A stretch of 64,000 nt of DNA from Nostoc sp. DedSLP01 (GTDB taxonomy: Bacteria; Cyanobacteriota; Cyanobacteriia; Cyanobacteriales; Nostocaceae), in the NCBI GenBank assembly GCA_034530875.2, contig JAVRCJ020000010.1:128001-192000 (forward strand). Reading direction: 5' to 3'. The number at the start of each line of letters is the position of its first letter. Position 1 is the first letter of the stretch. This document shows, piece by piece, positions 1 to 64,000 of the stretch. The position numbers and the translations under genes were made by a program. The notes under the pieces were generated by a model. The model had not been told where the DNA came from, made no database searches, and saw only the letters and a program-made list of their open reading frames with translations.

Positions 1-747
1 CCGATTTATGGGGCTGGAATGCTCGTTGCCGGATTTGATGATATCCCATACGTAGCCATGCCCTACAATCAATCATACTATCCAAACCAATTAGAATCCT
101 TGGGCTTCAAAAAAGCTAAAGACTATAGGGCCTTCAGAATTCAAGGAGAACTGACTATCCCTGAGTTCTTGACAAAAAATGCCCAAAGGTGGAGGAATAA
201 ACGAATCACCTATCGCCAGTTGAATTTGTATAAGCTTGCGCAAGAATCTAACCTGCTTTGCGACCTCTACAATGATGCTTTTGCGGGTGAATGGGGGTAT
301 ATCTGCATTGAACCCTTGGAATTTTATCAATTGGTGTTGGATTGGGTGAAGGTAATTGACCCTCGACTATTTCTGTTTGTGCTTGTAGACGGTAATCCTG
401 TTGGTTTTGGTATGCTCATACCAGATGTTTTTCAAACTATGCATGAGAGCAAAACTTTAGTGGGATTACTACGGTATTTAGGGCGACGTATCTTCACTTT
501 AGGGCGTGAAAATGGAATTACGCGTTACCGTTTAGATAACTTGTGCATTCGCAAAAAATATCAATCTTTGGGTTTAGGAGTTCTCCTTTGGTGGCAGATA
601 ATGCAACAGTATTTGGCTTCTAACTATAGCGAAATTGAGTTTTCACCAATTTTAGAAGATAACATCATGGCTCAAACACTATTACTCAAACTTGAGGCTA
701 AACGTTCCAAAGTTTATCGAGTTTTTGAAAAATCTTGGTGTAATTAA
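1..747 (+). CDS. GNAT-family N-acetyltransferase-like protein (YghO-like), 5' end outside the window
   Basis: The frame is open from base 1 (PIYGAGM...). Family-typical motifs are MPYNQSYY, YNDAFAGEWGY, the acetyl-CoA-binding-like KKYQSLGLG, and ILEDN...KVYRVFEK. Confidence 0.65.
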   Translation, partial: PIYGAGMLVAGFDDIPYVAMPYNQSYYPNQLESLGFKKAKDYRAFRIQGELTIPEFLTKNAQRWRNKRITYRQLNLYKLAQESNLLCDLYNDAFAGEWGYICIEPLEFYQLVLDWVKVIDPRLFLFVLVDGNPVGFGMLIPDVFQTMHESKTLVGLLRYLGRRIFTLGRENGITRYRLDNLCIRKKYQSLGLGVLLWWQIMQQYLASNYSEIEFSPILEDNIMAQTLLLKLEAKRSKVYRVFEKSWCN

Positions 748-813
748 TTATCAGAATTTAGGAGTCATAATTACAATCAATACTACTCACTTTGTGCATT
801 TTGAACTCAGAAT

Positions 814-897
814 TTGGTTTGGGGAAAATGTTACTGGGGTTGGGTTAAAGGTTTTTTCTTTCCCTTTTCCCCTTCCCCTTTTTCCTTTAACCTTTCC
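814..897. repeat. Degenerate inverted STRR-like tandem repeat array between convergent genes (possible bidirectional terminator)
   Basis: A G-rich arm (ggggaaaatg...gggttaaagg) is followed by a C/T-rich arm of about 7-mers (cccttttcc ccttcccc tttttcc tttaacc tttcc). Confidence 0.45.
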
Positions 898-904
898 AAG
901 AGCT

Positions 905-2071
905 TTAAAATATATCCGCAGGGTCAGCTTTGCTTAATTTATTAACCGCAATTCCTCCAGAAATAAAACACATGATAACTGTCAACAACAGCACAACAAT
1001 AGCGCGGCTAGTTGTCATCATAATTGGTAATCTGGTAGCTAATTGGGCAAAATGATACATTCCCAAAGAGAGAGCACAACCTGGGATGAAGCCGATGAAT
1101 GCTAAAATCAATGATTCTTGAAAAATGACAAGTATTAAGTAGCGATCGCTATATCCCATTGCTTTTAATGTCGCGTATTCTGGTAAATGATCCGAGACAT
1201 CAGCATATAGAATTTGGTAAACAATCACTGTACCAACGATAAAAGCCACTATCGAACCTAATCCAAATATAAATCCGATAGGAGTAGCATTTGCCCAATA
1301 TTCTTTCTCTCGCGCAGCTAATTCGTGTTGTGTCAACACCAGAACATCTGATGGCAAAACTCTTTGTATATTTGCTTTTACCTGTTCGATATCTGCATCT
1401 GATTTCAGCCTGATTAGACCTATATCAATTTGATCTGGCCGACGGTTAGGAAATAACTTCATAAAAGTTGATTCGCTAGTAATCAGGTTACCATCAGCGG
1501 CAAAAGATGCCCCTAAGCTAAATATTCCAGCTGCTTGAATCAAAACATTGTTAACTTCTGTTTCTATAGAGCCTGACCTTTGTACAAGTTCGGGGATTGG
1601 GCCGTATTCTGCTCGTCCTATTCGGTCAAATAAGACACGATTGAGCATTTTTAAGTCATCCAAATGTTGATTCACCTCTGGTAACTTAAAAGCAGAATTC
1701 GCTGGATCTATGCCAAAAATTAGAATGCGGCGATCCTTATGCGTAATAGGATTGCGCCACTGTCCAGAATCAATATATAGGTAGCTAACAGATGTCACAC
1801 CCTCAAATCCCGCAGCTTGATATAACCGTTGTGCGGAAAAACTCTTGACAGAAAAGACTGTTTCAAACTGGGGACTAATTAAGAAAAGATCGCCTTGTAG
1901 AGAATATTGGGGTCTAACAGCAGCATTGTAGAGCGCACTTCTAAACCCAAATTGTACAAACATCAAAATATCTGCAAATGCGATTCCCACAATCGCAACT
2001 GTCAAGCGAGTTTTTTCCCTCGACATTTGCAACCAAGCTAAGGGGGTTTTATAAAATAATTTACGCAACAT
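905..2071 (-). CDS. devC: ABC exporter permease, DevC family
   Basis: 388 aa with the hallmark DevC segments KTPLAWLQ, GIAFADILMFVQFGF, GASFAADGNLITS, YQILYADVSDHLPEYATLKAMGY and the C-terminal ADPADIF. Confidence 0.93.
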   Translation of the reverse strand: MLRKLFYKTPLAWLQMSREKTRLTVAIVGIAFADILMFVQFGFRSALYNAAVRPQYSLQGDLFLISPQFETVFSVKSFSAQRLYQAAGFEGVTSVSYLYIDSGQWRNPITHKDRRILIFGIDPANSAFKLPEVNQHLDDLKMLNRVLFDRIGRAEYGPIPELVQRSGSIETEVNNVLIQAAGIFSLGASFAADGNLITSESTFMKLFPNRRPDQIDIGLIRLKSDADIEQVKANIQRVLPSDVLVLTQHELAAREKEYWANATPIGFIFGLGSIVAFIVGTVIVYQILYADVSDHLPEYATLKAMGYSDRYLILVIFQESLILAFIGFIPGCALSLGMYHFAQLATRLPIMMTTSRAIVVLLLTVIMCFISGGIAVNKLSKADPADIF

Positions 2072-2410
2072 AAATGTAAATTTTTTGGCAAAAATAAGGG
2101 ATGGAGAATTAATTTGTAAAACAGGGACTATATTTTTTTGGTTTCACTTTTCCACAGAAGTGAAAATTCGGTATAAAAATTCATTATGTAAATTTTACCT
2201 ATCGTTGTACAGTTATATTGTTTTAATTGGAAAAAATAAAATTGTTTTTGGTGAATCTTTGATGAAGCAGCAGTGAATACTCTGAGATAATACTTAAAAA
2301 TTTTTACACAGGTAATTTCCACTATGTAAGTTGGTTTAACATTCGATGAATGCATCGTGCATTAGGGTAGCGATCGCTATAAATTTGTACAAAGCCAAGG
2401 GTATTCAATT

Positions 2411-3433
2411 ATGGTTACCAAATGCGGACTAACACTAGGTAAATATGCACCTCTGCACAAAGGACACCAATTTGTGATTGAGACGGCTTTAGCAGAGATG
2501 GATGAAGTAGTAGCGATAATTTATGATTGTCCGGAGGTGACTCCCATTCCTTTAACGGTTCGCGCTAACTGGCTGCGAAAACTTTATCCTACGGTTCGGG
2601 CGATCGAGGCGTGGGATGGGCCAACAGAGGTTGGCGATACGCCTGAAATTAAGAAAAAGCATGAAGAATATATCTTGAAAAAATTAGAATCAAAAAGGAT
2701 TACACATTTTTACTGTAGTGAATTTTATGGCGAACACGTAAGCCAAGCATTGGGAGCAGTTAACCGAATTGTAGATAGCGATCGCAAAATTTTTCCAATT
2801 TCTGGAACACAAATCAGACAAAATCCTTATGCTTTTAAGGAATATTTACATCCTGATATTTATTGCGACCTAATTACTAACGTTGTTTTTCTAGGCGCTC
2901 CCTCGACTGGTAAAACGACTATTGCATCAGAATTAGCAAAAGAGTACAAAACTGTATGGATGCCAGAATACGGGCGCGAATATTGGGAAAAATATCAAAT
3001 AGAAAGACGCCTTTCGCTCTTGCAACTTGTAGAAATTGCTCAAGGGCATTTAGAACGTGAAAAAACTTTATTATTACAAGCAAACCAATACTTGTTTACA
3101 GATACTAACGCACTAACAACCTATCAATTTTCTTTGTACTATCACAAAACTGTTGCTCCAGAGTTAATAAAACTAGCACATCAAGCTGTATCCCGCTATG
3201 ATTTAGTATTCCTTTGTGATACGGATATACCTTACGATGATACTTGCGATCGCTCTGGAGAAGCAAACCGCAATATATTCCAAAAACAAATTAAGAGCGA
3301 TTTAATTACTAGAAAAATTCCTTTCTTTACTTTGTCTGGGAATCTAAATACACGCATTAATTTTGTGAAAAAAATATTGTCTTCTTATCAAAAGTATCAT
3401 AGTTTATTAGATTTATTGGTGAAATTCAATTAA
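2411..3433 (+). CDS. nadR: NadR-like bifunctional NMN adenylyltransferase / ribosylnicotinamide kinase, lacking the HTH domain
   Basis: N-terminal HxGH motif (GKYAPLHKGH) and ISGTQIR. C-terminal AAA_28-like kinase with Walker A GAPSTGKTT, PEYGREYWE and FTDT. Lies directly upstream of pnuC. Confidence 0.85.
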   Translation: MVTKCGLTLGKYAPLHKGHQFVIETALAEMDEVVAIIYDCPEVTPIPLTVRANWLRKLYPTVRAIEAWDGPTEVGDTPEIKKKHEEYILKKLESKRITHFYCSEFYGEHVSQALGAVNRIVDSDRKIFPISGTQIRQNPYAFKEYLHPDIYCDLITNVVFLGAPSTGKTTIASELAKEYKTVWMPEYGREYWEKYQIERRLSLLQLVEIAQGHLEREKTLLLQANQYLFTDTNALTTYQFSLYYHKTVAPELIKLAHQAVSRYDLVFLCDTDIPYDDTCDRSGEANRNIFQKQIKSDLITRKIPFFTLSGNLNTRINFVKKILSSYQKYHSLLDLLVKFN

Positions 3434-3434
3434 T

Positions 3435-4085
3435 ATGTTTGATTTTTGGAGTATTAATAATATTGCCTTCCAAGTTTTAGAGTATCCCATGAGTTATGTT
3501 GAACTTTTGGGAACTATTTTCTATTTGTGGTCAGTATGGCTAATTTCTAAAAAGAAAATTTTGACTTGGCCTGTTGGGATAGTCAGTGTATTGCTGTACA
3601 TGGTACTTTTCTATCAAATCCGCTTGTATTCGGACATGATAGAGCAAGTTTATTATTTAGGTGTTAGTGTTTATGGCTGGTGGCAATGGAATAGACCAGA
3701 ATCAGCTAGTGGCGAAATTTTCCATGTTAGATATAGTTATCCACGTACAATGATTTTGGCTGTTTCAGTAACAGTAGCAATTTCCTTGGCAATGGGAGCA
3801 TTAATGAGTCAAATTCATACAATACTGCCAGCACTATTTCCAGAGAAAGCTTCTTTTCCTTACTTAGATGCCCTCACAACAATTATGAGTTTTACTGCAA
3901 TGTGGCTAATGGCACAAAAGCGGATTGAAAGTTGGTATTACTGGATAGTAGTTGATATTATTGGCATTTGGTTGTATTACATGAAAGGAATTAAATTCGT
4001 TGCTTTACTTTATGTAATTTTGCTGTTTATGGCGATTAACGGTTTAATATCTTGGCTCAAGACAGCTAAAATTAGAAATATTTGA
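3435..4085 (+). CDS. pnuC: Nicotinamide riboside transporter PnuC
   Basis: Multi-TM protein of 216 aa with YGWWQW, PYLDALTT, AMWLMAQKRIESWYYWIVVD. It starts 1 nt after the nadR stop. Confidence 0.9.
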   Translation: MFDFWSINNIAFQVLEYPMSYVELLGTIFYLWSVWLISKKKILTWPVGIVSVLLYMVLFYQIRLYSDMIEQVYYLGVSVYGWWQWNRPESASGEIFHVRYSYPRTMILAVSVTVAISLAMGALMSQIHTILPALFPEKASFPYLDALTTIMSFTAMWLMAQKRIESWYYWIVVDIIGIWLYYMKGIKFVALLYVILLFMAINGLISWLKTAKIRNI

Positions 4086-4486
4086 ATTGATTTATAAAAT
4101 TCGATTCCAATCAGCTATCATATTTGGCAAATTTCTGAGGAATTTGGGTAATACCGTTTCTTTGTGATTACCTAGTTTCAAAACAGATGAAATATTTATT
4201 TGCAACTCCCTAAACTGACGGTGGTTTGTATGTTAACTCGCTTTTTGGCTCCAACTTTCGTAACACTATTAAACAATCGTAGTAAAATTGAAAGTCAGCT
4301 TTAATTGCTTCTAAATCTTCATTAAAAATGCGATCGCTACAAAAATGCATACCAAAAGCATCACGGGTATAGAGGATTTGGGTTTTGCGATCGCAAAAGC
4401 ACCATACTCATAATTTGCCCGTTGCCCTTGCATCTAATGCAGCACATCTTTTCGCATTGGCTGTTGACAGTTAACAATTAACATTT

Positions 4487-4588
4487 ATACCAATTCCAAA
4501 AATCTTTACAACACATCAAAAATCTGTAGGGGCACAAAGCTTTGCGCCCTTACGATACTTCTGCCTCATTCTCGTTTCAAATTGATAT
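4487..4588. mobile_element. MITE-like element with an internal REP-like palindrome
   Basis: Imperfect terminal inverted repeats ataccaatt (4487-4495) and aattgatat (4580-4588). Internal hairpin gtaggggcacaaagctttgcgcccttac at 4526-4553. It sits inside degenerate 7-mer repeats (tgacagt/taacaat/aacagtc). Confidence 0.55.
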
Positions 4589-4709
4589 TAACAGTCAGCA
4601 ATCAACAGCTTAGTTACTGTTCAAATCTTGTTATCTGCGTAATCTCATTCAGAGAAAAAACTTTTTACTAAAATTTTTGATAAAGTCAACGTTTAATTAC
4701 ATAGTTGAA

Positions 4710-4737
4710 TTGACTTTCCCAACCAAGTTGGTATAAT
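4710..4737 (+). promoter_or_regulatory. Near-consensus sigma70-type promoter upstream of the ModA-PEP-CTERM gene
   Basis: TTGACT (4710-4715), a 16-nt spacer, then TATAAT (4732-4737) preceded by an extended -10 TG (TGGTATAAT). Confidence 0.6.
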
Positions 4738-4756
4738 AATCCCAATCAAAAAAGTA

Positions 4757-4780
4757 AATGCGTATAAAAAAATACGCATT
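4757..4780. promoter_or_regulatory. Perfect palindromic operator-like site containing GTA-N8-TAC
   Basis: AATGCGTAT-aaaaaa-ATACGCATT, with 9-bp arms and a 6-bp spacer, about 20 nt downstream of the -10 box. The core GTAtaaaaaaaTAC fits the NtcA consensus. Confidence 0.55.
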
Positions 4781-4816
4781 CAATACTAATGAATAATTCA
4801 TAAAGTTTAAATGCTC

Positions 4817-4925
4817 ATACCGTTTCTTTGTGAAGTTGCATACATTTACTCTCCGGCTACGCCCCTTAGCAAGGGGTGACTATAGGGGGGTCTTGATTGT
4901 GTAGATCTTCATACAGAATTGGTAT
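4817..4925. mobile_element. MITE-like element (about 109 bp)
   Basis: TIRs ataccgtttctttgtgaag (4817-4835) and cttcatacagaattggtat (4907-4925) match at 15 of 19 positions. Internal hairpin ccccttagcaagggg. A solo copy of the left end (ataccgtttctttgtga) is at 4151-4167. Confidence 0.6.
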
Positions 4926-4989
4926 CAAATCAAATACTGTTTGAGCGTTGGTTAAGCTAATAGACATTTTTGAAAGTACATATATGCTT

Positions 4990-5040
4990 CTGTTGACTAT
5001 TGAGTATTAACTGTTGATAGTCAACTATCAGCAGTCAGCA
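4990..5040. repeat. Inverted STRR-type 7-mer array
   Basis: tgttgac/tattgag/tattaac/tgttgat followed by the complementary gtcaact/atcagca/gtcagca. Confidence 0.5.
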
Positions 5041-5183
5041 AACCTGACGAGTGACTATGCAATAAATACACCAGAGTTCAGACTTAGCTTGTAGTTTACC
5101 AATTTGAAATCTGCTCTATGTGTTTTAGCTTACCAAAAACAAAATAAGTAATTTTTTCCTTACTCATGGATGATTAAAAAATC

Positions 5184-6104
5184 ATGAAAAAGCATTTGCT
5201 TGCCGCTTCACTAACTATATTTGCTGTTCATATTACCCTAATGAAACAGACTTTAGCAGCTACACTAGCTACACCCCCTGAGGTGACTTTATATGCTGCT
5301 GGCAGTTTGAGGGGTGCGCTAACAGAGGTTGCTAGTGCTTTTACCCAGGAATTTGGTATTCCAGTCAGAACAGAATTTGCCTCTTCTGGTTCGTTGAAAG
5401 ATCGTTTGTTGGCAGGGGAAAAGGCAGATATCTTCGCTAGTGCCGATTTAGGTAATGCCATTACACTGAATCAAAATAACTTAAGTGGAGAAGTCAAAAC
5501 ATTTGCCAAAAATCCTATCTATGCGATCGCCACACCTAGAGTGTCGCTGACAACAGAGAATCTGCTCGATAAGTTTCTCGATCCCAATATTAAATTAGGT
5601 ATTTCTAAACCTGTAAGCGATCCGTTGGGAGATTATGGGATCGAAGTATTTCGCAAAGCTGACCAAATTCGTCCAGGCAGCTTTGCCCAACTCAATGGTA
5701 AAGCCGTAATCTTATCAGGAACATTGCCTCCACAGAGGAATAGTCCGGGGGGTAGTATAGTCTACTATCTGCAAGATATCAACAAGGCAGACATCTATTT
5801 GGTGTACTACACCAGTGCTTTATCTGCTCAACAAATTTCACCAAGTTTACAGATAGTAGAATTGCCAGATAGCTTAAAAACCCAAGCTGACTATGGTTTG
5901 ACAGTATTCAAGGATGCGAATCCTGGAGGTTCAAAACTAGCTGATTATATCCTTTCACCAACTGGACAAAAAATACTAGCAAAGTATGGATTTAATAGTC
6001 CTAAGTCAGTTCCCGAACCTCAAGGAGTTGGTGGAGTTTTACTTGGTCTGAGTGTAGCTTTTGCCTTGCAGAGAAAATTGGCTGCCAAACAGAAAAAAGT
6101 TTAA
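5184..6104 (+). CDS. Molybdate/tungstate-binding protein (ModA-like) carrying a C-terminal PEP-CTERM sorting signal
   Basis: Signal peptide, then YAAGSL, FASSGSL, ADIFASAD, DPLGDYG and YILSPTGQKILAKYGF. The protein ends in VPEPQGVGGVLLGLSVAFALQRKLAAKQKKV (VPEP, TM helix, basic tail). Confidence 0.85.
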   Translation: MKKHLLAASLTIFAVHITLMKQTLAATLATPPEVTLYAAGSLRGALTEVASAFTQEFGIPVRTEFASSGSLKDRLLAGEKADIFASADLGNAITLNQNNLSGEVKTFAKNPIYAIATPRVSLTTENLLDKFLDPNIKLGISKPVSDPLGDYGIEVFRKADQIRPGSFAQLNGKAVILSGTLPPQRNSPGGSIVYYLQDINKADIYLVYYTSALSAQQISPSLQIVELPDSLKTQADYGLTVFKDANPGGSKLADYILSPTGQKILAKYGFNSPKSVPEPQGVGGVLLGLSVAFALQRKLAAKQKKV

Positions 6105-6164
6105 GTGAGCGATGTCTATCTACAAGTAGCTTTGCTTCTATATACTCTCGCAAAGTAATCAATA

Positions 6165-6193
6165 TAGGTAAAAATTTTTATGATTTTTACCTA
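6165..6193. promoter_or_regulatory. Perfect 11-bp inverted repeat in the intergenic spacer (hairpin or protein-binding site)
   Basis: TAGGTAAAAAT (6165-6175), a 7-nt spacer, then ATTTTTACCTA (6183-6193). Confidence 0.4.
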
Positions 6194-6219
6194 AGATTCA
6201 TCAGATTTACAATTAAACC

Positions 6220-7515
6220 ATGCAAATTTTGATTTATTCCTATAATTATTATCCAGAGCCGATAGGAATAGCGCCTTTAATGACTGAACTAGCAGAAGGG
6301 TTGGTAAAGCAAGGTCATGAGGTACGGGTGGTCACTGGAATGCCTAATTATCCACAACGTCAAATTTACGAAGCTTATAAAGGAAAGTGGTATCTTACAG
6401 AAAAAATTAATGGTGTCACAGTTCAACGCAGTTATTTGCGAATTAAATCAAAACCTAATTTAATTGATAGGTTATTGTTAGAGTTAAGTTTCATTTTTAC
6501 TAGTTTACCCCAAGCTATTAAAGGCAAACGACCAGATGTCATTCTCCTAACAATACCACCATTATTAGTTACCTTGCCAGCAGCTTTACTAGGAAAAATA
6601 TATAAATGTCCTGTAGTTTTGAATGTACAAGATATTTTACCAGAAGCAGCTGTACGTGTTGGGTTAATAACAAATAAATGTATGATTTATTTTTGCCAAA
6701 TTTTAGAAAAATTTGGCTATCATCATGCCCAAAGTATTACTGCGATCGCTGATAGCTTTTTAGAGAATTTAGTCAACAAGCAAGTACCTCCAAACAAAAT
6801 TGTTTGTATTCCTAACTGGGTAAATATTAATTTTATTCACCCTTTACCAAAAGCGAATAACCCTTGGAAAATTTCCCATCAGTTAGATGGAAAATTTGTG
6901 GTTATGTACTCCGGCAATATTGCCCTGACGCAAGGTTTAGAAACAGTAGTAGCTGCGGCAGCACGTTTGCATCATATTACCGATATCACCTTTGTAATTG
7001 CTGGAGAAGCCCTCGCTCTTTGCAGATTACAAGAGTATTGTTTGTCTTGTAGAGCAAATAATGTTTTACTCTTACCATTACAACCGCGAGAACAACTACC
7101 ACAAATGCTAGCCGCAGCTGATGTGGGGTTGATTGTCCAAAAGCGAAATGTGATTTCCTTTAATATGCCTTCTAAAATTCCCCTACTGCTAGCGAGTGGC
7201 CGTCCAATAATTGGTTCTGTACCTGCAAACGGCACAGCTGCTAAAGCAATTCGAGAAAGCGGTGGAGGTATAATTGTCGAGCCAGAGTCAGCAGATGCTC
7301 TAGCTGATGCAGTGTTGAAGTTATATTACGATCGGCAGCTAACAGAGCAGTTAGGCAACAAAGGCAGACAGTTTGCTGTTGAACATTATGCTTTTGAAGA
7401 GGCAATTGCAAGGTATGAAACTGTATTTATGGATGCGATCGCCAAACGCACATCTATAGATAGTGCTTTAAAAATAAATTCCCCAGAATCAGTTGCTGAT
7501 AATCTTTTGATTTAA
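6220..7515 (+). CDS. Glycosyltransferase family 4, WcaI-like
   Basis: MQILIYSYNYYPEPIGIA, VTGMPNYPQ, NVQDILPEAA, MYSGNIALTQGLE and FNMPSKIPLLLASGRPI. Confidence 0.9.
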   Translation: MQILIYSYNYYPEPIGIAPLMTELAEGLVKQGHEVRVVTGMPNYPQRQIYEAYKGKWYLTEKINGVTVQRSYLRIKSKPNLIDRLLLELSFIFTSLPQAIKGKRPDVILLTIPPLLVTLPAALLGKIYKCPVVLNVQDILPEAAVRVGLITNKCMIYFCQILEKFGYHHAQSITAIADSFLENLVNKQVPPNKIVCIPNWVNINFIHPLPKANNPWKISHQLDGKFVVMYSGNIALTQGLETVVAAAARLHHITDITFVIAGEALALCRLQEYCLSCRANNVLLLPLQPREQLPQMLAAADVGLIVQKRNVISFNMPSKIPLLLASGRPIIGSVPANGTAAKAIRESGGGIIVEPESADALADAVLKLYYDRQLTEQLGNKGRQFAVEHYAFEEAIARYETVFMDAIAKRTSIDSALKINSPESVADNLLI

Positions 7516-7657
7516 AATTTTCTCCTGCTTACAACAAGGGTGTAGTCGGAATTCCAAATTACTAGCTAAATCCGGGAGCAATTTTTATCTCCATAAAGTT
7601 TATTTATGCAAACGACTTCACCCAACTAAGAACTCATACTTGATTTGTCATCAAAGT

Positions 7658-7699
7658 TTTACCAATTTATTTGGTAAATACCTACTTTACTGGTATAAT
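7658..7699 (+). promoter_or_regulatory. Promoter of the second modA, with a palindrome overlapping the -35 box
   Basis: TTGGTA (7671-7676), a 17-nt spacer, then TATAAT (7694-7699), again as extended TGGTATAAT. Palindrome TTTACCAA-N5-TTGGTAAA at 7658-7678. Confidence 0.5.
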
Positions 7700-7856
7700 C
7701 TCATCATTCTATCCTTTTTACTCTCTGTTTAGGTAAACCTACTGGAAAATATCAGTTTGTATTGTCGGAAATGCTTTGGGCGATTCCGACTCACTTATCT
7801 ATTTCCAGGTATCGAAGTATGGGAGTAATAGGGTTTTATTTCAAAATATGACTTTC

Positions 7857-8702
7857 ATGAACAGAAGAAAATTTGTTACTTGGATGGCTACGGCAGCTGC
7901 CAGCATGATGCTGGTAATAGGTTTGCAATTTGTCAATTTATCACCAGCAAAGTCTGCAACCACAGTTAATGTATATGCAGCTGTCAGCTTAACAAACGCG
8001 CTGAATGCTATTAAGACTCAGTACCAAAATGCTAATCCAGGTGTGACCATTAATTACACATTTGGAGCTTCTGGTACTTTGCTCAGTCAAATACAAGGAG
8101 GCGCAACGGCAGATATTTTTATCTCTGCTGCAACCGAACAAATAGATGTTTTGCAGAATGCAAGTAAATTGGTTGCAAATAGTCGTAAAAACATTGCCAA
8201 AAATCGTCTAGTTTTGATTGTTCCAACGACATCTCCCAGCCCTGGTAGTACTGCTCTTGCTAGCTTTAATGGCCTGACCAACGCCAACATTCGTGGCATT
8301 GCGATCGGTGACTACAAAGGTACTCCGCCACTTGTACCAGCAGGAAATTATGCCAAAGAAGTTCTCACTAGTCGGGGTATTTTTAATACTGTCAGTCCTA
8401 AACTATACCTGGCTAGCAATGTGCGTAACGTTTTAACTGCCGTTGAAAATAAAACTCTTGTTGTTGGAGGCGTCAATAAAACTATTGACGCAGGTATCGT
8501 TTATAAAACTGATGCTCTCACTTCTAACAAAGTAAGGGTCGTAAATACTTCTTTAACAACAGAGAGCGATCCGATTATTTACCCACTAGGTATACTCACT
8601 AGAACCACAGTTTTATCAACAGCACAGAGTTTTTCTAACTACTTAAGCAGTACTACCGCCCAGAGTATCCTCAGAAATAACTATGGATTCCTTGCACCTT
8701 AA
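7857..8702 (+). CDS. modA: Molybdate ABC transporter substrate-binding protein ModA
   Basis: MNRRKF signal peptide, then YAAVSL, FGASGTL, ADIFISAA, VPAGNYA, NVRNVL, DAGIVYKTDA and IIYP. The start is probably ATG 7857 (or 7848), not the TTG at 7776. Confidence 0.88.
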   Translation: MNRRKFVTWMATAAASMMLVIGLQFVNLSPAKSATTVNVYAAVSLTNALNAIKTQYQNANPGVTINYTFGASGTLLSQIQGGATADIFISAATEQIDVLQNASKLVANSRKNIAKNRLVLIVPTTSPSPGSTALASFNGLTNANIRGIAIGDYKGTPPLVPAGNYAKEVLTSRGIFNTVSPKLYLASNVRNVLTAVENKTLVVGGVNKTIDAGIVYKTDALTSNKVRVVNTSLTTESDPIIYPLGILTRTTVLSTAQSFSNYLSSTTAQSILRNNYGFLAP

Positions 8703-8765
8703 TGACTACAAAGTAAACCAATTAAGTTGTTGTCTTGAATTTTGAAGTATTTGGAGTTATGTCTT

Positions 8766-9392
8766 GTGAAGTTCACTAAAAAACTCTCAGTTATTTTTTG
8801 TAGTCTAACTACCGCCTTGTTTTATACTGCTACGCTCACCAATACTTATAACTCAACTGCACAAGCAGAAGGACAAGAGTTAATTATCAATGGAAGCTTT
8901 GAAAATGACGATCTTGTAAATCCCAATGAACCCGATACTCCAAATCCTAATATTACGGGATGGACTAAATCTGGCGATTTGTTAGCTGCATCAGGTGTTA
9001 GAATCAGCAACTTTGCTAATACTGGTAAGCAAGGTTTATCGCTTGGTGCATTCTCAGACATTAGCTACGTATCACAAACTATACCTACAGTTCGCGGTCA
9101 ACACTATCAACTTACATACTATTTAGCATCCATAGAAGAGGCACCCGAACTGAAGAATAAATTTCAGGTTTTTGTAGGTGGAAAGAAAGTTGACGTGAAA
9201 AATAATACTTCTTTCCAATCCTATACCCAATACAAGCTGAATTTTAAAGCAAAAGGAACTTCCACTGAAATCAAGTTTGGTTCCAAAGCCAAGTATGCAT
9301 TTTTATATTTGGATGATGTGAGTGTAAAAGCTACGCTTGAACGTCCAGGAGAAAAGTATGGAGATGAAGTCATAGATGATAAAGATGAATAA
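8766..9392 (+). CDS. Secreted galactose-binding-like / carbohydrate-binding (DUF642/CBM-like) domain protein without a PEP-CTERM tail
   Basis: Signal peptide ending AQA, then LIINGSFE...GWT...SQTIPTVRGQHYQLTY...YLDDVSV. GGAG RBS lies upstream of GTG 8766. Acidic C-terminal tail. Close paralog of 9654-10358. Confidence 0.7.
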   Translation: MKFTKKLSVIFCSLTTALFYTATLTNTYNSTAQAEGQELIINGSFENDDLVNPNEPDTPNPNITGWTKSGDLLAASGVRISNFANTGKQGLSLGAFSDISYVSQTIPTVRGQHYQLTYYLASIEEAPELKNKFQVFVGGKKVDVKNNTSFQSYTQYKLNFKAKGTSTEIKFGSKAKYAFLYLDDVSVKATLERPGEKYGDEVIDDKDE

Positions 9393-9653
9393 ACCATAAG
9401 TCTAAATCTCAGCAATGCCTGGCTCCACAGTGTCGAGAAAGAATGCCACTAAAATTTATCTGATTGAAATTCTTTATCATTGGTTGATTAAGAAAAATTG
9501 CTTTGGATGTCTGAATCATTCTCCACATCTATAGCTAAGTCATATATACCAGAATAAAGTGCCGAGTTTTATTGACACTGCTGAGAGCCAACATCAATGT
9601 AACTATCTACTTTTTTAACTGTTGCAATTTGGAATTATTCGGAGTCAAGTTTG

Positions 9654-10358
9654 ATGAAGTTAGATAAAAACCTCTCAATTATTGTTTTTAGTGCGATCGC
9701 TACGTTAGCTAGCACTGCTGTAATTACTGGTACTTATATTCCAGTAGCACAAGCACAATACAATCCCAACTATATTTTAGATCCGAGAGATATTGTTCTT
9801 AATGGAGGGTTTGAACTCGACCCACTGGTAGATCCGAATAATCCAAATACCACAAATCCTAATATCACAGGATGGACTAAATCTGGCGATCCGATAAATA
9901 CATCGGGGATTAGAATTAGCAATTTTCCTCAAAGTGGTAATCAGGGTCTATCGCTTGGTGGATTTGTAGACCTCAGCTACATATCGCAGACGCTTTCTAC
10001 ACAGCCCGGTCAGCAATACGAGCTTAGTTACTATCTAGCATCTATAGCTGAAGCTCCCGATCTTGATAATCAGTTTCAGGCTTTTTTAGGTGGAAATAAG
10101 ATTTTCGACCAAAATAATATTTCTTTTCAACCATACACGCCATATAAGTTCAATTTCACAGCAGATTCATCATCTACAGAGTTAAAGTTTGGCTCTGTAG
10201 ATAAATATGCTTTCTTATATTTAGATAATGTAAGTGTCAAACCTGTACCTGAGCCATCAATGATTGGAGGGATAGCAATTGCAGGAATAGTAGGAATTTG
10301 GTTGAAGAAAAAGCGATCGCTATCACCTGTTAACGAAGGCAGGAGGCCGTTTTTGTAA
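9654..10358 (+). CDS. CBM-like domain protein with a PEP-CTERM sorting signal
   Basis: Signal peptide ending AQA, then VLNGGFE...NPNITGWTKSGD...YLDNVSV. It ends VPEPSMIGGIAIAGIVGIWLKKKR. Confidence 0.8.
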   Translation: MKLDKNLSIIVFSAIATLASTAVITGTYIPVAQAQYNPNYILDPRDIVLNGGFELDPLVDPNNPNTTNPNITGWTKSGDPINTSGIRISNFPQSGNQGLSLGGFVDLSYISQTLSTQPGQQYELSYYLASIAEAPDLDNQFQAFLGGNKIFDQNNISFQPYTPYKFNFTADSSSTELKFGSVDKYAFLYLDNVSVKPVPEPSMIGGIAIAGIVGIWLKKKRSLSPVNEGRRPFL

Positions 10359-10430
10359 GAGGATTTATACTCCATTCCAAAAACTTTTCGCCTTAAAAAC
10401 GGAGGTTTTAGACCCGATTGTTTCGATAAA
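10330..10430. repeat. Dispersed repeat of about 100 bp, copy A (overlaps the 3' end of the PEP-CTERM gene)
   Basis: ttaacgaaggcag...ggaggccgtttttgtaa..gaggatttatac..c.ttccaaaaactt...ggttttaga.ccgattgtttcgataaa, shared with 15847-15959. Confidence 0.75.
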
Positions 10431-10590
10431 CTGTCTAATTAACTGCGACTGCAAAACTTGTACTCAAGAGGCGAACTAGCACATCACGAACTATATTAAT
10501 TCTGCACGCCGCCATTACCCAACTTACTCAACAAGTGCTGATTGCTAGTGCCAGCCAAATGGAACAACAAATAGATGTGAATACAGGATA

Positions 10591-10673
10591 GGGTTTAGCA
10601 GTGCTAAACCCCAAGGCGCACAGCTAGCTGTGCGCCCTTACAACGTGGTCTATTTACGTGAAAGTTGCTGTAA
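10591..10673. repeat. Tandem REP/SDR-like palindromes plus a MITE-like end
   Basis: gggtttagca-g-tgctaaaccc (10591-10611) and ggcgcacagctagctgtgcgcc (10615-10636), followed by gtggtctatttacgtgaaagttgctgtaa. Confidence 0.6.
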
Positions 10674-10853
10674 ACCTACTTTTTGCTTATGGAGTAGTAA
10701 AGTTATACCACCCACAATTAATATCGCAGGTATTGAATCTGATTCAGGAATTGGTGTAACTTGGCCTAAACCGCTTATTGTGTTGCTAAAACGGCCAAAA
10801 TCATTCTCTCGACGGCCAGTAGTAACTAAAAAGTATTTCGTACAGCAACTGAA
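10650..10853 (-). pseudogene. Start-less C-terminal remnant of a PEP-CTERM-like protein gene (not in the ORF track)
   Basis: Manual translation gives ...YFLVTTGRRENDFGRFSNTISGLGQVTPIPESDSIPAILIVGGITLLLHKQKVGLQQLSRK*, i.e. IPES, TM helix, basic residues. An in-frame TGA lies at 10854-10856 and there is no ATG. Confidence 0.6.
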
Positions 10854-11253
10854 TCAAATTCAAAGTTTAAAAAGCATCCCTAAAATTGGTGTACCTCACT
10901 TACCTCAAAAGCGCTGTAGTTTGTGTAATTAGCTTACTTAAAGTGTCTCTATATTTATAGAAAGAGGAGATATATAGCTAATTTTTTAGCAAACAACAGC
11001 AATCATAGTTAGTATTTAAGTTAGATTGATTTGTAGTAAATAACCCTCCAATAGTAGCTTTTTTAATTTAAAAGTCTTATTAAAAGTCTTATTTATCTAA
11101 GCTTATAGTTATTTCTACTGACAAAAATACTATACCAGCTATTTTGGTATAAATCAATTTATTTATGCCATAAATATGTAAAAATTTGATGAATCAAGCT
11201 GAAGCATCGGTAATCTGAGGTTTATATTTTTTGGATAAAATGTAGCTTGGAAT

Positions 11254-12885
11254 TCACTTTTTAAACAGCCAAAATCCTCCGGAAGATATTAGTAACAACG
11301 GCGTCAACCAATCACCCCAACGCACATATAAAGTCTTTGTTTGTCGGCGATAAATTGTTTCGGCATGAGTTTCGTAAGTGTTATATCCAGATATCCACAA
11401 AGTTCTGCCGTGAGGATCTACAAAAGCTGAATATCCTGTATTCGTTGCTCGTGCCGACCATCTATCGGTTTCAATTGCTCGCATGATATCGTGTGCGTGA
11501 TGCTGGAATGGCATCCACCAAGTGTAATGAGCATCGTTAGAAGAACTGAGAATAAATTCTCCACCTCCCGCAGCTTGATAGCGGAATTGTTCGGGAAAAG
11601 CAGATTCATAACATATACTAGCGATCGCTCTCCCAAAAGGAGTGTTAAATACTTGATGTGCTGCACCCGCAACTTGATGTGCATCCAAAGGCGATAACCG
11701 CTGAACTATTGCGCCTAAAATTTCTTCAAAGGGAATATATTCTCCCAAAGGTACTAATTTCGCTTTGTCGTAGCGGCTGACAATTTCGCCTCGATTGTTA
11801 AAAGTAAACAAGCTAATTGTATAACTGCGCCCTGTTTCCCCAAAAGCTCCAATCCAAGCAACTACACCTTTTTCCTTCACTGCTGCGACTAAAGCAGTTG
11901 CCATCAAGTGACGCTCGAAAACAGGTAATGCTCCCTCTGCGGTGAGAACTGCATCTACACCTTGATTTGCTAAATTTATATATCCCTTAGTGTAGTTTTC
12001 TTCGGCGCGACGAAACCCTTCGGAACTCCGCAAAAGTCGGTTAGGAATATTACCTTGAACAATCCCGATTTTCAACGCCGCTTCTGGTGCTTGAACGATG
12101 GGACGGCTGTATAATATAAAACCTATTAAATGTAAAGTAATTAATATTCCGGCGGCAGTAGCAAAGTATTTATTAATGTACCGCCCAGGCGCAGACGGAA
12201 CTTCCTTTGTATCTACTGCACTTGTGTATTTTATCCATCCTTCAGCAATCAAACCATTGACAGCAACTATTGCCGCTGTCACAGTATTAGGCCCGGAGAG
12301 TTGACCAAGGTGTACAATTACGAGATTATGCGGACTTTGCGTGTAAGCCAGAGAACTCCACCACAAAGGGCCAGCACTCCACAGACTCTCTAAACCACAC
12401 CATACGGCTGTACCAATTAGTATACGCAGCCAAGATTTGCGATCGCTCAGGCGAACCATAACAGCCGCCCAAATACTCACAAATATGCCGCCTAAGGTAC
12501 TGATAAATCCCCAACAAAAAAGCGTAATTGCCAAACTCGGTAACCACGGTACGCCCAACCAAGTCATGGGATGAATCCCTGTAATCCACGAGAGGGCGAT
12601 ACCGTGATAAGCGATGCCCCAAGCTAAGGCAATTAAAAATTGAGAATTAAAAATTAAAAATGAAAATTTTTCTCCTGAATTTTTAATTTTTAATTTTTCA
12701 TTTTTAATTATGAGAACCCAGAGGGGGGCTAGGGCAATCCAAGCGAGGAACCATGCGCCGACGGGGGCGACGGTCACCCCCATCAAAACACCGCTGGCTA
12801 AGGCAATCAACCAAGGAAGTAGGGAGGTTAATTTCTCCCCCTGCTTCCTTTGCTCCCCCTGCTTTTTACTCAGCTTCTTCTGCAT
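11254..12885 (-). CDS. lnt: Apolipoprotein N-acyltransferase
   Basis: Membrane N-terminus plus a nitrilase domain with [38 protein letters not shown] and RATNTGYS. It overlaps the gyrA stop. ATG at 12885, with GTG 12891 as an alternative. Confidence 0.95.
12631..12709. repeat. In-frame inverted 7-mer (AATTAAA-type) STRR array inside lnt
   Basis: aattaaa/aattgag/aattaaa/aattaaa/aatgaaa ... ttttaat/ttttaat/ttttcat/ttttaat, encoding [25 protein letters not shown]. Confidence 0.7.
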
Positions 12886-15454
12886 CGCCACTATCAGGTG
12901 GAACTACTGCCACTCCGGTAATGGCGTCGTCTTCATCTAAACGTTGCACTCTTACCCCAGTTGCCGATCGCGATTGTACGGAAATTGCATTCACAGCTTG
13001 CCGAATGATAATACCGCGATTGGTGACCATCATGATTTCGTCGTCATCGTTGTTCACAATGCGTAGAGTTGCTAACTGGTCTTTGGTTTTGCGGTTTTTG
13101 AATTTGGTCGCCATTAAACCTTGTCCGGCACGGTTTTGCAAGCGGAATTGACCGACTGGTACGCGCTTTCCATATCCTCCCATCGTAATTACCAATACCC
13201 AAGGGCCGACACTGCCGTTGCTTGGTACTTCTGCGGATTCTTCATTGATTTCGATTTCTTCGGTTTCAATTTCTTCAACTTCGGCTTCTGTACTAGTATC
13301 CAAAGTCTCAAGAATTGCCGCAGGCAGAATATCCATACCTACCAATTCATCTTTATTTTTCAACTTCATGGCTTTCACCCCACGAGTCGCCCTACCTAAA
13401 GGACGCAGTTGTTCGTGGTTACACCGGAAGTGAATCGCCATTCCATGACGAGAACCAATAATTACGCTGTCTTCGACTCTGGCGCGTCGTACCCAGCGGA
13501 GTTGGTCGCCTTCTTCTAAGGAAATAGCAATTAAGCCATTGGCGCGAATGCTGCTAAAGGCTGCCAATTCAGTTTTCTTGATATTACCGCCCTTGGTGAG
13601 CATCACCAAATATTCTTCGTTGCTGAATTCGTCAACGGGTACGATGGAGGTAATTTTCTCTTCCTTGGGAATGGGTAACATTTGGACGATGGGCGTACCG
13701 CGACTGGTACGGGAACCCACAGGAATTTGATAAGCTTTCAGGCAGTAAACTACGCCGCGTTCGCTAAAGAATAGAACGCTGTCGTGGTCGCAGCAAGTTA
13801 AGAAATGCTCAACGGTGTCATCATCTTTCACCTTGGCTGCGGCTTTACCTCTGGTAGCACGGCTTTGGGCTTCAAAGGTGTTAACGGGCATCCGTTTAAT
13901 GTAGCCTTGCTCTGTCAGTAAAATTACGGCTTTTTCGTTGGCAATTAAGTCGCGTTCGTCGATTTCGCCTTCCCCTGGTAGAATTACCGTGCGTCGGGGC
14001 GTGGCGAACTTAGTTTTCAGTTCGGTGACTTCGGTTTCAATGATTTCTAATACCCTCTGCCGCCGTGCCAAAATATCCTGCAAGTCGGCAATTTTGGCTT
14101 GTAAATCTTCGTGTTCCAGACGAATTTTGTCTGCTTCTAAGGCAGTCAACCGCCGTAATTGCATTTGCAAAATCGCATCTGCTTGCACTTCAGAAAGCCC
14201 GTAAGTTGCGATCAACTCGCCTTTGGCTGTGGGTGCATCCGGTGCATGGCGAATCAAATTAATAATTGCATCTAAGTGCGATAGGGCAATCAATAACCCT
14301 TGTAAAATGTGGTCGCGTTCCTCAGCTTTTCGCAGTTCGTAGCGGGTGCGTCTGGCAATGGATTCGATGCGGAAATCTAGGAAGACGCTTAAGAACTGTT
14401 TGAGGGTGAGTACTTGGGGTTCGCTATTCACCAACGCCAGCATGTTGGCGCCGAAGTTGGCTTGCAGCGGTGTTTGTTTGTAGAGGTTGTTCAAAACGAC
14501 GCGGGGATAAGCATCGCGCTTGAGTTCGATGACAATCCGCATTCCGTCGCGATCGCTTTCATCTCGGATATCTGCGATGCCCTCTAGCCGCTTTTCATTG
14601 ACCATTTCGGCGATTTTTTCAATTAGCGCCGCTTTGTTGGTTTGATAGGGCAATTCGGTGATGATGATTGCTTCTCGATCTGGGCGTCCCCGTTGTTCGA
14701 CGGTTTCAATGGTGGCGACGCCGCGCATGGTAATCGAACCGCGCCCGGTGGTGAAAGCTTCCCGAATGGCAGATGTCCCCAAAATTTGGGCCCCTGTGGG
14801 AAAGTCGGGGCCGTGGACATAGTGCATTAATTCAAGATCCGTAATTTCTGGATTGTGAATTAGTGCTACCAAGCCGTCAATTAATTCCCCCAAGTTGTGC
14901 GGTGGAATGTTGGTTGCCATGCCCACGGCAATCCCAGAAGAACCGTTAAGCAGTAATTGGGGAACTCGGGCTGGTAGGACTGTCGGTTCTTGCTGGGAAC
15001 CGTCGAAGTTATCAGCAAAGTCTACGGTTTCTGATTCAATATCGTGCAATAAGCCAGCAGAAGTTAAAGCCTGCAAGCGGCATTCTGTGTATCGCATCGC
15101 GGCTGGGGGATCGTTATCCACCGAACCGAAGTTACCATGCCCGTCAACTAAAGGCGATCGCATGGAAAAATCCTGCGCCATCCGCACCAAGGCATCATAC
15201 ACAGCCGTGTCGCCGTGGGGGTGATATTTACCCAATACTTCCCCCACCACACGGGCACATTTTTTAAACGGGCGATCGTGCAGCAAACCTAGCTCGTGCA
15301 TTGCGTAGAGAATGCGACGATGCACAGGTTTTAGACCATCCCTCGCATCTGGCAGCGCCCGACCCACTATCACGCTCATGGCGTATTCCAGATAAGACTG
15401 CGACATTTCGTTTCGCAAGTCTGTCGGGATAATCCTCTCCTGTGAGGTTGTCAT
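12866..15454 (-). CDS. gyrA: DNA gyrase subunit A
   Basis: [34 protein letters not shown], the catalytic AAMRYTE, a GyrA-box-like QSRATRG and beta-pinwheel repeats. Confidence 0.97.
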
Positions 15455-15846
15455 AACCTAAAAATCTCCAAAAATCGTAGATTTTAGCTTTTTTACTCGA
15501 CACAGCACAAAATTATTCTAAATTGCTCTTGAATAATTGCCATAATCTGATATAATTCTAGCATGTATTGCCTTGTCCTGCCTGGATAACTAATTCAAGG
15601 ATCTAAGCAAAATTTAGTACAAAAATATACTTAGATAAAATACAATGCCTGAGCTACAAGGTATTCTAATTAAGAATTTAATTAAGTAAATTAGTTGCAT
15701 TAAGATTTAATTAGGTAAAATAACTTACCCAGATTAATTAGTTGAATTATTTACAGAAACTACTTAATATCTAATGTGGTGAATTAGACTTTCTTATTTA
15801 AAACATTCTCATTAATTACTCTCTTCATAGCAGAGCGTAGCCCATT

Positions 15847-15959
15847 TTAACGAAGGCAGCGGGCAGTTCTTGCTGGAGGCCGTTTTTGTAACGAGGATTT
15901 ATACCCCGTTCCAAAAACTTTGGACGAAGTAAGGTTTTAGAGCCGATTGTTTCGATAAA
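15847..15959. repeat. Dispersed repeat of about 110 bp, copy B
   Basis: Homologous to 10330-10430, in the same orientation, with an extra segment after gaaggcag. Confidence 0.75.
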
Positions 15960-16052
15960 TTGCGAATTACAAATTGATTTAAGCCCCGAGATAGTGTATA
16001 CCTTGGAACTAAAAAATTTAAGCTTGGCGTATGACTTCGGGGAAATAAATTT

Positions 16053-16256
16053 ATGAATAAGGAAACAGTTCCTAGTCAAGCTGAAAAGATGAATCCAGAA
16101 AGCGATCCATCACAATTAAGTCCAGAAGTACTTGACAAAATTAAACATCCTCCGAAAATGGACGATGTGATTCGCGAGCAATCACCGGACGAACGCAAAG
16201 CTAACCCAGCTTTAGTACCGGAAATGCTAGACCAACCAATTGAGGAATTGACTTAA
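16053..16256 (+). CDS. Small acidic, Pro-rich hypothetical protein (67 aa)
   Basis: ATG start and no overlap with a larger gene. Followed by a strong hairpin at 16321-16356. Confidence 0.5.
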   Translation: MNKETVPSQAEKMNPESDPSQLSPEVLDKIKHPPKMDDVIREQSPDERKANPALVPEMLDQPIEELT

Positions 16257-16320
16257 TTTGCCAAAAATAGCGATGCACATCAAAGTTTAACTTGCGATCG
16301 CCAAAGTTTTAAATTTGGGG

Positions 16321-16356
16321 CATCTTTTCCGTCCATAATCAAGGGCGGAAAAGATG
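16321..16356. terminator. Hairpin between convergent genes, the likely 3' boundary of the NRPS-PKS operon
   Basis: catcttttccgtcc-ataatcaa-gggcggaaaagatg, a 14-bp stem with one G-U pair. Confidence 0.65.
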
Positions 16357-16380
16357 TCGAACCCAACAAAAAAAATCGCA

Positions 16381-17265
16381 CTATTTTGCTAGTACAACTT
16401 CATCAAACGCAGTATTTACAGACACATCCTTCCAAGCATCTAGTTCCGTCTTCACCGATTCTAGTTTGGCGTTAATAGCATTCATTGCATCTTCTCCTAA
16501 CGCCAATCTGAGTGGTGGCTTATCGCTATTAACTGCTTTAATCATTGCCAAAGCTGCTTTTTTGGGATCGCCTGGTTCCTGAAATTCCAATTTTCCATCT
16601 AAGATAGCCTGGGCACCTTGACGCATCTCACCAATTACTGTTTCATAGTCCTGAATTTCATTATCAGATATAACAAGAGAACGCGTCACAAAATCTGTAC
16701 GAAATGCACCAGGTTCAACTATTGTGATTTTAATACCTAGAGGTGCAACTTCCTGAGCTAATGCTTCAGAAATTCCTTCAATGGCAAATTTGGAACCATT
16801 ATAAATTCCCGTACCAGCATAGCCCACAAAGCCACCCACTGATGAAATATTAATGATGTGTCCGCCGCGTTGCTTTCGCATATAAGGTAGTACTGTCCGT
16901 AGCACTTCCAAGACACCAAAAAAGTTTGTTTCAAACTGATGGCGAACTCCTTCATTGCTGACTTCTTCGATTGCTCCTAAAATGCCATATCCAGCATTAT
17001 TAACAAGTACATCAATGCGTCCAAATTTGGTAATTGCTTGTTTTACCGCTTCTTGCACTTCTTCAGGTTTTGTGACATCAAGTTGCACCGTTAATGTATG
17101 TTCTGGAAAGCGTTTTGCTAAATCTTCTATTAACTTTGGATTTCTAGCAGTTAGCACTACAATTTCACCCTGCTCAAGCACTGTTTCTGCTAATGCTCGG
17201 CCAAAGCCTTTTGAAGTACCAGTAATAAACCATACTCGCGTATCTGGAACTGAAGATTTTACCAT
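16381..17265 (-). CDS. Classical SDR oxidoreductase
   Basis: TGTSKGFG, NNAG, ISS and YNGSK (YxxxK intact). Confidence 0.9.
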   Translation of the reverse strand: MVKSSVPDTRVWFITGTSKGFGRALAETVLEQGEIVVLTARNPKLIEDLAKRFPEHTLTVQLDVTKPEEVQEAVKQAITKFGRIDVLVNNAGYGILGAIEEVSNEGVRHQFETNFFGVLEVLRTVLPYMRKQRGGHIINISSVGGFVGYAGTGIYNGSKFAIEGISEALAQEVAPLGIKITIVEPGAFRTDFVTRSLVISDNEIQDYETVIGEMRQGAQAILDGKLEFQEPGDPKKAALAMIKAVNSDKPPLRLALGEDAMNAINAKLESVKTELDAWKDVSVNTAFDEVVLAK

Positions 17266-17324
17266 CAAAATTTCCCCTTACTTTTTTGTTCTGACTTGTG
17301 AATTTTTCTTCAAACACACATCTA

Positions 17325-17549
17325 CTAGATGTTGTCAGATGTTTCCTGCATCTTTTTGCGAAGGCTAAGGGGTCTCATGTCAGTCCAGACTTCTTTGATG
17401 TAATCCAGACATTCTTGCTTCAAACCATTTTTACCAACATCTTTCCAACCAATAGGGTTTTCGCGGTCAGATGGCCAAATGGAATATTGTTCTTCGTGAT
17501 TAACTACAACTTTGTAGATTGTCGTGTCTTCTTTGTCGTCTTGATACAT
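17325..17549 (-). CDS. mbtH: MbtH-like NRPS accessory protein
   Basis: [13 protein letters not shown]...GWK...[17 protein letters not shown]. Confidence 0.96.
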
Positions 17550-17661
17550 AATTGACCTGTTGATTTGAATTAATTAAACTTTTAATTTTGGACAAACTTT
17601 AGTTGATTAAACTGAATAAATACTCAACAAAATATCATTTTTTAATAATTCTTGAATATAT

Positions 17662-19032
17662 CTATTTAGTAACTTCAATTGTTAGAGAATTTAAAGATTG
17701 AAACTCTAAAACTGTTAATATGAATACAATTAACATAAACACAACATCTGCAAACAGCATACCATAATATATGCCTCGGACTGCTGCAAGTTTTGAAAAA
17801 AATAGTACCATCGGTACAGTTAAAATTATACTCCTTAATAAGATTACTATTAACACAGTTTTACCTTTGCCTATAGATAAAAAAAGAGTATTACTGAAGT
17901 ATGCTAAAGGCCATATTGGTATTAAAATAATAAGAATTATAAAATTAATGACATCATTTTCTGTAAAAATAACATCTGGGAGAATTATACTCAAAAATGT
18001 TTTTGGAAAAATTAGTAAAGGTAACCAAATAAATATTGATAAAATGGTTCCAATGATTGCAAAAGTTAAGTATGCTTTTTTGAGTCTTGCATAATTTTGT
18101 GCGCCATAGTTCATGCCAATTATAGGTTGTAATGCTTGGGCAAACCCAATGATAGGAATAAATACAAATGAAGATACTTTTACAGTTGCACCAAAGAAAG
18201 CAATATCAGTACTTTTTCCGTAGTTAGAAATTAAATTAAAAACGACGAAATCTTGTAGCAATATAGTCAATGGATAAAATAATTCTGATATTCCAACAGA
18301 TAAGATTCTACCAATTATGTGCGTGGCGATCGCTGGTTTTTTTAGATTAACTGAAATAGTACTCTTACCCAAAATAAAATAAGTTAAATTTGCAAAGCTA
18401 TAAACAATCATTGCTATAACTGTGGCTATAGCAATACCTTGAGTTCCCCAATGAAATAGATTCGTAAATATATAATTGAGTAAAATATTAACAATAACAA
18501 ACAGCCAGTCAAATACTGTAGTTAATTTAATTTTTCCTTCTGATTTGATGACACGACTGCAAGCTTCCGCGAGGATTAAAAATATTGAACCTAGTACATA
18601 AGTACGAAAATATGTTGTGCCTTCTAAAGCAACTTCACCACTTCCTCCCATCAATACAATTAATTCTTCAGCAAAGCTGTAACCAATAATTGTGATGAGA
18701 AATGAAACTATAACACTCATCACTATTAAATTACTAAATATTTTCGACTGAGTTTTAATATCCCCAGAACCAATCGCACGACTGAGAACAGAAGCAGAAC
18801 CCACCCCAATAGATAAAGCAAATCCATTTATTATGCCTGTAAGTGGCAGTGCAATTGAGATACCAGCCAAAGCATTTTCACCAATGAACCTCCCTGCAAA
18901 TAAAGCATCAATAAAAGTGTTTAAACTTAGCATCAATACTCCCAGAGTACTTGGTATTGATAACTTGAACATCAATTTAATCAGATTACCTTCAAGGATT
19001 TCATTTGTGATTTGAGATTGTTGTGAAGTCAT
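17662..19032 (-). CDS. MATE family efflux transporter
   Basis: 456 aa with about 12 TM segments. Motifs NTFIDALFAGRFIG, NILLNYIF...WGTQGIAIAT and QPIIGMNYGA. Confidence 0.9.
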   Translation of the reverse strand: MTSQQSQITNEILEGNLIKLMFKLSIPSTLGVLMLSLNTFIDALFAGRFIGENALAGISIALPLTGIINGFALSIGVGSASVLSRAIGSGDIKTQSKIFSNLIVMSVIVSFLITIIGYSFAEELIVLMGGSGEVALEGTTYFRTYVLGSIFLILAEACSRVIKSEGKIKLTTVFDWLFVIVNILLNYIFTNLFHWGTQGIAIATVIAMIVYSFANLTYFILGKSTISVNLKKPAIATHIIGRILSVGISELFYPLTILLQDFVVFNLISNYGKSTDIAFFGATVKVSSFVFIPIIGFAQALQPIIGMNYGAQNYARLKKAYLTFAIIGTILSIFIWLPLLIFPKTFLSIILPDVIFTENDVINFIILIILIPIWPLAYFSNTLFLSIGKGKTVLIVILLRSIILTVPMVLFFSKLAAVRGIYYGMLFADVVFMLIVFILTVLEFQSLNSLTIEVTK

Positions 19033-19057
19033 TTTTTAGTTTTCAGTTCGTTACTAT

Positions 19058-20074
19058 TTACTCAACCTTCGCCAAACGGCTAACGCGATACTGCTTCACT
19101 GTTTCTAACTCCATCTCTGTTGCTGAACTAAATGCACTCATCACCTCACCACAAACTTCTACTCTGGCTTCATAAGCACCTGATATACTGTTATCTGGAA
19201 GTGCAAAATCAATCCGAACTTCTGCCCAATTTGCATCGTTTTCCATCGCTAATACTTGGCCAGCTTTCCAATAATTTAGCCAATTCCAACCAGACTGCAT
19301 CCAAATTTCTCGCTCAGCAATTTGCTCAAATTTGTCGAGACCAGTCCATCCTCGATAATATTGGCGCAAACCAGAAACTGAGCTATTTCGCTTCACTAAT
19401 AAATCCAATACATCTACTTCTAAATGTCCCCACAAGCGTCCTTCAGGTAAATCAACTAAAGTAGGGGCAAATTGATGCCCTCCAAAGTGAGTTGTTCGCC
19501 ACACTCGTAATTTTCCTTTAGAAGCAGGAGCATAAACTTTACGTAATTGCCAATATATAGGAGTCCCAAATCTCCCACAAGCAAGGTCAACTTGAGCATG
19601 GGTGCAAACCATTAGTTCGCGAATGTGACTTGTTTGTTGTTGATATTGCTGAAATTCTGATAAATCGTTGGGTTGTTGCATTAACTTCTGAAATATTGCT
19701 GTGACTAAAGCAGCAGCTTTATTTACTGGAACAACAAACTCTTGTTTTTGAAATTCAGCAAACAGTTTTGCAGGTCGATAATAGTAGAAAATGCGGGTCA
19801 AGCTGGGATGAGAATACTCTCGGTCAGGAGCAATTAGCATCGGTTTTAACTTGATTCCATGCTGAAAAATTAACTCTTGAAATAAACCCATCAATGGCTT
19901 GGTAATCGGATTTTCTGCAAATATTTCTGGCGACCAAGGTTGTGGAACTTCCATAATCAACCAATACTCCCAAGTATCTGCTGTCCCAATTGGATCTTCT
20001 TCATTAGCTTTAGAAACTAACGAACAAAATCGGCAGTTAATAGGGTTAATTTGGTCAATATTTTTAGTTAGCAT
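19058..20074 (-). CDS. Sucrase/ferredoxin-like (Apd1/Aim32-type 2Fe-2S) protein
   Basis: EDPIGTA, LMVCTHAQVDLACGRFG, HFGGHQFAPT and YRGW. Confidence 0.88.
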   Translation of the reverse strand: MLTKNIDQINPINCRFCSLVSKANEEDPIGTADTWEYWLIMEVPQPWSPEIFAENPITKPLMGLFQELIFQHGIKLKPMLIAPDREYSHPSLTRIFYYYRPAKLFAEFQKQEFVVPVNKAAALVTAIFQKLMQQPNDLSEFQQYQQQTSHIRELMVCTHAQVDLACGRFGTPIYWQLRKVYAPASKGKLRVWRTTHFGGHQFAPTLVDLPEGRLWGHLEVDVLDLLVKRNSSVSGLRQYYRGWTGLDKFEQIAEREIWMQSGWNWLNYWKAGQVLAMENDANWAEVRIDFALPDNSISGAYEARVEVCGEVMSAFSSATEMELETVKQYRVSRLAKVE

Positions 20075-20113
20075 TTTTCTATTTATATTATAGTTCTATT
20101 AAAAAATCAAATA

Positions 20114-21001
20114 CTAATCAAGTTCCATTCCTTTTCGTATATCCCGATAAAAATTGTCATAAAAGTATTGGTGCGGCACTAATCTTTTATACAAAGCATA
20201 TAGAGTAAGGCGCAATGATGATTGCACGACAAAATATTGTCTTTTGGGTTTGCGAGCTTCCAAAGCCTGCAAAATTGTATTTGCCACTTTTTCCGCTGGT
20301 AACCCTGCACTGCGATTATCTTCTACCGAACCTTGCATATATATTTTGTAATTCTTGCCATATATCGCTTTAATTTCTGGTGACATATCCGCTAATGTTT
20401 GTTGATAACTAGCTTCTATTTTGTCAGCCTGTTCTGGTGTTATTATTCCTGCTGGCAATATGGAAATAACTTCAACTCCAGTAGAAAATAATTCCATTCG
20501 TAAAGAATCAGTAATGGCTTCGATCGCAAATTTTGAAGCAGATAACATACTTCTATAAGGTAGAGCTAATCTACCACAAATTGCACTGATATTAAGGATG
20601 CGACCTTTGGCTTGTCTAATCAATGGTAAGAATGCTTGCGTCACAGCAATTTGCCCAACAACATTAACTTCAAAATTAAATCTAACGTCATCTATTGGAA
20701 TACATTCCAAAGGCCCATCTACGGCTACAACTGCGTTATTAATTAAGGCGAATAATCCTTCTTCACCAACTGCAAGCGAAACAAACTCTGTAGCAGATTT
20801 AATTTCTTCCGCTTTTGTGATGTCCATAATAATTGGTGTCAAATTACCAGATGCAGCTTGCTTTAGTGAGTGTGCATCTTTCTCGCTGCGGACTCCAGCA
20901 AAAACGCGATATCCTTGTTTGGCTAATAAAAGTGCAGTTGCTCGACCTAAACCTGTGGATGTTCCTGTGATAACGACTGCACCTTTATGACTCTGATTCA
21001 T
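20114..21001 (-). CDS. SDR-fold protein with a degenerate active site
   Basis: TGTSTGLG Rossmann motif is present, but the protein has NNAV, ISAI and MLSASK where NNAG, ISS and YxxxK are expected. Confidence 0.85.
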   Translation of the reverse strand: MNQSHKGAVVITGTSTGLGRATALLLAKQGYRVFAGVRSEKDAHSLKQAASGNLTPIIMDITKAEEIKSATEFVSLAVGEEGLFALINNAVVAVDGPLECIPIDDVRFNFEVNVVGQIAVTQAFLPLIRQAKGRILNISAICGRLALPYRSMLSASKFAIEAITDSLRMELFSTGVEVISILPAGIITPEQADKIEASYQQTLADMSPEIKAIYGKNYKIYMQGSVEDNRSAGLPAEKVANTILQALEARKPKRQYFVVQSSLRLTLYALYKRLVPHQYFYDNFYRDIRKGMELD

Positions 21002-21061
21002 ACCTATTTACTCCCAGAATAAATGTATTTTTATACTCGAAAAGCTATATTTAGAACTAGT

Positions 21062-22480
21062 CTATGCTCTCGAAGAAACTGGAGAGTCTTCTTTGTTCCC
21101 TGCTCCCCATTCCCTCTGCTCTTCTGCCTCTTTTTGACGCCGACCGTGCATAAACATCTTCACACCACTCTTGGCGTAACATTGATCGTTAGAATGCTTT
21201 TGTCGTTCTGGTCGCTTGTTAACCAGTTCTAATTTATAGTTTGAAAGAACTGTTGCTAACACAAGCTTCATTTGAAAGATAGAAAAAGACCCTGCAATAC
21301 AACTACGAGCGCCGCCACCAAAGGGGATAAATTCATAAGGAGAGAATTTTTTTTCTAGAAAGCGCTCTGGCTTAAATTGTTTCGGCTCTGGGTACACATC
21401 TTCACGTTGATGTGTTGAGTAAATATTGGTAAACAGTACTGTACCAGGAATTAACTCATATCCCATAAGTTCCACTGGTGACACTACTACTCTTGCTAGC
21501 GAGAACATTGAACTTGGGTAAATTCGTAAAGTTTCGTGGCAAACAGCATTAAGATAGGGCAATGCCACAATCTTCATCGGATCTGGGTTTTTACCAAGGC
21601 TATCGAGTTCCTCAAGCAATTGCTCGCGAACATCTGTTAAATAATGAACCCAATATAATAACCAGGTAAGCGAATCTGTTGCACCATTATTACTTGCTGA
21701 TATAGGCAAAAATAGGAGATCGCGCACTTCTTCATCGCTTAATGGTTTACCTGTTTCATCACTAGCAAATATCAGGTCGGAGAGCATATCAATCCGTGAA
21801 GGATCTGCTTGCTTGCGGCGTTGTTTCACTTCATCGTATAAAAATTGAAAAATTTCTTTCAGCAGATACTTATGGTATCCCCACGGACTTAGACGACCTA
21901 AATCCACTTGTGTAAAAGGCAATTTTTTTAATATCTCAAACAGAGCAGATTTTTCATATTTCATGCAAGAGCTATATAGACGTTTTATTTTTTCGTAGCG
22001 CTCTCCTTCTTGTAATCCAATCACAACCTCTATAGCTACTTGCAAGGTGATTTTTGATAACACTTCATTGGCAATGAAAGTTTTTGCTATCGCCTGTTGA
22101 CTAATAATTTTTTCTGTGATTTCACAAATACTTTTTCCAGTAGCGTTCATTCGCTCTCCGTGGTAAGCCTTCATCAAGAGAGGACGACGATGTTTGTGAA
22201 CTAAACCATCAATATGAAGGATTCCTTGCTGTCCTATCTGTCCGACTGTAATGGGGGAATCTCCTGGAGGAACAGTAGAAATTGTAATTTCTTTAGTATT
22301 AGTTAAATACTGCTTTATTGCTGAGGGATTGCTAACATAAACTATCGGTCTCGAACCAGACATTATAGTTACAATATCGCCATAGCGTTTGTAAATAGCA
22401 TCTAAACAGCCAAGCGGATTATTATCGAGCTGCTGACGTAGCAGCCATAAAGGTGTTTTCGGCCCTGGTGGTAGTGTCAT
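21062..22480 (-). CDS. Cytochrome P450 (CYP110-like) with a non-canonical I-helix
   Basis: ETLR (ExxR), PERF and the heme motif FGGGARSCIA. The I-helix reads ASNNGAT. Confidence 0.92.
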   Translation of the reverse strand: MTLPPGPKTPLWLLRQQLDNNPLGCLDAIYKRYGDIVTIMSGSRPIVYVSNPSAIKQYLTNTKEITISTVPPGDSPITVGQIGQQGILHIDGLVHKHRRPLLMKAYHGERMNATGKSICEITEKIISQQAIAKTFIANEVLSKITLQVAIEVVIGLQEGERYEKIKRLYSSCMKYEKSALFEILKKLPFTQVDLGRLSPWGYHKYLLKEIFQFLYDEVKQRRKQADPSRIDMLSDLIFASDETGKPLSDEEVRDLLFLPISASNNGATDSLTWLLYWVHYLTDVREQLLEELDSLGKNPDPMKIVALPYLNAVCHETLRIYPSSMFSLARVVVSPVELMGYELIPGTVLFTNIYSTHQREDVYPEPKQFKPERFLEKKFSPYEFIPFGGGARSCIAGSFSIFQMKLVLATVLSNYKLELVNKRPERQKHSNDQCYAKSGVKMFMHGRRQKEAEEQREWGAGNKEDSPVSSRA

Positions 22481-22631
22481 AAATCTTGTTTATTTCTATG
22501 ATTTTTCAGAAGTCAAAATTGAAAAGTAAAACAGGTTTTAGTCACGGTTTTTAAATTTATCATGTGTAATTGAGGAAGTTGAAATCGACTGTATATATCA
22601 ATAGAATAAACTGAAAACTAAAATCCAAAAG

Positions 22632-24014
22632 CTAAACTAAACCAGCAGCTAATGGTTGCAACTTTCCTCGGTCTTGTCGGCGACTACGCATCACCATTTT
22701 CACGCCGCTTGCAGGAGAACAAATCAAACCGGCAAATTTGGGACGTTCTGGCCGCTGACTAACTAGCTCTAATTGATAGCGTGAAAGAATCGTTGCTAAT
22801 ATAAGTTTCATTTCAAATAAAGCAAAATTTGCACCAATGCACACGCGAGAACCGCCACCAAATGGCAGAAATTCGTAAGGAGAAAATTGTTTTTCTAAAA
22901 AGCGTTCTGGCTGAAATTCTTTTGGATTTGGATACAAATCATCTCGCTGATGGGTTGAATAAATATTGCCAATAACTATTGTTCCGGGATGTAGTTCGTA
23001 CCCCATTATTTGAATGGGAGATTCTACTAATCTGGGAAATGTAAATAATTGAGTTGGATAAACCCGTAAAACTTCATTACATACAGCATTTAAATACGGT
23101 AGTGTAACAATACTCATTGGATCTGGATTTTCACCCAGACTATCAATTTCTTTGAGTAATTTTTCTCTAACATCTTTTAAACGATGAATCCAATACAAAG
23201 CCCAACTAATAGCAGTTCCAGAAGCATCACCAGATGCAAATATAGGTGATATTAAAAGGTCGCGTACTTCTTCATTACTTAATGCTTGACCTGCTTCATC
23301 ACGAGCCAATAACAAATCGCTAAGTATATCGGTATGTGAAAAATTTGGTTGCTGGCGACGTTCTTCAACCTCAGTCAATAATAATTGAAAAAGTTCTCCC
23401 CGCAGGTGCAGGAAATATCCTTGTGGACTCCAGCTCCCTAAATCTTTTTCTCCAAAAAGATTGCTAATAATTTTAAGTATAAGAGATTGGCGATCGCGTT
23501 TAAGCAAAGATGCAAATAAATCTTTAATTTTATTGTAACGCTCTCCTTCTGCCAAACCTATTACACGCTCTATACCCACTTTAAAAGTAATATCTTCAAT
23601 AACCGGGTATGCAACAAAAGGCTTGCCAATTAGTTGTTTACTCATCATCTTTTCTGTGAGTTCGCAGATACCTTGTCCGCAAGCTTGCATCCGCGCTCCA
23701 TGAAAAGCTTGCATTAAAAGTTTACGCCGATTTTTGTGAATTAAACCATCAAGTTGCAGAACTCCTTGGTTTCCTGTAATAAAAGCAAAGTCTTCGTTTA
23801 ATGCACCCCTAGCTATAATTTCTTTAGTATTTGTGAAAATTTCTTTTATGCCTAAAGGATTGCTAATATAAACAATTGGTGTATAACCAGACATGATAGT
23901 GACGATATCACCATAACGCTTGTCAATAGCATCCAAATAGCTAAAAGGATTAGACTCAAATTGTAGACCTAACAGCCAAAATGGTGTTTTTGGCCCTGGG
24001 GGTAGTTTTATCAT
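22632..24014 (-). CDS. Cytochrome P450 (CYP110-like) with a non-canonical I-helix
   Basis: EVLR, PERF and FGGGSRVCIG. The I-helix reads ASGDASG. The start overlaps the NRPS stop (ATGA). Confidence 0.93.
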   Translation of the reverse strand: MIKLPPGPKTPFWLLGLQFESNPFSYLDAIDKRYGDIVTIMSGYTPIVYISNPLGIKEIFTNTKEIIARGALNEDFAFITGNQGVLQLDGLIHKNRRKLLMQAFHGARMQACGQGICELTEKMMSKQLIGKPFVAYPVIEDITFKVGIERVIGLAEGERYNKIKDLFASLLKRDRQSLILKIISNLFGEKDLGSWSPQGYFLHLRGELFQLLLTEVEERRQQPNFSHTDILSDLLLARDEAGQALSNEEVRDLLISPIFASGDASGTAISWALYWIHRLKDVREKLLKEIDSLGENPDPMSIVTLPYLNAVCNEVLRVYPTQLFTFPRLVESPIQIMGYELHPGTIVIGNIYSTHQRDDLYPNPKEFQPERFLEKQFSPYEFLPFGGGSRVCIGANFALFEMKLILATILSRYQLELVSQRPERPKFAGLICSPASGVKMVMRSRRQDRGKLQPLAAGLV

Positions 24015-27000
24015 TTTCTTTTACTCCCATTATTTAGATTGCACGCAACATTATCAATACAAACTCTCAAAGTTTTAGCTAATTCTTGAATATGAGGTTC
24101 CACAAAAATTGAGAAATGATCTCCAGGAACTTCGATAACTTTAATAGGTTGACTAGAATATTTACCCCAACCTAATAAGAGGTCATCAGTATGAAATTCT
24201 GAGCTTTCAAAATCATGAATAATCTCTTCTTTAGCTCGAAATAAAGTCATGGAATGAGGATAAACGAGTGGGAAATAATCTCGCATTGCTTGGACATGAA
24301 CTTTGAAGAGTTTGTAATAACGGATAAAATCTTTAATTTCTGTATCAGTAAAGATGAAATTTGCTTTTTGATTAATCAAAGCAAGTTGTTCGTTGAGTGA
24401 TAAATCTCGCAGTTCTTCAAAAGAAACTGAAAAATCTATATTACTATCGGTTTTGATTGATTCAGCCATACGGAGTAAAAATTTAGCATCATCATCTTTT
24501 GTAGATTCGATGCGTGTTTCTGAAAGTATGGCATCAATTACAACTAACAAATCTACTCTTTCACCCTGTCTTTGTAATTGCTGCGCCATTTCAAAAGCAA
24601 GTACGCCACCGTAACAATGACCGCCTAAAAGATAAGGGCCGTTTGGCTGTATTTTACGAATTTCTTGCAGGTAGTAACTTGCAGTTTCTTCTACTGAAGT
24701 AATTTCAGGTTCCTCTGTATCGGGGTTATGTTCCAAAGCGTAAAATGGATAATCTTCACCAAGCCTTCGAGATAAATTAATATAGTGATTAATGCCTCCA
24801 CCAGCGCCATGTATACAAAAGAAAGGTAGCTTGTAATCAGAAGAGTTAATTGCTACTACAGGAGAATTAGAACTCTCGCGGAATGGCTGACTAACAATTG
24901 CAGCTAATTTTTCAATTGTGGGATTTTCAAAAAGAGTAGATAAGCTCAGGTTATGGCCAAATCTGTCTTGAATTTGAGCCATTAACCGTACAGCTAAAAA
25001 TGAGTGACCGCCCAAGTTAAAGAAGTTATCTGTTACTCCAATAGGACTAGTATTTAGGAGATTTTCCCAAAGTTTTACTAATGATAACTCTGTAAAATTC
25101 CGGGGAGCAATTAAAGTTTTAGTAGTATTTGCTTTGGTAACTTCATCTATAGGAAGAGAACGCTTATCTACTTTGCCGTTAGGTGTAAGTGGTAGTGCAC
25201 CTAAGACCACAAAGGCAGAGGGGAGCATATAATTAGGCAATTTTTGTTGCAAATATGGCAACAATTGTGTGGTTATGTCCTGTTTGTCTGTGACAATATA
25301 TGCAATTAAACGTTGATTTTCTTCAGCATCACTAACCGCAATTACAACAGAATCTCGCACGTCTGTATGTTGTGTAATAACACTAGCGATTTCACCTAAT
25401 TCTACTCGAAAGCCTCTAATTTTTACTTGTTCGTCATAACGACCCAAGTATTCGAGATTCCCATCAGATAGGTAACGCGCTAAATCGCCTGTTTTGTAAA
25501 GCTTTGTTCCCGAAATAAATGGGTTATTAATAAATCTTTCTTGGGTTAATTCCGGACGATGTAAATATCCCCTCGCTAAACCATCACCACCAATATAAAG
25601 TTCGCCTACAACTCCTAAAGGTGTTGGCTGTAAATTGCGATTTAACACATAAGCTTGAGTATTATCGATAGGACGACCGATAGGGACGGTGTTTGCTTGG
25701 TCTTGTAATAAACTGGTGTCGTAGTAAGTGGCGTTAGCAGAAACTTCCGACGAACCGTAAAGGTTGATTAGTTTCGCAAATGGCATGACTTCTCGGAAAG
25801 TTTTAGCTAAGTTAATAGATAGTGCTTCGCCGCTAGTTATCCAGAGTTTTAGTTGTGATAATTTCTCGATTTGATAATGATAATTATCTAAAAGTAAACG
25901 TAGTAATGAAGGTACAACTATAATCCGAGTAACTTGGTAATGCGCTAAAGCCTCTATAAATAACTGCGGGTCTAGTAGAGTTACATTGCTAATAATTACT
26001 GTAGGAATTCCCTGAAGTAAAGGAGCAAAAATTTCCCAAACAGAATCTACGAAACTAATTGCTGTTTTCTGACAACAAACTTCTTCTGAGGTGAAAGGAT
26101 AAGTTTTCCATAGCCAGTGTAAGCCATTTACTGTTCCGCGATGAGTGCCAAGAACACCTTTTGGCTTTCCAGTTGAGCCAGAAGTGTATATGATATAAGC
26201 GAGATGTTCGGGTTTAGAAATATTGATGGGGTTTTCTAGACTTTGTTGAGCAATTTCGTCTTTGTGGATATCAAGGCAAACAATTTTAGGCGAAGATAAT
26301 GATAGTTTCTCTAATATTTCTTGATTGCTAATTAATATCGATGCTTGAGAATCCGAGAGCATAAAATTTAAACGCTCAACTGGATAACTTGGATCTAGAG
26401 GAATGTATGCACCGCCAGCTTTGAGAATAGCTAAAATTGCCACTACCATGTCTATTGAGCGTTCTAGACATATAGCAACTAAAGTTTCTTTGGTTACACC
26501 CTGCTTTTGTAAATAATTTACCAGCTGATTAACTTGATAATTAAGTTGACAATAAGTTATTTGTTCAGACTGATGAATTAACGCTATAGAATTAGGTGTT
26601 AGTTCAACTTGTTGTTCAAATAGTTGGTTGAGAGATAAATCTTTATATTCTGTACTAGTTTGATTGAATTTAAATAATAATTGTTCTTGCTCAGTATTCG
26701 TTAGTAATGATAACTCACAGACACACTGCTCTGGATTTTCAACGATGTTTTCTAATAAAGTTTGGTAGTTATTTATAAATTGATTAATAGTTGTTGCATT
26801 AAAAATATCTGTATTGTATTCCAAACAACCTGTTAATCCCTCTTGGGATTCAAACATCGACAGGAAAATATCTAGTTGAGATGTACCGCTATCAAAGTCT
26901 AAAGTACGTAAAGTTAATCCAGATACTTCTTGCACGTTTGTTGGAGTATTTTGCAGAACGAACATGACTTCATAAAGTGGATTTCGGCTTAAGTCACGTT

Positions 27001-28120
27001 CGGGCTGCAATTCTTCTACAAGCATCTCAAAAGGCAAGTCTTGATGTGCATAAGCATCGAGAGTTACCTGACGGACTTGGTGTAGAAGTTCGCGGAAGGT
27101 GGGATTACCACTGAGGTTATTACACAATACTAAAGTATTAACAAATAAACCCAACATTCCTTCTAATTCGGCTCGGTTGCGGTTGGCAATTGGAGAGCCA
27201 ATTATGATATCTTCTTGGTCTGTATAGCGATATAATAATATATTAAAAGCTGCCAGCAAGGTCATAAATAATGTGGCATCTTCTCGCTGGCTTAATTGTT
27301 TCACCGCATTAGTTAAGGTTGTGGAGAATGTGAAATATTGCTTGGCACCTGCAAAAGTTGTGATGCTAGGTCGCGGACGGTCTGTGGGTAGTTGGAGTGT
27401 AGGAAGTTCGCCGCTTAGTTGTTGCTTCCAGTATTTTAACTTGGTGGCGAGGAATTCTCCTTGAATGCGATCGCGCTGCCAAATTGCGAAATCTGCATAC
27501 TGAATTGGCAATTCGGGTAAGGGAGAAGGTTGATTTCTGGAAAAAGCTGTATATAGCGTTGACAACTCGCGCAAAAACACGCCACAAGACCATCCATCGG
27601 TGATAATGTGATGCATGGTCACAAGCAAAACGTGTTCTTGTTCATTTAAGCGTAATAAAATTGCTCTTACTAAAAGTCCTTTAGTTAAATTAAAGGGTTT
27701 TGTTGCTTCTTTGGCTACAATTTGTTTAACCTCAGATTCCCAATCCCGATCTGATAAATATTCTAGATTAATAATGGGAAAATCCCAAGTGAAATCAAAT
27801 GCAATTTCTTGCACTGGTTGTCCATTTACAAGTCTAAATGTTGTGCGCCAAATTTCGTGACGTTTGAGGATTTCATTTAGGCTTTGGTGAAGTGCGGTAA
27901 TATTTAATTTTCCTTTTATATGAAAAGCGATGGGAATATTGTAGAAGGAACTTCCGTGGTAAAGTTGGTCAATAAACCATAGTCTTTGTTGGGAGAATGA
28001 TAAAGGAATGTTGTGAGATGTTTGCCGTTTGGGAATAGTATCAGCTTGGAATTTGCCTCCTTTCCATTTTTCTAAGAGGGCTTTTTTGGCTGGGGATAAA
28101 TTAGTGTTATTTTTATTCAT
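24011..28120 (-). CDS. Terminal NRPS module C-A(beta-Ala predicted)-PCP-TE(Cys)
   Basis: C domain HHIITDG. A domain YTSGSTGKPKG with a by-eye code VDWIISLANK. PCP GGHS. TE motif GHCYG and C-terminal GDH. Confidence 0.93.
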   Translation of the reverse strand: MNKNNTNLSPAKKALLEKWKGGKFQADTIPKRQTSHNIPLSFSQQRLWFIDQLYHGSSFYNIPIAFHIKGKLNITALHQSLNEILKRHEIWRTTFRLVNGQPVQEIAFDFTWDFPIINLEYLSDRDWESEVKQIVAKEATKPFNLTKGLLVRAILLRLNEQEHVLLVTMHHIITDGWSCGVFLRELSTLYTAFSRNQPSPLPELPIQYADFAIWQRDRIQGEFLATKLKYWKQQLSGELPTLQLPTDRPRPSITTFAGAKQYFTFSTTLTNAVKQLSQREDATLFMTLLAAFNILLYRYTDQEDIIIGSPIANRNRAELEGMLGLFVNTLVLCNNLSGNPTFRELLHQVRQVTLDAYAHQDLPFEMLVEELQPERDLSRNPLYEVMFVLQNTPTNVQEVSGLTLRTLDFDSGTSQLDIFLSMFESQEGLTGCLEYNTDIFNATTINQFINNYQTLLENIVENPEQCVCELSLLTNTEQEQLLFKFNQTSTEYKDLSLNQLFEQQVELTPNSIALIHQSEQITYCQLNYQVNQLVNYLQKQGVTKETLVAICLERSIDMVVAILAILKAGGAYIPLDPSYPVERLNFMLSDSQASILISNQEILEKLSLSSPKIVCLDIHKDEIAQQSLENPINISKPEHLAYIIYTSGSTGKPKGVLGTHRGTVNGLHWLWKTYPFTSEEVCCQKTAISFVDSVWEIFAPLLQGIPTVIISNVTLLDPQLFIEALAHYQVTRIIVVPSLLRLLLDNYHYQIEKLSQLKLWITSGEALSINLAKTFREVMPFAKLINLYGSSEVSANATYYDTSLLQDQANTVPIGRPIDNTQAYVLNRNLQPTPLGVVGELYIGGDGLARGYLHRPELTQERFINNPFISGTKLYKTGDLARYLSDGNLEYLGRYDEQVKIRGFRVELGEIASVITQHTDVRDSVVIAVSDAEENQRLIAYIVTDKQDITTQLLPYLQQKLPNYMLPSAFVVLGALPLTPNGKVDKRSLPIDEVTKANTTKTLIAPRNFTELSLVKLWENLLNTSPIGVTDNFFNLGGHSFLAVRLMAQIQDRFGHNLSLSTLFENPTIEKLAAIVSQPFRESSNSPVVAINSSDYKLPFFCIHGAGGGINHYINLSRRLGEDYPFYALEHNPDTEEPEITSVEETASYYLQEIRKIQPNGPYLLGGHCYGGVLAFEMAQQLQRQGERVDLLVVIDAILSETRIESTKDDDAKFLLRMAESIKTDSNIDFSVSFEELRDLSLNEQLALINQKANFIFTDTEIKDFIRYYKLFKVHVQAMRDYFPLVYPHSMTLFRAKEEIIHDFESSEFHTDDLLLGWGKYSSQPIKVIEVPGDHFSIFVEPHIQELAKTLRVCIDNVACNLNNGSKRK

Positions 28121-28155
28121 TGATAGTATTTAATGAGAAGTTAAAGATATTTTGC

Positions 28156-28238
28156 ACGCAGAGACGCGGAGGCGCAGAGAGGAGGGAGAGGAAAGATTTT
28201 CTTTTCCCACTCCTTACTCCCTACTCCCCACTCCCTAC
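28156..28238. repeat. Short-repeat cluster (cgcagag/cgcggag units and CCCCACT-like 7-mers)
   Basis: acgcagagacgcggaggcgcagagagg followed by cccactc/cttactc/cctactc/cccactc/cctac. A related inverted unit (ctctccgcgactctgcgt) occurs near 36774-36791. Confidence 0.55.
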
Positions 28239-28994
28239 ATTTAGAGAGGCTTTTTGACAAACAAAGCAAGCTATGTCTTCGCTTTCTCCAAAGTCTCTGG
28301 TGTTATAGTAATTAAATTGGTTGAAGCCGGCATCTTTTAAAGCTGATTCAACTTCTGCTAAAAAGTGATCTTTTCTTAACCAAACGGTGTCCGAACGCTG
28401 CCAGTTTTTATCTATTAGTTCAAATCCTGTGACTTTAATTTCCCAAAGCCTGTCTTCGGGTTTGTAGTAGAATAACTCTATTAATGAACCGCGATCGCTA
28501 ATATTGACAATATTAAAATTGTTGTTCTGAGCAGCTTCATGTAGCCAGTCTGTTATAGGGATATTGAACACAAATACACCGCCATCCTTAAGTGCGGTAT
28601 ATACGTTTTTGAATGCTGCTTTCAAATCTTCTTTGTTATGAATGAAATGAAAAACATCATTGGCTAAAGCAGCATCAAAGATAGGTGGTAAATGAAACTG
28701 ACGTATATCGCTAAGGATAAATTCACTTTCAGGCGCGTTTTTTCTAGCGTAGTTTAGCATACCTTCAGAAGCATCTATTCCAGTAACTTTATATTTTCTG
28801 ATGTTAAGCTGTTGCGCTAAATATCCCGAACCGCAACCAAGTTCAAGAATATGGCTTTCTGGAAAAAGTTGTGATAACAATATTTGGTCTAAAGCAGGTA
28901 ATATACCTTGTACTAAAACTTCAGGTGTATTCTTGAATTCGTTCTGTAATCTAGCGATGGGTTCATAGTTGGGCAAGGTATTTAGTAAAGACAT
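28221..28994 (-). CDS. Class I SAM-dependent methyltransferase
   Basis: ILELGCGSG, GIDASEGML, SDIR and LKDGGVFVF. Confidence 0.9.
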   Translation of the reverse strand: MSLLNTLPNYEPIARLQNEFKNTPEVLVQGILPALDQILLSQLFPESHILELGCGSGYLAQQLNIRKYKVTGIDASEGMLNYARKNAPESEFILSDIRQFHLPPIFDAALANDVFHFIHNKEDLKAAFKNVYTALKDGGVFVFNIPITDWLHEAAQNNNFNIVNISDRGSLIELFYYKPEDRLWEIKVTGFELIDKNWQRSDTVWLRKDHFLAEVESALKDAGFNQFNYYNTRDFGESEDIACFVCQKASLNVGSGE

Positions 28995-29055
28995 AGACTA
29001 TTTTTCCTGTTGTTGGCTAAAGTTTTGAATGAAATACTTTATGCTTGAAACTTTA

Positions 29056-32000
29056 TTAGTTACCTAAAAAAGCTTCTACTTCTTCATCGGATAATTCTTC
29101 TATTTTTTCTAGTAGAAGTTGCTCTATTATTTCTGCTTGTTTGGCTGGTATCATAGCTTGCGATAAAAGGTCGCGCAAAGCTAAATCTATAGGGAATTTC
29201 GCTCTCAATCTAGAAACTAATTGAGTAGCAATGAGAGAGTCTCCTCCTAATTCATAAAAGTTGTCGTAAATACCAACTTCTGTAATTCCAAGTACCTCTT
29301 GCCAGATTTCTGTAATTTGTTTCTCTAACTCATTTGTAGGAGCAATATATGAATTAGTCAGTTGCGGTCTAGAATAGCGTGGCGATGAATCTAATTGATT
29401 AACTGATTTTGGATTTGCTAAATAATCAAGATAAAATACATAATTTTGCTCAGCTTTATTATCCCCCGTAGAAACAACAATTTTGGTTGGTTGTTCTAAA
29501 GATAATATTTTTTTTAAAGCTTCTATAGCTTCTACTGGAGTAATGCCTAATTCTACGTTGCCTACTTGTTCTAAGGTTTTTGACTCTGGCGTGAAATCTG
29601 ATGTTGCTAATTTAGTATTTAAAGAAACCGATGAAGATTTAGGATCGATCCAGTATCTTTGTCGTTCAAAAGGATAGGTAGGTAACGGTAAACGATGACG
29701 CTGTTCGTGGCTATAAAATCCTGACCAATCTATATTTACACCAAAAAGCCACAACTTACCTAATGTTTCTAGCAAAAAGCTCACATCGGATTTTTGTTCT
29801 TGCACGTGAGGTAAAGAAGTCAATACATTTTGTTTAGCATTGATATCTAAATGTTGTTTGGTTAATGTGCTTAAAGTTCGTCCCGGCCCTACTTCTAAAA
29901 AAACACCTTCAAACTGCTTTAATAGTTGAGCTATGCCATCGGAAAATTTCACAGTTTGTCGTAAATGTTGGCTCCAATAATTAGGATTTGTGGCTTGCGT
30001 GTCTGTAATCCAATTACCAGTTACGTTGGAAATAAAGGGTATGCGTGGTGAATTCAGTTTCATTTTTTGCAAAAATCGCTCAAATTCCTCTAAGATTGGC
30101 GACATCATTTGAGAATGGAATGCATGGGATGTATGCAACAAACGACATTCAATTCCTTGAGAGGATAATTGGTTTTCTAGCGTGGCGATCGCTTCTTTTG
30201 TTCCTGAGACTACGCATGAAGTTGGGCTGTTAATTGCAGTGATTTCTACAGAGTTGGAAATTAGCGATCGCACTTCTTTTTCTGGAAGCCTAATTGCTAG
30301 CATATTCCCTGGCGGTAACTGTTGCATCAACTGTCCCCTTTTTGCCACTATAAATAGGGCATCTTCAATGGAAAATACACCTGCGATCGCCGCTGCAACA
30401 TATTCTCCGATGCTGTGACCAATCATCGCCGCAGGTAGCACACCCCATGACATCAATAACTTAGCCAAGGCGTACTCAATTACAAATAATGCTGGCTGAG
30501 TGAAGGCTGTTTGTTGGAGTTTTTCGTTAGCTGCAGTAATTTCTTGTGATTTTGGAAACAGTAAATCGCGGATATCAAGACCAAGGTGAGGTTGTAAAAT
30601 ATCGGCGCAAGTATCGACATGTTTGCGAAATGTTGCTTCGACTTCGTAGAGTTCCCGACCCATGTTTGTATATTGCGATCCTTGCCCGGAAAACATGAAA
30701 ACGACAGGCTGTTCTCTATACTCCTGGTATATAGTAAAAGTCCGTTCTTGCTGCTGTGTTTCTAATATATTGACAGCATCTCCAACATTTTGGCACACAA
30801 ACATCCGGCGATGGTTGAAAGCTCTACGACCAACTTGTAAAGTATGAGCAACATTAGCTAAATTTACTTCTAACTTTTGTTTAAAAAACTCCAACAAATT
30901 TGCAGTTGCGCTTTCTAAGGCTGTGCTAGTTTTTGCTGACAATAATATTAATTGCCAAGGTCTAGATTTATTGGAATATGTAACTTCAGGTGCTTCTTCC
31001 AGAATTACATGGGCGTTAGTTCCACCAAATCCTAAGGAACTAATTCCTGCTCTCCGGGGAGTATTGTTAGTTTTCCAATCAGTAAGTTTGGTATTAACGT
31101 AAAAAGGACTATTTTCAAAATCAATTTCCGGATTGGGAACTTCAAAATTGATGCTAGGAGGTAGTTTTTTATATTTTAATGCTTGTACAGTTTTGATTAG
31201 ACTTGCTATGCCAGCAGCTATGTCTAAATGTCCGATATTTGGTTTGACTGAACCGATAGCGCAGAAGCCATTTCTTGATGTAAAAGCACGAAAAGCCTTA
31301 GTCAACGCTGCAATTTCCACCGGATCTCCGGCAGCGGTTCCCGTTCCATGAGTTTCTATATAAGAAATATCGTCAGCATCTATTCCAGAATTTGCTAAAG
31401 CTTCTACAATAACTTCAGCCTGACCATTTACACTAGGTGCGGTATAGCTAACTTTTAAAGAGCCATCATTATTAATTGCTGAACCTTTAACAACTGCATG
31501 AATATAATCTCTATCTGCTATGGCATCTTCTAATCTTTTTAATACAACTATTCCCAGTCCGCTGCCAAAAAGAGTACCCTGTGCTTTAGCATCGAAGGCT
31601 CTACAATGACCATCAGGAGATAAAATTCCATCCTGTTCGTAGTAATAACCTGACTTTTGTGGAACGATAATTGTAACTCCACCAGCTAATGCAATATCAC
31701 ACTCTTCATCAAGTAAACTTTTGCAAGCTAAGTGTAAGGCAACTAATGAAGTAGAACAGTAAGTCTGAACTCCTATACTTGGCCCTTTTAAATTTAATTT
31801 ATATGAAACATTTGTGGTTAAAAAATCTTTATTAAAAGTATAGTTGTTAGAAATAACCCTAGAATTAACGTTATTATATATATTATTAAAAAAGTAAGTA
31901 TTAGTGCTGACACCACCATAAACACCAATCAACCCATTGTATGTTTCTGGGTCATATCCAGCGTTCTCTAGAGCTTCCCAAGCACATTCTATAAATAGAC

Positions 32001-32283
32001 GATGTTGGGGGTCAATTAATTCAGCTTCTTTTGGGCTGTAGCCAAAGAATCTAGCATCAAAATGTTCAATATCTGGTAGTATAGGCGCAGCTTTAACATA
32101 GTTTTGGTCGTTTAAAACTTCCGTTTCTAAATTTAAATCTGCTAAGTCATCATTCGATAAAAATGAAATAGACTCAACTTTATTTTGGATATTTTGCCAA
32201 AATTCCTCGATATTGTTCGCACCAGGGAAACGACCGGACATTCCCACTATTGCTATATCTAGATTTACTGTTGATTCTTCCAT
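29056..32283 (-). CDS. Type I PKS module KS-AT(malonyl)-[KR remnant]-ACP
   Basis: KS QTYCSTS / HGTGT / NIGH. AT GHSIG and HAFH. ACP GGDS. No KR Rossmann motif. Acidic C-terminal docking helix LSDEEVEAFL. Confidence 0.92.
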   Translation of the reverse strand: MEESTVNLDIAIVGMSGRFPGANNIEEFWQNIQNKVESISFLSNDDLADLNLETEVLNDQNYVKAAPILPDIEHFDARFFGYSPKEAELIDPQHRLFIECAWEALENAGYDPETYNGLIGVYGGVSTNTYFFNNIYNNVNSRVISNNYTFNKDFLTTNVSYKLNLKGPSIGVQTYCSTSLVALHLACKSLLDEECDIALAGGVTIIVPQKSGYYYEQDGILSPDGHCRAFDAKAQGTLFGSGLGIVVLKRLEDAIADRDYIHAVVKGSAINNDGSLKVSYTAPSVNGQAEVIVEALANSGIDADDISYIETHGTGTAAGDPVEIAALTKAFRAFTSRNGFCAIGSVKPNIGHLDIAAGIASLIKTVQALKYKKLPPSINFEVPNPEIDFENSPFYVNTKLTDWKTNNTPRRAGISSLGFGGTNAHVILEEAPEVTYSNKSRPWQLILLSAKTSTALESATANLLEFFKQKLEVNLANVAHTLQVGRRAFNHRRMFVCQNVGDAVNILETQQQERTFTIYQEYREQPVVFMFSGQGSQYTNMGRELYEVEATFRKHVDTCADILQPHLGLDIRDLLFPKSQEITAANEKLQQTAFTQPALFVIEYALAKLLMSWGVLPAAMIGHSIGEYVAAAIAGVFSIEDALFIVAKRGQLMQQLPPGNMLAIRLPEKEVRSLISNSVEITAINSPTSCVVSGTKEAIATLENQLSSQGIECRLLHTSHAFHSQMMSPILEEFERFLQKMKLNSPRIPFISNVTGNWITDTQATNPNYWSQHLRQTVKFSDGIAQLLKQFEGVFLEVGPGRTLSTLTKQHLDINAKQNVLTSLPHVQEQKSDVSFLLETLGKLWLFGVNIDWSGFYSHEQRHRLPLPTYPFERQRYWIDPKSSSVSLNTKLATSDFTPESKTLEQVGNVELGITPVEAIEALKKILSLEQPTKIVVSTGDNKAEQNYVFYLDYLANPKSVNQLDSSPRYSRPQLTNSYIAPTNELEKQITEIWQEVLGITEVGIYDNFYELGGDSLIATQLVSRLRAKFPIDLALRDLLSQAMIPAKQAEIIEQLLLEKIEELSDEEVEAFLGN

Positions 32284-32316
32284 GACTTGATTAACCAGAT
32301 AAATTAAATTTGTGTT

Positions 32317-35300
32317 TTAGTAAGTTTGCATTTTTATCTGCCTTCTCCTTTGTCCTCTACTTAGCCTTTGTTCAAAACTACTTTTATCGGATTCTTCAGC
32401 AGGACTAAAAATATTTGCCATAGAGCTTATATTCGGGCATTCATAGAGCTTGGCAACAGAAAGATTTGAATCAAATTGTTTATTTAAGATAGCGATAAGC
32501 TGAATACCTATAAGAGAATCACCGCCAAGCTCAAAGAAGTTATCATAAATTCCTATTCTTTCAATTCCAATAACTTCTTGCCAAATATCGACCAGCTTTT
32601 GCTCATTTTTATTGCGCGGTGCGACGTAATCATTACTTAGTTCAGGTCTAGGATATTTTACTTTGAATGAATTGACAGTTTCTAAAAAATCTAGCCCTGG
32701 TGTTTTGCTGTTAGAGTTGTAATGTTTAAATACTTCCAATAAATCAGAAGTAGATATTACAACTTGAGGCATTGTATTTTCTAAAATCCGCTGAAATACA
32801 TCTACACCTTCATGGGGTAATATACCTTGCTGAAGATTTTCTAGCCGTAATTCTTGGAGTCGCTGTGGTAATTCTGTGTTTACTGCCATCCCGACTTCTT
32901 GCCAAGTATCCCAATTAATGCTTGTAATAAATCGGTTTTGTTTTCCAGCATTACAACGAGCATAAGCATCTAAAAAAGCATTTGCAGCACAATAATCTAC
33001 CTGTCCAAATTCTGCTATAATTGAACTATTTGATGAGACTAAAACAAAGAAATCTAACTCAATATTTTTAATGATTGTATCAATAACTATTGTTCCCTTT
33101 ACCTTGGGAGCCAGAATTTTTTCTGCTTCTTCTGGAGTTTTTCGTTGAATTGCGCCGCCTCCAGGAACTCCAGCGGCGTGAATAACACCGTTGAGTTGAC
33201 CGAATTGTTCTTGAGCTTGAGCGATCGCACTTTGCATTTGTTGTATATTACTGACATCAGCAGCGATCGCCAAAACTTCTGTACCCAATTCTTCAAGTTC
33301 TTGAACTTTGCGAATTTTACAGCTAGTGCTATCAGTTTCATCGTGAGTAGATAGCCATTGAAACCACTCATTTTTGTTAGGTAAAGCAGAACGTCCTACT
33401 AATAATAATTTTGCTTGTACAGTTCTAGCTAAATATTCTGCTAAAACAAGTCCAATACCTCCAAGTCCACCTGTAATTAAATAGACTCCTTTTTCTCGTA
33501 GTCGCGGTTTTTCAATTTGAGTCTTTTCAAAACGCACTGGCTCAAAACTTTGCACCCAACGATTCAAACCTCGATAAGCGATTAACTTTTCCGCTTTATC
33601 AACCGTTAGTTCTGCCAGTAAATTTTCTATTAGTTTTTCTTCTTGCCAACTGCCATCCTGAGGAAGGATAACATCAATACTACGACAATTGATATTTGCA
33701 TATTCTTGAGAAATAACTTTAACTGGACCGAGCAAAGTTGCCTTCTCTGGAGAAAGTACTTCAGTTCCCATTACTGGCTGTAGGTTGTTAGAAATAACTG
33801 TGATTTCAAAATTATTAGTAGTTTCCCATCTTCCTAAAGCTTGGGCAATAAATAATAAACTATAAAATCCCTGATTTTGGGCTAGTTCTAGTTCTGCAAT
33901 ATCTAATTCTCGGTCACCAACGGCTGTAATATTCCATAAATGAAGTATTTTTTGTGGCAACTTATTTTGTTTGAATAATTCTTCAAATAAAACATCATAA
34001 TCATGATGGCTTTCTGGATTAATAGTATATTCAGACTTGTTTAGTATGGTATAGCTGTCACCTACTTTAACCTTAACTACATCTAGATTTTGTTTTTCTA
34101 GTTGTTTTACTAAATTAATACCGAAGCCGCACTTGTCGAGAAATACTAAAATACAAGATTTTTCATTTACTAATTCTTGGCTATCGAGTTTGGCTGGAGG
34201 TAAAGAAGGTTTCCAATAAGGAATATAAAACCAGTCAGCTATATCGGGTTGTTTAGCGAGTGAAACTGAACTATGATTATTATCTTGCCCTGGCTTTTTC
34301 GGCTCAATCCAATACCTTTGTTTTTCAAAAGGATAGGTAGGTAAAGGTAAACGATGATGCCTTTGTTCGCTATAAAATTCTGACCAATCTATATTGACAC
34401 CAAAAAGCCATAACTGCCCCAATGTATGCAACAAAAAGCTGACATCGGATTGTTGATTTTGAGGTAAACAAGTTAGTACATGCTGTTTGGTATTAATATT
34501 TAAATGTTCTTTAATTGATCTAGTTAAATTTTGTCCAGACCCTACATTTAGAAAAACGCCTTCAAACTGCTCTAATAGTTGAAATATAGTCTCGGATAAT
34601 TTAAAATTTTGTTGTAAATTTTGGTTCCAATAGTTAGGATTTGTGGCTTGTGCGTCTGTAATCCAACTACCAGTTACATTGGAAATAAAAGGAATACGTG
34701 GCGGGTTGAGTTTAACTTTTTTTCCTTTGTTTGTTAAAATTGCTAAGGCATCTTGTAAGGAAAATACACCTGCGATCGCAGCTGCAACATATTCACCAAT
34801 ACCCTCACCAATCATTGCTTCTGGCAGTACACCCCATGACATCAATAACTCAGCCAGGGCATATTCAATTACAAATAATGCTACGTCTTTAAGGTTAACT
34901 GCGGCAATTTTATCTGAGTTTAAAAACAGTAAATCGCGAATATCACAACCGATGTGAGATTGCAAAATTTCGGCACAATTATCTACATGTTTGCGGTATG
35001 TTGCTTCAACTTCGTATAATTCTTTGCTGATGATTGTATTTTGCGATTCTTGCCCAGAAAACATGAACATCACAGGGCAACGATTTGGCTGAAAGTGATA
35101 CTCAAAAACACGTTCTCGGTCGTGATTTTGAAGTAAATTTACAGCATCATCCAAGTCTTGACAAACTACCATACGTCGATAGTCAAAAGCTCGGCGACCT
35201 ACTTTTAGAGTGTAAGCTACATCAGCAAGATTTAAGTCTGGATGCTTTTGCAGATGATTAGCAAGGTTTTCTGTAGCAGTTTCTAGTGCTGTATTCGTCT

Positions 35301-36738
35301 TAGCTGAAAGTACTAGCAATTGATACTTTCTCCCCTGCTCCCTCCGAAGTTCCGATCGGAGGAAGCCTCCGCTCGGACTTCTCTCTGCTCCCCTGCTCCC
35401 CTGCTGCCTTGGAGCTTCTTCTAATATTACGTGGGCGTTAGTTCCGCCAACACCAAAAGAACTGACACCTGCTCTACGAGGTAAATCGTTAGTTTTCCAC
35501 TCTGATAATTTGGTATTAACATAGAAAGGACTGTTAGCAAAATCTATTTCTGTATTTGCTTTTTCAAAGTGTAAACTAGCGGGTATTTGTTGATGTTTTA
35601 ATGCCAGAACTGTTTTAATTAAACCTGTTATTCCTGCTGCTGTATCCAAATGTCCAATATTAGTTTTTACTGAACCGATAGCGCAAAAACCCTTGAGATT
35701 TGTGGTAGTACGAAAAGCTTGTGTGAGAGCCTTAATTTCAATCGGGTCTCCTAACGGAGTTGCAGTTCCATGAGCTTCAACATAAGAAATAGTATCAGCT
35801 TCAACACCAGCTAAAGCGAGTGCTTCTGCAATTACTTCTGTTTGACCGCGAACGCTAGGTGCTGTAAAACCAACTTTTAAAGAGCCATCATTATTGATAG
35901 CCGAACCTTTAATTACAGCATGAATAAAGTCTCCATCAGCAATAGCATCCTCCAGTCTTTTTAACACAACAATTCCCAAACCATCGCCAAACACGGTTCC
36001 TTTGGCGTTAGCATCAAAAGTCCTGCAATGTCCGTCAGGAGAATGGAGAACTCCCTCTTGATAGTAATAACCGGATTTTTGAGGTAACTTGGCTATGGAA
36101 ACACCACCAGCCAAAGCAAGATCGCTTTCTCCGTTAAGCAAACTTTGACAGGCTAAGTGTACAGCTATTAATGATGTAGAGCAGTTATTTTGAATGTTAA
36201 TACTCGGACCAGTAAGATTTAATTTATAAGAAGTTTGCGTACTTAAGTTATCTTTTTCATTCCCAATAAAAATATTTAAAGCATCTACCGACTCGATTAA
36301 TTCTTTATTAGAAACTAAATTTGTAAATAAATAGCTGCTATTAGTGACGCCAGCAAAAACCCCAATTTTACCTTTATAAGATTCGGAATCATAGCCGGCA
36401 GATTCTAAAGCTTCCCAAGCAGACTCTAAAAACATCCGATGCTGGGGATCTGTGATTTCAGCTTCTCTGGGAGTATATCCAAAAAATGCAGCATCAAATA
36501 ATTCAATACCTTCTATTATGCTGCCTGCTTTCACATAATTTGGGTCATTGAGTAAACTTGGTTCTACACCAGCAGCTAGTAATTCCTCATCTGTAAAACG
36601 CGAAATTGATTCTACTCCATCTCGCAAATTTTCCCAAAACCGCTCGACGTTATTTGCTCCTGGAAACCTACCATTTATCCCAATAATAGCTATCTCATCT
36701 CTATCATCAAAATTATCAAATTCTTGAGAGTTATTCAT
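32317..36738 (-). CDS. Type I PKS module KS-AT0(inactive, truncated)-KR-ACP
   Basis: KS NNCSTS / HGTAT / NIGH. The AT has GEGIG in place of GHSIG and lacks the HAFH region. KR GGLGGIG...YCAAN. ACP GGDS. ATG at 36738. Confidence 0.92.
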   Translation of the reverse strand: MNNSQEFDNFDDRDEIAIIGINGRFPGANNVERFWENLRDGVESISRFTDEELLAAGVEPSLLNDPNYVKAGSIIEGIELFDAAFFGYTPREAEITDPQHRMFLESAWEALESAGYDSESYKGKIGVFAGVTNSSYLFTNLVSNKELIESVDALNIFIGNEKDNLSTQTSYKLNLTGPSINIQNNCSTSLIAVHLACQSLLNGESDLALAGGVSIAKLPQKSGYYYQEGVLHSPDGHCRTFDANAKGTVFGDGLGIVVLKRLEDAIADGDFIHAVIKGSAINNDGSLKVGFTAPSVRGQTEVIAEALALAGVEADTISYVEAHGTATPLGDPIEIKALTQAFRTTTNLKGFCAIGSVKTNIGHLDTAAGITGLIKTVLALKHQQIPASLHFEKANTEIDFANSPFYVNTKLSEWKTNDLPRRAGVSSFGVGGTNAHVILEEAPRQQGSRGAERSPSGGFLRSELRREQGRKYQLLVLSAKTNTALETATENLANHLQKHPDLNLADVAYTLKVGRRAFDYRRMVVCQDLDDAVNLLQNHDRERVFEYHFQPNRCPVMFMFSGQESQNTIISKELYEVEATYRKHVDNCAEILQSHIGCDIRDLLFLNSDKIAAVNLKDVALFVIEYALAELLMSWGVLPEAMIGEGIGEYVAAAIAGVFSLQDALAILTNKGKKVKLNPPRIPFISNVTGSWITDAQATNPNYWNQNLQQNFKLSETIFQLLEQFEGVFLNVGSGQNLTRSIKEHLNINTKQHVLTCLPQNQQSDVSFLLHTLGQLWLFGVNIDWSEFYSEQRHHRLPLPTYPFEKQRYWIEPKKPGQDNNHSSVSLAKQPDIADWFYIPYWKPSLPPAKLDSQELVNEKSCILVFLDKCGFGINLVKQLEKQNLDVVKVKVGDSYTILNKSEYTINPESHHDYDVLFEELFKQNKLPQKILHLWNITAVGDRELDIAELELAQNQGFYSLLFIAQALGRWETTNNFEITVISNNLQPVMGTEVLSPEKATLLGPVKVISQEYANINCRSIDVILPQDGSWQEEKLIENLLAELTVDKAEKLIAYRGLNRWVQSFEPVRFEKTQIEKPRLREKGVYLITGGLGGIGLVLAEYLARTVQAKLLLVGRSALPNKNEWFQWLSTHDETDSTSCKIRKVQELEELGTEVLAIAADVSNIQQMQSAIAQAQEQFGQLNGVIHAAGVPGGGAIQRKTPEEAEKILAPKVKGTIVIDTIIKNIELDFFVLVSSNSSIIAEFGQVDYCAANAFLDAYARCNAGKQNRFITSINWDTWQEVGMAVNTELPQRLQELRLENLQQGILPHEGVDVFQRILENTMPQVVISTSDLLEVFKHYNSNSKTPGLDFLETVNSFKVKYPRPELSNDYVAPRNKNEQKLVDIWQEVIGIERIGIYDNFFELGGDSLIGIQLIAILNKQFDSNLSVAKLYECPNISSMANIFSPAEESDKSSFEQRLSRGQRRRQIKMQTY
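35343..35384. mobile_element. 42-bp palindromic element inserted in frame into a CTCCCCTG repeat array in a PKS linker
   Basis: tccgaagttccgatcggaggaagcctccgctcggacttctct splits one CTCCC|CTG unit. The paralogous site at 41813-41844 has four uninterrupted CTCCCCTG units. Confidence 0.75.
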
Positions 36739-36805
36739 CTTTTTTCCCAATAACTACACATACTCTTGCCTTCCTCTCCGCGACTCTGCGTAAGATAAAA
36801 GCTTC

Positions 36806-38461
36806 TCAACAATCTAATATCTCCAAATCCAATGCAATTTGAACTTGGTCATTTAAAACTGCATCAATATCATCTTTAGTCGTCAACGGATTAGCAATTA
36901 CCGCACGCAACGCAGTTACAGAAATCTCTTTCCCTAAACAACTAATTCTCTTTATTGTCCGCGAAATAAAAGTACGACCAGCTTGACGCTGACTTTTTTG
37001 CAAACGCTCATTAAATATATTAATTTCTTGATTCTCGCTTTCTGTTAATTGCTTTTTAACTGCAACTTCTCTCAAAGACTGCGGAATATAACGATAAAGA
37101 AGTAGATTTATATCAGGTTCCGATAGTAACTCAAATTCCGGCATAGCATTGATGCGATCGGCCATATATTGTGTCTTCTCAAGACCTGCATCAATTAAAA
37201 ATTCATAACCTTTCAAACCTATCAGATGCAGCCCGGCATGTAAAAATAATGCCATAGCGGGACGAGAACCTTCTAAAGCGCGTTTTCCTAAATCGAATGA
37301 ACCCTTACGCATGGTATAACTAGCATTTTTTTCAATCGATGCAGCTAGGTGTGGTTCGCGCATGAATACCATACCAATACCCATAGGTAAATACAGCTGC
37401 TTATGTCCATCAATTGTGACGGAATCAGCGCGTTCGATACCAGCAAGTTTTTGTCGATGTTGTTCGGAAAATATTAAAGGCCCGCCCCAAGCTGCATCTA
37501 CATGAAAATGAACATTTGCACCTTGGGCGATATCTGCAATATCTGAAAGTGAGTCTATATTACCAGAATCCGTAGTACCGGCAACGCCAGCGATCGCAAT
37601 AATATGCAAATTTTTGGACTGACAGTCTGCAACAGCCTGACGTAAAGCTACTAAGTCCACTTGATTGTTTTTATTAGTAGGAATTTTAATCAAACTATGC
37701 GTACCTATGCCTAATAAATCTGCTGCTTTTTCAAAAGAAAAATGCATCAATTCAGAACCAATTATTACTGCTCCTTCATAGCCATAGTAATCTAAAGCTG
37801 CTGGTAAACCTGCCTTTTCTATACCCAGAAAACTATTTTTTGCACCCAAAGATTTATTACGAGCGCACCATAATGCGATAATATTTGCTGCGGTACCTCC
37901 AGAAACTAATATGCCTAAAGTACTTTGACTATTTTGGACATGCTCGCTATAGAATTCGTCAGAAAAGTTATAAATTAATCGATGAATCATTGCCAAAGCC
38001 TGACGCTCATAAGGGCTAAAAGCTTTGGCTGTTTCTATTTTGACAACATTCTGATTCATTGCTGTCATCAGTTTTGCCAAAGGTCGTACAAAACAGGGCA
38101 GCGCAGAGGTCATGTGACCTATAAATCGGGGCGAAGATGTATGTATTGAATGATTAATAACATTATTTGCTAAATATTCAAGATAGGTATCGAAGTCAGC
38201 AGGATTAACTGGAACTTGACTATCAGCAAATATTTCTATTAACGAATTAAATTCAATATCTGAATTAGTATTAATGGCATTTAAGAAATCATCAACCAAG
38301 GCGTCAGTTTCAATAGTCATCTTAGCTTTTTTAGAGACTAAGCTATTAGATGGTGCAAATAATTGCATCACTTCATTAGCAACTGCATACTGTGGCGTTA
38401 GCTCATTCTCCAAAAATAAATTTTGCTGACTTTTTTCTTGTCTTTGCTGACTTAATGCCAT
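36806..38461 (-). CDS. panP: PLP-dependent aspartate 1-decarboxylase, PanP-like (probable beta-alanine supply)
   Basis: SPRFIGHMTSALP, NQNVVKIETAKAF, SGGTAAN, HVDAAWGG, the PLP lysine in DGHKQLYLPMG, and LEGSRPAMA. Confidence 0.78.
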   Translation of the reverse strand: MALSQQRQEKSQQNLFLENELTPQYAVANEVMQLFAPSNSLVSKKAKMTIETDALVDDFLNAINTNSDIEFNSLIEIFADSQVPVNPADFDTYLEYLANNVINHSIHTSSPRFIGHMTSALPCFVRPLAKLMTAMNQNVVKIETAKAFSPYERQALAMIHRLIYNFSDEFYSEHVQNSQSTLGILVSGGTAANIIALWCARNKSLGAKNSFLGIEKAGLPAALDYYGYEGAVIIGSELMHFSFEKAADLLGIGTHSLIKIPTNKNNQVDLVALRQAVADCQSKNLHIIAIAGVAGTTDSGNIDSLSDIADIAQGANVHFHVDAAWGGPLIFSEQHRQKLAGIERADSVTIDGHKQLYLPMGIGMVFMREPHLAASIEKNASYTMRKGSFDLGKRALEGSRPAMALFLHAGLHLIGLKGYEFLIDAGLEKTQYMADRINAMPEFELLSEPDINLLLYRYIPQSLREVAVKKQLTESENQEINIFNERLQKSQRQAGRTFISRTIKRISCLGKEISVTALRAVIANPLTTKDDIDAVLNDQVQIALDLEILDC

Positions 38462-38496
38462 TTTATACCCCACAAAGGATTTATGCTTTTGACTCT

Positions 38497-41400
38497 TTAA
38501 TTTTGACTGACTCGGCGATGATTTTGTCTGGCTTCTTTGCGACGCTTCATTGAAGCAGACCTTACTTGAGGACGATAAGAATCTTTTTGCAAAACAACTT
38601 CTTCATCGCTAGTTAAAAACTCAGCAAGGGAACTGATAGTTGGTCTTTCATAAATACTGATTATTGGAATATGCGTATTTAATTCTTTTTGTAACTGAGA
38701 AATAACCTCAACACCAATTAAAGAATTACCTCCCAAATCAAAGAAGTTATCATAAATACCAATCTTTTCAATTCCTAGAACTTTCTGCCAAGCTTTCGCA
38801 ACTATTTGTTCTACTTTATTACTAGCTGGAACGTACTCGTTTTCTAAGTTTCCTCTGGAATGGAGCGATAAAGTATCTGTATTATTTTGTAAAAATTGCC
38901 GTTTAATCCATTGCTCAATTCTGGGCTGCAATTCTCCCGCAGAAACAACTATTTGAGGAGTTTTAGTTAAACATAATACACGGCTAAATACATCTATACC
39001 TTCCTTCCATGTCATGCGTAATTTTTCTAAGGCTACTCCCACAGTTAGGTCTTCGATATCTCCTTCTTGCGATTGCCAAGTATCCCAGTTCACGCTAATA
39101 CAAGGAAATAAATTTATTTGGTTCTGCTTGTGAGCGTAAGCATCCATAAAAATGTTAGCAGCAGAATAAGAAGTTAACCCCAAACCTCCTAAGACAGATG
39201 ATGAAGAAGATGTGAATAAACAAAAATCTAGCTTTTGACCTTGCAAAACTTTTTCTAAAACAAATAGCCCATATACTTTAGGACTAAATTGTGCTTGACT
39301 TTGAGCTTTAGAACTTTCTTCAATAGTGTAATACGCATCGTCATTGATTCCGGCAGTATGGATGACACCATGAATTTCACCAAACCGTTCTTTAGCTAAT
39401 TCTATAGCTTTTTGCATTTGTTGTTCGTTAGCTACATCAGCACTAATAGCTTTAACCTCAGCACCTAATTCCTCAAGCATCATCACTTTTTTCAGCTTTT
39501 GGCTAACTTCATTAGATTCATCATGAGTTAGTAGCCATTCAGCCCATTGATGCCTTTCTGGTAAGCCTTTTCTACCAATTAAAATTAATTTAGCCTGTAC
39601 CGTTTTTGCTAAGTATTCTGACATCGCTAAACCAATGCGACCCAGACCGCCAGTAATTAGATAAACACCACCTTTTCTCAACTTAGTTTTGCTGTTAATA
39701 CTCTCATCTAAACGTACAGGCTCATAAGTTTTAATCCAGCGATGATTGCCGCGATAAGCAATTAAGTTATCAGTTATTGGTGTTGTAAATTCCGTTAGCA
39801 GCGAGTCTATTAGTGTTGGTGATGGCTTAGTTTTAGAGTCTGCAATTACGATATCAAAGCAACAACAAGTTATATTGAGATATTCTTGTGGGATTACATT
39901 ACACGACCCTAATATAGTCGCTTTTTCAGGGCATAAATTCTCGCTCCCAGTAACATCATGTAGATTGCTGGTAACAACCATCAATTTTATTGGGTCAATG
40001 ATATTCTGCTTTGTCAAAGCTTGTGCTACAAATAACAGACTATCAAAACCAAGATTTTGACAATCTTCAAAAAATTGATATTGTGTTTGTGGGTTTAACT
40101 CTTGACTGGGTAAAATATCGTTAGGAGTTACACTCCAAAAATGCGCAATTTGCCTGCCTTCGTTTATCCAATTCTGTTCTTGCAGTGCTTGAAATAAAGT
40201 ATCATAGTCATCCCTTTGTTGGGGATTAATTACATAATTCGAGTCATCAAGTTTAGCAAATTTATCTCCAACTCTAACAAAAATCACATCTTGATTTTGT
40301 TGTTTGAGTCGTTGGGCAATTTCTACTCCCACTCCATAATTATCAACAAAAATTAACCAAGATGACTTTTCTTCTAGGAGTTTATCCTCTTGAAGAAGTT
40401 CAATTGGTGTTGATTCTTTCCAACGAGGAACATAGAACCAGTCAGCAATATCTGGCTTTTTATCTGATTTTTTTGGCGACATAATTGCTAAAGTCGCATT
40501 TCGATTTACCTCAATCCAATAACGCTGACGCTCAAAGGGATAAGTAGGTAAAGGTAGGCGATGACGTTTTTCATTTGCATAAAAACTAGACAAATCAATT
40601 TGAATTCCTACTAACCAAAGTCTACCTAAGGTATTAAGTAAAAATCCTACGTCTGATTGTTGCTCTTGAGGATGTTGTATAGAAGTTAATATTATTACAT
40701 CTGTTTGATGTTGTTTAGCCAAACTACTTAAAGTTCGTCCCGGCCCGACTTCCAATAATACTTGCTCTGACTGTTTTAATAACTCAGAAATTCCTAAGCT
40801 AAAGCGTACTGGCTGCCTTAAATGTTTTGCCCAATATTTAGGATCTATTGCTTCAGTAGCAGTAATCCAAGTTCCACTAACATTGGAAATAAAAGGAATT
40901 TTCGGAGGATTAAGTTTTACTTCTTGTAATGACTGAATGAAAGTCTCAATAATGGGCGACATCATTTCAGAGTGAAAGGCGTGAGATGTATGCAAACGCC
41001 TACAATTTACGCCTATTTGTTGCAGCTTTTCTTGCAATTTATCTATTCCTGTGTTTGAACCAGACACTACACAAGAAGCAGGTGCATTAATCGCAGCTAA
41101 AGAAATTCCTTTTTCTAGAAATTGTTGTATTTTTTCTTCTGGAAGCTGAACCGAAAGCATAGCACCGCCAGGTAACTCTTGCATGAGTTTTCCTCGCGTT
41201 GCTACTATCGCTAAGGCATCTTCTAAAGTGAAAACTCCGGCTATAGTTGCAGCTACATACTCTCCAATACTGTGGCCAATCATCGCCTCAGGACGCACAC
41301 CCCAAGACATCCACAACTTGGTCATGGCATATTCAATTACAAACAATGCTGGTTGAGTAATTGATGTTTGTTGTAATTTTTGTGTTGCTTCTGTAACTGT

Positions 41401-43164
41401 TTCTTCGCTGGGATAAAGAACTGTACGTAAGTCTATTTGTAAGTGAGGTTTTAGCAGTTCGCAGCAGTAATCAACTTGTTTTTTAAATACGCTTTCATTT
41501 TCATATAATTCTCGACCCATATTTACATATTGCGAACCTTGCCCGGAAAACATAAACATAACCGAACGATTACAAGGTTCTTGATAATAAGTAAAAGTTC
41601 TTTGCGGGTCTTGTAATGCGTTAATAGCATCTTCTTGGTTTTGACAAACTACCATACGACGGTGCTTGAAAACCCAGCGACCTACTTGTAAAGTATGAGC
41701 AACGTCAGCAAGATTTAAATTTGGATGCTTTTGTAGGTGATTAACCAGATTTTCTGTAGCAGTTTCTAATGCTGTATTCGTCTTAGCTGAAAGTACCAGC
41801 AATTGATACTTTCTCCCCTGCTCCCCTGCTCCCCTGCTCCCCTGCTGCGTTGGAGCTTCTTCTAATATTACATGGGCATTTGTGCCACCAAAACCGAAGG
41901 AACTAACACCCGCGCGGCGAGGAGTGCCGTTTGTTTTCCAATCTGATAATTTATTATTTACATAAAAGGGACTGTTAGCAAAATCAATTTGGGGCGATGG
42001 TTCTTCAAAGTTTAAACTAGGAGGAATTTGTTTATGTTTTAGGGCTAAAACAGTTTTAATCAAACCTGCTACACCGGCAGTTGAATCTAAATGTCCGATA
42101 TTGGTTTTTACAGAACCAATGGCACAAAATCCTTTTTTCTGAGTTTTAGTACGAAAAGCTTGCGTTAATGCAGCGATTTCAACGGGGTCGCCTAAAGAAG
42201 TTCCGGTTCCATGTGCTTCAATATAGCTAATAGTATCGGGTTCGACTTCAGCCATTACTTGGGCTGCTCGAATTACTTTTGCTTGACCATTGACACTGGG
42301 TGCAGTGTAGCTAACTTTATCGGAGCCATCATTATTAATAGCAGAGCCTTTGATAATAGCATGGATGCAATCTCCATCTGCGATCGCTTCTTCTAATCGT
42401 TTTAAAACTACAAGACCTAAACCTCTTCCTTTTACAGTTCCCGCAGCCTTAGCATCAAAAGCACGGCAATGTCCGTCAGGAGATTCAATTCCTCCTTCTT
42501 GATATAAATAACCGTCTGCTGTGGAGATTGAAACTCCTCCTGCTAAAGCAATATCGCACTCACCACTGAGTAAACTTTGGCAAGCTAAATGTACGGCAAC
42601 TAATGAACTCGAACAAGTAGTTTGAACCGCATAACTCGGCCCCTGCAAATTTAATTTATAAGAAACAAGTGTAGTAACGTAATCTGGAGAAGTTCCTTTT
42701 TCTATTTGCTTATCGCCTACAGAAGCAATCAAATCGTAATTAGAATAAATATTCAGTAGATAGCTGCCAAAACTCGTACCAGCATAAACTCCAATAGGTT
42801 TTTTATATATTTGCGAACTATAACCAGCATCCTCAAGTGCTTTCCATGAATACTCTAAGAAAAAGCGCAGCGAAGGATCTAGTATTTCAGCTTCTCTAGG
42901 ACTAAAGTCAAAGAAGGCAGCATCAAACAAATCTATACCTTCGACTCGACCTTCTGCTTTCACATAATTCGGGTCATTTATTAAGGCTTTATCTACACCT
43001 AAATCTTTTAATTCATGGTCGGTAAATCTATGAATTGACTCTACTTCGTTTCGGAGATTTTGCCAAAATTGCTCTATATTTGGAGCTTCTGGAAAACAGC
43101 CACTCATGCCAATAATAGCTATTTCCAGTCCAGTTGTATTATTCAAATATCCTGAATCTTCCAT
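38497..43164 (-). CDS. Type I PKS module KS-AT(malonyl)-KR-ACP
   Basis: KS QTTCSSS. AT GHSIG / HAFH. KR GGLGRIG...YSAAN. ACP GGNS. Confidence 0.93.
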   Translation of the reverse strand: MEDSGYLNNTTGLEIAIIGMSGCFPEAPNIEQFWQNLRNEVESIHRFTDHELKDLGVDKALINDPNYVKAEGRVEGIDLFDAAFFDFSPREAEILDPSLRFFLEYSWKALEDAGYSSQIYKKPIGVYAGTSFGSYLLNIYSNYDLIASVGDKQIEKGTSPDYVTTLVSYKLNLQGPSYAVQTTCSSSLVAVHLACQSLLSGECDIALAGGVSISTADGYLYQEGGIESPDGHCRAFDAKAAGTVKGRGLGLVVLKRLEEAIADGDCIHAIIKGSAINNDGSDKVSYTAPSVNGQAKVIRAAQVMAEVEPDTISYIEAHGTGTSLGDPVEIAALTQAFRTKTQKKGFCAIGSVKTNIGHLDSTAGVAGLIKTVLALKHKQIPPSLNFEEPSPQIDFANSPFYVNNKLSDWKTNGTPRRAGVSSFGFGGTNAHVILEEAPTQQGSRGAGEQGRKYQLLVLSAKTNTALETATENLVNHLQKHPNLNLADVAHTLQVGRWVFKHRRMVVCQNQEDAINALQDPQRTFTYYQEPCNRSVMFMFSGQGSQYVNMGRELYENESVFKKQVDYCCELLKPHLQIDLRTVLYPSEETVTEATQKLQQTSITQPALFVIEYAMTKLWMSWGVRPEAMIGHSIGEYVAATIAGVFTLEDALAIVATRGKLMQELPGGAMLSVQLPEEKIQQFLEKGISLAAINAPASCVVSGSNTGIDKLQEKLQQIGVNCRRLHTSHAFHSEMMSPIIETFIQSLQEVKLNPPKIPFISNVSGTWITATEAIDPKYWAKHLRQPVRFSLGISELLKQSEQVLLEVGPGRTLSSLAKQHQTDVIILTSIQHPQEQQSDVGFLLNTLGRLWLVGIQIDLSSFYANEKRHRLPLPTYPFERQRYWIEVNRNATLAIMSPKKSDKKPDIADWFYVPRWKESTPIELLQEDKLLEEKSSWLIFVDNYGVGVEIAQRLKQQNQDVIFVRVGDKFAKLDDSNYVINPQQRDDYDTLFQALQEQNWINEGRQIAHFWSVTPNDILPSQELNPQTQYQFFEDCQNLGFDSLLFVAQALTKQNIIDPIKLMVVTSNLHDVTGSENLCPEKATILGSCNVIPQEYLNITCCCFDIVIADSKTKPSPTLIDSLLTEFTTPITDNLIAYRGNHRWIKTYEPVRLDESINSKTKLRKGGVYLITGGLGRIGLAMSEYLAKTVQAKLILIGRKGLPERHQWAEWLLTHDESNEVSQKLKKVMMLEELGAEVKAISADVANEQQMQKAIELAKERFGEIHGVIHTAGINDDAYYTIEESSKAQSQAQFSPKVYGLFVLEKVLQGQKLDFCLFTSSSSSVLGGLGLTSYSAANIFMDAYAHKQNQINLFPCISVNWDTWQSQEGDIEDLTVGVALEKLRMTWKEGIDVFSRVLCLTKTPQIVVSAGELQPRIEQWIKRQFLQNNTDTLSLHSRGNLENEYVPASNKVEQIVAKAWQKVLGIEKIGIYDNFFDLGGNSLIGVEVISQLQKELNTHIPIISIYERPTISSLAEFLTSDEEVVLQKDSYRPQVRSASMKRRKEARQNHRRVSQN
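41813..41844. repeat. (CTCCCCTG)x4 tandem repeat in the coding KS-AT linker
   Basis: Four exact 8-mer units encoding QGSRGAGEQG on the - strand. Confidence 0.85.
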
Positions 43165-43185
43165 AATTAATCTGGCTGTCTACCG

Positions 43186-45951
43186 TTATACATTCTGTTG
43201 TCTTTTTTGTAAAAAGCGTTGCTTTAATCTGGCTTTTCCAGCTTCTAGCTGTTCGTTTAATTCATTACTTTGATTTTCAAAGCTATCATCTTCTTCTTGG
43301 TTTAAATATCGAGATATAGAACTGATTGTTGGATATTTAAACAGATCAGTTATTGCTAAGTCTGGTTTAAAAAGCTCTCGGAGTTTACTGTAAACCTGAA
43401 GCACATTTAGCGAATGTCCGCCAAGGTCAAAAAAGTTATCTTGAATGCCGACTTTCTCCACCTTGAGAATTTTTTGCCAAATATCGGCAATTGTACGTTC
43501 TATCTCATTCCGCGGCACTACATAAGCTGTTTCTAGTACTGGGCGAAGATTATCTGGTTTTGGTAGAGCTTTCCTATCTACCTTACCGCTAGGTGCTAGA
43601 GGCAGATTTTCTAGCATCACAAAGGCAGAAGGTAACATGTGGTCGGGTAACTTTTCTTTTAAGAAACTACGCAATTCACTAATACTAGGAATTGGTTCTA
43701 TCTTAGAAACTACATAAGCAACAATTAATAAGTTACCTGGTTCATCTTCTTGAACTATGACTACATTTTCACGTACATTCGGGTGCTGATTTAAAAATGT
43801 TTCAATTTCCCCAAGTTCAACCCGGAAACCACGAATTTTTACTTGATGGTCAATGCGTCCAAGGAATTCAAGATTTCCATCAGCTAACCACCTGCCTAAA
43901 TCTCCAGTTTTATAGATTAAATCCTGACGATTTGGTGGTAACTTCTTCCTTTTATCTGGAAATGGGTTAGGAACAAAACTTAAATTAGTTTTTTCTTGAT
44001 TTTTCCAATACCCTGCACCGACACCAATTCCCGATACACAAATTTCTCCCGGAGCGCCAATAGGTAATAGTTGCATTTGCTCATCTAGAACGTAAATATT
44101 CAAGTTGGCTAATGGTTTACCAATTGGTACTGTGCGCTGATTTTCACCAAAAGGCTGGTTAACAATAAATTGAGTAATATCGTCAGCAGCCTCGGTAGGG
44201 CCGTAAGCGTTAACAATTTTGATTTCAGGATATATCTGGAGCCACTTATTTACCCAACTTACCGATACTGGTTCTCCTACAACCATCATCCATTTTAAAT
44301 CGGGTAGTTCTCTTTCATGAGTTTCCAGTTGGGAGGTATATTCAAGTAAGCCACCAAATAATGCTGGTACTAATTCAACAACTGTAATTTTTTCTGATTT
44401 GAGTGCCTTAAATAGTTTATCAGGAATTCCAACAGTTTCTACATCTACTATTACTGTTTTGCCACCAATTAAAAGCGGTGCTAAAAATTGCCAGACGGAA
44501 ATATCTGTCGATGAAGGAGCGCTTTGAAGAAAAGCAAATTCTTCTGTTAACTGCAATTCATCGAATTGGGCATAAATATGATTGATTGCCCCATCATGCC
44601 TGACAATTGCCCCTTTTGGTAATCCTGTAGACCCAGAAGTATAGAGCATATAAGCTGGGTCGGCAGCATTATTAATAGGTTCTATATTATCATTAGGCAG
44701 ATGTTGAAAATCTAATTTATTATATATCTTTAATTGTGGGCGATCGCCATCCAATGTCTGACCGTTAACTAAGCTATCTAAACAAATAATAGATGATAGC
44801 TGCGAACAATCTTCTGCTAAGTCTGATAAAGCATTCAATAACGAAGCATCTGTAAATAAAAACCTCACTTCGCTATTAGCTAGCATATATTTAATTCGGT
44901 TCGGTGGATAAGTACTATCAATAGGTACATAAGCTCCACCTGCCTTATAAATAGCAAGGATAGCTATGAGGAAATTAATATCGCGGTCTTTGAAAATTCC
45001 GACAAACTCACCTTTATTAATTCCTAATTGCCGCAATAATCCAGATAACTGATTAGCTTTTTGATTTAGCTCTTGATAAGTTAATTGAATTTTTTCGTGA
45101 ACTACAGCTATATTGTTTGGAGTTTGAATTACTTGCTTTTCAAATAATTCATTAATTGTCTGCTCAACTGGATAGTCTTTTGTATTGTTGTTATACTCTT
45201 CCAATAATTGGTATTTATCAGAGTCTTTTAAGAAAGCAATATCAGAAATTTTGATATTAACTTTGTTGAGACAGCTTTCTAAAACATTGACATAACATCT
45301 GCTCATTGATTTGATATTCTCATCTTGAAACAGATGTTGTGTATATTCTATATCGACGCTAATACTCTCACCGTTAACAGTAAAAAAAATTGTGATGTCA
45401 TTATTGAGTTTATTTATCTGGGTTCTTTGATGAATATTTTCTAATAAAACTACTATGTCAAAAATTGGGCATCGATTAGGAGTTGTTGGGATTTCTAATA
45501 ATCTAATTAATTCGTTAAAATCATAGTTTTGATGAGTATAAGCAGTTATGGTAGCATCTTTGACTTGTAAAACAAAGTCTTGGAATGAAAGCTCAGGCGT
45601 AACTTGAGTACGCAAAGGAATCACTTTGCTATTTAGGTCATCTATTCCAATTTTTTCATATACTGGTATGCCAAGCATAACATCATTGTTTCGCGTATAT
45701 TTTGGCAGCAATATTTTCAATGCAGATAAAAGGATTAAATAAATTGAAAAGTAAGAGCCTTTCCCAAGTTTAACAATCGCCTGAGATAAATCATTTGATA
45801 AATCAAAGCTCAAAGATTTTTTGGTATCAGTGGGGAATAATGGCCTTACATAGTCCAACATTAAATTTGTTTCTGGTAATTCTCCTGATAATTTGTTTAT
45901 CCAGTAGATTTTTTCAGAAAATGTGTCACGCGACTGTAGATGTATACCCAT
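43186..45951 (-). CDS. NRPS protein: half condensation domain - A(Dab predicted) - PCP
   Basis: It begins at the mid-C YW..KLSG motif and has no HHxxxDG. By-eye A-domain code DIWEMVADDK. PCP GGHS. Confidence 0.88.
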   Translation of the reverse strand: MGIHLQSRDTFSEKIYWINKLSGELPETNLMLDYVRPLFPTDTKKSLSFDLSNDLSQAIVKLGKGSYFSIYLILLSALKILLPKYTRNNDVMLGIPVYEKIGIDDLNSKVIPLRTQVTPELSFQDFVLQVKDATITAYTHQNYDFNELIRLLEIPTTPNRCPIFDIVVLLENIHQRTQINKLNNDITIFFTVNGESISVDIEYTQHLFQDENIKSMSRCYVNVLESCLNKVNIKISDIAFLKDSDKYQLLEEYNNNTKDYPVEQTINELFEKQVIQTPNNIAVVHEKIQLTYQELNQKANQLSGLLRQLGINKGEFVGIFKDRDINFLIAILAIYKAGGAYVPIDSTYPPNRIKYMLANSEVRFLFTDASLLNALSDLAEDCSQLSSIICLDSLVNGQTLDGDRPQLKIYNKLDFQHLPNDNIEPINNAADPAYMLYTSGSTGLPKGAIVRHDGAINHIYAQFDELQLTEEFAFLQSAPSSTDISVWQFLAPLLIGGKTVIVDVETVGIPDKLFKALKSEKITVVELVPALFGGLLEYTSQLETHERELPDLKWMMVVGEPVSVSWVNKWLQIYPEIKIVNAYGPTEAADDITQFIVNQPFGENQRTVPIGKPLANLNIYVLDEQMQLLPIGAPGEICVSGIGVGAGYWKNQEKTNLSFVPNPFPDKRKKLPPNRQDLIYKTGDLGRWLADGNLEFLGRIDHQVKIRGFRVELGEIETFLNQHPNVRENVVIVQEDEPGNLLIVAYVVSKIEPIPSISELRSFLKEKLPDHMLPSAFVMLENLPLAPSGKVDRKALPKPDNLRPVLETAYVVPRNEIERTIADIWQKILKVEKVGIQDNFFDLGGHSLNVLQVYSKLRELFKPDLAITDLFKYPTISSISRYLNQEEDDSFENQSNELNEQLEAGKARLKQRFLQKRQQNV

Positions 45952-45999
45952 GATTTCCCCCGATCGTCAAATGCTTGCTAAGTTAGCTAGTATGCGAAT

Positions 46000-47256
46000 C
46001 TACTTTGATATAGAATCATCAAAGGCTGCCTTGATAATTGAACAACCCTTTTCTAAGTTGGGCATATCAATTACTAAAGGTGGCAAAATTTTAATGACAC
46101 TATCATTTCTACCTGCTCTCTCAATGATTAACCCTAGTTCAAAACAACCCGAGATGATACTTTTAGATAAAGTGCGATCGCCAAAATTTTTCACATCAAT
46201 TCCCCAAATCATGCCAATTCCGCGAATTGTAATTTTTTCGCTAATTGATGCTATTTGTTGAGCGAGAAAATCTTTTAAAAATAACTCTTTGGTTTTGACA
46301 TTCTGTTCAAAATCATAACTTTCTCGATACTCCAGAGCCGCTGTTGCAGCAATAAATGCTAATTGATTTCCTCTAAAAGTACCGTTATGTTCGCCCGGTT
46401 CCCAGATATCCAACTCTGGCTTAATTAGTAATAGCGACATGGGAAACCCATATCCACTAATTGATTTAGAGAGTACTACCATATCAGGAACGATACCAGC
46501 TCTTTCAAAAGAAAAGAAAGGCCCAGTTCTACCGCAGCCAACTTGAATATCATCGCAGATTAATAAAATATCATGGTCGTCACATAACTTTCTTAATCTT
46601 TGCATCCAGTCAATGGGAGCTACAATAACTCCACCTTCCGCTTGCACTGTTTCAAAGATTATTGCTGCCGGTTTTTCAACTCCAGAATTAACATCGTTTA
46701 AAACCGATTCTATATATTCTATAGTATCAAAACTCTCCATGAATCCGTAAGGATAAGGCATAAAAGTTACATTACTTGATGTACCAATTGCGCCTGCTCG
46801 AATTCCGACATTACCACTAATTGATAAGCTGCCTAAAGTCATTCCATGATATCCTCCCATAAACGAAAAAATACCTGGTCTTTGTTTGACTTTTCTGGCT
46901 AATTTTAAAGCAGCTTCTACTGCGTTAGTTCCTGTTGGCCCGCAAAATTGAAGGCGATAATCTAATTGTTTTTGACTGAGTACTACCTCATCAAACTTCG
47001 CTAAAAACTTTTCTTTAGCCGAAGTATACATATCCAAACCATGTGCAATTCCATCGGCCTCCAAATAGGAAATAACCTTTTCTTTTATATAGTCATGGTT
47101 ATGTCCATAGTTTAAAGCTCCTGCTCCGGCAAAAAAATCAATATATTCTTTTCCAGATTCAGAATAAATTATAGAACCTTTAGCTCTATGAAAGATGTCT
47201 GGAAAGTTACGGCTATAGCTTCTGACATTCGATTCACGCTTTTCAAAAATATTCAT
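46000..47256 (-). CDS. ectB: Diaminobutyrate--2-oxoglutarate aminotransferase (EctB-type, Dab supply)
   Basis: ESNVRSYSRNFP, DFFAGAGALNYGHN, GPTGTNAVEAALKLAR, DDIQVGCGRTG, LSKS and WEPGEHNGTFRGN. Confidence 0.9.
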   Translation of the reverse strand: MNIFEKRESNVRSYSRNFPDIFHRAKGSIIYSESGKEYIDFFAGAGALNYGHNHDYIKEKVISYLEADGIAHGLDMYTSAKEKFLAKFDEVVLSQKQLDYRLQFCGPTGTNAVEAALKLARKVKQRPGIFSFMGGYHGMTLGSLSISGNVGIRAGAIGTSSNVTFMPYPYGFMESFDTIEYIESVLNDVNSGVEKPAAIIFETVQAEGGVIVAPIDWMQRLRKLCDDHDILLICDDIQVGCGRTGPFFSFERAGIVPDMVVLSKSISGYGFPMSLLLIKPELDIWEPGEHNGTFRGNQLAFIAATAALEYRESYDFEQNVKTKELFLKDFLAQQIASISEKITIRGIGMIWGIDVKNFGDRTLSKSIISGCFELGLIIERAGRNDSVIKILPPLVIDMPNLEKGCSIIKAAFDDSISK

Positions 47257-47295
47257 AAAATTGCTGGGGCTTGAATGACAAATCGATTATGTCCT

Positions 47296-48177
47296 CTAAG
47301 AAACATAATTTAGGTAAGATTTATAAAAGTTAAAAATTATTTGCGGAGGGATTTTAAACGCTAAACCGAGAGTTAACAAAAAGTTATAATATAAGTTTTG
47401 AACTGGCATTCCTTTTTTAACCGCTGCTAGAGCAGTGAGTGAGCTTTTGTGAGTATGCCAATCGATATTGAAAGAAATCGACATATCTAGACTGCGCACA
47501 TGATGCAGCGTTCCAGGAGGCATATATAAAATCTCTCCAGGATTGACAATAAATTTAATCGGTCTAGCCTTTTTGTATTCAGGATATTTATTGAAGTCTG
47601 GATTTTCTGGATTTACCAGAAACCATCGCCAGCCTTGGCGATAACAATATTTGGCATCTTCAGGTAGTAAAATTGTAAATTGCTTGCGTCCAACAATTTG
47701 GAAGAAAAGATTGTTCGTCAGAAGACAATCAAAATGTAGCGGTGTAATACTGTTAGAAGAACCTAAGAAAAACTGGCAGTAACGCCACCACTTGTACCAA
47801 TACCATTTTGGCAAATATTCAACAGGAAATGGTTTAACGTCTTCTATTAGTGAAGGAAGTAAGCTAAATAAAGGTAGGTCATGGCAATATGGCGGTAGAG
47901 GATGATTGTCAGAATCTTTTTCATAGTCTTCTATTAATTCTATATATTTTTTCATTGTCAAACGGCATATTTGAATTTCCTTATTACTAAATTTTTTGGC
48001 ATAAATATTTAGAGATGGCGATATTTTTTTGAAGTATTTTAAAGACCAATTCTCAAAACCACTCCAATTGGAAATTACTCCAGAAATGATAACTGGTTTA
48101 CCTAGTTCAACATAATTATTTTTGAACTCCTCACTTGAGAGCTTATATCTTCTTTCTATTGCAGCGGAAACAATCAT
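47296..48177 (-). CDS. JmjC/Cupin_8 Fe(II)/2-oxoglutarate oxygenase
   Basis: KPVIISG...WS, TPLHFD (HxD), QIVGRK and PGEILYMPPGTLHHVRS. ATG at 48177. Confidence 0.85.
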   Translation of the reverse strand: MIVSAAIERRYKLSSEEFKNNYVELGKPVIISGVISNWSGFENWSLKYFKKISPSLNIYAKKFSNKEIQICRLTMKKYIELIEDYEKDSDNHPLPPYCHDLPLFSLLPSLIEDVKPFPVEYLPKWYWYKWWRYCQFFLGSSNSITPLHFDCLLTNNLFFQIVGRKQFTILLPEDAKYCYRQGWRWFLVNPENPDFNKYPEYKKARPIKFIVNPGEILYMPPGTLHHVRSLDMSISFNIDWHTHKSSLTALAAVKKGMPVQNLYYNFLLTLGLAFKIPPQIIFNFYKSYLNYVS

Positions 48178-48188
48178 GTTTGAATACC

Positions 48189-49592
48189 TTAAAATGTTGC
48201 AGCTAATTCCCAATCAAATGATGCTTCTTGTTCTAAAGCAGTTAATATTTGCTGTTGTTGTGACGTAGAAAATGATAGTTCTTTGATTGGAATATTGGGA
48301 TTATTGATAATTTTTTGTAGTAGTATTTGAAAATCTCTAATTATCCCAGTAATTGTACCAATATCAAATCTAGATGCATCATAAGAAACTGCTACTATAA
48401 GCTCAGTTTCCGGATAGATAACTAAGTTGAAAGGGTAGTTGTTTCTGTAATAAATTCCAGTCGGTTTAAATTCGACATTTCCTTTCCAATTATCTACAAA
48501 TTCACTGAGTGGAAAGTTTTCAATCACAACAATAGTTTCAAACAAAGGTAAATTCCGTGCTACCTCACTCCAACCTTGAATTTGTGTTAGTGGAGTATAT
48601 TCATGATGACGCGTTTCTACTAATTGAATCTGAAATTCTTGCAGCCATGACAAAACCTGTTGGTCAGTATTTATCTTTACATTGATTGGTAAAGTATTTA
48701 TAAATACGCCAACTATTGATTCGACTTCGGCTAAGTCGACTGGTCTTCCTGTAACAGTACATCCATACATTACATTGTTACGACAAGTGTAACGACTCAG
48801 AAGAATAGACCAGATACCATTAATTAATGTGGCAAGGGTAAGATGATTTTGTGTAGCAAAAGATAAGAGTTCTTTTGTATCTGCTTTTGATAGTACGATT
48901 CTCTCTTCATCGTATCTTTCTTTTTGGTTAGGTAATTGGCTATTTTCTAGATAAGTTAAGGGAGTTGGTGCTTTTACTCCTTGTAATACTTGCCGCCAAA
49001 AACTTTCAGTATTAGCTATATTCTGCTGCTGTAACCAGTCGATATAATTCCTAAAAGGAGGTGGTGGTGATAATTTTGCTTGTTTACCTTGACAAATTGC
49101 TTCGTAAATTTGTAAGCATTCTCCTAATATTATTGGTCCAGACCAGCCGTCTATGATTATATGATGATTGCTCCAAATAAATTCGTAGCAATTATCAGCC
49201 AGACGGATTAAAGTTAAACGCATTAAACATGGCTGAGAAAAGTCAAAACATAATTGGCGATCGCTTTCTAAAAATAACTTCAACTTTTCTTGTTGTTTTG
49301 CTTGTTCAATACCACGCCAATCGTATTGATTTATGCTAATTTTAACTTTTTTATAGACAACTTGTAATGGATTATCAATGTCTTCCCAATAAAACCCTGT
49401 ACGCAAAATAGTATGTCTATCCACTACTTGCTGCCATGCTTGTTCAAAAGCTTCTATATTTGGATGACCATGTAAAGTTAAGGTATGGTGAAAGAAATAT
49501 AATGCTGACTCACTAGAGTACAAACAATGAAATAGCATTCCCTTTTGAACTGGTGTAAGTTCATAGATATCTTCTACATTTTCTGGTTTCAT
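48189..49592 (-). CDS. Stand-alone condensation domain (DCL-like)
   Basis: N-terminus NVEDIYELTPVQKGMLFH, intact HHIIIDGWS, and NNYPFNL. The start overlaps the upstream PKS stop. Confidence 0.88.
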   Translation of the reverse strand: MKPENVEDIYELTPVQKGMLFHCLYSSESALYFFHHTLTLHGHPNIEAFEQAWQQVVDRHTILRTGFYWEDIDNPLQVVYKKVKISINQYDWRGIEQAKQQEKLKLFLESDRQLCFDFSQPCLMRLTLIRLADNCYEFIWSNHHIIIDGWSGPIILGECLQIYEAICQGKQAKLSPPPPFRNYIDWLQQQNIANTESFWRQVLQGVKAPTPLTYLENSQLPNQKERYDEERIVLSKADTKELLSFATQNHLTLATLINGIWSILLSRYTCRNNVMYGCTVTGRPVDLAEVESIVGVFINTLPINVKINTDQQVLSWLQEFQIQLVETRHHEYTPLTQIQGWSEVARNLPLFETIVVIENFPLSEFVDNWKGNVEFKPTGIYYRNNYPFNLVIYPETELIVAVSYDASRFDIGTITGIIRDFQILLQKIINNPNIPIKELSFSTSQQQQILTALEQEASFDWELAATF

Positions 49593-52500
49593 TATGCTTT
49601 TCTCTCACCTAATCGGTTGATTTTTGCGAACAATTTATCTAAGTCTTGTTGGCTTAAGTTCGCACTGGGAAAATCAGATGGGGTATATTTTTCTGCTGGT
49701 AATGACTGAGAGTACCGATTCCCAGCGGGTGTAGGAGCAATTTCTCCATCACTAGAATCATTTTTAGTTTGCTTGGTCTGATTTAAATTTGCTGCTATTA
49801 CTAATTCAGCAATAGTTTGATGCAGAAACATTTGTTGAGAAGTTAACTTAAGACCTAATTGATTAGCTTTGGCAACAATTTGAATTGTAATAATTGAGTC
49901 TCCTGACAATTCAAAGAAGTTATCATGAATACCTACCTTGTCAATTCCCAAAAATTGTTGCCAAATATTAGCTAGAGTCTGTTCAATTTCGTTACGAGGA
50001 GCAACATAAGCATTTGCCAAGTTTGGACGTGGATGGCTGAGTTGGGCAGAATTTGTTTGCGATGTCTCTGATGACAGCCCTAAATCTTGGTCTAGATAAT
50101 TGAAAGATTTATTCTGTTCGATTACTTGTTGAAAGTCTTCGGTTGAGACAACAATACAAGGCAAATTAGTTAATAAAATGCGATGAAAAGCTTCAGCACC
50201 TTCTTGAGGTAGTATTCCTTTTTTGATATCTTCTTCACGTTGCAGCTTTAAGTATTCTGGTACTGCTGTCTCTACTGCCATCCCTACTTCTTGCCAAGCA
50301 TCCCAGTTAATTGCTACTGTAAATTCGTCAGACCAAGAAGCACGATAATTTGCATAAACATCCAAAAATGCATTAGCAGCACAATAATCTACCTGTCCAA
50401 ATTCACCTAAGATAGAAGTTTGAGCTGAACAAAGCACTAAAAAATCTAAAGTAATATTTTTTGATTTGAAAATTTCTTCTAATACTAATGTACCCTTGAC
50501 TTTTGGTGCTAAGACGCTGTTTGCTATATCCTCTGTTTTGAGTTGAATCATGCCACCGCCAGCAATACCAGCTGCATGGATGACGCCATTGATTTGACCA
50601 AATTTTTCTAAAGCTTCAGTAATAACTACCTGCATTTCTTCGTAGCTGGCAACATCAGCACATTTAATCTCAACTTCTGACCCCAATTTTTCAAGTATTA
50701 GCATTTTTTGGATCTTGCGGCTAATACTATCTTGAGGATCGTGATTTTCTAGCCATTGTTGCCACTGCGATCGCTCTGGTAGTCCCTTCCTACCAATTAA
50801 AATTAACTTAGCTTGTACTGTCTTTGCTAAATGTTCCGCCAGCACTAAACCTATACCGCCAAGTCCACCAGTAATTAAGTAAACTCCTGCTTGTTTTAAC
50901 TTAGTTTTACCTGGGGTATTTTCGTCTAAACGGATTGTTTCAAAGGTTGGAATCCAGCGATAATTTCCACGATAAGCAACTATATTTTCAGTTTCTTGTG
51001 TTGTTAATTCTGTAATCAGATATTCGACAAATTTTTGTGCCAGTGGAGTTTTAGCCGTAGGAATGACCGCATCAATCAGAGATGAATTAATATTGGGATA
51101 TTCTTTAGGAATTACCTTACAAACTCCTAATATTGTTGCCTTCTCTGGCCATAACTTTTCATCACCGATAATATTATATATATTATTAGTGACAATTCTC
51201 AACTTCAAATCATTGCTGATATTTTGTTTTCCTAATGCTTGTACTAAATACAATAAGCTCCAAAAGCCAAGATTTTGGCAAGTTTCAAAAGTGGGCAAAG
51301 TATCATTTGGTGTAATACTCCAAAAGTGAGCGATGATATTGGGAATTAAACTCTGTTTTTGAAGTTGTTCCAACAAAGTATTGTAGTCAGCTTTTTGCTT
51401 CGGGTTAATAGTGTATGTATGTTTTTCGGTCTGGCTAAATTTATCTGCCATCCTCACTTTAACTACATTTTGACTTTGCTGTTCGAGTCGGTTGACAACT
51501 GCATCGCCAACTCCATACTCATCGATAAAAACTAACCAGCAGGTATTTTTTTCAATTGCTTGTAATAATTCAATTGGTGTAGATTGTTTCCAAATTGGGA
51601 TATAAAACCAATCGCTGATATTTGGGTTTTTACCTAATGATTTTGGCGGTATTGTTGATAACGCAGTATCAGAATTAGCCTCAATCCAATAACGTTGGCG
51701 CTCAAAAGGATAAGTAGGCAAAGAAATATGTCTGCGTTGTTCGTGGGTATAAAAACCTGCCCAATTTATTGGCAATCCTGTTAACCAAAGCCGAGAGAGA
51801 GTATTCAGCAAAAATGCCACATCAGAAATTTGCTCTTGAGGATGCCGTAAAGAAGTTAGTACTAGATTTTGCGAACTTAACTGTCGTTTGGCTAGAGTAG
51901 TTAACGTGCGTCCCGGGCCAACTTCTAAAAATATTCGCTCTGGTTGTTGCAGTAGTTCGGCAACTCCCTCGCTAAATAATACCGATTGCCGTAAATGTTG
52001 AGCATAGTAGTTAGGGTCAGTTGCTTGCTCTGCTGTAATCCAAGTCCCTGTAACATTAGAAATAAAAGGAATTTGGGGTGGTTTCAAATTGGCTTCTCTA
52101 ACGTGTCGGACAAATGGTTCTAAAATCGGCTCCATCATTTGAGAATGGAAAGCATGAGATGTATGCAAGCGACGGCAATCTATACCTTTTTCAATCAAAT
52201 AATTTTGTAATGTTTCTATCGCTTCTGTAGCACCGGAAACCACACACAGAGACGGTGCATTACTCGCTGCTAAAGAAAGTTCTGAACCCAACATTGGCTG
52301 TATTTCTCGAGCAGAAATCGAAACAGAAAGCATCGATCCAGATTCGAGTTTTTGCATTAATTGTCCGCGAATTGCGACTAAAGTTAGTGCTTCTTCTAAA
52401 GAAAAAATACCCGAAATACAAGCCGCTACATACTCGCCGATACTGTGACCAATCATCGCTTGTGGATGCACGCCCCACGACATCCAAAGTTTAGCCAGAG

Positions 52501-54343
52501 CATATTCAATTACAAATAATGCAGGTTGTGTTAAAGAAGTTTGTTGGAGCTTTTTGCCTGTAGTTTCTAATGTTGTAGTGTAAAGTATATCTCTAATATC
52601 TAACTTTAAATGCGCTTTTAAAAATTCACAACAATCATCAACTTGTTGCCGAAAGATTGCTTCTGTTTCATATAATTCCCGTCCCATATTTACATACTGC
52701 GCTCCCTGTCCGGGAAACATAAATACAATTGGATGGTTACGGGTTTCTGAGCAACTGTTAAAAATGCCTTGTTTATCTGGTGCTGTTAGTATTTTTATAG
52801 CGTCTGAAATATCTTGGCACAACAACACTCGACGGTGATTAAAACTTTGGCGACCAACTTGCAAAGTATAAGCTACATCAGCAAGATTTAAATCTGGATG
52901 CTTTTGTAGATGATTAGCGAGGTTTTCTGTAGCAGTTTCTAGTGCTGTATTCGTCTTAGCTGAAAGTATCAATTGCTGATACTTTCTTCCCTGCTCCTGT
53001 GCTTTGCTACTCCCCTGCTGCGTTGGAGCTTCTTCTAATATTACATGGGCATTAGTACCGCCAATCCCAAAAGAGCTAACTCCTGCGCGTCTAGGATATT
53101 TATCTGCTTTCCATTCCGAAAGTTTATTGTTGATATAAAAAGGACTGTTGGCAAAATCAATTTGAGGATTTGGTTGCTCAAAATGCAAGCTGGGAGGAAT
53201 TTGTTTGTGTTTCAGAGCTAAGACTGTTTTAATTAAACCTGCAACGCCAGCAGCAGCATCCAAGTGTCCGATATTTGTTTTTAAAGAACCAATCGCACAG
53301 AAATTTTTCTTTTTTGTACTGCTTTGAAATGCTTGGGTTAGTGCAGCAACTTCAATCGGATCTCCTAAAGAAGTTCCTGTTCCGTGTGCTTCAATATAAG
53401 TTATTGTTTCTGGTTCCACTTCTGCAACAATTTGAGCCGTTTTGATAACTTTAGCTTGACCTTCTATGCGGGGTGCTGTGTAGCTAACTTTGTTTGAACC
53501 GTCATTATTGATAGCAGAACCTTTAATAACAGCATGAATAGAATCTCCGTCGTTTAGACTATCTTCTAATCTTTTCAAAACAACGATTCCTACACCTTCT
53601 CCACTCACAGTTCCCCGTGCTTTAGCATCAAAGGCGCGGCAATGTCCGTCAGGAGAATTAATACCTCCTTCGTTATAAAGATAGCCAGTTTTTCTGAATG
53701 CACTGATGGAAATACCGCCAACCAAAGCCATATCGCATTCACCATTGAGCAAACTTTGGCAGGCTAAATGTACGGCTACTAATGAGGTCGAGCAAGCTGT
53801 TTGAACTGTATAACTAGGCCCTGTTAAATTAAGTTTATAAGAAGTACGCGTAGCCAGGTAATCTTTATCACCTGCGATTACTATCTGACGTTCGTCTGTT
53901 GAATTTCTAATATTTTGATTCAAATAAATGTTTAGTAAATAACCGCTTAAGTTTGCACCAGCAAAAACACCTATAGTACCATTGTATGTTTCGGAATTAT
54001 ACCCAGCTTTTTCTAATGCTTCCCAAGCACATTCTAAAAAAATTCTGTGTTGGGGATCGGTCATTTCTGCATCTCTAGGATTGAAACCAAAAAAGGCAGC
54101 ATCAAAAAGCTCTACATCTTCTAAAACAGCATTGGCTTTGACATAATTGGGATTAGTAAGAAGCGCTGCATCTACTCCTGATGCCAATAATTCTTCGTCA
54201 CTGAAAAAAGAAATTGATTCTACGCCATTTTGGAGATTATGCCAAAATTCATCAAGATTTTTTGCCCCAGGAAATCTTCCTGTTAATCCAATAATTGCGA
54301 TTTCTGAACCGTTATGAGGATATGTTTCGGTTGGGATATTCAT
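49592..54343 (-). CDS. Type I PKS module KS-AT(malonyl)-KR-carrier, followed by an epimerization-domain scar / COM tail
   Basis: KS QTACSTS. AT GHSIG / HAFH. KR GGLGGIG...YCAAN. Carrier SGDSI. The tail reads GEIAPTP...YTPSDFPSANLSQQDLDKL. Confidence 0.92.
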   Translation of the reverse strand: MNIPTETYPHNGSEIAIIGLTGRFPGAKNLDEFWHNLQNGVESISFFSDEELLASGVDAALLTNPNYVKANAVLEDVELFDAAFFGFNPRDAEMTDPQHRIFLECAWEALEKAGYNSETYNGTIGVFAGANLSGYLLNIYLNQNIRNSTDERQIVIAGDKDYLATRTSYKLNLTGPSYTVQTACSTSLVAVHLACQSLLNGECDMALVGGISISAFRKTGYLYNEGGINSPDGHCRAFDAKARGTVSGEGVGIVVLKRLEDSLNDGDSIHAVIKGSAINNDGSNKVSYTAPRIEGQAKVIKTAQIVAEVEPETITYIEAHGTGTSLGDPIEVAALTQAFQSSTKKKNFCAIGSLKTNIGHLDAAAGVAGLIKTVLALKHKQIPPSLHFEQPNPQIDFANSPFYINNKLSEWKADKYPRRAGVSSFGIGGTNAHVILEEAPTQQGSSKAQEQGRKYQQLILSAKTNTALETATENLANHLQKHPDLNLADVAYTLQVGRQSFNHRRVLLCQDISDAIKILTAPDKQGIFNSCSETRNHPIVFMFPGQGAQYVNMGRELYETEAIFRQQVDDCCEFLKAHLKLDIRDILYTTTLETTGKKLQQTSLTQPALFVIEYALAKLWMSWGVHPQAMIGHSIGEYVAACISGIFSLEEALTLVAIRGQLMQKLESGSMLSVSISAREIQPMLGSELSLAASNAPSLCVVSGATEAIETLQNYLIEKGIDCRRLHTSHAFHSQMMEPILEPFVRHVREANLKPPQIPFISNVTGTWITAEQATDPNYYAQHLRQSVLFSEGVAELLQQPERIFLEVGPGRTLTTLAKRQLSSQNLVLTSLRHPQEQISDVAFLLNTLSRLWLTGLPINWAGFYTHEQRRHISLPTYPFERQRYWIEANSDTALSTIPPKSLGKNPNISDWFYIPIWKQSTPIELLQAIEKNTCWLVFIDEYGVGDAVVNRLEQQSQNVVKVRMADKFSQTEKHTYTINPKQKADYNTLLEQLQKQSLIPNIIAHFWSITPNDTLPTFETCQNLGFWSLLYLVQALGKQNISNDLKLRIVTNNIYNIIGDEKLWPEKATILGVCKVIPKEYPNINSSLIDAVIPTAKTPLAQKFVEYLITELTTQETENIVAYRGNYRWIPTFETIRLDENTPGKTKLKQAGVYLITGGLGGIGLVLAEHLAKTVQAKLILIGRKGLPERSQWQQWLENHDPQDSISRKIQKMLILEKLGSEVEIKCADVASYEEMQVVITEALEKFGQINGVIHAAGIAGGGMIQLKTEDIANSVLAPKVKGTLVLEEIFKSKNITLDFLVLCSAQTSILGEFGQVDYCAANAFLDVYANYRASWSDEFTVAINWDAWQEVGMAVETAVPEYLKLQREEDIKKGILPQEGAEAFHRILLTNLPCIVVSTEDFQQVIEQNKSFNYLDQDLGLSSETSQTNSAQLSHPRPNLANAYVAPRNEIEQTLANIWQQFLGIDKVGIHDNFFELSGDSIITIQIVAKANQLGLKLTSQQMFLHQTIAELVIAANLNQTKQTKNDSSDGEIAPTPAGNRYSQSLPAEKYTPSDFPSANLSQQDLDKLFAKINRLGERKA

Positions 54344-54357
54344 GACTTATTAATTCT

Positions 54358-57300
54358 TTAATTATTTTCAAATAATTTTATTTTTTGCAAACGTTTTCTC
54401 TGTTGCGCTTTCCCAGATAAAATTTTCTCTGTTTCGATATCACTGTCTTGTAAAGGTACGGTTTTATTTGCAGATGAACTTAAATATTCTGCTAAAGAAT
54501 TGATGGTGGGATATCTAAACAAATCAAGAGTTGATAGTTCTGCCTTTAATATTTCCTGTAACTGGCTGTGAACTGTAACTAAAAGTAATGAATGACCGCC
54601 AATTTCAAAGAAATTATCATGAATGCCTATCTTTTCAAGATTCAAAGCTTGCTGCCAAACAGAGGCTATTGTTTTTTCAATCTCAGTTTGTGGAACCGCA
54701 TAAGCAACTTCTAATTCTGGGCGTAGACCATTCGGAATTGGCAATGCTCGACGATCTACTTTGCCATTGGATGTGAGTGGAAACGCTTCTAATATCATAA
54801 ATGCTGTTGGCATCATGTGGTCAAGCAATTTATTTTGTAAGAAGCGTCGCAATTCAGAAATTGTTAGTGTTTTGTCTGAATGAAGAGTTATATAAGCGAT
54901 TAAATTTTGATTTCCTGGCTTATCCTCCCGCACGATCGCCACACTTGCAGATACAGATGGATGCTGATTGATAACTCCTTCAATTTCTCCTAATTCAACA
55001 CGGAAACCTCGGATTTTTATTTGGTTGTCAATTCTCCCGATATATTCAATATCTCCACTTGCTAGAAAGCGAACTAAATCGCCTGTTTTGTAAAGGCGAT
55101 CGCCTTCTTGTTTGCTAAATGGATTGGGAATAAATTTTAAAGCTGTTAATTCAGGTTGATTCAAATAACCCCTAGCTAATCCCAGTCCACCAATGTGCAA
55201 TTCACCTACTACACCTGTTGGTACTGGTTGTAAGTATTTGTCTAAAATGTACAACTGAGTATTAGCGATGGGTTTACCAATGGGTATGGAACCTAAAGTA
55301 TATTTCCCGACTGGAACTTCATAAATACAGCAGCCTACCACCGTTTCTGTAGGGCCGTATTCGTTGATTAACATCGTATCTGGGGCTACATCTTGCCAGA
55401 AAGTTATACTTTCAGCTAATAAGTTTTCTCCACCAATAATAAAAGCTCTAGTTTTATTTGCTATCTCTTCTTGAGATAACTGTTGTTTCAACAAATCTAA
55501 GTGCGCGGGCGTGATTTTCACCAAGCTTAAATTCGAGCTTTTCTTTAAAGCTTGAGAAAGTGTTTCAATTCCTTGTTCTTCTGGTAATAATTCTGCTGTG
55601 CGGCCAACTAATAAAGGCGATAACAAACTGGTAATTGTTAAGTCAAAACCCAGAGGTGAATGAACTACAGTTCCTACTCCTTGTTCTACTGCATATCTTT
55701 GGGTAGCCCAAGTGAGGTAATTAACTAATCCTTGATGAGGAATCAGAGTTCCTTTCGGTTTGCCAGTAGAACCGGAAGTGTAAATAATATAAGCTAAATT
55801 TAACTCGGTTGTTGTAGTAATTAAATTCTCAATTTTTTGTTGACTTATAGCTTGCCAATCGCTATCGATACAAATGGCTTTAATTTCATTTGTAGCGAAA
55901 TCTGCCATTAAACGCTGTTGAGTCAGCAGGATTGGTATTTGAGAATCATTGATAATAAAAGCTTTTCTTTCTGAAGGATAGCTTGGGTCAATTGGTATGT
56001 ATGCACCGCCAGCTTTCAAGATGCCTAAAAGTGCAATTAACATTAAAGGCGATCGCTCTAGACAAATCCCCACCATAACATCTGGTTTTATGCCTAATTG
56101 CTGTAGGTAATGCGCTAGCTGGTTAGCACGAGTGTTTAATTCTTGGTAGGTTAGTTGCTGATTTTGATAAATAACAGCAATGTTATCTGAGGTGCGATCG
56201 CATTGAGCTTCAAACCAATGATGAATGCATTTATATTGTAGCTCTGATGTTTGAGTATTATTAAATGCAATTAACAGTTGTTCTCGCTCTTGTTCGCTGA
56301 GTATATCCAACCGCGAAATCTCTACAGAGGGATTGTCAATAACACTGAGTAACAAACTTTGCCACTGACTTGCTAAACGTTGAATATCTTCTTTATGGAA
56401 ATGTTTGGCATCATAGTGAAATTCTACTTGAACTAAATCATTTTGTCTGCGAACACAAGAAAGCTTTAGTTTAAATCTGTCAAAGCAGACGTAAGATTGA
56501 TAAATTGAAAATGCTACTTGATGAGCAGAATAATTAGTAACTGTTTCCTCAAACTCATAACAAAATGGTAAAACTAGCTCTTCTATATTATCTTTAGCTG
56601 TTTTGGCAAATACGTTCCAACTAAAGCTATCTTGCCATTTCAGTGTTTCATCTGTTAACTCTTTAACCTGCACTAAGCGATCGCTAAATGTATAATTATC
56701 TTTCAGGTCAGAAACAAGCGGTAAATATTTGCTAAATAAACCTAGTGCTGTTTTTAATTCTTCATAGCTGCGACCATCACAGCCTACACCTATAATTAAC
56801 TTTGATTGACCAGTAAGACGCCAAAGTAAAATTTGCCAACAAGTAAGGAAAAAGATATCTATTGAGACTTGGGATTTTTGGATAATTTCTTCAATTTTAG
56901 TAAGTAAATTTTTGGGAATCGCTAAGCTAATAACTTGAGGTTCAAATTCTGATTCTTCAGAAAAGCAATTCTCAAAAGCAAGCTTTAAATTATCCAGAGT
57001 TGAAAAATCTACTTTCTGCCAGTATTTTGTTCTGGTTGTAGTTTCTTCTGCCTCCAGTAATTCATTTTGCCAGGTAGCAATATCAGCATATTGTAGTGGT
57101 TCTTCATCTATTTCTATTTCTATATTTTGTAAGCAGGCAGTATAATATTGGCTAATTTCAGTAACTATATTTTTGAATGTTTTAAAATCCGTACACAGAG
57201 ATGGCAAATTTATAAATAAAATATACTTATTTGCTGAAAAATTTACTAAAACTATCTTTAATAAGTGATTTTCGCCTAATTTAGATGACTCTTGCCTGAT

Positions 57301-57612
57301 TTTATCGAAAAGGGTTTCTATCTCTATATTGTGAGGAGATTGACTTTCTAAATCATACTCATTTAAAAAAACATTAGTATGATTATTTATTACCTGAATA
57401 GGGATTTTTAACCCAGGTTGGCGATAAAAACTTGTGCGAAGAACTTCGTTCCTAGCAATAATTTTATCTAACGCTTGTTTCAATATATCTACTTGTAAAT
57501 TTCCCTCAATGAGAATACCACATTGATTTCGATAGAAATTACCACCTTGCTGTACTAACCAAAGGCGCTTTTGTTGAGGAGATAGTGGGAAACCCTGAAT
57601 TTTTTCTTGCAT
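54358..57612 (-). CDS. NRPS protein: inactive C (interface-type) - A(Asn predicted) - PCP
   Basis: The C-like domain has LPSLCTD in place of HHxxxDG. By-eye A code DLTKIGEVGK. PCP GGHS. Confidence 0.9.
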   Translation of the reverse strand: MQEKIQGFPLSPQQKRLWLVQQGGNFYRNQCGILIEGNLQVDILKQALDKIIARNEVLRTSFYRQPGLKIPIQVINNHTNVFLNEYDLESQSPHNIEIETLFDKIRQESSKLGENHLLKIVLVNFSANKYILFINLPSLCTDFKTFKNIVTEISQYYTACLQNIEIEIDEEPLQYADIATWQNELLEAEETTTRTKYWQKVDFSTLDNLKLAFENCFSEESEFEPQVISLAIPKNLLTKIEEIIQKSQVSIDIFFLTCWQILLWRLTGQSKLIIGVGCDGRSYEELKTALGLFSKYLPLVSDLKDNYTFSDRLVQVKELTDETLKWQDSFSWNVFAKTAKDNIEELVLPFCYEFEETVTNYSAHQVAFSIYQSYVCFDRFKLKLSCVRRQNDLVQVEFHYDAKHFHKEDIQRLASQWQSLLLSVIDNPSVEISRLDILSEQEREQLLIAFNNTQTSELQYKCIHHWFEAQCDRTSDNIAVIYQNQQLTYQELNTRANQLAHYLQQLGIKPDVMVGICLERSPLMLIALLGILKAGGAYIPIDPSYPSERKAFIINDSQIPILLTQQRLMADFATNEIKAICIDSDWQAISQQKIENLITTTTELNLAYIIYTSGSTGKPKGTLIPHQGLVNYLTWATQRYAVEQGVGTVVHSPLGFDLTITSLLSPLLVGRTAELLPEEQGIETLSQALKKSSNLSLVKITPAHLDLLKQQLSQEEIANKTRAFIIGGENLLAESITFWQDVAPDTMLINEYGPTETVVGCCIYEVPVGKYTLGSIPIGKPIANTQLYILDKYLQPVPTGVVGELHIGGLGLARGYLNQPELTALKFIPNPFSKQEGDRLYKTGDLVRFLASGDIEYIGRIDNQIKIRGFRVELGEIEGVINQHPSVSASVAIVREDKPGNQNLIAYITLHSDKTLTISELRRFLQNKLLDHMMPTAFMILEAFPLTSNGKVDRRALPIPNGLRPELEVAYAVPQTEIEKTIASVWQQALNLEKIGIHDNFFEIGGHSLLLVTVHSQLQEILKAELSTLDLFRYPTINSLAEYLSSSANKTVPLQDSDIETEKILSGKAQQRKRLQKIKLFENN

Positions 57613-57639
57613 TTTTTCTATCCAAGCCTATACAAAATC

Positions 57640-58686
57640 TTAATTTTTACTAAAACTTTTCAGTTCGCCCATCGCAACAAAAAGCTTACGTTCTCCCACA
57701 TAAGGATTGCGGGCATGAGCAGTTAATACGTTATCTAGTAATAATATGTCTCCTTGTTTCCAAGGAAAACATACTTCTAATTTCTGATATACTTCACAAA
57801 TTTCTTGCATTGTAGAGTCTGAAATTATAGTACCATCACCGTAATAACAATTGCGTGGTAAATCTTCTTCTTTAAAAGTTGACACTAGCGATTCGCGGAT
57901 TTGTGTTTCTAAACAAGCTAAATGCCAATGTTGGGCTTGATTAAACCAAGAAAGTTCGCCTGTTTGAGGATGTTTAACTACAGCTGGGCGAATAGAAATA
58001 GTTCTTAAGCCACCATCTTTTCTCCATTCAAAATCTATGAAATTATTTCGACAAATATTTTCTACCTGTGCTTTGCTTTGAGTTTGAAAAACTGTTTGCC
58101 AGTCAAGCCCTAACCCATTTCTATAATTACGGACATACATAACTTGTTTTTCAACAAATTGTTCCCTAATTTTGGGTTTTATCAGTTGAAATACTTTACG
58201 ACTATCAACTATTGGAGTTTCTCCTCCTTGCTGTGCGGGTTGACAACAGCCGAACAAAATTTTTGCAGGCCATCGATGGTTAAAAGAATTTTCGTTGTGC
58301 CACAACAACTTCTTATCAGCAGGATAAAAAACAGGAGTATAAACTTGACCGCTGAGAGTTTCGCGGGGATGTTCGCCATTTTCTTTAAATAATTCCGAGC
58401 AAACGGCTAAAGAAAATCTTTCAAATGCAGCTGCTGTAGTAATATTAAATCCTTTAAAAAGGATAGCACCATATTTAATTAAATTTGTATCTATAAATTC
58501 TCGATTTGCTTGCGCCCAATCTGCAATATCAACATCTGATACAGATGGTTTGATAACCAACGGTAGGGTTTGCTCGTCTCCAAATTTATCTATTTTGATT
58601 AATTCAGATTCTAAATTAATAGATTTTCTACTAATTTTATGGAATTTTTCCTTGAAATTAGAATTGTTGATTTTTATTTCTTTCAT
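57640..58686 (-). CDS. TauD/SyrP-like Fe(II)/2OG beta-hydroxylase
   Basis: YGAILFKGF, WHNENS (HxE), GGETPIVD, WFNQAQHWH and DNVLTAHARNPY. Confidence 0.9.
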   Translation of the reverse strand: MKEIKINNSNFKEKFHKISRKSINLESELIKIDKFGDEQTLPLVIKPSVSDVDIADWAQANREFIDTNLIKYGAILFKGFNITTAAAFERFSLAVCSELFKENGEHPRETLSGQVYTPVFYPADKKLLWHNENSFNHRWPAKILFGCCQPAQQGGETPIVDSRKVFQLIKPKIREQFVEKQVMYVRNYRNGLGLDWQTVFQTQSKAQVENICRNNFIDFEWRKDGGLRTISIRPAVVKHPQTGELSWFNQAQHWHLACLETQIRESLVSTFKEEDLPRNCYYGDGTIISDSTMQEICEVYQKLEVCFPWKQGDILLLDNVLTAHARNPYVGERKLFVAMGELKSFSKN

Positions 58687-58690
58687 TTTA

Positions 58691-61600
58691 TTATTCAACT
58701 TCAGTTACTATCTCAATTACTTTTCGCTTAACTCTACTTAATTTTTGTTGATGTTTCTCTTTTCGCTTTTCTTCTTGATTCAACTGATATTCTTTATCTG
58801 CTTTGATAATAATTTTTTCTAGTTCGTTTAAATTTATATGAGGATTAGCAACAATTTGAGACAAGATTAGCTCAAAATTATTTACTAATCGGCTTGTGCT
58901 ACTAGCATCAAATAAATCTTTGTTATATTTCAATAACCCAACTATTCCTTGCTCTGTATCGTTTAATTCTAGAAGTAGATCGAATCTTGTTACCGTATTT
59001 TCTAAAACATCCAAACTAGTCAAAGTCAAATCTGAAAGTACCAAAGGATGTGTAGGAGTATTTTGGAGGATAAATTTAACCTGAAATAAAGGAGTTTGGC
59101 TGAAGTCTCTTTTAGGATTAAGAGCAGTAACTAGTTGTTCAAATGGTAAATCTTGGTGAGTATATGCTTCTAGGCAAACTTTACGTATGTGTTGCAAAAA
59201 ATCGGTAAAATTAGGGTTGCCGTATAAGCTACTACGTAACACTAATTGATTAACAAAAAAACCAATTAAACTCTCTATTTCTATTTGATTTCGGTTAGCT
59301 ATATCAGTACCAACAACAATATCTTTATCACCTGTATACCAAGATAATAAAACTTTAAACGTTCCAAGTAACGTCATAAATAACGTCGTACCTAGACTGT
59401 TACTTAGCTTTTTAATTTCTTGGGATAATGTGTGAGACAGTATTAAAGTTTGTCTCCCTTCCAGAAATGTTTTCGCTTCGCCAACTTGAGGAATTGTAGG
59501 TAATTGTAAAACTGGTAAATTCTCTCCTAATTGTTTTTTCCAATATGTAACTAAGGTATCCAATAACTCACCCTGTAAGTACTTTCTTTGCCAAGCGGCA
59601 AAGTCTGCATACTGGATATTTATCTCTGGAAGCGGTGAAGGCAGATCGTGAGAAAAAGCTTCATAAAGTGCTGACAGTTCTCGAATAAGTACTCCTTCTG
59701 ACCAGCCATCAAAGATAATATGATGCATAGTCACTAATAAAATATGTTTCCTAGCTTCCAAGCGTAAAAGAGTTAGCCTTAACAATGGAGCTTGTGTTAA
59801 ATCAAACGGTTGTTGGTAATTTGCTAGTCTTATAGCTTGTATTTGTGTTTCATGCTCGCTGTCAGGTAAATGTCCTAAATCTACTATTGTTAGGGGTATC
59901 TTTAAAGCAGAAGCAATGATTTGGGCCGGTTGACCATTTACAATCTGTAAGGATGTTCGTAAAATTTCATGTCTGCGTACTATTTCATTAATACTTTTCT
60001 CTAAAGCTTTGACATTGAGTAAGCCTTCTAACAGCACTGCACTAGAACCATTGTAAATATATGATTTTGGATCTAGTTGATGTAAAAACCACAATCTCTG
60101 CTGTGCAAAAGATAGCGGTAATTCTATCTCTCGGGAAACTCGTTCAATTGGTGGCAGTGAATTAAATATTAACTGTTTATCTTCGATATTTTTGGATAAT
60201 TTTGCTATTGTCGGCGATTCAAAAATTCGGCGCAACGGTAACTCGATATCAAAATTTTTATTAATCCGAGATATAACTTGGGTTGCTAAGAGTGAGTGTC
60301 CGCCCAATTCAAAAAAGTTGTCGTTGATTCCTAACTTTTCTAAGTCAAGTACTTGCATCCAAATCATCGCCAGTTGTTTTTCGATGGCGGTTTGAGGTGC
60401 AACAAAGTTGTCTGCAAATTCTGAAAGTATTGTATCAAGCGCAGGTAGGGCTTTTCGGTCTACTTTACCATTTGGTGTAAGTGGAAGTGTTTCTAAGATG
60501 ACAAAATTTGTTGGCATCATGTAGCTTGGCAACTTTGACTCCAAAAAGCTACGGACTTGTGAAATTATTAATTTTTGTTCGTTTTCAGCAACTAAATAAG
60601 CGACTATTCTTTGAGAATCTACTGCATCTTTGCGTACTATAACTACAGCTTGTTGAACTCCAGAGTGTTGGTTGAGGAGTGCTTCAATTTCTTGTAATTC
60701 AATACGAAAACCACGAACTTTGACTTGATTATCAATACGACCGATATATTCGATTTCTCCATTTGGTAAATAGCGGGCTAAATCTCCTGTTTTATACAAA
60801 CGCCCAGGTTTTTGACTAAATGGATTTGGTATAAAATTCTGTGCCGTCAACTGTGGACGGTTAAAATAACCTCGTGCAAGTCCATCCCCACCAATATGCA
60901 ATTGACCTGGTACACCCACAGGAACCAACCGATCGTATTCGTCTAAAATGTAAAATTGCGTATTAGCGATCGCACCACTAATCGATATAGTCCTATTGTC
61001 AGTTTCTACCTGAGATGCTGCCGACCAAATAGTAGTTTCTGTGGGGCCGTACATATTCCACAAAGACCCACACCGATGCAATAATTGATTGGCTAACTGT
61101 TCAGGTAAAGCTTCTCCACCACAAAGAATTTTTAATTCCTCGTTACCACTCCAGCCTGCTGTTAAAAGTAGTTGCCAAGTCGCCGGTGTTGCTTGCATAA
61201 CTGTCGCTTTGGAATCAGTTATTTTTGCAGACAATTCAATTCCATCAGCAGCTACTTCGCGGCTCACAATTACCACACGACCACCAACTATGATTGGTAG
61301 AAAAAGTTCTAACGCTGCAATATCAAAGGAATATGTTGTAACTGCAACTAATGTATCTTCCTGAGTTAAACCTGGCGTTTCTTTCATGGAGTACAAAAAG
61401 TTGCTTAAAGCACTGTGAGGAATTTGTACGCCTTTTGGTTTGCCTGTTGAACCAGAGGTATAGATGACATAAGCTAGGTTGTCAAGAGAAAGTTTGGATA
61501 ATAAATTCTCTTGATTTTCTTGGGCAATGTTGTGCCAATCTGCATCTAAACAAATGATTTTAGCTTCATTGTGTGGTATTGCTCCTAAAAGTGATGTTTG

Positions 61601-63415
61601 AGTTAGTAATACTGGGGCTTGAGTTTCTTCTAAAATAAATGCTAATCGCTCAATTGGATAACTCGGGTCTAGTGGAATATATGCTCCGCCTGCTTTGAGG
61701 ATTCCCAACAGCCCGATTAGCATATTTAGGGAACGCTCTACACAAATCCCCACCAATACCTCTGGTTTTACTCCCAGTTGTTGTAAATAATGCCCTAGTT
61801 GATTTGTTCTATTGTTGAGTTCGCGGTAGGTTAATTGTTGGTCTTCAAACACCACCGCTACAGCATCGGGTGTTTTTTCTACTTGCGCTTCAAATAACTC
61901 ATGAATGCACTGTTGAGCATATTCAACTTCTGTATCATTCCACTCCACAAGCAATAGCTGTCGCTCAATATCTGTTAACAGTGGTAACTCTGATAAAAGC
62001 TGCTTTGGATTAGTAACAATTCCTTCTAGCAAAGTCTGCAAATGTCCGAGCATTCTTTGTATAGAGCTTTCATCAAATAAATCAGTGTTGTATTCTAAAT
62101 TCCCTAATAAACCATGAATAGTTTCAGTTAAATATAGAGTTAGATCTAACTTGGCAGTATCGCTATTGCTTTCTAAGAAATTTAAAGTTAAACCAGGCAA
62201 CTCTAAGGCAGATATCGGCGCATTCTGAAGCACAAACATCACTTGAAATAGTGGTGTATGACTTAAGTCTCGCTGTGGTTGCAGTTCTTCAACTAACAAC
62301 TCAAAAGGCAAATCTTGATGGGCGTAAGCTCCTAAAGCTACTTCCCGCACTCGTTTTAGTAACTCTTCAAAGCTGGGATTTCCTGCTAAGTTAGTCCGCA
62401 ATACTAAGGTATTGACAAAAACTCCAATTAACCCTTCTATTTCTGCTCTGTTACGGTTAGCGATGGGCGAACCGACAACAATATCTTCGCTGCCTGTGTA
62501 ACGCCATAATAATGTTTGGAAAGCTGCCAATAGAGTTATAAATAATGTACTTCCTTGTTGTCTGCTGAATTTATTTAAGGAAAAAGAGAGTTTATCCGAT
62601 AGTTTGAATGAGTAAGTCGAACCGCGATAAGTTTGAATTGCTGGTCTTGGACGGTCAGTAGGTAATTCTAATACTTTTGGCGCATTCTTTAACTGCTCAA
62701 GCCAATAAGATAGTTGAGTTTTGAGTACTTCTGTTTGCAGCCATTGTCGTTGCCAAGCTGCGAAGTCTACATACTGTATTGGTAGCGCAGGTAATGGTGA
62801 GGGCTGTCCATTACAAAAAGCTTGATAAAGTGTTGCCAACTCCCGCGCTAGTACATCGATTGACCAACCATCAGAGACGATATGGTGCATTGTCAATAAT
62901 AAGATGTGTTCTTGTTGATCGAGACGTAATAGTTTCACTCTCAGCAGTAAGTCGCTTTTGAGATTGAAAGGTTTTTGTGCTTCTTGAGTAGCTTGTTTTT
63001 TGACTTCTGCTTCTTGTCGATCTAAAGATAAATCGCTAATATCGAGTATTGGTAATATTAAAGATATCGCTTCCGAAATTACAGCGATCGCCTGTCCTTC
63101 TTTTGTTTCAAAATTTGTTCGCAGGGCTTCATGGCGGTTGATAATTTCGTTAAAACTTTGTTCTAGCGCCTTAACATTCAATTGCCCCTCTAGGCGAACA
63201 GCAGCAGGCATATTGTAAAAGGGACTATCTGGTTCTAATTGAGCGAGGAAGTATAAGCGTTCTTGAGCGAATGAGAGTTTATAAAAATCATTCTCTACGA
63301 TACGAAGAATAGTTCCAATTTTTGAAGTGTTTATCCCCTTTTTTTGGAGTAGCAGCTTAAAAAGCTCTTGTTTTTCTGAGGGAAAATTACCTCTATGTGT
63401 CGATGATTCAGCCAT
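58691..63415 (-). CDS. NRPS C-A(Gly predicted)-PCP-C
   Basis: C1 HHIVSDG. By-eye A code DILQLGMIWK. PCP GGHS. C2 HHIIFDG. Confidence 0.93.
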   Translation of the reverse strand: MAESSTHRGNFPSEKQELFKLLLQKKGINTSKIGTILRIVENDFYKLSFAQERLYFLAQLEPDSPFYNMPAAVRLEGQLNVKALEQSFNEIINRHEALRTNFETKEGQAIAVISEAISLILPILDISDLSLDRQEAEVKKQATQEAQKPFNLKSDLLLRVKLLRLDQQEHILLLTMHHIVSDGWSIDVLARELATLYQAFCNGQPSPLPALPIQYVDFAAWQRQWLQTEVLKTQLSYWLEQLKNAPKVLELPTDRPRPAIQTYRGSTYSFKLSDKLSFSLNKFSRQQGSTLFITLLAAFQTLLWRYTGSEDIVVGSPIANRNRAEIEGLIGVFVNTLVLRTNLAGNPSFEELLKRVREVALGAYAHQDLPFELLVEELQPQRDLSHTPLFQVMFVLQNAPISALELPGLTLNFLESNSDTAKLDLTLYLTETIHGLLGNLEYNTDLFDESSIQRMLGHLQTLLEGIVTNPKQLLSELPLLTDIERQLLLVEWNDTEVEYAQQCIHELFEAQVEKTPDAVAVVFEDQQLTYRELNNRTNQLGHYLQQLGVKPEVLVGICVERSLNMLIGLLGILKAGGAYIPLDPSYPIERLAFILEETQAPVLLTQTSLLGAIPHNEAKIICLDADWHNIAQENQENLLSKLSLDNLAYVIYTSGSTGKPKGVQIPHSALSNFLYSMKETPGLTQEDTLVAVTTYSFDIAALELFLPIIVGGRVVIVSREVAADGIELSAKITDSKATVMQATPATWQLLLTAGWSGNEELKILCGGEALPEQLANQLLHRCGSLWNMYGPTETTIWSAASQVETDNRTISISGAIANTQFYILDEYDRLVPVGVPGQLHIGGDGLARGYFNRPQLTAQNFIPNPFSQKPGRLYKTGDLARYLPNGEIEYIGRIDNQVKVRGFRIELQEIEALLNQHSGVQQAVVIVRKDAVDSQRIVAYLVAENEQKLIISQVRSFLESKLPSYMMPTNFVILETLPLTPNGKVDRKALPALDTILSEFADNFVAPQTAIEKQLAMIWMQVLDLEKLGINDNFFELGGHSLLATQVISRINKNFDIELPLRRIFESPTIAKLSKNIEDKQLIFNSLPPIERVSREIELPLSFAQQRLWFLHQLDPKSYIYNGSSAVLLEGLLNVKALEKSINEIVRRHEILRTSLQIVNGQPAQIIASALKIPLTIVDLGHLPDSEHETQIQAIRLANYQQPFDLTQAPLLRLTLLRLEARKHILLVTMHHIIFDGWSEGVLIRELSALYEAFSHDLPSPLPEINIQYADFAAWQRKYLQGELLDTLVTYWKKQLGENLPVLQLPTIPQVGEAKTFLEGRQTLILSHTLSQEIKKLSNSLGTTLFMTLLGTFKVLLSWYTGDKDIVVGTDIANRNQIEIESLIGFFVNQLVLRSSLYGNPNFTDFLQHIRKVCLEAYTHQDLPFEQLVTALNPKRDFSQTPLFQVKFILQNTPTHPLVLSDLTLTSLDVLENTVTRFDLLLELNDTEQGIVGLLKYNKDLFDASSTSRLVNNFELILSQIVANPHINLNELEKIIIKADKEYQLNQEEKRKEKHQQKLSRVKRKVIEIVTEVE

Positions 63416-63430
63416 ATTTTAACCTCACTT

Positions 63431-64000
63431 CTACGCCAAGCTTTCAATCAATAAAGCATTCTCTGATAGAGGTTCTATTGGTCGATAATCACGGCTTACA
63501 AGAAACTCCGGTCGGGGATTTGGTACAGGTAAAGGAATATTTTCAATACTGTTGTAAGTAACAATTACAACTGCTCTGTCAAACGGAGATATGTTACTCG
63601 GTGAAGCATGAACAATATTGCTATCAAATAATAGCACTGAGCCTGCCGAAGCTTTGATAGAGCAAATTCCATACTTTAATACTAAATCAGCAACCAACTC
63701 TTTATTAAGAGAATACTTTAGTTTTGCACTAAAATTTGACATCCATGCCGGACGTTCTGTTTTAGCTATAGGCTGATTGCTTGTATTTGGGTCTACAATT
63801 TCAATCATCCCTTCCTTGTGTGAACCAGGAATCACAAATAGTGGTCCGTTAAATTCATTCATGTCATCCAATAATACAAGGGCATTCACCACTCGTGGTG
63901 TTGGCAAACCATCTTCTTTACGCCAAAAAATGTAGTCTTGATGCCATTCCCAAATGTCTCCCCTAAATGCAGCCTTCGCATTAATTTTGAACTGGTAGAT
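63431..64000 (-). CDS. PhyH-family Fe(II)/2OG dioxygenase, L-proline trans-4-hydroxylase-like (5' end outside the window)
   Basis: The frame is open to base 64000 and reads YQFKINAKAAFRGDIWEWHQDYIFWRKEDG...NGPLFVIPGSH...FDSNIVHAS...TYN...PRPEFL. Confidence 0.8.
   Translation of the reverse strand: MYQFKINAKAAFRGDIWEWHQDYIFWRKEDGLPTPRVVNALVLLDDMNEFNGPLFVIPGSHKEGMIEIVDPNTSNQPIAKTERPAWMSNFSAKLKYSLNKELVADLVLKYGICSIKASAGSVLLFDSNIVHASPSNISPFDRAVVIVTYNSIENIPLPVPNPRPEFLVSRDYRPIEPLSENALLIESLA

Follow-up and report, generated by a model that had tools for sequence, protein, structure and literature searches.

Genes A, C, D and E of this Nostoc locus probably form an exported molybdate-capture module that is repressed by molybdenum, with gene B, a glycosyltransferase gene, as an inserted passenger. 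The five genes lie in the window, by which we mean the whole 64,000-nucleotide stretch analysed, together with the following features:

4710..4737, + strand: gene A promoter of sigma70 type, TTGACT-16-TATAAT; operator 1 covers the spacer and reaches into the hexamers (promoter match and palindrome)
5184..6104, + strand: gene A, ModA-like protein (PRK03537-type, Ava4025-related) with signal peptide and PEP-CTERM-type tail
6220..7515, + strand: gene B, WcaI-family GT4 glycosyltransferase (NF007640 over cut-off)
7660..7699, + strand: operator 2, its weaker second copy and the C-D-E promoter's -10 box
7857..8702 (alternative start 7776), + strand: gene C, soluble non-lipoprotein ModA paralog (TIGR01256)
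8766..9392 (upstream TTG at 8742 possible), + strand: gene D, exported, tail-less DUF642/CBM-fold protein
9654..10358 (alternative start 9651), + strand: gene E, exported CBM-fold protein with a PEP-CTERM tail (TIGR02595)
10668..10838, - strand: 57-codon 3' remnant of the PEP-CTERM gene of about 200 amino acids that trails gene A in relatives
11129..11157, - strand: operator 3 (11133-11149), overlapping a promoter-like site directed at the PEP-CTERM remnant

ORF calling and profile searches recovered the five co-oriented genes and both PEP-CTERM tails described in the earlier note; signal peptides were assigned by eye. Positions 3500-10356 form one contig with uniform depth in all three read runs, support that is not independent because the runs probably come from the source itself. 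The remnant on the opposite strand is 82% identical at the amino-acid level, tail included, to genes of two relatives (L031 and L041), and the segment 11003-11165 matches the promoter region of an A-family gene in a third (L131) at 71%. Operator 3 thus appears to be a relic of a second A-type unit. The locus itself reads as two modules, A and C-D-E, joined around an extra copy of a scytonemin-cluster glycosyltransferase. A search of 4000-11400 for a Moco riboswitch or other RNA element turned up nothing in Rfam at an E-value of 0.1.

The best promoters of A and C are both overlapped by the palindrome TACCAA-N5-TTGGTA. The window holds four palindromes with at most one mismatch where 0.22 would be expected (0 of 100 shuffles), and each of the two best sigma70 matches is overlapped by one of these. 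Operator 1 (4717-4733; one mismatch, matrix score 15.6) sits in the promoter of A, the best match in 4100-11300 (11/12 plus TG), and all 17 site-bearing A-family promoters have a TTGA(C/T)-like -35 no more than 12 nt upstream of the site. Operator 2 (7660-7676) is a perfect palindrome and, scoring 26.6, the top matrix match genome-wide; the weaker copy follows at 7679-7695, before gene C. Upstream regions of the C family carry the palindrome with at most one mismatch in 55 of 62 cases, which are not independent as the sites are orthologous. The matrix was trained on 47 C-family sites of other genomes, taken from C promoters only.

With a threshold of at least 12, the same matrix had a site ahead of the modE-like TOBE gene at 26 of the 30 loci, 25 of them at -24/-25 nt, and before all five canonical modA genes, against a background of 0.7% of 4,302 genes. 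In 11 of 30 loci the modBC promoter carried these half-sites too, with the spacing widened by one helical turn (background 0.12%), and in the modBC of this genome the half-sites are two turns apart. In 10 of 11 loci the operator also stands ahead of a molybdopterin-oxidoreductase-like gene, and it precedes three of four E-type genes lacking C; it reached 12 bits before only 5 of 15 VnfR-like and 3 of 9 modD genes. Genome-wide enrichment was modest, with 26 matches of at least 16 bits versus 3–21 for column-shuffled matrices. The operator is thus common to the TOBE regulator gene, modA and modBC and is present for A and C, and the co-regulation proposed in the earlier note holds at the sequence level for A, C, D and E and fails for B.

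Gene context leads us to infer that the TOBE-domain ModE-like protein is the repressor acting on the palindrome. VnfR as the sole binder is disfavoured because the site is missing before six of nine ava4025-type genes, which are under VnfR control in A. variabilis, and is fixed before the modE-like gene. The full-text literature searched contained neither the operator nor a capture module of this kind; the primary A. variabilis papers on modA/modBC and VnfR, outside that search, may describe the site. To our knowledge, PRK03537-type proteins are thinly characterised, and a paper search on them gave nothing. This, and a repressor assignment drawn from gene context alone, leave some room for a palindrome answering to a signal other than molybdenum and for ModA folds binding another ligand; with sites placed before the TOBE regulator, modA, modBC and vnfR-like genes, we regard that as extremely improbable.

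Gene C is clearly a ModA homologue, scoring 152 bits against TIGR01256 (cut-off 62.5), and its product is 41% identical to that of the canonical modA of the same genome. The oxyanion ligand positions compared are S12, S39, A125, V152 and Y170 of E. coli ModA, and the corresponding S44, S72, A162, V189 and Y216 of C are invariant in 26 of 26 alignment rows, one of them the canonical ModA. We do not claim Tat export for C, since distant members do not keep the twin arginine. The complete ligand set and the branching of C with canonical ModA would suit an ordinary second periplasmic binding protein docking on ModBC, with A as its membrane-tethered equivalent, D and E co-regulated for another task and no extracellular layer at all. 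Such an arrangement would agree with the canonical ModA here being likewise a non-lipoprotein, and with PEP-CTERM proteins such as ScyE, which works in the periplasm according to PMC12188702. We nevertheless think it unlikely, given that 57 of 60 loci pair C with an E-type PEP gene and none of the 60 has C directly adjoining modBC (in L123 modBC lies a few genes away), that its composition is unusually rich in Ser, Thr and Asn (S+T 21% and N 10%, versus 10% and 6% in the canonical ModA), and that a C-type ModA itself bearing a PEP tail occurs in L050.

As the earlier note had stated, no modB or modC is present in the window, and neither was found next to A or C. We reject this absence as a sign of novelty: this genome has a fused modBC on contig C17 and the canonical modA on contig C12, and modBC is unlinked also in A. 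variabilis, where PMC4284476 places modA and modBC 2.7 Mb apart, so that non-adjacency here says little. A and C belong to the same fold family as the ModA of the A. variabilis ModABC system, with matching oxyanion ligand positions in the alignment, the same predicted operator and a modBC that is remote in both. They differ in being extra paralogs with no adjacent permease, A by its PEP-CTERM tail and C by its tie to CBM-fold PEP genes. On the best reading, A and C-D-E would feed the remote ModA/ModBC transporter.

Gene A is a more distant relative. It belongs to PF13531, its nearest models are PRK03537 ModA-like ones whose cut-offs it does not reach, and its TIGR01256 score of 66.9 bits is marginal against the cut-off of 62.5. 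The tail, VPEP followed by a hydrophobic and a basic stretch, was read directly from the motif as the PEP-CTERM HMM gave no match; VPE-x is kept in 64 of 68 full-length homologues. All 68 retain S41, S68 and Y209, and two backbone ligand positions vary in the alignment, gene A having Ser at the position where most of the family has Val. A and C are only 26% identical and fall into separate clades at 100/100 support. The pairing of exported types into tagged and untagged versions, proposed in the earlier note, is therefore rejected for A and C and stands for D and E, and the specific five-gene model falls with the separation of A and C into different subfamilies and the lack of a conserved five-gene unit.

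Orthologues of A occur near modD, hesA, modA, modBC and alternative-nitrogenase genes, and in 9 of 20 loci vnfDG is headed by an A-family gene. These leading genes are 42–50% identical to A and of the same clade, the position of Ava4025, which we identified by that position and not from its own sequence. PMC4284476 describes Ava4025 as the ModA-like product of the first gene of the Mo-repressed vnfDGKEN operon and the ava4025 mutant as showing no apparent phenotype. Proteins of the Ava4025 type lead V-nitrogenase genes and have neither signal peptide nor tail; gene A has both, and vnfD was not found in this genome.

ModA proteins bind tungstate as well as molybdate. The module could accordingly buffer or exclude rival oxyanions, tungstate or vanadate, once molybdenum starvation opens the high-affinity transporter, with no harvest of molybdenum. 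The place of A-family genes ahead of vnfDG would fit, as would the replacement of molybdate by tungstate in repressing a Mo-transport gene, as given in PMC4284476. With vnfD missing here and found in only 8 of 38 other genomes of the genus, compared with 34 of 38 for the D/E family, and with WtpA models matching weakly, we consider exclusion improbable and prefer molybdate capture.

Profile searches placed D and E among DUF642/choice-of-anchor-C-like proteins, D above the Pfam DUF642 cut-off and E at it, both far below that of TIGR04362; E passes the TIGR02595 PEP-CTERM cut-off. The two are 56% identical, and D is a duplicate of E. An AlphaFold model of the mature E domain (pLDDT 92.8), superseding an earlier one from a shallow alignment (pLDDT 56), predicts a beta-sandwich CBM fold, with Foldseek matches to CBM4-2, CBM16, CBM22, CBM61 and Stig cyclases. 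Since the cyclases match as well as the CBMs do, the fold is no proof of sugar binding. CBM4/16/22/61, DUF642/choice-of-anchor C and Stig cyclases (HpiC1) share a galactose-binding-like beta-sandwich with E at TM of about 0.6–0.69, yet just 10–23% identity, and sequence searches of solved structures gave only weak fibronectin matches. The genome encodes a cognate exosortase, CrtB (TIGR04156, 492.8 bits). The N. punctiforme hormogonium exoproteome (PMC12188702, supplement 1) gave no match to "molybdenum ABC", "molybdate" or three family motifs, and no binding protein among 14 of the 22 places with "molybd"; this is a weak test, as growth was not Mo-limited and the locus tags of the strain were not matched.

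The order C>D>E was found in 40 of 40 Nostoc loci, four of which have the whole cassette duplicated. In other genera, 17 of 20 loci have an E-type gene immediately after C, D being present only in the four closest to the genus, and the unit of a ModA and a CBM-fold PEP protein is conserved in 12 genera. Together with the common operator and the conserved oxyanion ligands, this supports the earlier note in its link to molybdenum and its idea of capture at the surface or sheath. E homologues were found in 95 of 127 genus genomes (not in the other 32) and not found in 233 of 301 family genomes, implying that the module is dispensable.

The A-B-C-D-E order, in contrast to the conserved synteny expected in the earlier note, was seen in no other genome searched. 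Gene B has four paralogs in this genome at 64–74% identity, and its best match across 126 other genomes reaches 76%. All of its 29 best loci were of a scyF-like/glycosyltransferase/tyrA-like type, and its nearest relatives (about 75%) are the scytonemin-cluster glycosyltransferases located between scyF and tyrA, from which it differs as a fourth copy outside the cluster. Its scyABC/DEF-like, tyrA and trp genes identified the cluster, with the gene order taken in part from PMC4870267 and PMC12188702. B is likely a divergent extra copy of that enzyme, inserted as a passenger, and the inclusion of a glycosyltransferase in the system, as the earlier note had it, probably does not survive. The alternative, that all five genes work together, B glycosylating the PEP-CTERM proteins or a sheath polymer holding them, can appeal to the start of B only 115 bp after A with no terminator found between, making read-through from A possible, and to its closest paralog, which also follows a PEP-CTERM gene. 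It appears very improbable to us: B lies beside A or C in none of the 40 + 20 cassette loci and none of 13 close A loci, has no close orthologue and no operator (matrix score 1.7), and a joint match was absent from all 126 genomes, two candidates being scored per genome.

For A, C, D and E, the export signals and a palindrome common to molybdate uptake genes make a Mo-scavenging layer likely. When molybdate is plentiful, the ModE-like repressor (contig C19:3594-4037) would occupy the palindrome over both promoters; a shortage would release it, and A and C-D-E would be expressed with modA, modBC and vnfR-type genes. Exported A and C may then bind molybdate, or tungstate, through the ligand positions conserved in ModA. 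Cyanoexosortase B would process A and E, which would then stay at the outer layers or be set free into them, and E and D may attach to polysaccharide of the sheath or hold C in place. The molybdate thus collected could finally pass by equilibrium to the canonical ModA/ModBC encoded elsewhere.

The nearest parallel is ZepA (All3515), a PEP-CTERM exoprotein for zinc uptake that is likewise metal-repressed and is proposed, in PMC10957091, to scavenge metal in structured habitats. Its role has experimental backing. The two differ in metal, fold and regulator (Zur), the capture module combining an ABC binding-protein fold with CBM-fold partners. Molybdenum limits cyanobacterial N2 fixation at low nanomolar levels, as stated in PMC3440940, and for its acquisition the sources consulted name ModABC, storage proteins and small-molecule molybdophores. 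In PMC9620832 one molybdenum ABC component, not further identified, is described as changing near rice roots, and PMC5913679 has molybdenum in its references only. More broadly and more tentatively, soil and symbiotic Nostocaceae may wear a sheath coat induced by Mo starvation, in which ModA folds and glycan-binding tethers exported by cyanoexosortase harvest and store molybdate beyond the outer membrane under a previously undescribed TACCAA-N5-TTGGTA operator of a TOBE-domain ModE-like repressor. If so, the coat would serve nitrogen fixers of Mo-poor habitats as a protein "molybdophore". An exported module conserved across most of the Nostoc genomes examined would extend Mo acquisition by a new layer, with an operator that defines a testable Mo regulon for Nostocaceae, gives a concrete assignment to PEP-CTERM proteins so far without a role, and may provide field markers of Mo limitation in the cyanobionts of lichens, mosses and roots.

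All five co-oriented genes described in the earlier note are present in the window, together with copies of a palindrome that we treat as a predicted operator:

Gene A, 5184-6104, co-oriented with B-E: PRK03537-type ModA-like protein with a VPEP tail
Gene B, co-oriented with A and C-E: WcaI-family GT4
Gene C, ATG at 7857, co-oriented with A, B, D and E: TIGR01256 ModA
Gene D, co-oriented with A-C and E: DUF642-like
Gene E, co-oriented with A-D: DUF642-like, with a PEP-CTERM domain
Predicted operators, 4717, 7660, 11133 and one inside gene A: at most one mismatch

An assembly join does not account for the layout: a single contig of even depth covers 3500-10356 in three of three runs, although these are probably the assembly source. 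In the source genome the window is C10:128001-192000, and named database relatives of its proteins come from Nostoc and close genera. The earlier note saw two tagged and untagged pairs: D and E (56% identity) are the only true duplicate pair of the locus, while A and C share 26% identity and fall into separate clades with 100/100 support in a 37-row tree, where C groups with the canonical ModA proteins and A with genes upstream of vnfDG. Its remark that modB and modC are missing holds for the window, but the same genome encodes a canonical modA on contig C12 and a fused modBC on C17; the two are also unlinked in A. variabilis, according to PMC4284476.

Synteny of all five genes did not hold up. 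When A-B-C was searched as one DNA query and two candidates were scored for each genome, none of 126 other genus genomes showed a joint match among the 150 listed of 246 matches, and B was absent from the 1.5-kb flanks of all 13 close A loci, three of which end early at contig ends. As the best match of B elsewhere is 76% and its 29 best loci are all of the scytonemin-cluster type (83-86% against the C18 copy in this genome), B is, judged by sequence, an extra copy at this locus. A model in which the five genes form one glycosylation system is accordingly given very little credence.

The C-D-E cassette was found far more widely. Of 127 genus genomes, 95 contain an E homologue. Forty loci were sampled from the 94 of these other than the source genome, and every one has the order C>D>E; their surroundings differ, frequently with sfsA or an ilvD-like gene in front. 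The whole cassette is duplicated in four, and neither A nor B lies in the fetched stretch of any. D/E profile matches extend across 13 of 68 genera of the family (68 of 301 genomes). Among 20 loci from other genera, C is directly 5' of an E-type gene in 17, which cover 11 genera. C with tagged E is likely the ancestral unit, because untagged D is limited to the four closest of these loci. A subtilase/CARDB protease gene is convergent on E in nine of the distant loci (L119-L131), and a C-type ModA in another genome (G008, L050:9225-10148) has independently gained a PEP-CTERM tail.

The operator, TACCAA-N5-TTGGTA, was recognised from comparison of upstream regions. The window holds four copies with at most one mismatch, against 0.22 expected, and those at 4717 and 7660 overlap the region's two best sigma70-type promoters. 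Sites with at most one mismatch lie in 55 of 62 C-family upstream regions. Of 21 A-family rows, 17 have a site with at most two mismatches, and those lacking one are two internal fragments, one second tandem copy and window A, whose site lies just beyond the 450 bp scanned. Three of four E-type genes without C have their own site.

We trained a matrix exclusively on C-family sites of other genomes (47 in all) and set a threshold of 12, reached by 0.7% of 4302 genes as background. In the window it was reached before A and C, not before B, D or E. Elsewhere it was reached 5' of five of five canonical modA genes. For a TOBE-domain (modE-like) regulator, matched in 49 of 61 genomes, 26 of the 30 best loci reached it, 25 with the site at -24/-25 nt. 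This regulator is a candidate binder of the palindrome; in A. variabilis, PMC4284476 names a modE homologue upstream of modA as the probable Mo regulator. The modBC promoters reached the score in only 4 of 30 loci, 16 of which have modA directly 5' of modBC; in 11 of the 30 the half-sites recur with 16 nt between them (background 0.12%), and the source genome has 26 nt. These half-sites (L223-L245) are one extra helical turn apart, or two in the source genome, and suggest that dimer spacing may be flexible.

The top matches in the source genome include C, A, modA, a vnfR-remnant/vnfH-like locus, a VnfR-like gene and a molybdopterin-oxidoreductase-like gene, and we consider it most improbable that the signal is other than Mo. 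Some observations speak against the operator reading: column-shuffled matrices gave 3-21 genome matches at 16 bits or more versus 26 for the real one, only 5 of 15 VnfR-like and 3 of 9 modD genes reached the score, and orthologous promoters do not count as independent cases. On contig C7 (96398-102303, L135), a truncated vnfR is followed by orphan vnfH/vnfE/vnfN-like genes, and operators stand at 102567 and 97474; no vnfD was found in the genome, and orphan vnfH-vnfR pairs of this type have been described (PMC8461463). An HsdR_N-domain protein there (96398-97327) has the genome's second-best operator and homologues near Mo loci in relatives. On C25 (108649-109317, L137), an exported 222-aa protein with tandem operators resembles molybdopterin-oxidoreductase domains and gives no Pfam match; of 11 homologous loci, 10 have an operator.

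The A family is separate from the cassette and patchier. Its tails are strictly PEP-type in 47 and of a PEH/PEG variant in 17 of 68 full-length homologues, and close A orthologues neighbour modD, hesA, modA, modBC and alternative-nitrogenase genes. A family member without signal or tail (42-50%) heads the cluster in 9 of 20 vnfD loci, the position held by ava4025 as first gene of the vnfDGKEN operon. PMC4284476 describes ava4025 as ModA-like and Mo-repressed, its mutant having no apparent phenotype. A truncated A-family gene on C50 (11243-11674, L138) is followed by an operator at 11736 and an uncharacterised enzyme-gene cluster.

At the oxyanion ligand positions of E. coli ModA, C retains all five residues in 26 of 26 aligned rows, and all 68 full-length A homologues have the two serines and the tyrosine. 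Buffering of W or V by these proteins seems improbable. C has no lipobox and is Ser/Thr/Asn-rich; a plain periplasmic accessory role is the foremost alternative, though an unlikely one. The mature E domain is predicted as a beta-sandwich (pLDDT 92.8) that matches CBM4-2, CBM16, CBM22, CBM61 and Stig cyclases at 10-23% identity. It is widespread: at E 0.001 it has 7405 representatives, of which many belong to long multidomain proteins, and PEP-CTERM proteins dominate the nearest Atlas clusters. Cyanoexosortase B is encoded in the genome.

Past E lie a dispersed repeat of ~95 bp (10330-10430, overlapping the end of E) with dozens of genome copies, an inverted 3' remnant of a PEP-CTERM gene that in relatives comes after A, and the operator at 11133, within a stretch like an A-family promoter. 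The locus looks like a small island of gathered and rearranged Mo-regulon units, with B inserted among them. NadR-like and PnuC genes for NAD salvage (2411-4085) are directly upstream. On the minus strand, 16381-63907 reads in translation as a large NRPS/PKS cluster with two P450s, a PLP decarboxylase, an aminotransferase, JmjC/TauD-like oxygenases and a MATE transporter, and a second PKS/fatty-acyl-AMP-ligase-like cluster is just left of the window.

The locus is neither a ModABC operon nor Ava4025 itself. A full-text literature search found no description of such a module; primary papers on A. variabilis modA/modBC and VnfR may already describe the operator site. An exported Mo-capture module would work like ZepA for zinc (PMC10957091), with ModA folds as its building blocks. 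We regard the following as probable: when Mo runs short, a ModE-like repressor would be lifted and four proteins exported, namely A with its tag, C in soluble form, and D and E with their CBM folds; molybdate captured at the cell surface or sheath would then be supplied to ModA/ModBC.

Follow-up and report, generated by a model that had tools for sequence, protein, structure and literature searches.

Siderophores such as anachelin, alterobactin and crochelin contain amino acids that are extended by KR-only PKS modules into hydroxylated gamma- or epsilon-amino acids, and bind metal through catechol, salicylate, OH-Asp or hydroxamate ligands; to our knowledge, none of the three ends in a beta-Ala-derived pyridone. 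Few cyanobacterial siderophores have been characterised, and a recent survey presents cyanobacteria as under-explored and novel chelators as expected (PMC12971057). The cyanochelin C cluster (bioRxiv 10.64898/2026.07.24.740629) shares with the locus analysed here a FAAL fused to an NRPS, a Gly-C-TauD arrangement that precedes the following A module, a beta-Ala module, a PvdQ-like acylase, an adjoining transport cassette and FetAB; however, it chelates by its beta-OH-Asp/DHABA, with no PKS module described in its nine ORFs, whereas our locus has an Asn code, a Dab module and four PKS modules, and ends in a keto/beta-Ala/Cys-TE/P450 cassette. The cryptic PKS4 siderophore cluster of Nostoc punctiforme, which is upregulated alongside iron-stress markers, is likewise a large NRPS-PKS with TauD enzymes, an acylase and a TonB receptor, but its proteins R3418-R3452 (a list of detected proteins only) include a separate thioesterase, an aldo/keto reductase, FkbH and a glycosyltransferase, without P450 or PanP (PMC11890772).

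A parallel for the terminus is the kirromycin/factumycin system, which involves KirB, KirD, KirHI and KirOI, with a Cys-Asp-His triad in the Dieckmann cyclases (PMC4979870, PMC5818483). The likeness extends to a beta-ketoacyl chain passed onto beta-Ala in the last module, an in-cluster aspartate decarboxylase, a Cys-nucleophile release enzyme and a P450 that might carry out C5-C6 desaturation; by contrast, kirromycin, an EF-Tu antibiotic of Streptomyces, is a long polyketide released by a stand-alone Dieckmann cyclase without TE, whereas the present cluster has an embedded TE, a PLP-type PanP, a polar lipopeptide chain and an iron-uptake context. Janustatin also derives a six-membered N-heterocycle, oxidised afterwards, from a PKS and a terminal beta-Ala module, but it is a cytotoxin made by a trans-AT PKS with a C-P domain terminus, reversed topology and desaturases instead of P450s (PMC11755721).

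The window (the whole 64,000-nucleotide stretch of Nostoc sp. DedSLP01 DNA that was analysed) carries 22 minus-strand genes between positions 16381 and 64000, 21 of them complete and one, the PhyH gene, running off the edge; beyond it lie ~10 kb more of biosynthetic genes and then ~14 kb more of iron-uptake genes (Table 1). Gene calls and Pfam searches agree with the initial annotation on the 22 co-oriented genes, the module order and the numbers of 2OG-type oxygenases (three: PhyH, TauD and Cupin_8) and P450s (two), and the reported lack of DH and ER domains is borne out, as none of the four PKS proteins gives a Pfam match to either at E<=1e-5. That annotation overlooked the fatty-acyl start, provided by the FAAL-ACP of g01 beyond the window, and a defective AT. 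The AT of g14 is dead, with GEGIG in place of GHSIG and a large deletion, so that PKS3 is predicted to require acylation in trans or to be skipped.

Table 1. Genes and sites of the locus. Positions are those of the window, except where the contig (G000:C10) is given.
Feature	Position	Strand	Remarks
g24 SDR oxidoreductase	16381..17268	-	present in 36/70 related loci with >=7 kb downstream
g23 MbtH-like protein	17325..17549	-	
g22 MATE exporter	17662..19032	-	present in 64/70 related loci
g21 sucrase/ferredoxin-like protein	19058..20074	-	present in 51/70 loci
g20 SDR	20114..21001	-	present in 53/70 loci
g19 second, optional P450	21062..22480	-	I-helix ASNNGATDS, without the usual acid-Thr pair
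g18 core P450, directly after TE gene	22632..24014	-	I-helix SGDAS; 78/78 loci
g17 C-A(beta-Ala)-T-TE	24011..28120	-	Pfam, motifs
g16 SAM methyltransferase	28221..28994	-	upstream of TE gene in 47/77 loci
g15 PKS4 KS-AT(malonyl, HAFH)-ACP	29056..32283	-	no KR; beta-ketone left in place
g14 PKS3 KS-AT(dead)-KR-ACP	32317..36750	-	Pfam, motifs
g13 PanP-type aspartate 1-decarboxylase, beta-Ala supply	36806..38473	-	NCBIfam
g12 PKS2 KS-AT-KR-ACP	38497..43164	-	Pfam
g11 half-C-A(Dab)-T	43186..45951	-	Pfam, code
g10 diaminobutyrate-2-oxoglutarate transaminase, Dab supply	46000..47256	-	NCBIfam
g09 Cupin_8/JmjC oxygenase, between split C and A(Dab)	47296..48213	-	Pfam
g08 stand-alone C domain	48189..49592	-	HHIIIDG; 44% to post-epimerase C of g02
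g07 PKS1 KS-AT-KR-ACP	49592..54343	-	Pfam
g06 interface-type C (LPSLCTD)-A(Asn)-T	54358..57612	-	Pfam, code
g05 TauD oxygenase	57640..58698	-	Pfam
g04 C-A(Gly)-T-C	58691..63415	-	Pfam, code
g03 PhyH-family hydroxylase, 3' part	63431..64000	-	whole gene G000:C10:191431-192273
g02 C-A(Pro clade)-T	G000:C10 192374-195814	-	
g01 FAAL-ACP-C-A(Ala)-T-E	G000:C10 195693-202361	-	
Fur-like box	G000:C10 203310-203328		
AMIN-TonB siderophore receptor	G000:C10 203386-206235	+	TIGR01783 465 vs cut-off 223.5
FecB-type protein	G000:C10 206239-207201	+	
ABC exporter and FecE/D/C-type genes	G000:C10 207364-212192	-	
Fur-like box	G000:C10 212570-212588		
Ntn acylase (PvdQ-like)	G000:C10 212793-214883	+	
Pair taken to be FetAB-like	G000:C10 215163-216640	+	name presumed

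The A-domain codes, extracted from the sequences by motif, are DLFNNALTYK (g01, Ala), DAHITTHVVK (g02, Pro clade), DILQLGMIWK (g04, Gly), DLTKIGEVGK (g06, Asn), DIWEMVADDK (g11, Dab type) and VDWIISLANK (g17, beta-Ala), all read with what we take to be the standard substrate key and not from the output of a tool. The Dab and beta-Ala calls are backed by in-cluster precursor genes above the NCBIfam cut-offs (574.7 bits vs 552.2 for g10; a marginal 606.2 vs 606.1 for g13), and PanP is present in 16 of the 17 same-genus genomes with the family TE and in none of the 19 without it. Codes and supply genes together predict the chain acyl-D-Ala-(Hyp?)-Gly-[OH-Asn+C2]-[OH-Dab+3xC2]-beta-Ala, so that the polar amino-polyol peptide-polyketide proposed earlier is upheld. 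Gene position suggests the sites of hydroxylation: TauD, whose counterparts in G031, G032 and G022 are part of the Gly-module protein, is proposed to act as the Asn beta-hydroxylase and g09 as the Dab beta-hydroxylase, whereas PhyH adjoins the upstream Pro-clade module and thus probably acts on that residue rather than on the Asn or Dab units (best PDB matches, 7e01 with 231 bits and the leucine hydroxylase 5nch with 223 bits). At its C-terminal end g07 keeps the tail of an E domain; the orthologue in G022 still has this domain. We rejected the possibility that g11 is a pseudogene because its truncated C domain is kept in relatives (919-932 aa).

The end of the assembly line, initially taken as a plain keto unit followed by beta-Ala and TE, proved to be a conserved cassette of ketone, beta-Ala, Cys-type TE and P450 that points to ring closure. 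The triad of the g17 TE comprises Cys1169 (GHCYG, window 24614-24616), the Asp of VVIDA and the His of GDHFS. The nucleophile is Cys, not Ser, in 80/80 related loci, which were found by patterns that leave out this position and overlap the same-genus set (related genomes are not independent), compared to Ser in 19/19 readable out-of-family TEs; C, D and H are invariant in 56 aligned TEs. Of the 77 loci that have a PKS upstream, 70 carry a degenerate KR in the last module, likely inactive judging by its motifs, and seven carry none there, whereas the preceding KR retains K/S/Y/N in 51/51. All 66 parsed loci have the beta-Ala code (14 unparsed). A P450 gene directly follows the TE gene in 78/78; in the distant members G049, G039:C22 and G246 the next gene is not a P450, and the stretch of G039:C5 that was read contains no close P450 or PanP. 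The residue ahead of the cassette varies (Dab, Gly-type, His-type and beta-Ala codes) while ketone, beta-Ala and Cys are invariant, which ties the ketone to the release step and not to a particular internal nucleophile.

These features fit the kirromycin logic, in which Dieckmann release to a dihydropyridone is followed by P450 desaturation. The g17 enzyme is an embedded type I TE fused to the last module and not a stand-alone cyclase of KirHI type; we suggest that it works like the kirromycin-type Dieckmann family without filing it as a member. Its closest solved relative is the TE of the Acinetobacter C-A-T-TE protein AB3403 (PDB 4zxh), both by sequence (E 5.7e-29, 28% identity) and by fold (Z 25.9, rmsd 3.2, 260 aligned; tied within ~1 with 7r0x and 6ojd); AB3403 shares GxCxG, but its release chemistry lends no direct support to ring closure, and a Cys nucleophile alone is no proof of Dieckmann chemistry.

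The initial annotation considered a siderophore and a cationic antibiotic both plausible; the receptor, the FecBCDE-type genes, the acylase, the Fur-like boxes and the family-wide linkage favour the siderophore and make the antibiotic less likely, and only one free amine is predicted in the product. This genome is 99.8% complete and contains no full-length AMIN-type TonB receptor besides the adjacent one; the binding protein and the acylase are likewise the sole matches of their kinds. The two Fur-like boxes are a weak signal alone, as 10 of 200 shuffles also reached two sites. The g21 protein apparently belongs to the class of CctD from cyanobacterial siderophore transport cassettes. The locus combines the linked TonB receptor and ABC uptake genes of NRP siderophore clusters with the FAAL-initiated lipopeptide line, the adjacent AMIN-TonB receptor cassette and the acylase (here putatively CcsQ-like) of cyanochelins, but in place of the two beta-OH-Asp (or derived) residues of the latter it has a single TauD/interface module with what we read as an Asn, not an Asp, code. 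Pfam and NCBIfam searches of the window's cluster detected no established chelator gene (catechol, salicylate, hydroxamate, OH-Asp, OH-His or Dmaq).

Of 36 same-genus genomes, 17 contain the terminal cassette, and the front ends attached to it vary. By hand count, at least 16 of the 27 other loci of the family have a TonB receptor on the same contig at a distance of no more than 75 kb, and four more have one close to PanP where the contig is split; among the receptor matches listed, none is near the other seven (G017, G022:C93, G035, G004:C21, G246, G285 and G039:C5). The linkage holds in different genera and with widely differing front ends, also where a genome has just two receptor matches (G018, G030, G031, G036, G049 and G039). 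The same terminal cassette is joined to a salicylate synthase in G049 (above the cut-off) and in G246 and G039:C22 (just under it), and to interface-A modules with the Asp code DLTKIGHVGK in G030 and G293. Compared to G031, the receptor (72% identity) and binding protein (66%) are more divergent than the permeases (88-90%, a range that also holds for the acylase), a pattern that would be expected of a receptor following a ligand that varies. Family members are found in numerous filamentous cyanobacteria, Scytonema hofmannii PCC 7110, Desmonostoc muscorum LEGE 12446 and Calothrix sp. PCC 7716 among them; as stated in the initial annotation, there is no match to a characterised pathway, given that none of the 120 homologues listed, nor any in a further listing, bears a pathway name and that no characterised product was found in the full-text literature, the scope of a search that MIBiG lies outside.

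The cluster probably represents a widespread family of siderophores that has not been described before and for which a pyridone head is predicted; on balance, we lean towards a secreted siderophore-type metallophore made by Cys-TE Dieckmann ring closure and P450 desaturation. A fatty acid would be loaded by FAAL onto the collinear line and grow to acyl-D-Ala-X-Gly, X being Pro-like and probably hydroxylated by PhyH; beta-OH-Asn would gain one reduced C2 unit, beta-OH-Dab two reduced units and one unreduced, and beta-Ala, supplied by PanP, would join last. Dieckmann condensation of the N-(beta-ketoacyl)-beta-alanyl thioester by the TE could then give a 3-acyl-piperidine-2,4-dione, from which the core P450, the proposed ring desaturase, would form a 3-acyl-4-hydroxy-2-pyridone, with the second P450, the methyltransferase and an SDR (g20, a possible ring-side ketone reductase) as optional decorations. 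After removal of the lipid by the acylase and export by MATE/ABC proteins, iron would be bound by the acyl-pyridone and the polyol, and the metal complex would return through the adjacent receptor and FecBCDE.

The transport evidence fits equally well a siderophore with the same backbone in which the Cys-TE produces a linear beta-ketoamide acid, a macrolactone or lactam, or another heterocycle of janustatin-like reversed topology, and metal is held by the polyol, OH-Asn, the ketoamide or a P450-made N-hydroxy group. The ordinary type I fold of the g17 TE is compatible with such an outcome; moreover, the Cys-TEs ObiF1 and SulM produce beta-lactones or beta-lactams, and both structures are among the matches in the fold comparison. 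The janustatin terminus reaches its six-membered N-ring from PKS and beta-Ala by another route (PMC11755721), but g17 lacks the second C domain of JanE, and the invariance of ketone, beta-Ala and Cys against a varying preceding residue ties the ketone to the release step. We regard this alternative as rather unlikely.

We consider it distinctly unlikely that the product is an antibiotic or allelochemical of amino-polyol or elfamycin-like type, formed as an acylated prodrug that the acylase activates and MATE exports, with the uptake genes as neighbours or in a Trojan-horse or second siderophore role. The OH-Dab+2xC2 unit is similar to galantinic acid, found in galantin/paenilamicin, but also to Atha of the siderophore anachelin. 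Some family loci lack a receptor among the matches listed, and a lone IucA/IucC gene elsewhere in the same genome could account for the uptake system, as its product might use the adjacent receptor; however, no schizokinen precursor genes neighbour that gene, receptor linkage persists across front ends and genera, and a single free amine is predicted. Pyridone termini are indeed known from antibiotics (PMC5818483), but the four PKS modules without DH or ER do not match the long polyene/THF/goldinonic-acid scaffold of elfamycins. It also seems very improbable that the product or cluster has already been described outside the literature covered (MIBiG, subscription journals or the 2021 cyanochelin survey supplement): the family occurs in well-studied strains, and members with OH-Asp modules and acylases could figure in published 'cyanochelin-like' lists, but the listings and literature yielded no name, and the gene sets of cyanochelin B, cyanochelin C, fatuamide and N. 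punctiforme PKS4 differ.

The family is present in roughly half of the genomes sampled from this genus, as well as in cultured reference strains, and could thus be one of the principal ways in which nitrogen-fixing cyanobacteria of soils and symbioses acquire iron. If correct, the proposed pathway would add a pyridone ligand, an unusual bacterial metal grip, to bacterial peptide siderophores, an embedded TE making six-membered Dieckmann products, a P450 clade without the conserved I-helix Thr and an example from nature in which front ends are swapped while receptors diverge. A bolder reading, which we advance only tentatively and consider doubtful, is that of a portable chelator module new to bacterial peptide siderophores, with a TE-closed pyridone, desaturation by a Thr-less P450, swappable front ends and, in some lineages, N-hydroxylation to a 1,4-dihydroxy-2-pyridone (hydroxypyridinone-type ligand); in heterocyst-forming cyanobacteria, this head would be attached to front ends of lipopeptide, salicylate or OH-Asp type, each with a receptor to match. 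It would then be among the commonest siderophore types of the genus (17/36 genomes sampled), and members like the window's cluster could evade chelator-based detection rules.

The cluster is real and intact-looking, lies in a genome of 8.57 Mb that is 99.8% complete, and is very likely a hybrid NRPS-PKS siderophore pathway that belongs to a widespread, apparently undescribed family. The 22 co-oriented genes claimed in the initial annotation are all found, on the minus strand; Pfam detects no DH or ER match in the four PKS proteins described as lacking these domains, and recovers the three 2OG oxygenases (PhyH, TauD and Cupin_8) and the two P450s, in addition to NRPS modules, two SDRs, a methyltransferase, MATE, MbtH and a sucrase/ferredoxin-like protein. 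NCBIfam assigns g10 to the Dab transaminases and, with a marginal score, g13 to PanP. The A-domain codes read from the sequences agree with the proposed Gly, Asn, Dab and beta-Ala substrates under a decoding key that we take to be correct; PDB searches did not settle the substrates, the best match for the Dab A-domain core being 9n1u, which shares the WxE..ADD pattern. The original description was accurate but overlooked the dead AT of PKS3 and the Cys nucleophile of the terminal thioesterase (TE).

The PKS3 AT is inactive (GEGIG and a deletion) in the window and in related loci of three other genomes (G031, G032 and G022), whereas the KS and KR motifs of PKS3 are intact; PKS3 would have to be loaded by another AT or be skipped. 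At the end of PKS1 only the tail of an epimerase (E) domain is left; the PKS1 orthologue of G022 retains the full domain, which is 44% identical to the E domain of g01. KS-AT-KR-ACP-E proteins are also encoded in G031, G032 and a further genome, G029. Assignment of the methyltransferase g16 as an azetidine-carboxylate synthase was dropped, the PDB search yielding only generic methyltransferases. The genes that mark the left cluster boundary overlap a stretch of raised GC content (0.46-0.47 at 12-16 kb, against 0.37 overall).

Coordinates of the features discussed (G000, the Nostoc sp. DedSLP01 genome; window, G000:C10:128001-192000; G022 and G039, genomes with related loci)
Feature	Sequence	Positions
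Cluster genes g03-g24	window	16381-64000
PKS3 (g14)	window	32317-36750
Epimerase-domain tail of PKS1 (g07)	window	49592-49730
PKS1 orthologue with full epimerase domain	G022:C171	87477-93506
Apolipoprotein N-acyltransferase and gyrase/topoisomerase subunit A genes (left cluster boundary)	window	11254-15454
NadR-like and PnuC-like pair, ModA-like binding protein (by eye)	window	2411-6104
Three more KS domains, separate PKS locus (10-21 kb to the left of window position 1)	G000:C10	106944-118521
Out-of-family NRPS thioesterase	G000:C53	23918-24772
Short FAAL-started member (L160-L162)	G039:C5	47869-78388
NRPS of 3091 aa, then PhyH paralogue (L164)	G000:C1	245294-255798
Lone IucA/IucC-family synthetase gene (L113:11595-13463)	G000:C16	145595-147463

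Alignment of the TE against the species-genome collection identified 165 related stretches, and the best 80 of these, nearly all from Nostocales genera plus one 'Chroococcales' and one 'Plectonema', were examined. The motif G[HF]CYGG is present in all 80 TEs of this set, the search patterns for TE loci having left the nucleophile motif uncovered. Among the 77 loci with an upstream PKS, the last module retains a KR in 70, with the second Gly of the NADPH motif and the catalytic Lys replaced and the Tyr still present in 68, and lacks the domain in the remaining 7, as in the window. In all 51 sequences aligned, the KR one module earlier retains K, S, Y and N. The beta-Ala code, parsed in 66 of the 80 loci, is of one type throughout. 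The gene next to the TE gene encodes a P450 in all 78 loci with enough downstream DNA, and in the 70 loci with at least 7 kb downstream are found MATE (64), SDR20 (53), ferredoxin-like (51) and second P450 (46) genes. The first P450 is constant, and the second P450s form two clades among the matches listed. The I-helix acid-Thr pair is absent from all 128 aligned cluster P450s (window 21062-24014 plus 80 related loci) and is kept in three other P450s of the same Nostoc genome; a PDB search with the core P450 retrieved generic P450s only. The clade of the second P450, g19, is especially divergent at the I-helix (ASNNGATDS/ASRDGATHS).

The family TE is present in 17 of 36 same-genus genomes, and PanP is found in 16 of the 17 TE-positive vs none of the 19 TE-negative ones. 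Of 301 genomes sampled evenly across the phylum, with 8 candidates scored per genome, 8 (the window's own included) score at least 396 bits and the next scores 214. The nucleophile is Cys in the 8 in-family loci read and Ser in all 19 readable TEs of 22 out-of-family loci; one out-of-family NRPS thioesterase of the Nostoc genome also has a Cys nucleophile (GWCAG). G022 contains three family TE loci (C171, C93 and C100), and the PanP match of C93 has an internal stop.

In kirromycin biosynthesis, KirHI cyclises a beta-ketoacyl chain condensed on beta-Ala to the kirromycin ring, cyclases of this type using Cys-Asp-His (PMC4979870), KirD supplies the beta-Ala, and deletion of the P450 KirOI leads to 5,6-dihydrokirromycin (PMC5818483). 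Each part of this terminus has a counterpart in the family cassette, with one departure: release falls to a type I TE embedded in the assembly line. From these counterparts we infer Dieckmann release by the TE followed by desaturation, which would give a 3-acyl-4-hydroxy-2-pyridone. Acyl-tetramates bind Fe(III), and the tricarbonyl-type site of such a pyridone should do so in the same fashion. The OH-Asn and OH-Dab units, with hydroxylation sites predicted from the layout of C domain, oxygenase and interface-A-T, would add 1,3-diol-2-amido groups comparable to the Atha unit of anachelin. For the predicted product of the window's cluster, taken as delipidated and with Hyp in the chain, calculated [M+H]+ values are 733.336 (dihydro form), 731.321 (pyridone), 747.316 (+O), 745.336 (+CH2), 751.347 (linear acid) and 687.294 (PKS3 skipped), with ring fragments of 114.055, 112.039 or 128.034; products of other strains would have different front ends. 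The predicted structure of the g17 TE (pLDDT 82.6) is closest to AB3403, likewise with Cys; no stand-alone Dieckmann cyclase is among 38 sequence matches or the top 50 fold matches, and similarity to such cyclases could still exist. A beta-Ala terminus can also close another way, as described for janustatin (PMC11755721), and N-hydroxylation by a P450 of the cassette would have only a fungal precedent, TenB. A pyridone-type terminus is probable.

Iron uptake genes adjoin the cluster. Outside the window, assembly starts with FAAL-ACP-C-A(Ala)-T-E and C-A(Pro clade)-T, and divergent from the biosynthetic genes are an AMIN-plug-barrel siderophore receptor and a FecB-type protein, followed by an ABC exporter, FecE/D/C-type genes, an Ntn acylase and a FetAB-like pair. 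The whole genome has two TonB-barrel matches. The cluster-adjacent receptor has no full-length match apart from itself, no paralogue of the binding protein is found, and the acylase gene occurs once. Judged by what we take to be the Fur consensus, a Fur-like palindrome lies 76 bp ahead of the receptor, likewise in G031, G032 and G022, and another ahead of the acylase, likewise in G031 and G032; judged only against shuffled sequence this is a modest signal, since 10 of 200 shuffles reached two sites. Among 27 other loci, which include kin and hence are not independent, and which like the prevalence set overlap with the 80-locus set, hand counting among the matches listed places a TonB receptor on the cluster's own contig, no more than 75 kb away, in 16 and near a PanP gene on a separate contig in 4, with none in 7 (13 further matches fall outside this count). 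In six genomes with just two receptor matches, one adjoins the cluster (rough chance estimate ~4% each). The cyanochelin C locus shows a parallel arrangement (10.64898/2026.07.24.740629), and g21 is apparently of the same class as the thioredoxin-like ferredoxins with sucrolytic relatives described in cyanobacterial siderophore cassettes (10.64898/2026.07.30.741596). A siderophore-type function is very likely, and its combination with a pyridone-type terminus is somewhat favoured. The lone IucA/IucC gene of the Nostoc genome is next to an RND permease; nearby ORFs of at least 150 aa include neither schizokinen precursor genes nor a receptor gene.

The known pathways compared probably do not account for the cluster. 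Cyanochelins B and C were rejected because the cluster lacks the pair of OH-Asp modules described for them (PMC12628792; 10.64898/2026.07.24.740629), and fatuamide A because its text mentions no beta-Ala, P450 or decarboxylase (PMC11877528); an elfamycin was also rejected as the product, and N. punctiforme PKS4 is provisionally set aside as probably not the same cluster (PMC11890772). None of the homologues listed carries a pathway name, and the literature open to full-text search, without most subscription papers or bioRxiv supplements, contained neither a description of the cluster nor a cyanobacterial pyridone siderophore. The BGC lists of the 2021 cyanochelin survey or bioRxiv supplements may include family members.

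The front ends are variable. Genes g06-g24 are common to G031, G032 and G022, with proteins 67-99% identical (g19 is confined to G032), and the upstream parts differ. Interface modules with an Asp code are present in G030 and G293, and a salicylate synthase-like gene at the start, with up to three beta-Ala modules, in G049, G039 (contig C22) and G246, so that one constant end is joined to known chelator-making parts; G029 has extender genes of FkbH-like (by eye) and acyl-CoA dehydrogenase type, plus a carbamoyltransferase. The salicylate-type loci (G049:C4, G039:C22 and G246:C1; L148-L159) also carry FabH-like and FkbH-like genes, and KR-less PKS modules alternate there with beta-Ala modules; repeated 5-amino-3-oxopentanoyl units and a distinct product class are predicted for them. 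The short member on G039:C5, with KamA-like radical-SAM, halogenase-like and acylase-like genes and no PanP, close P450 or receptor within the stretch read, may draw its beta-amino acid from another source and may be no siderophore. In the window's cluster, the Pro-clade module, Gly module and PhyH make up a front that is specific to the strain; the Pro-clade module (61%) and PhyH (62%) have paralogues in the same genome, where the C1 NRPS combines a Pro-clade A domain of this unusual kind with a Gly module ahead of the PhyH paralogue, suggesting that the trio is a cassette shared between the two loci.
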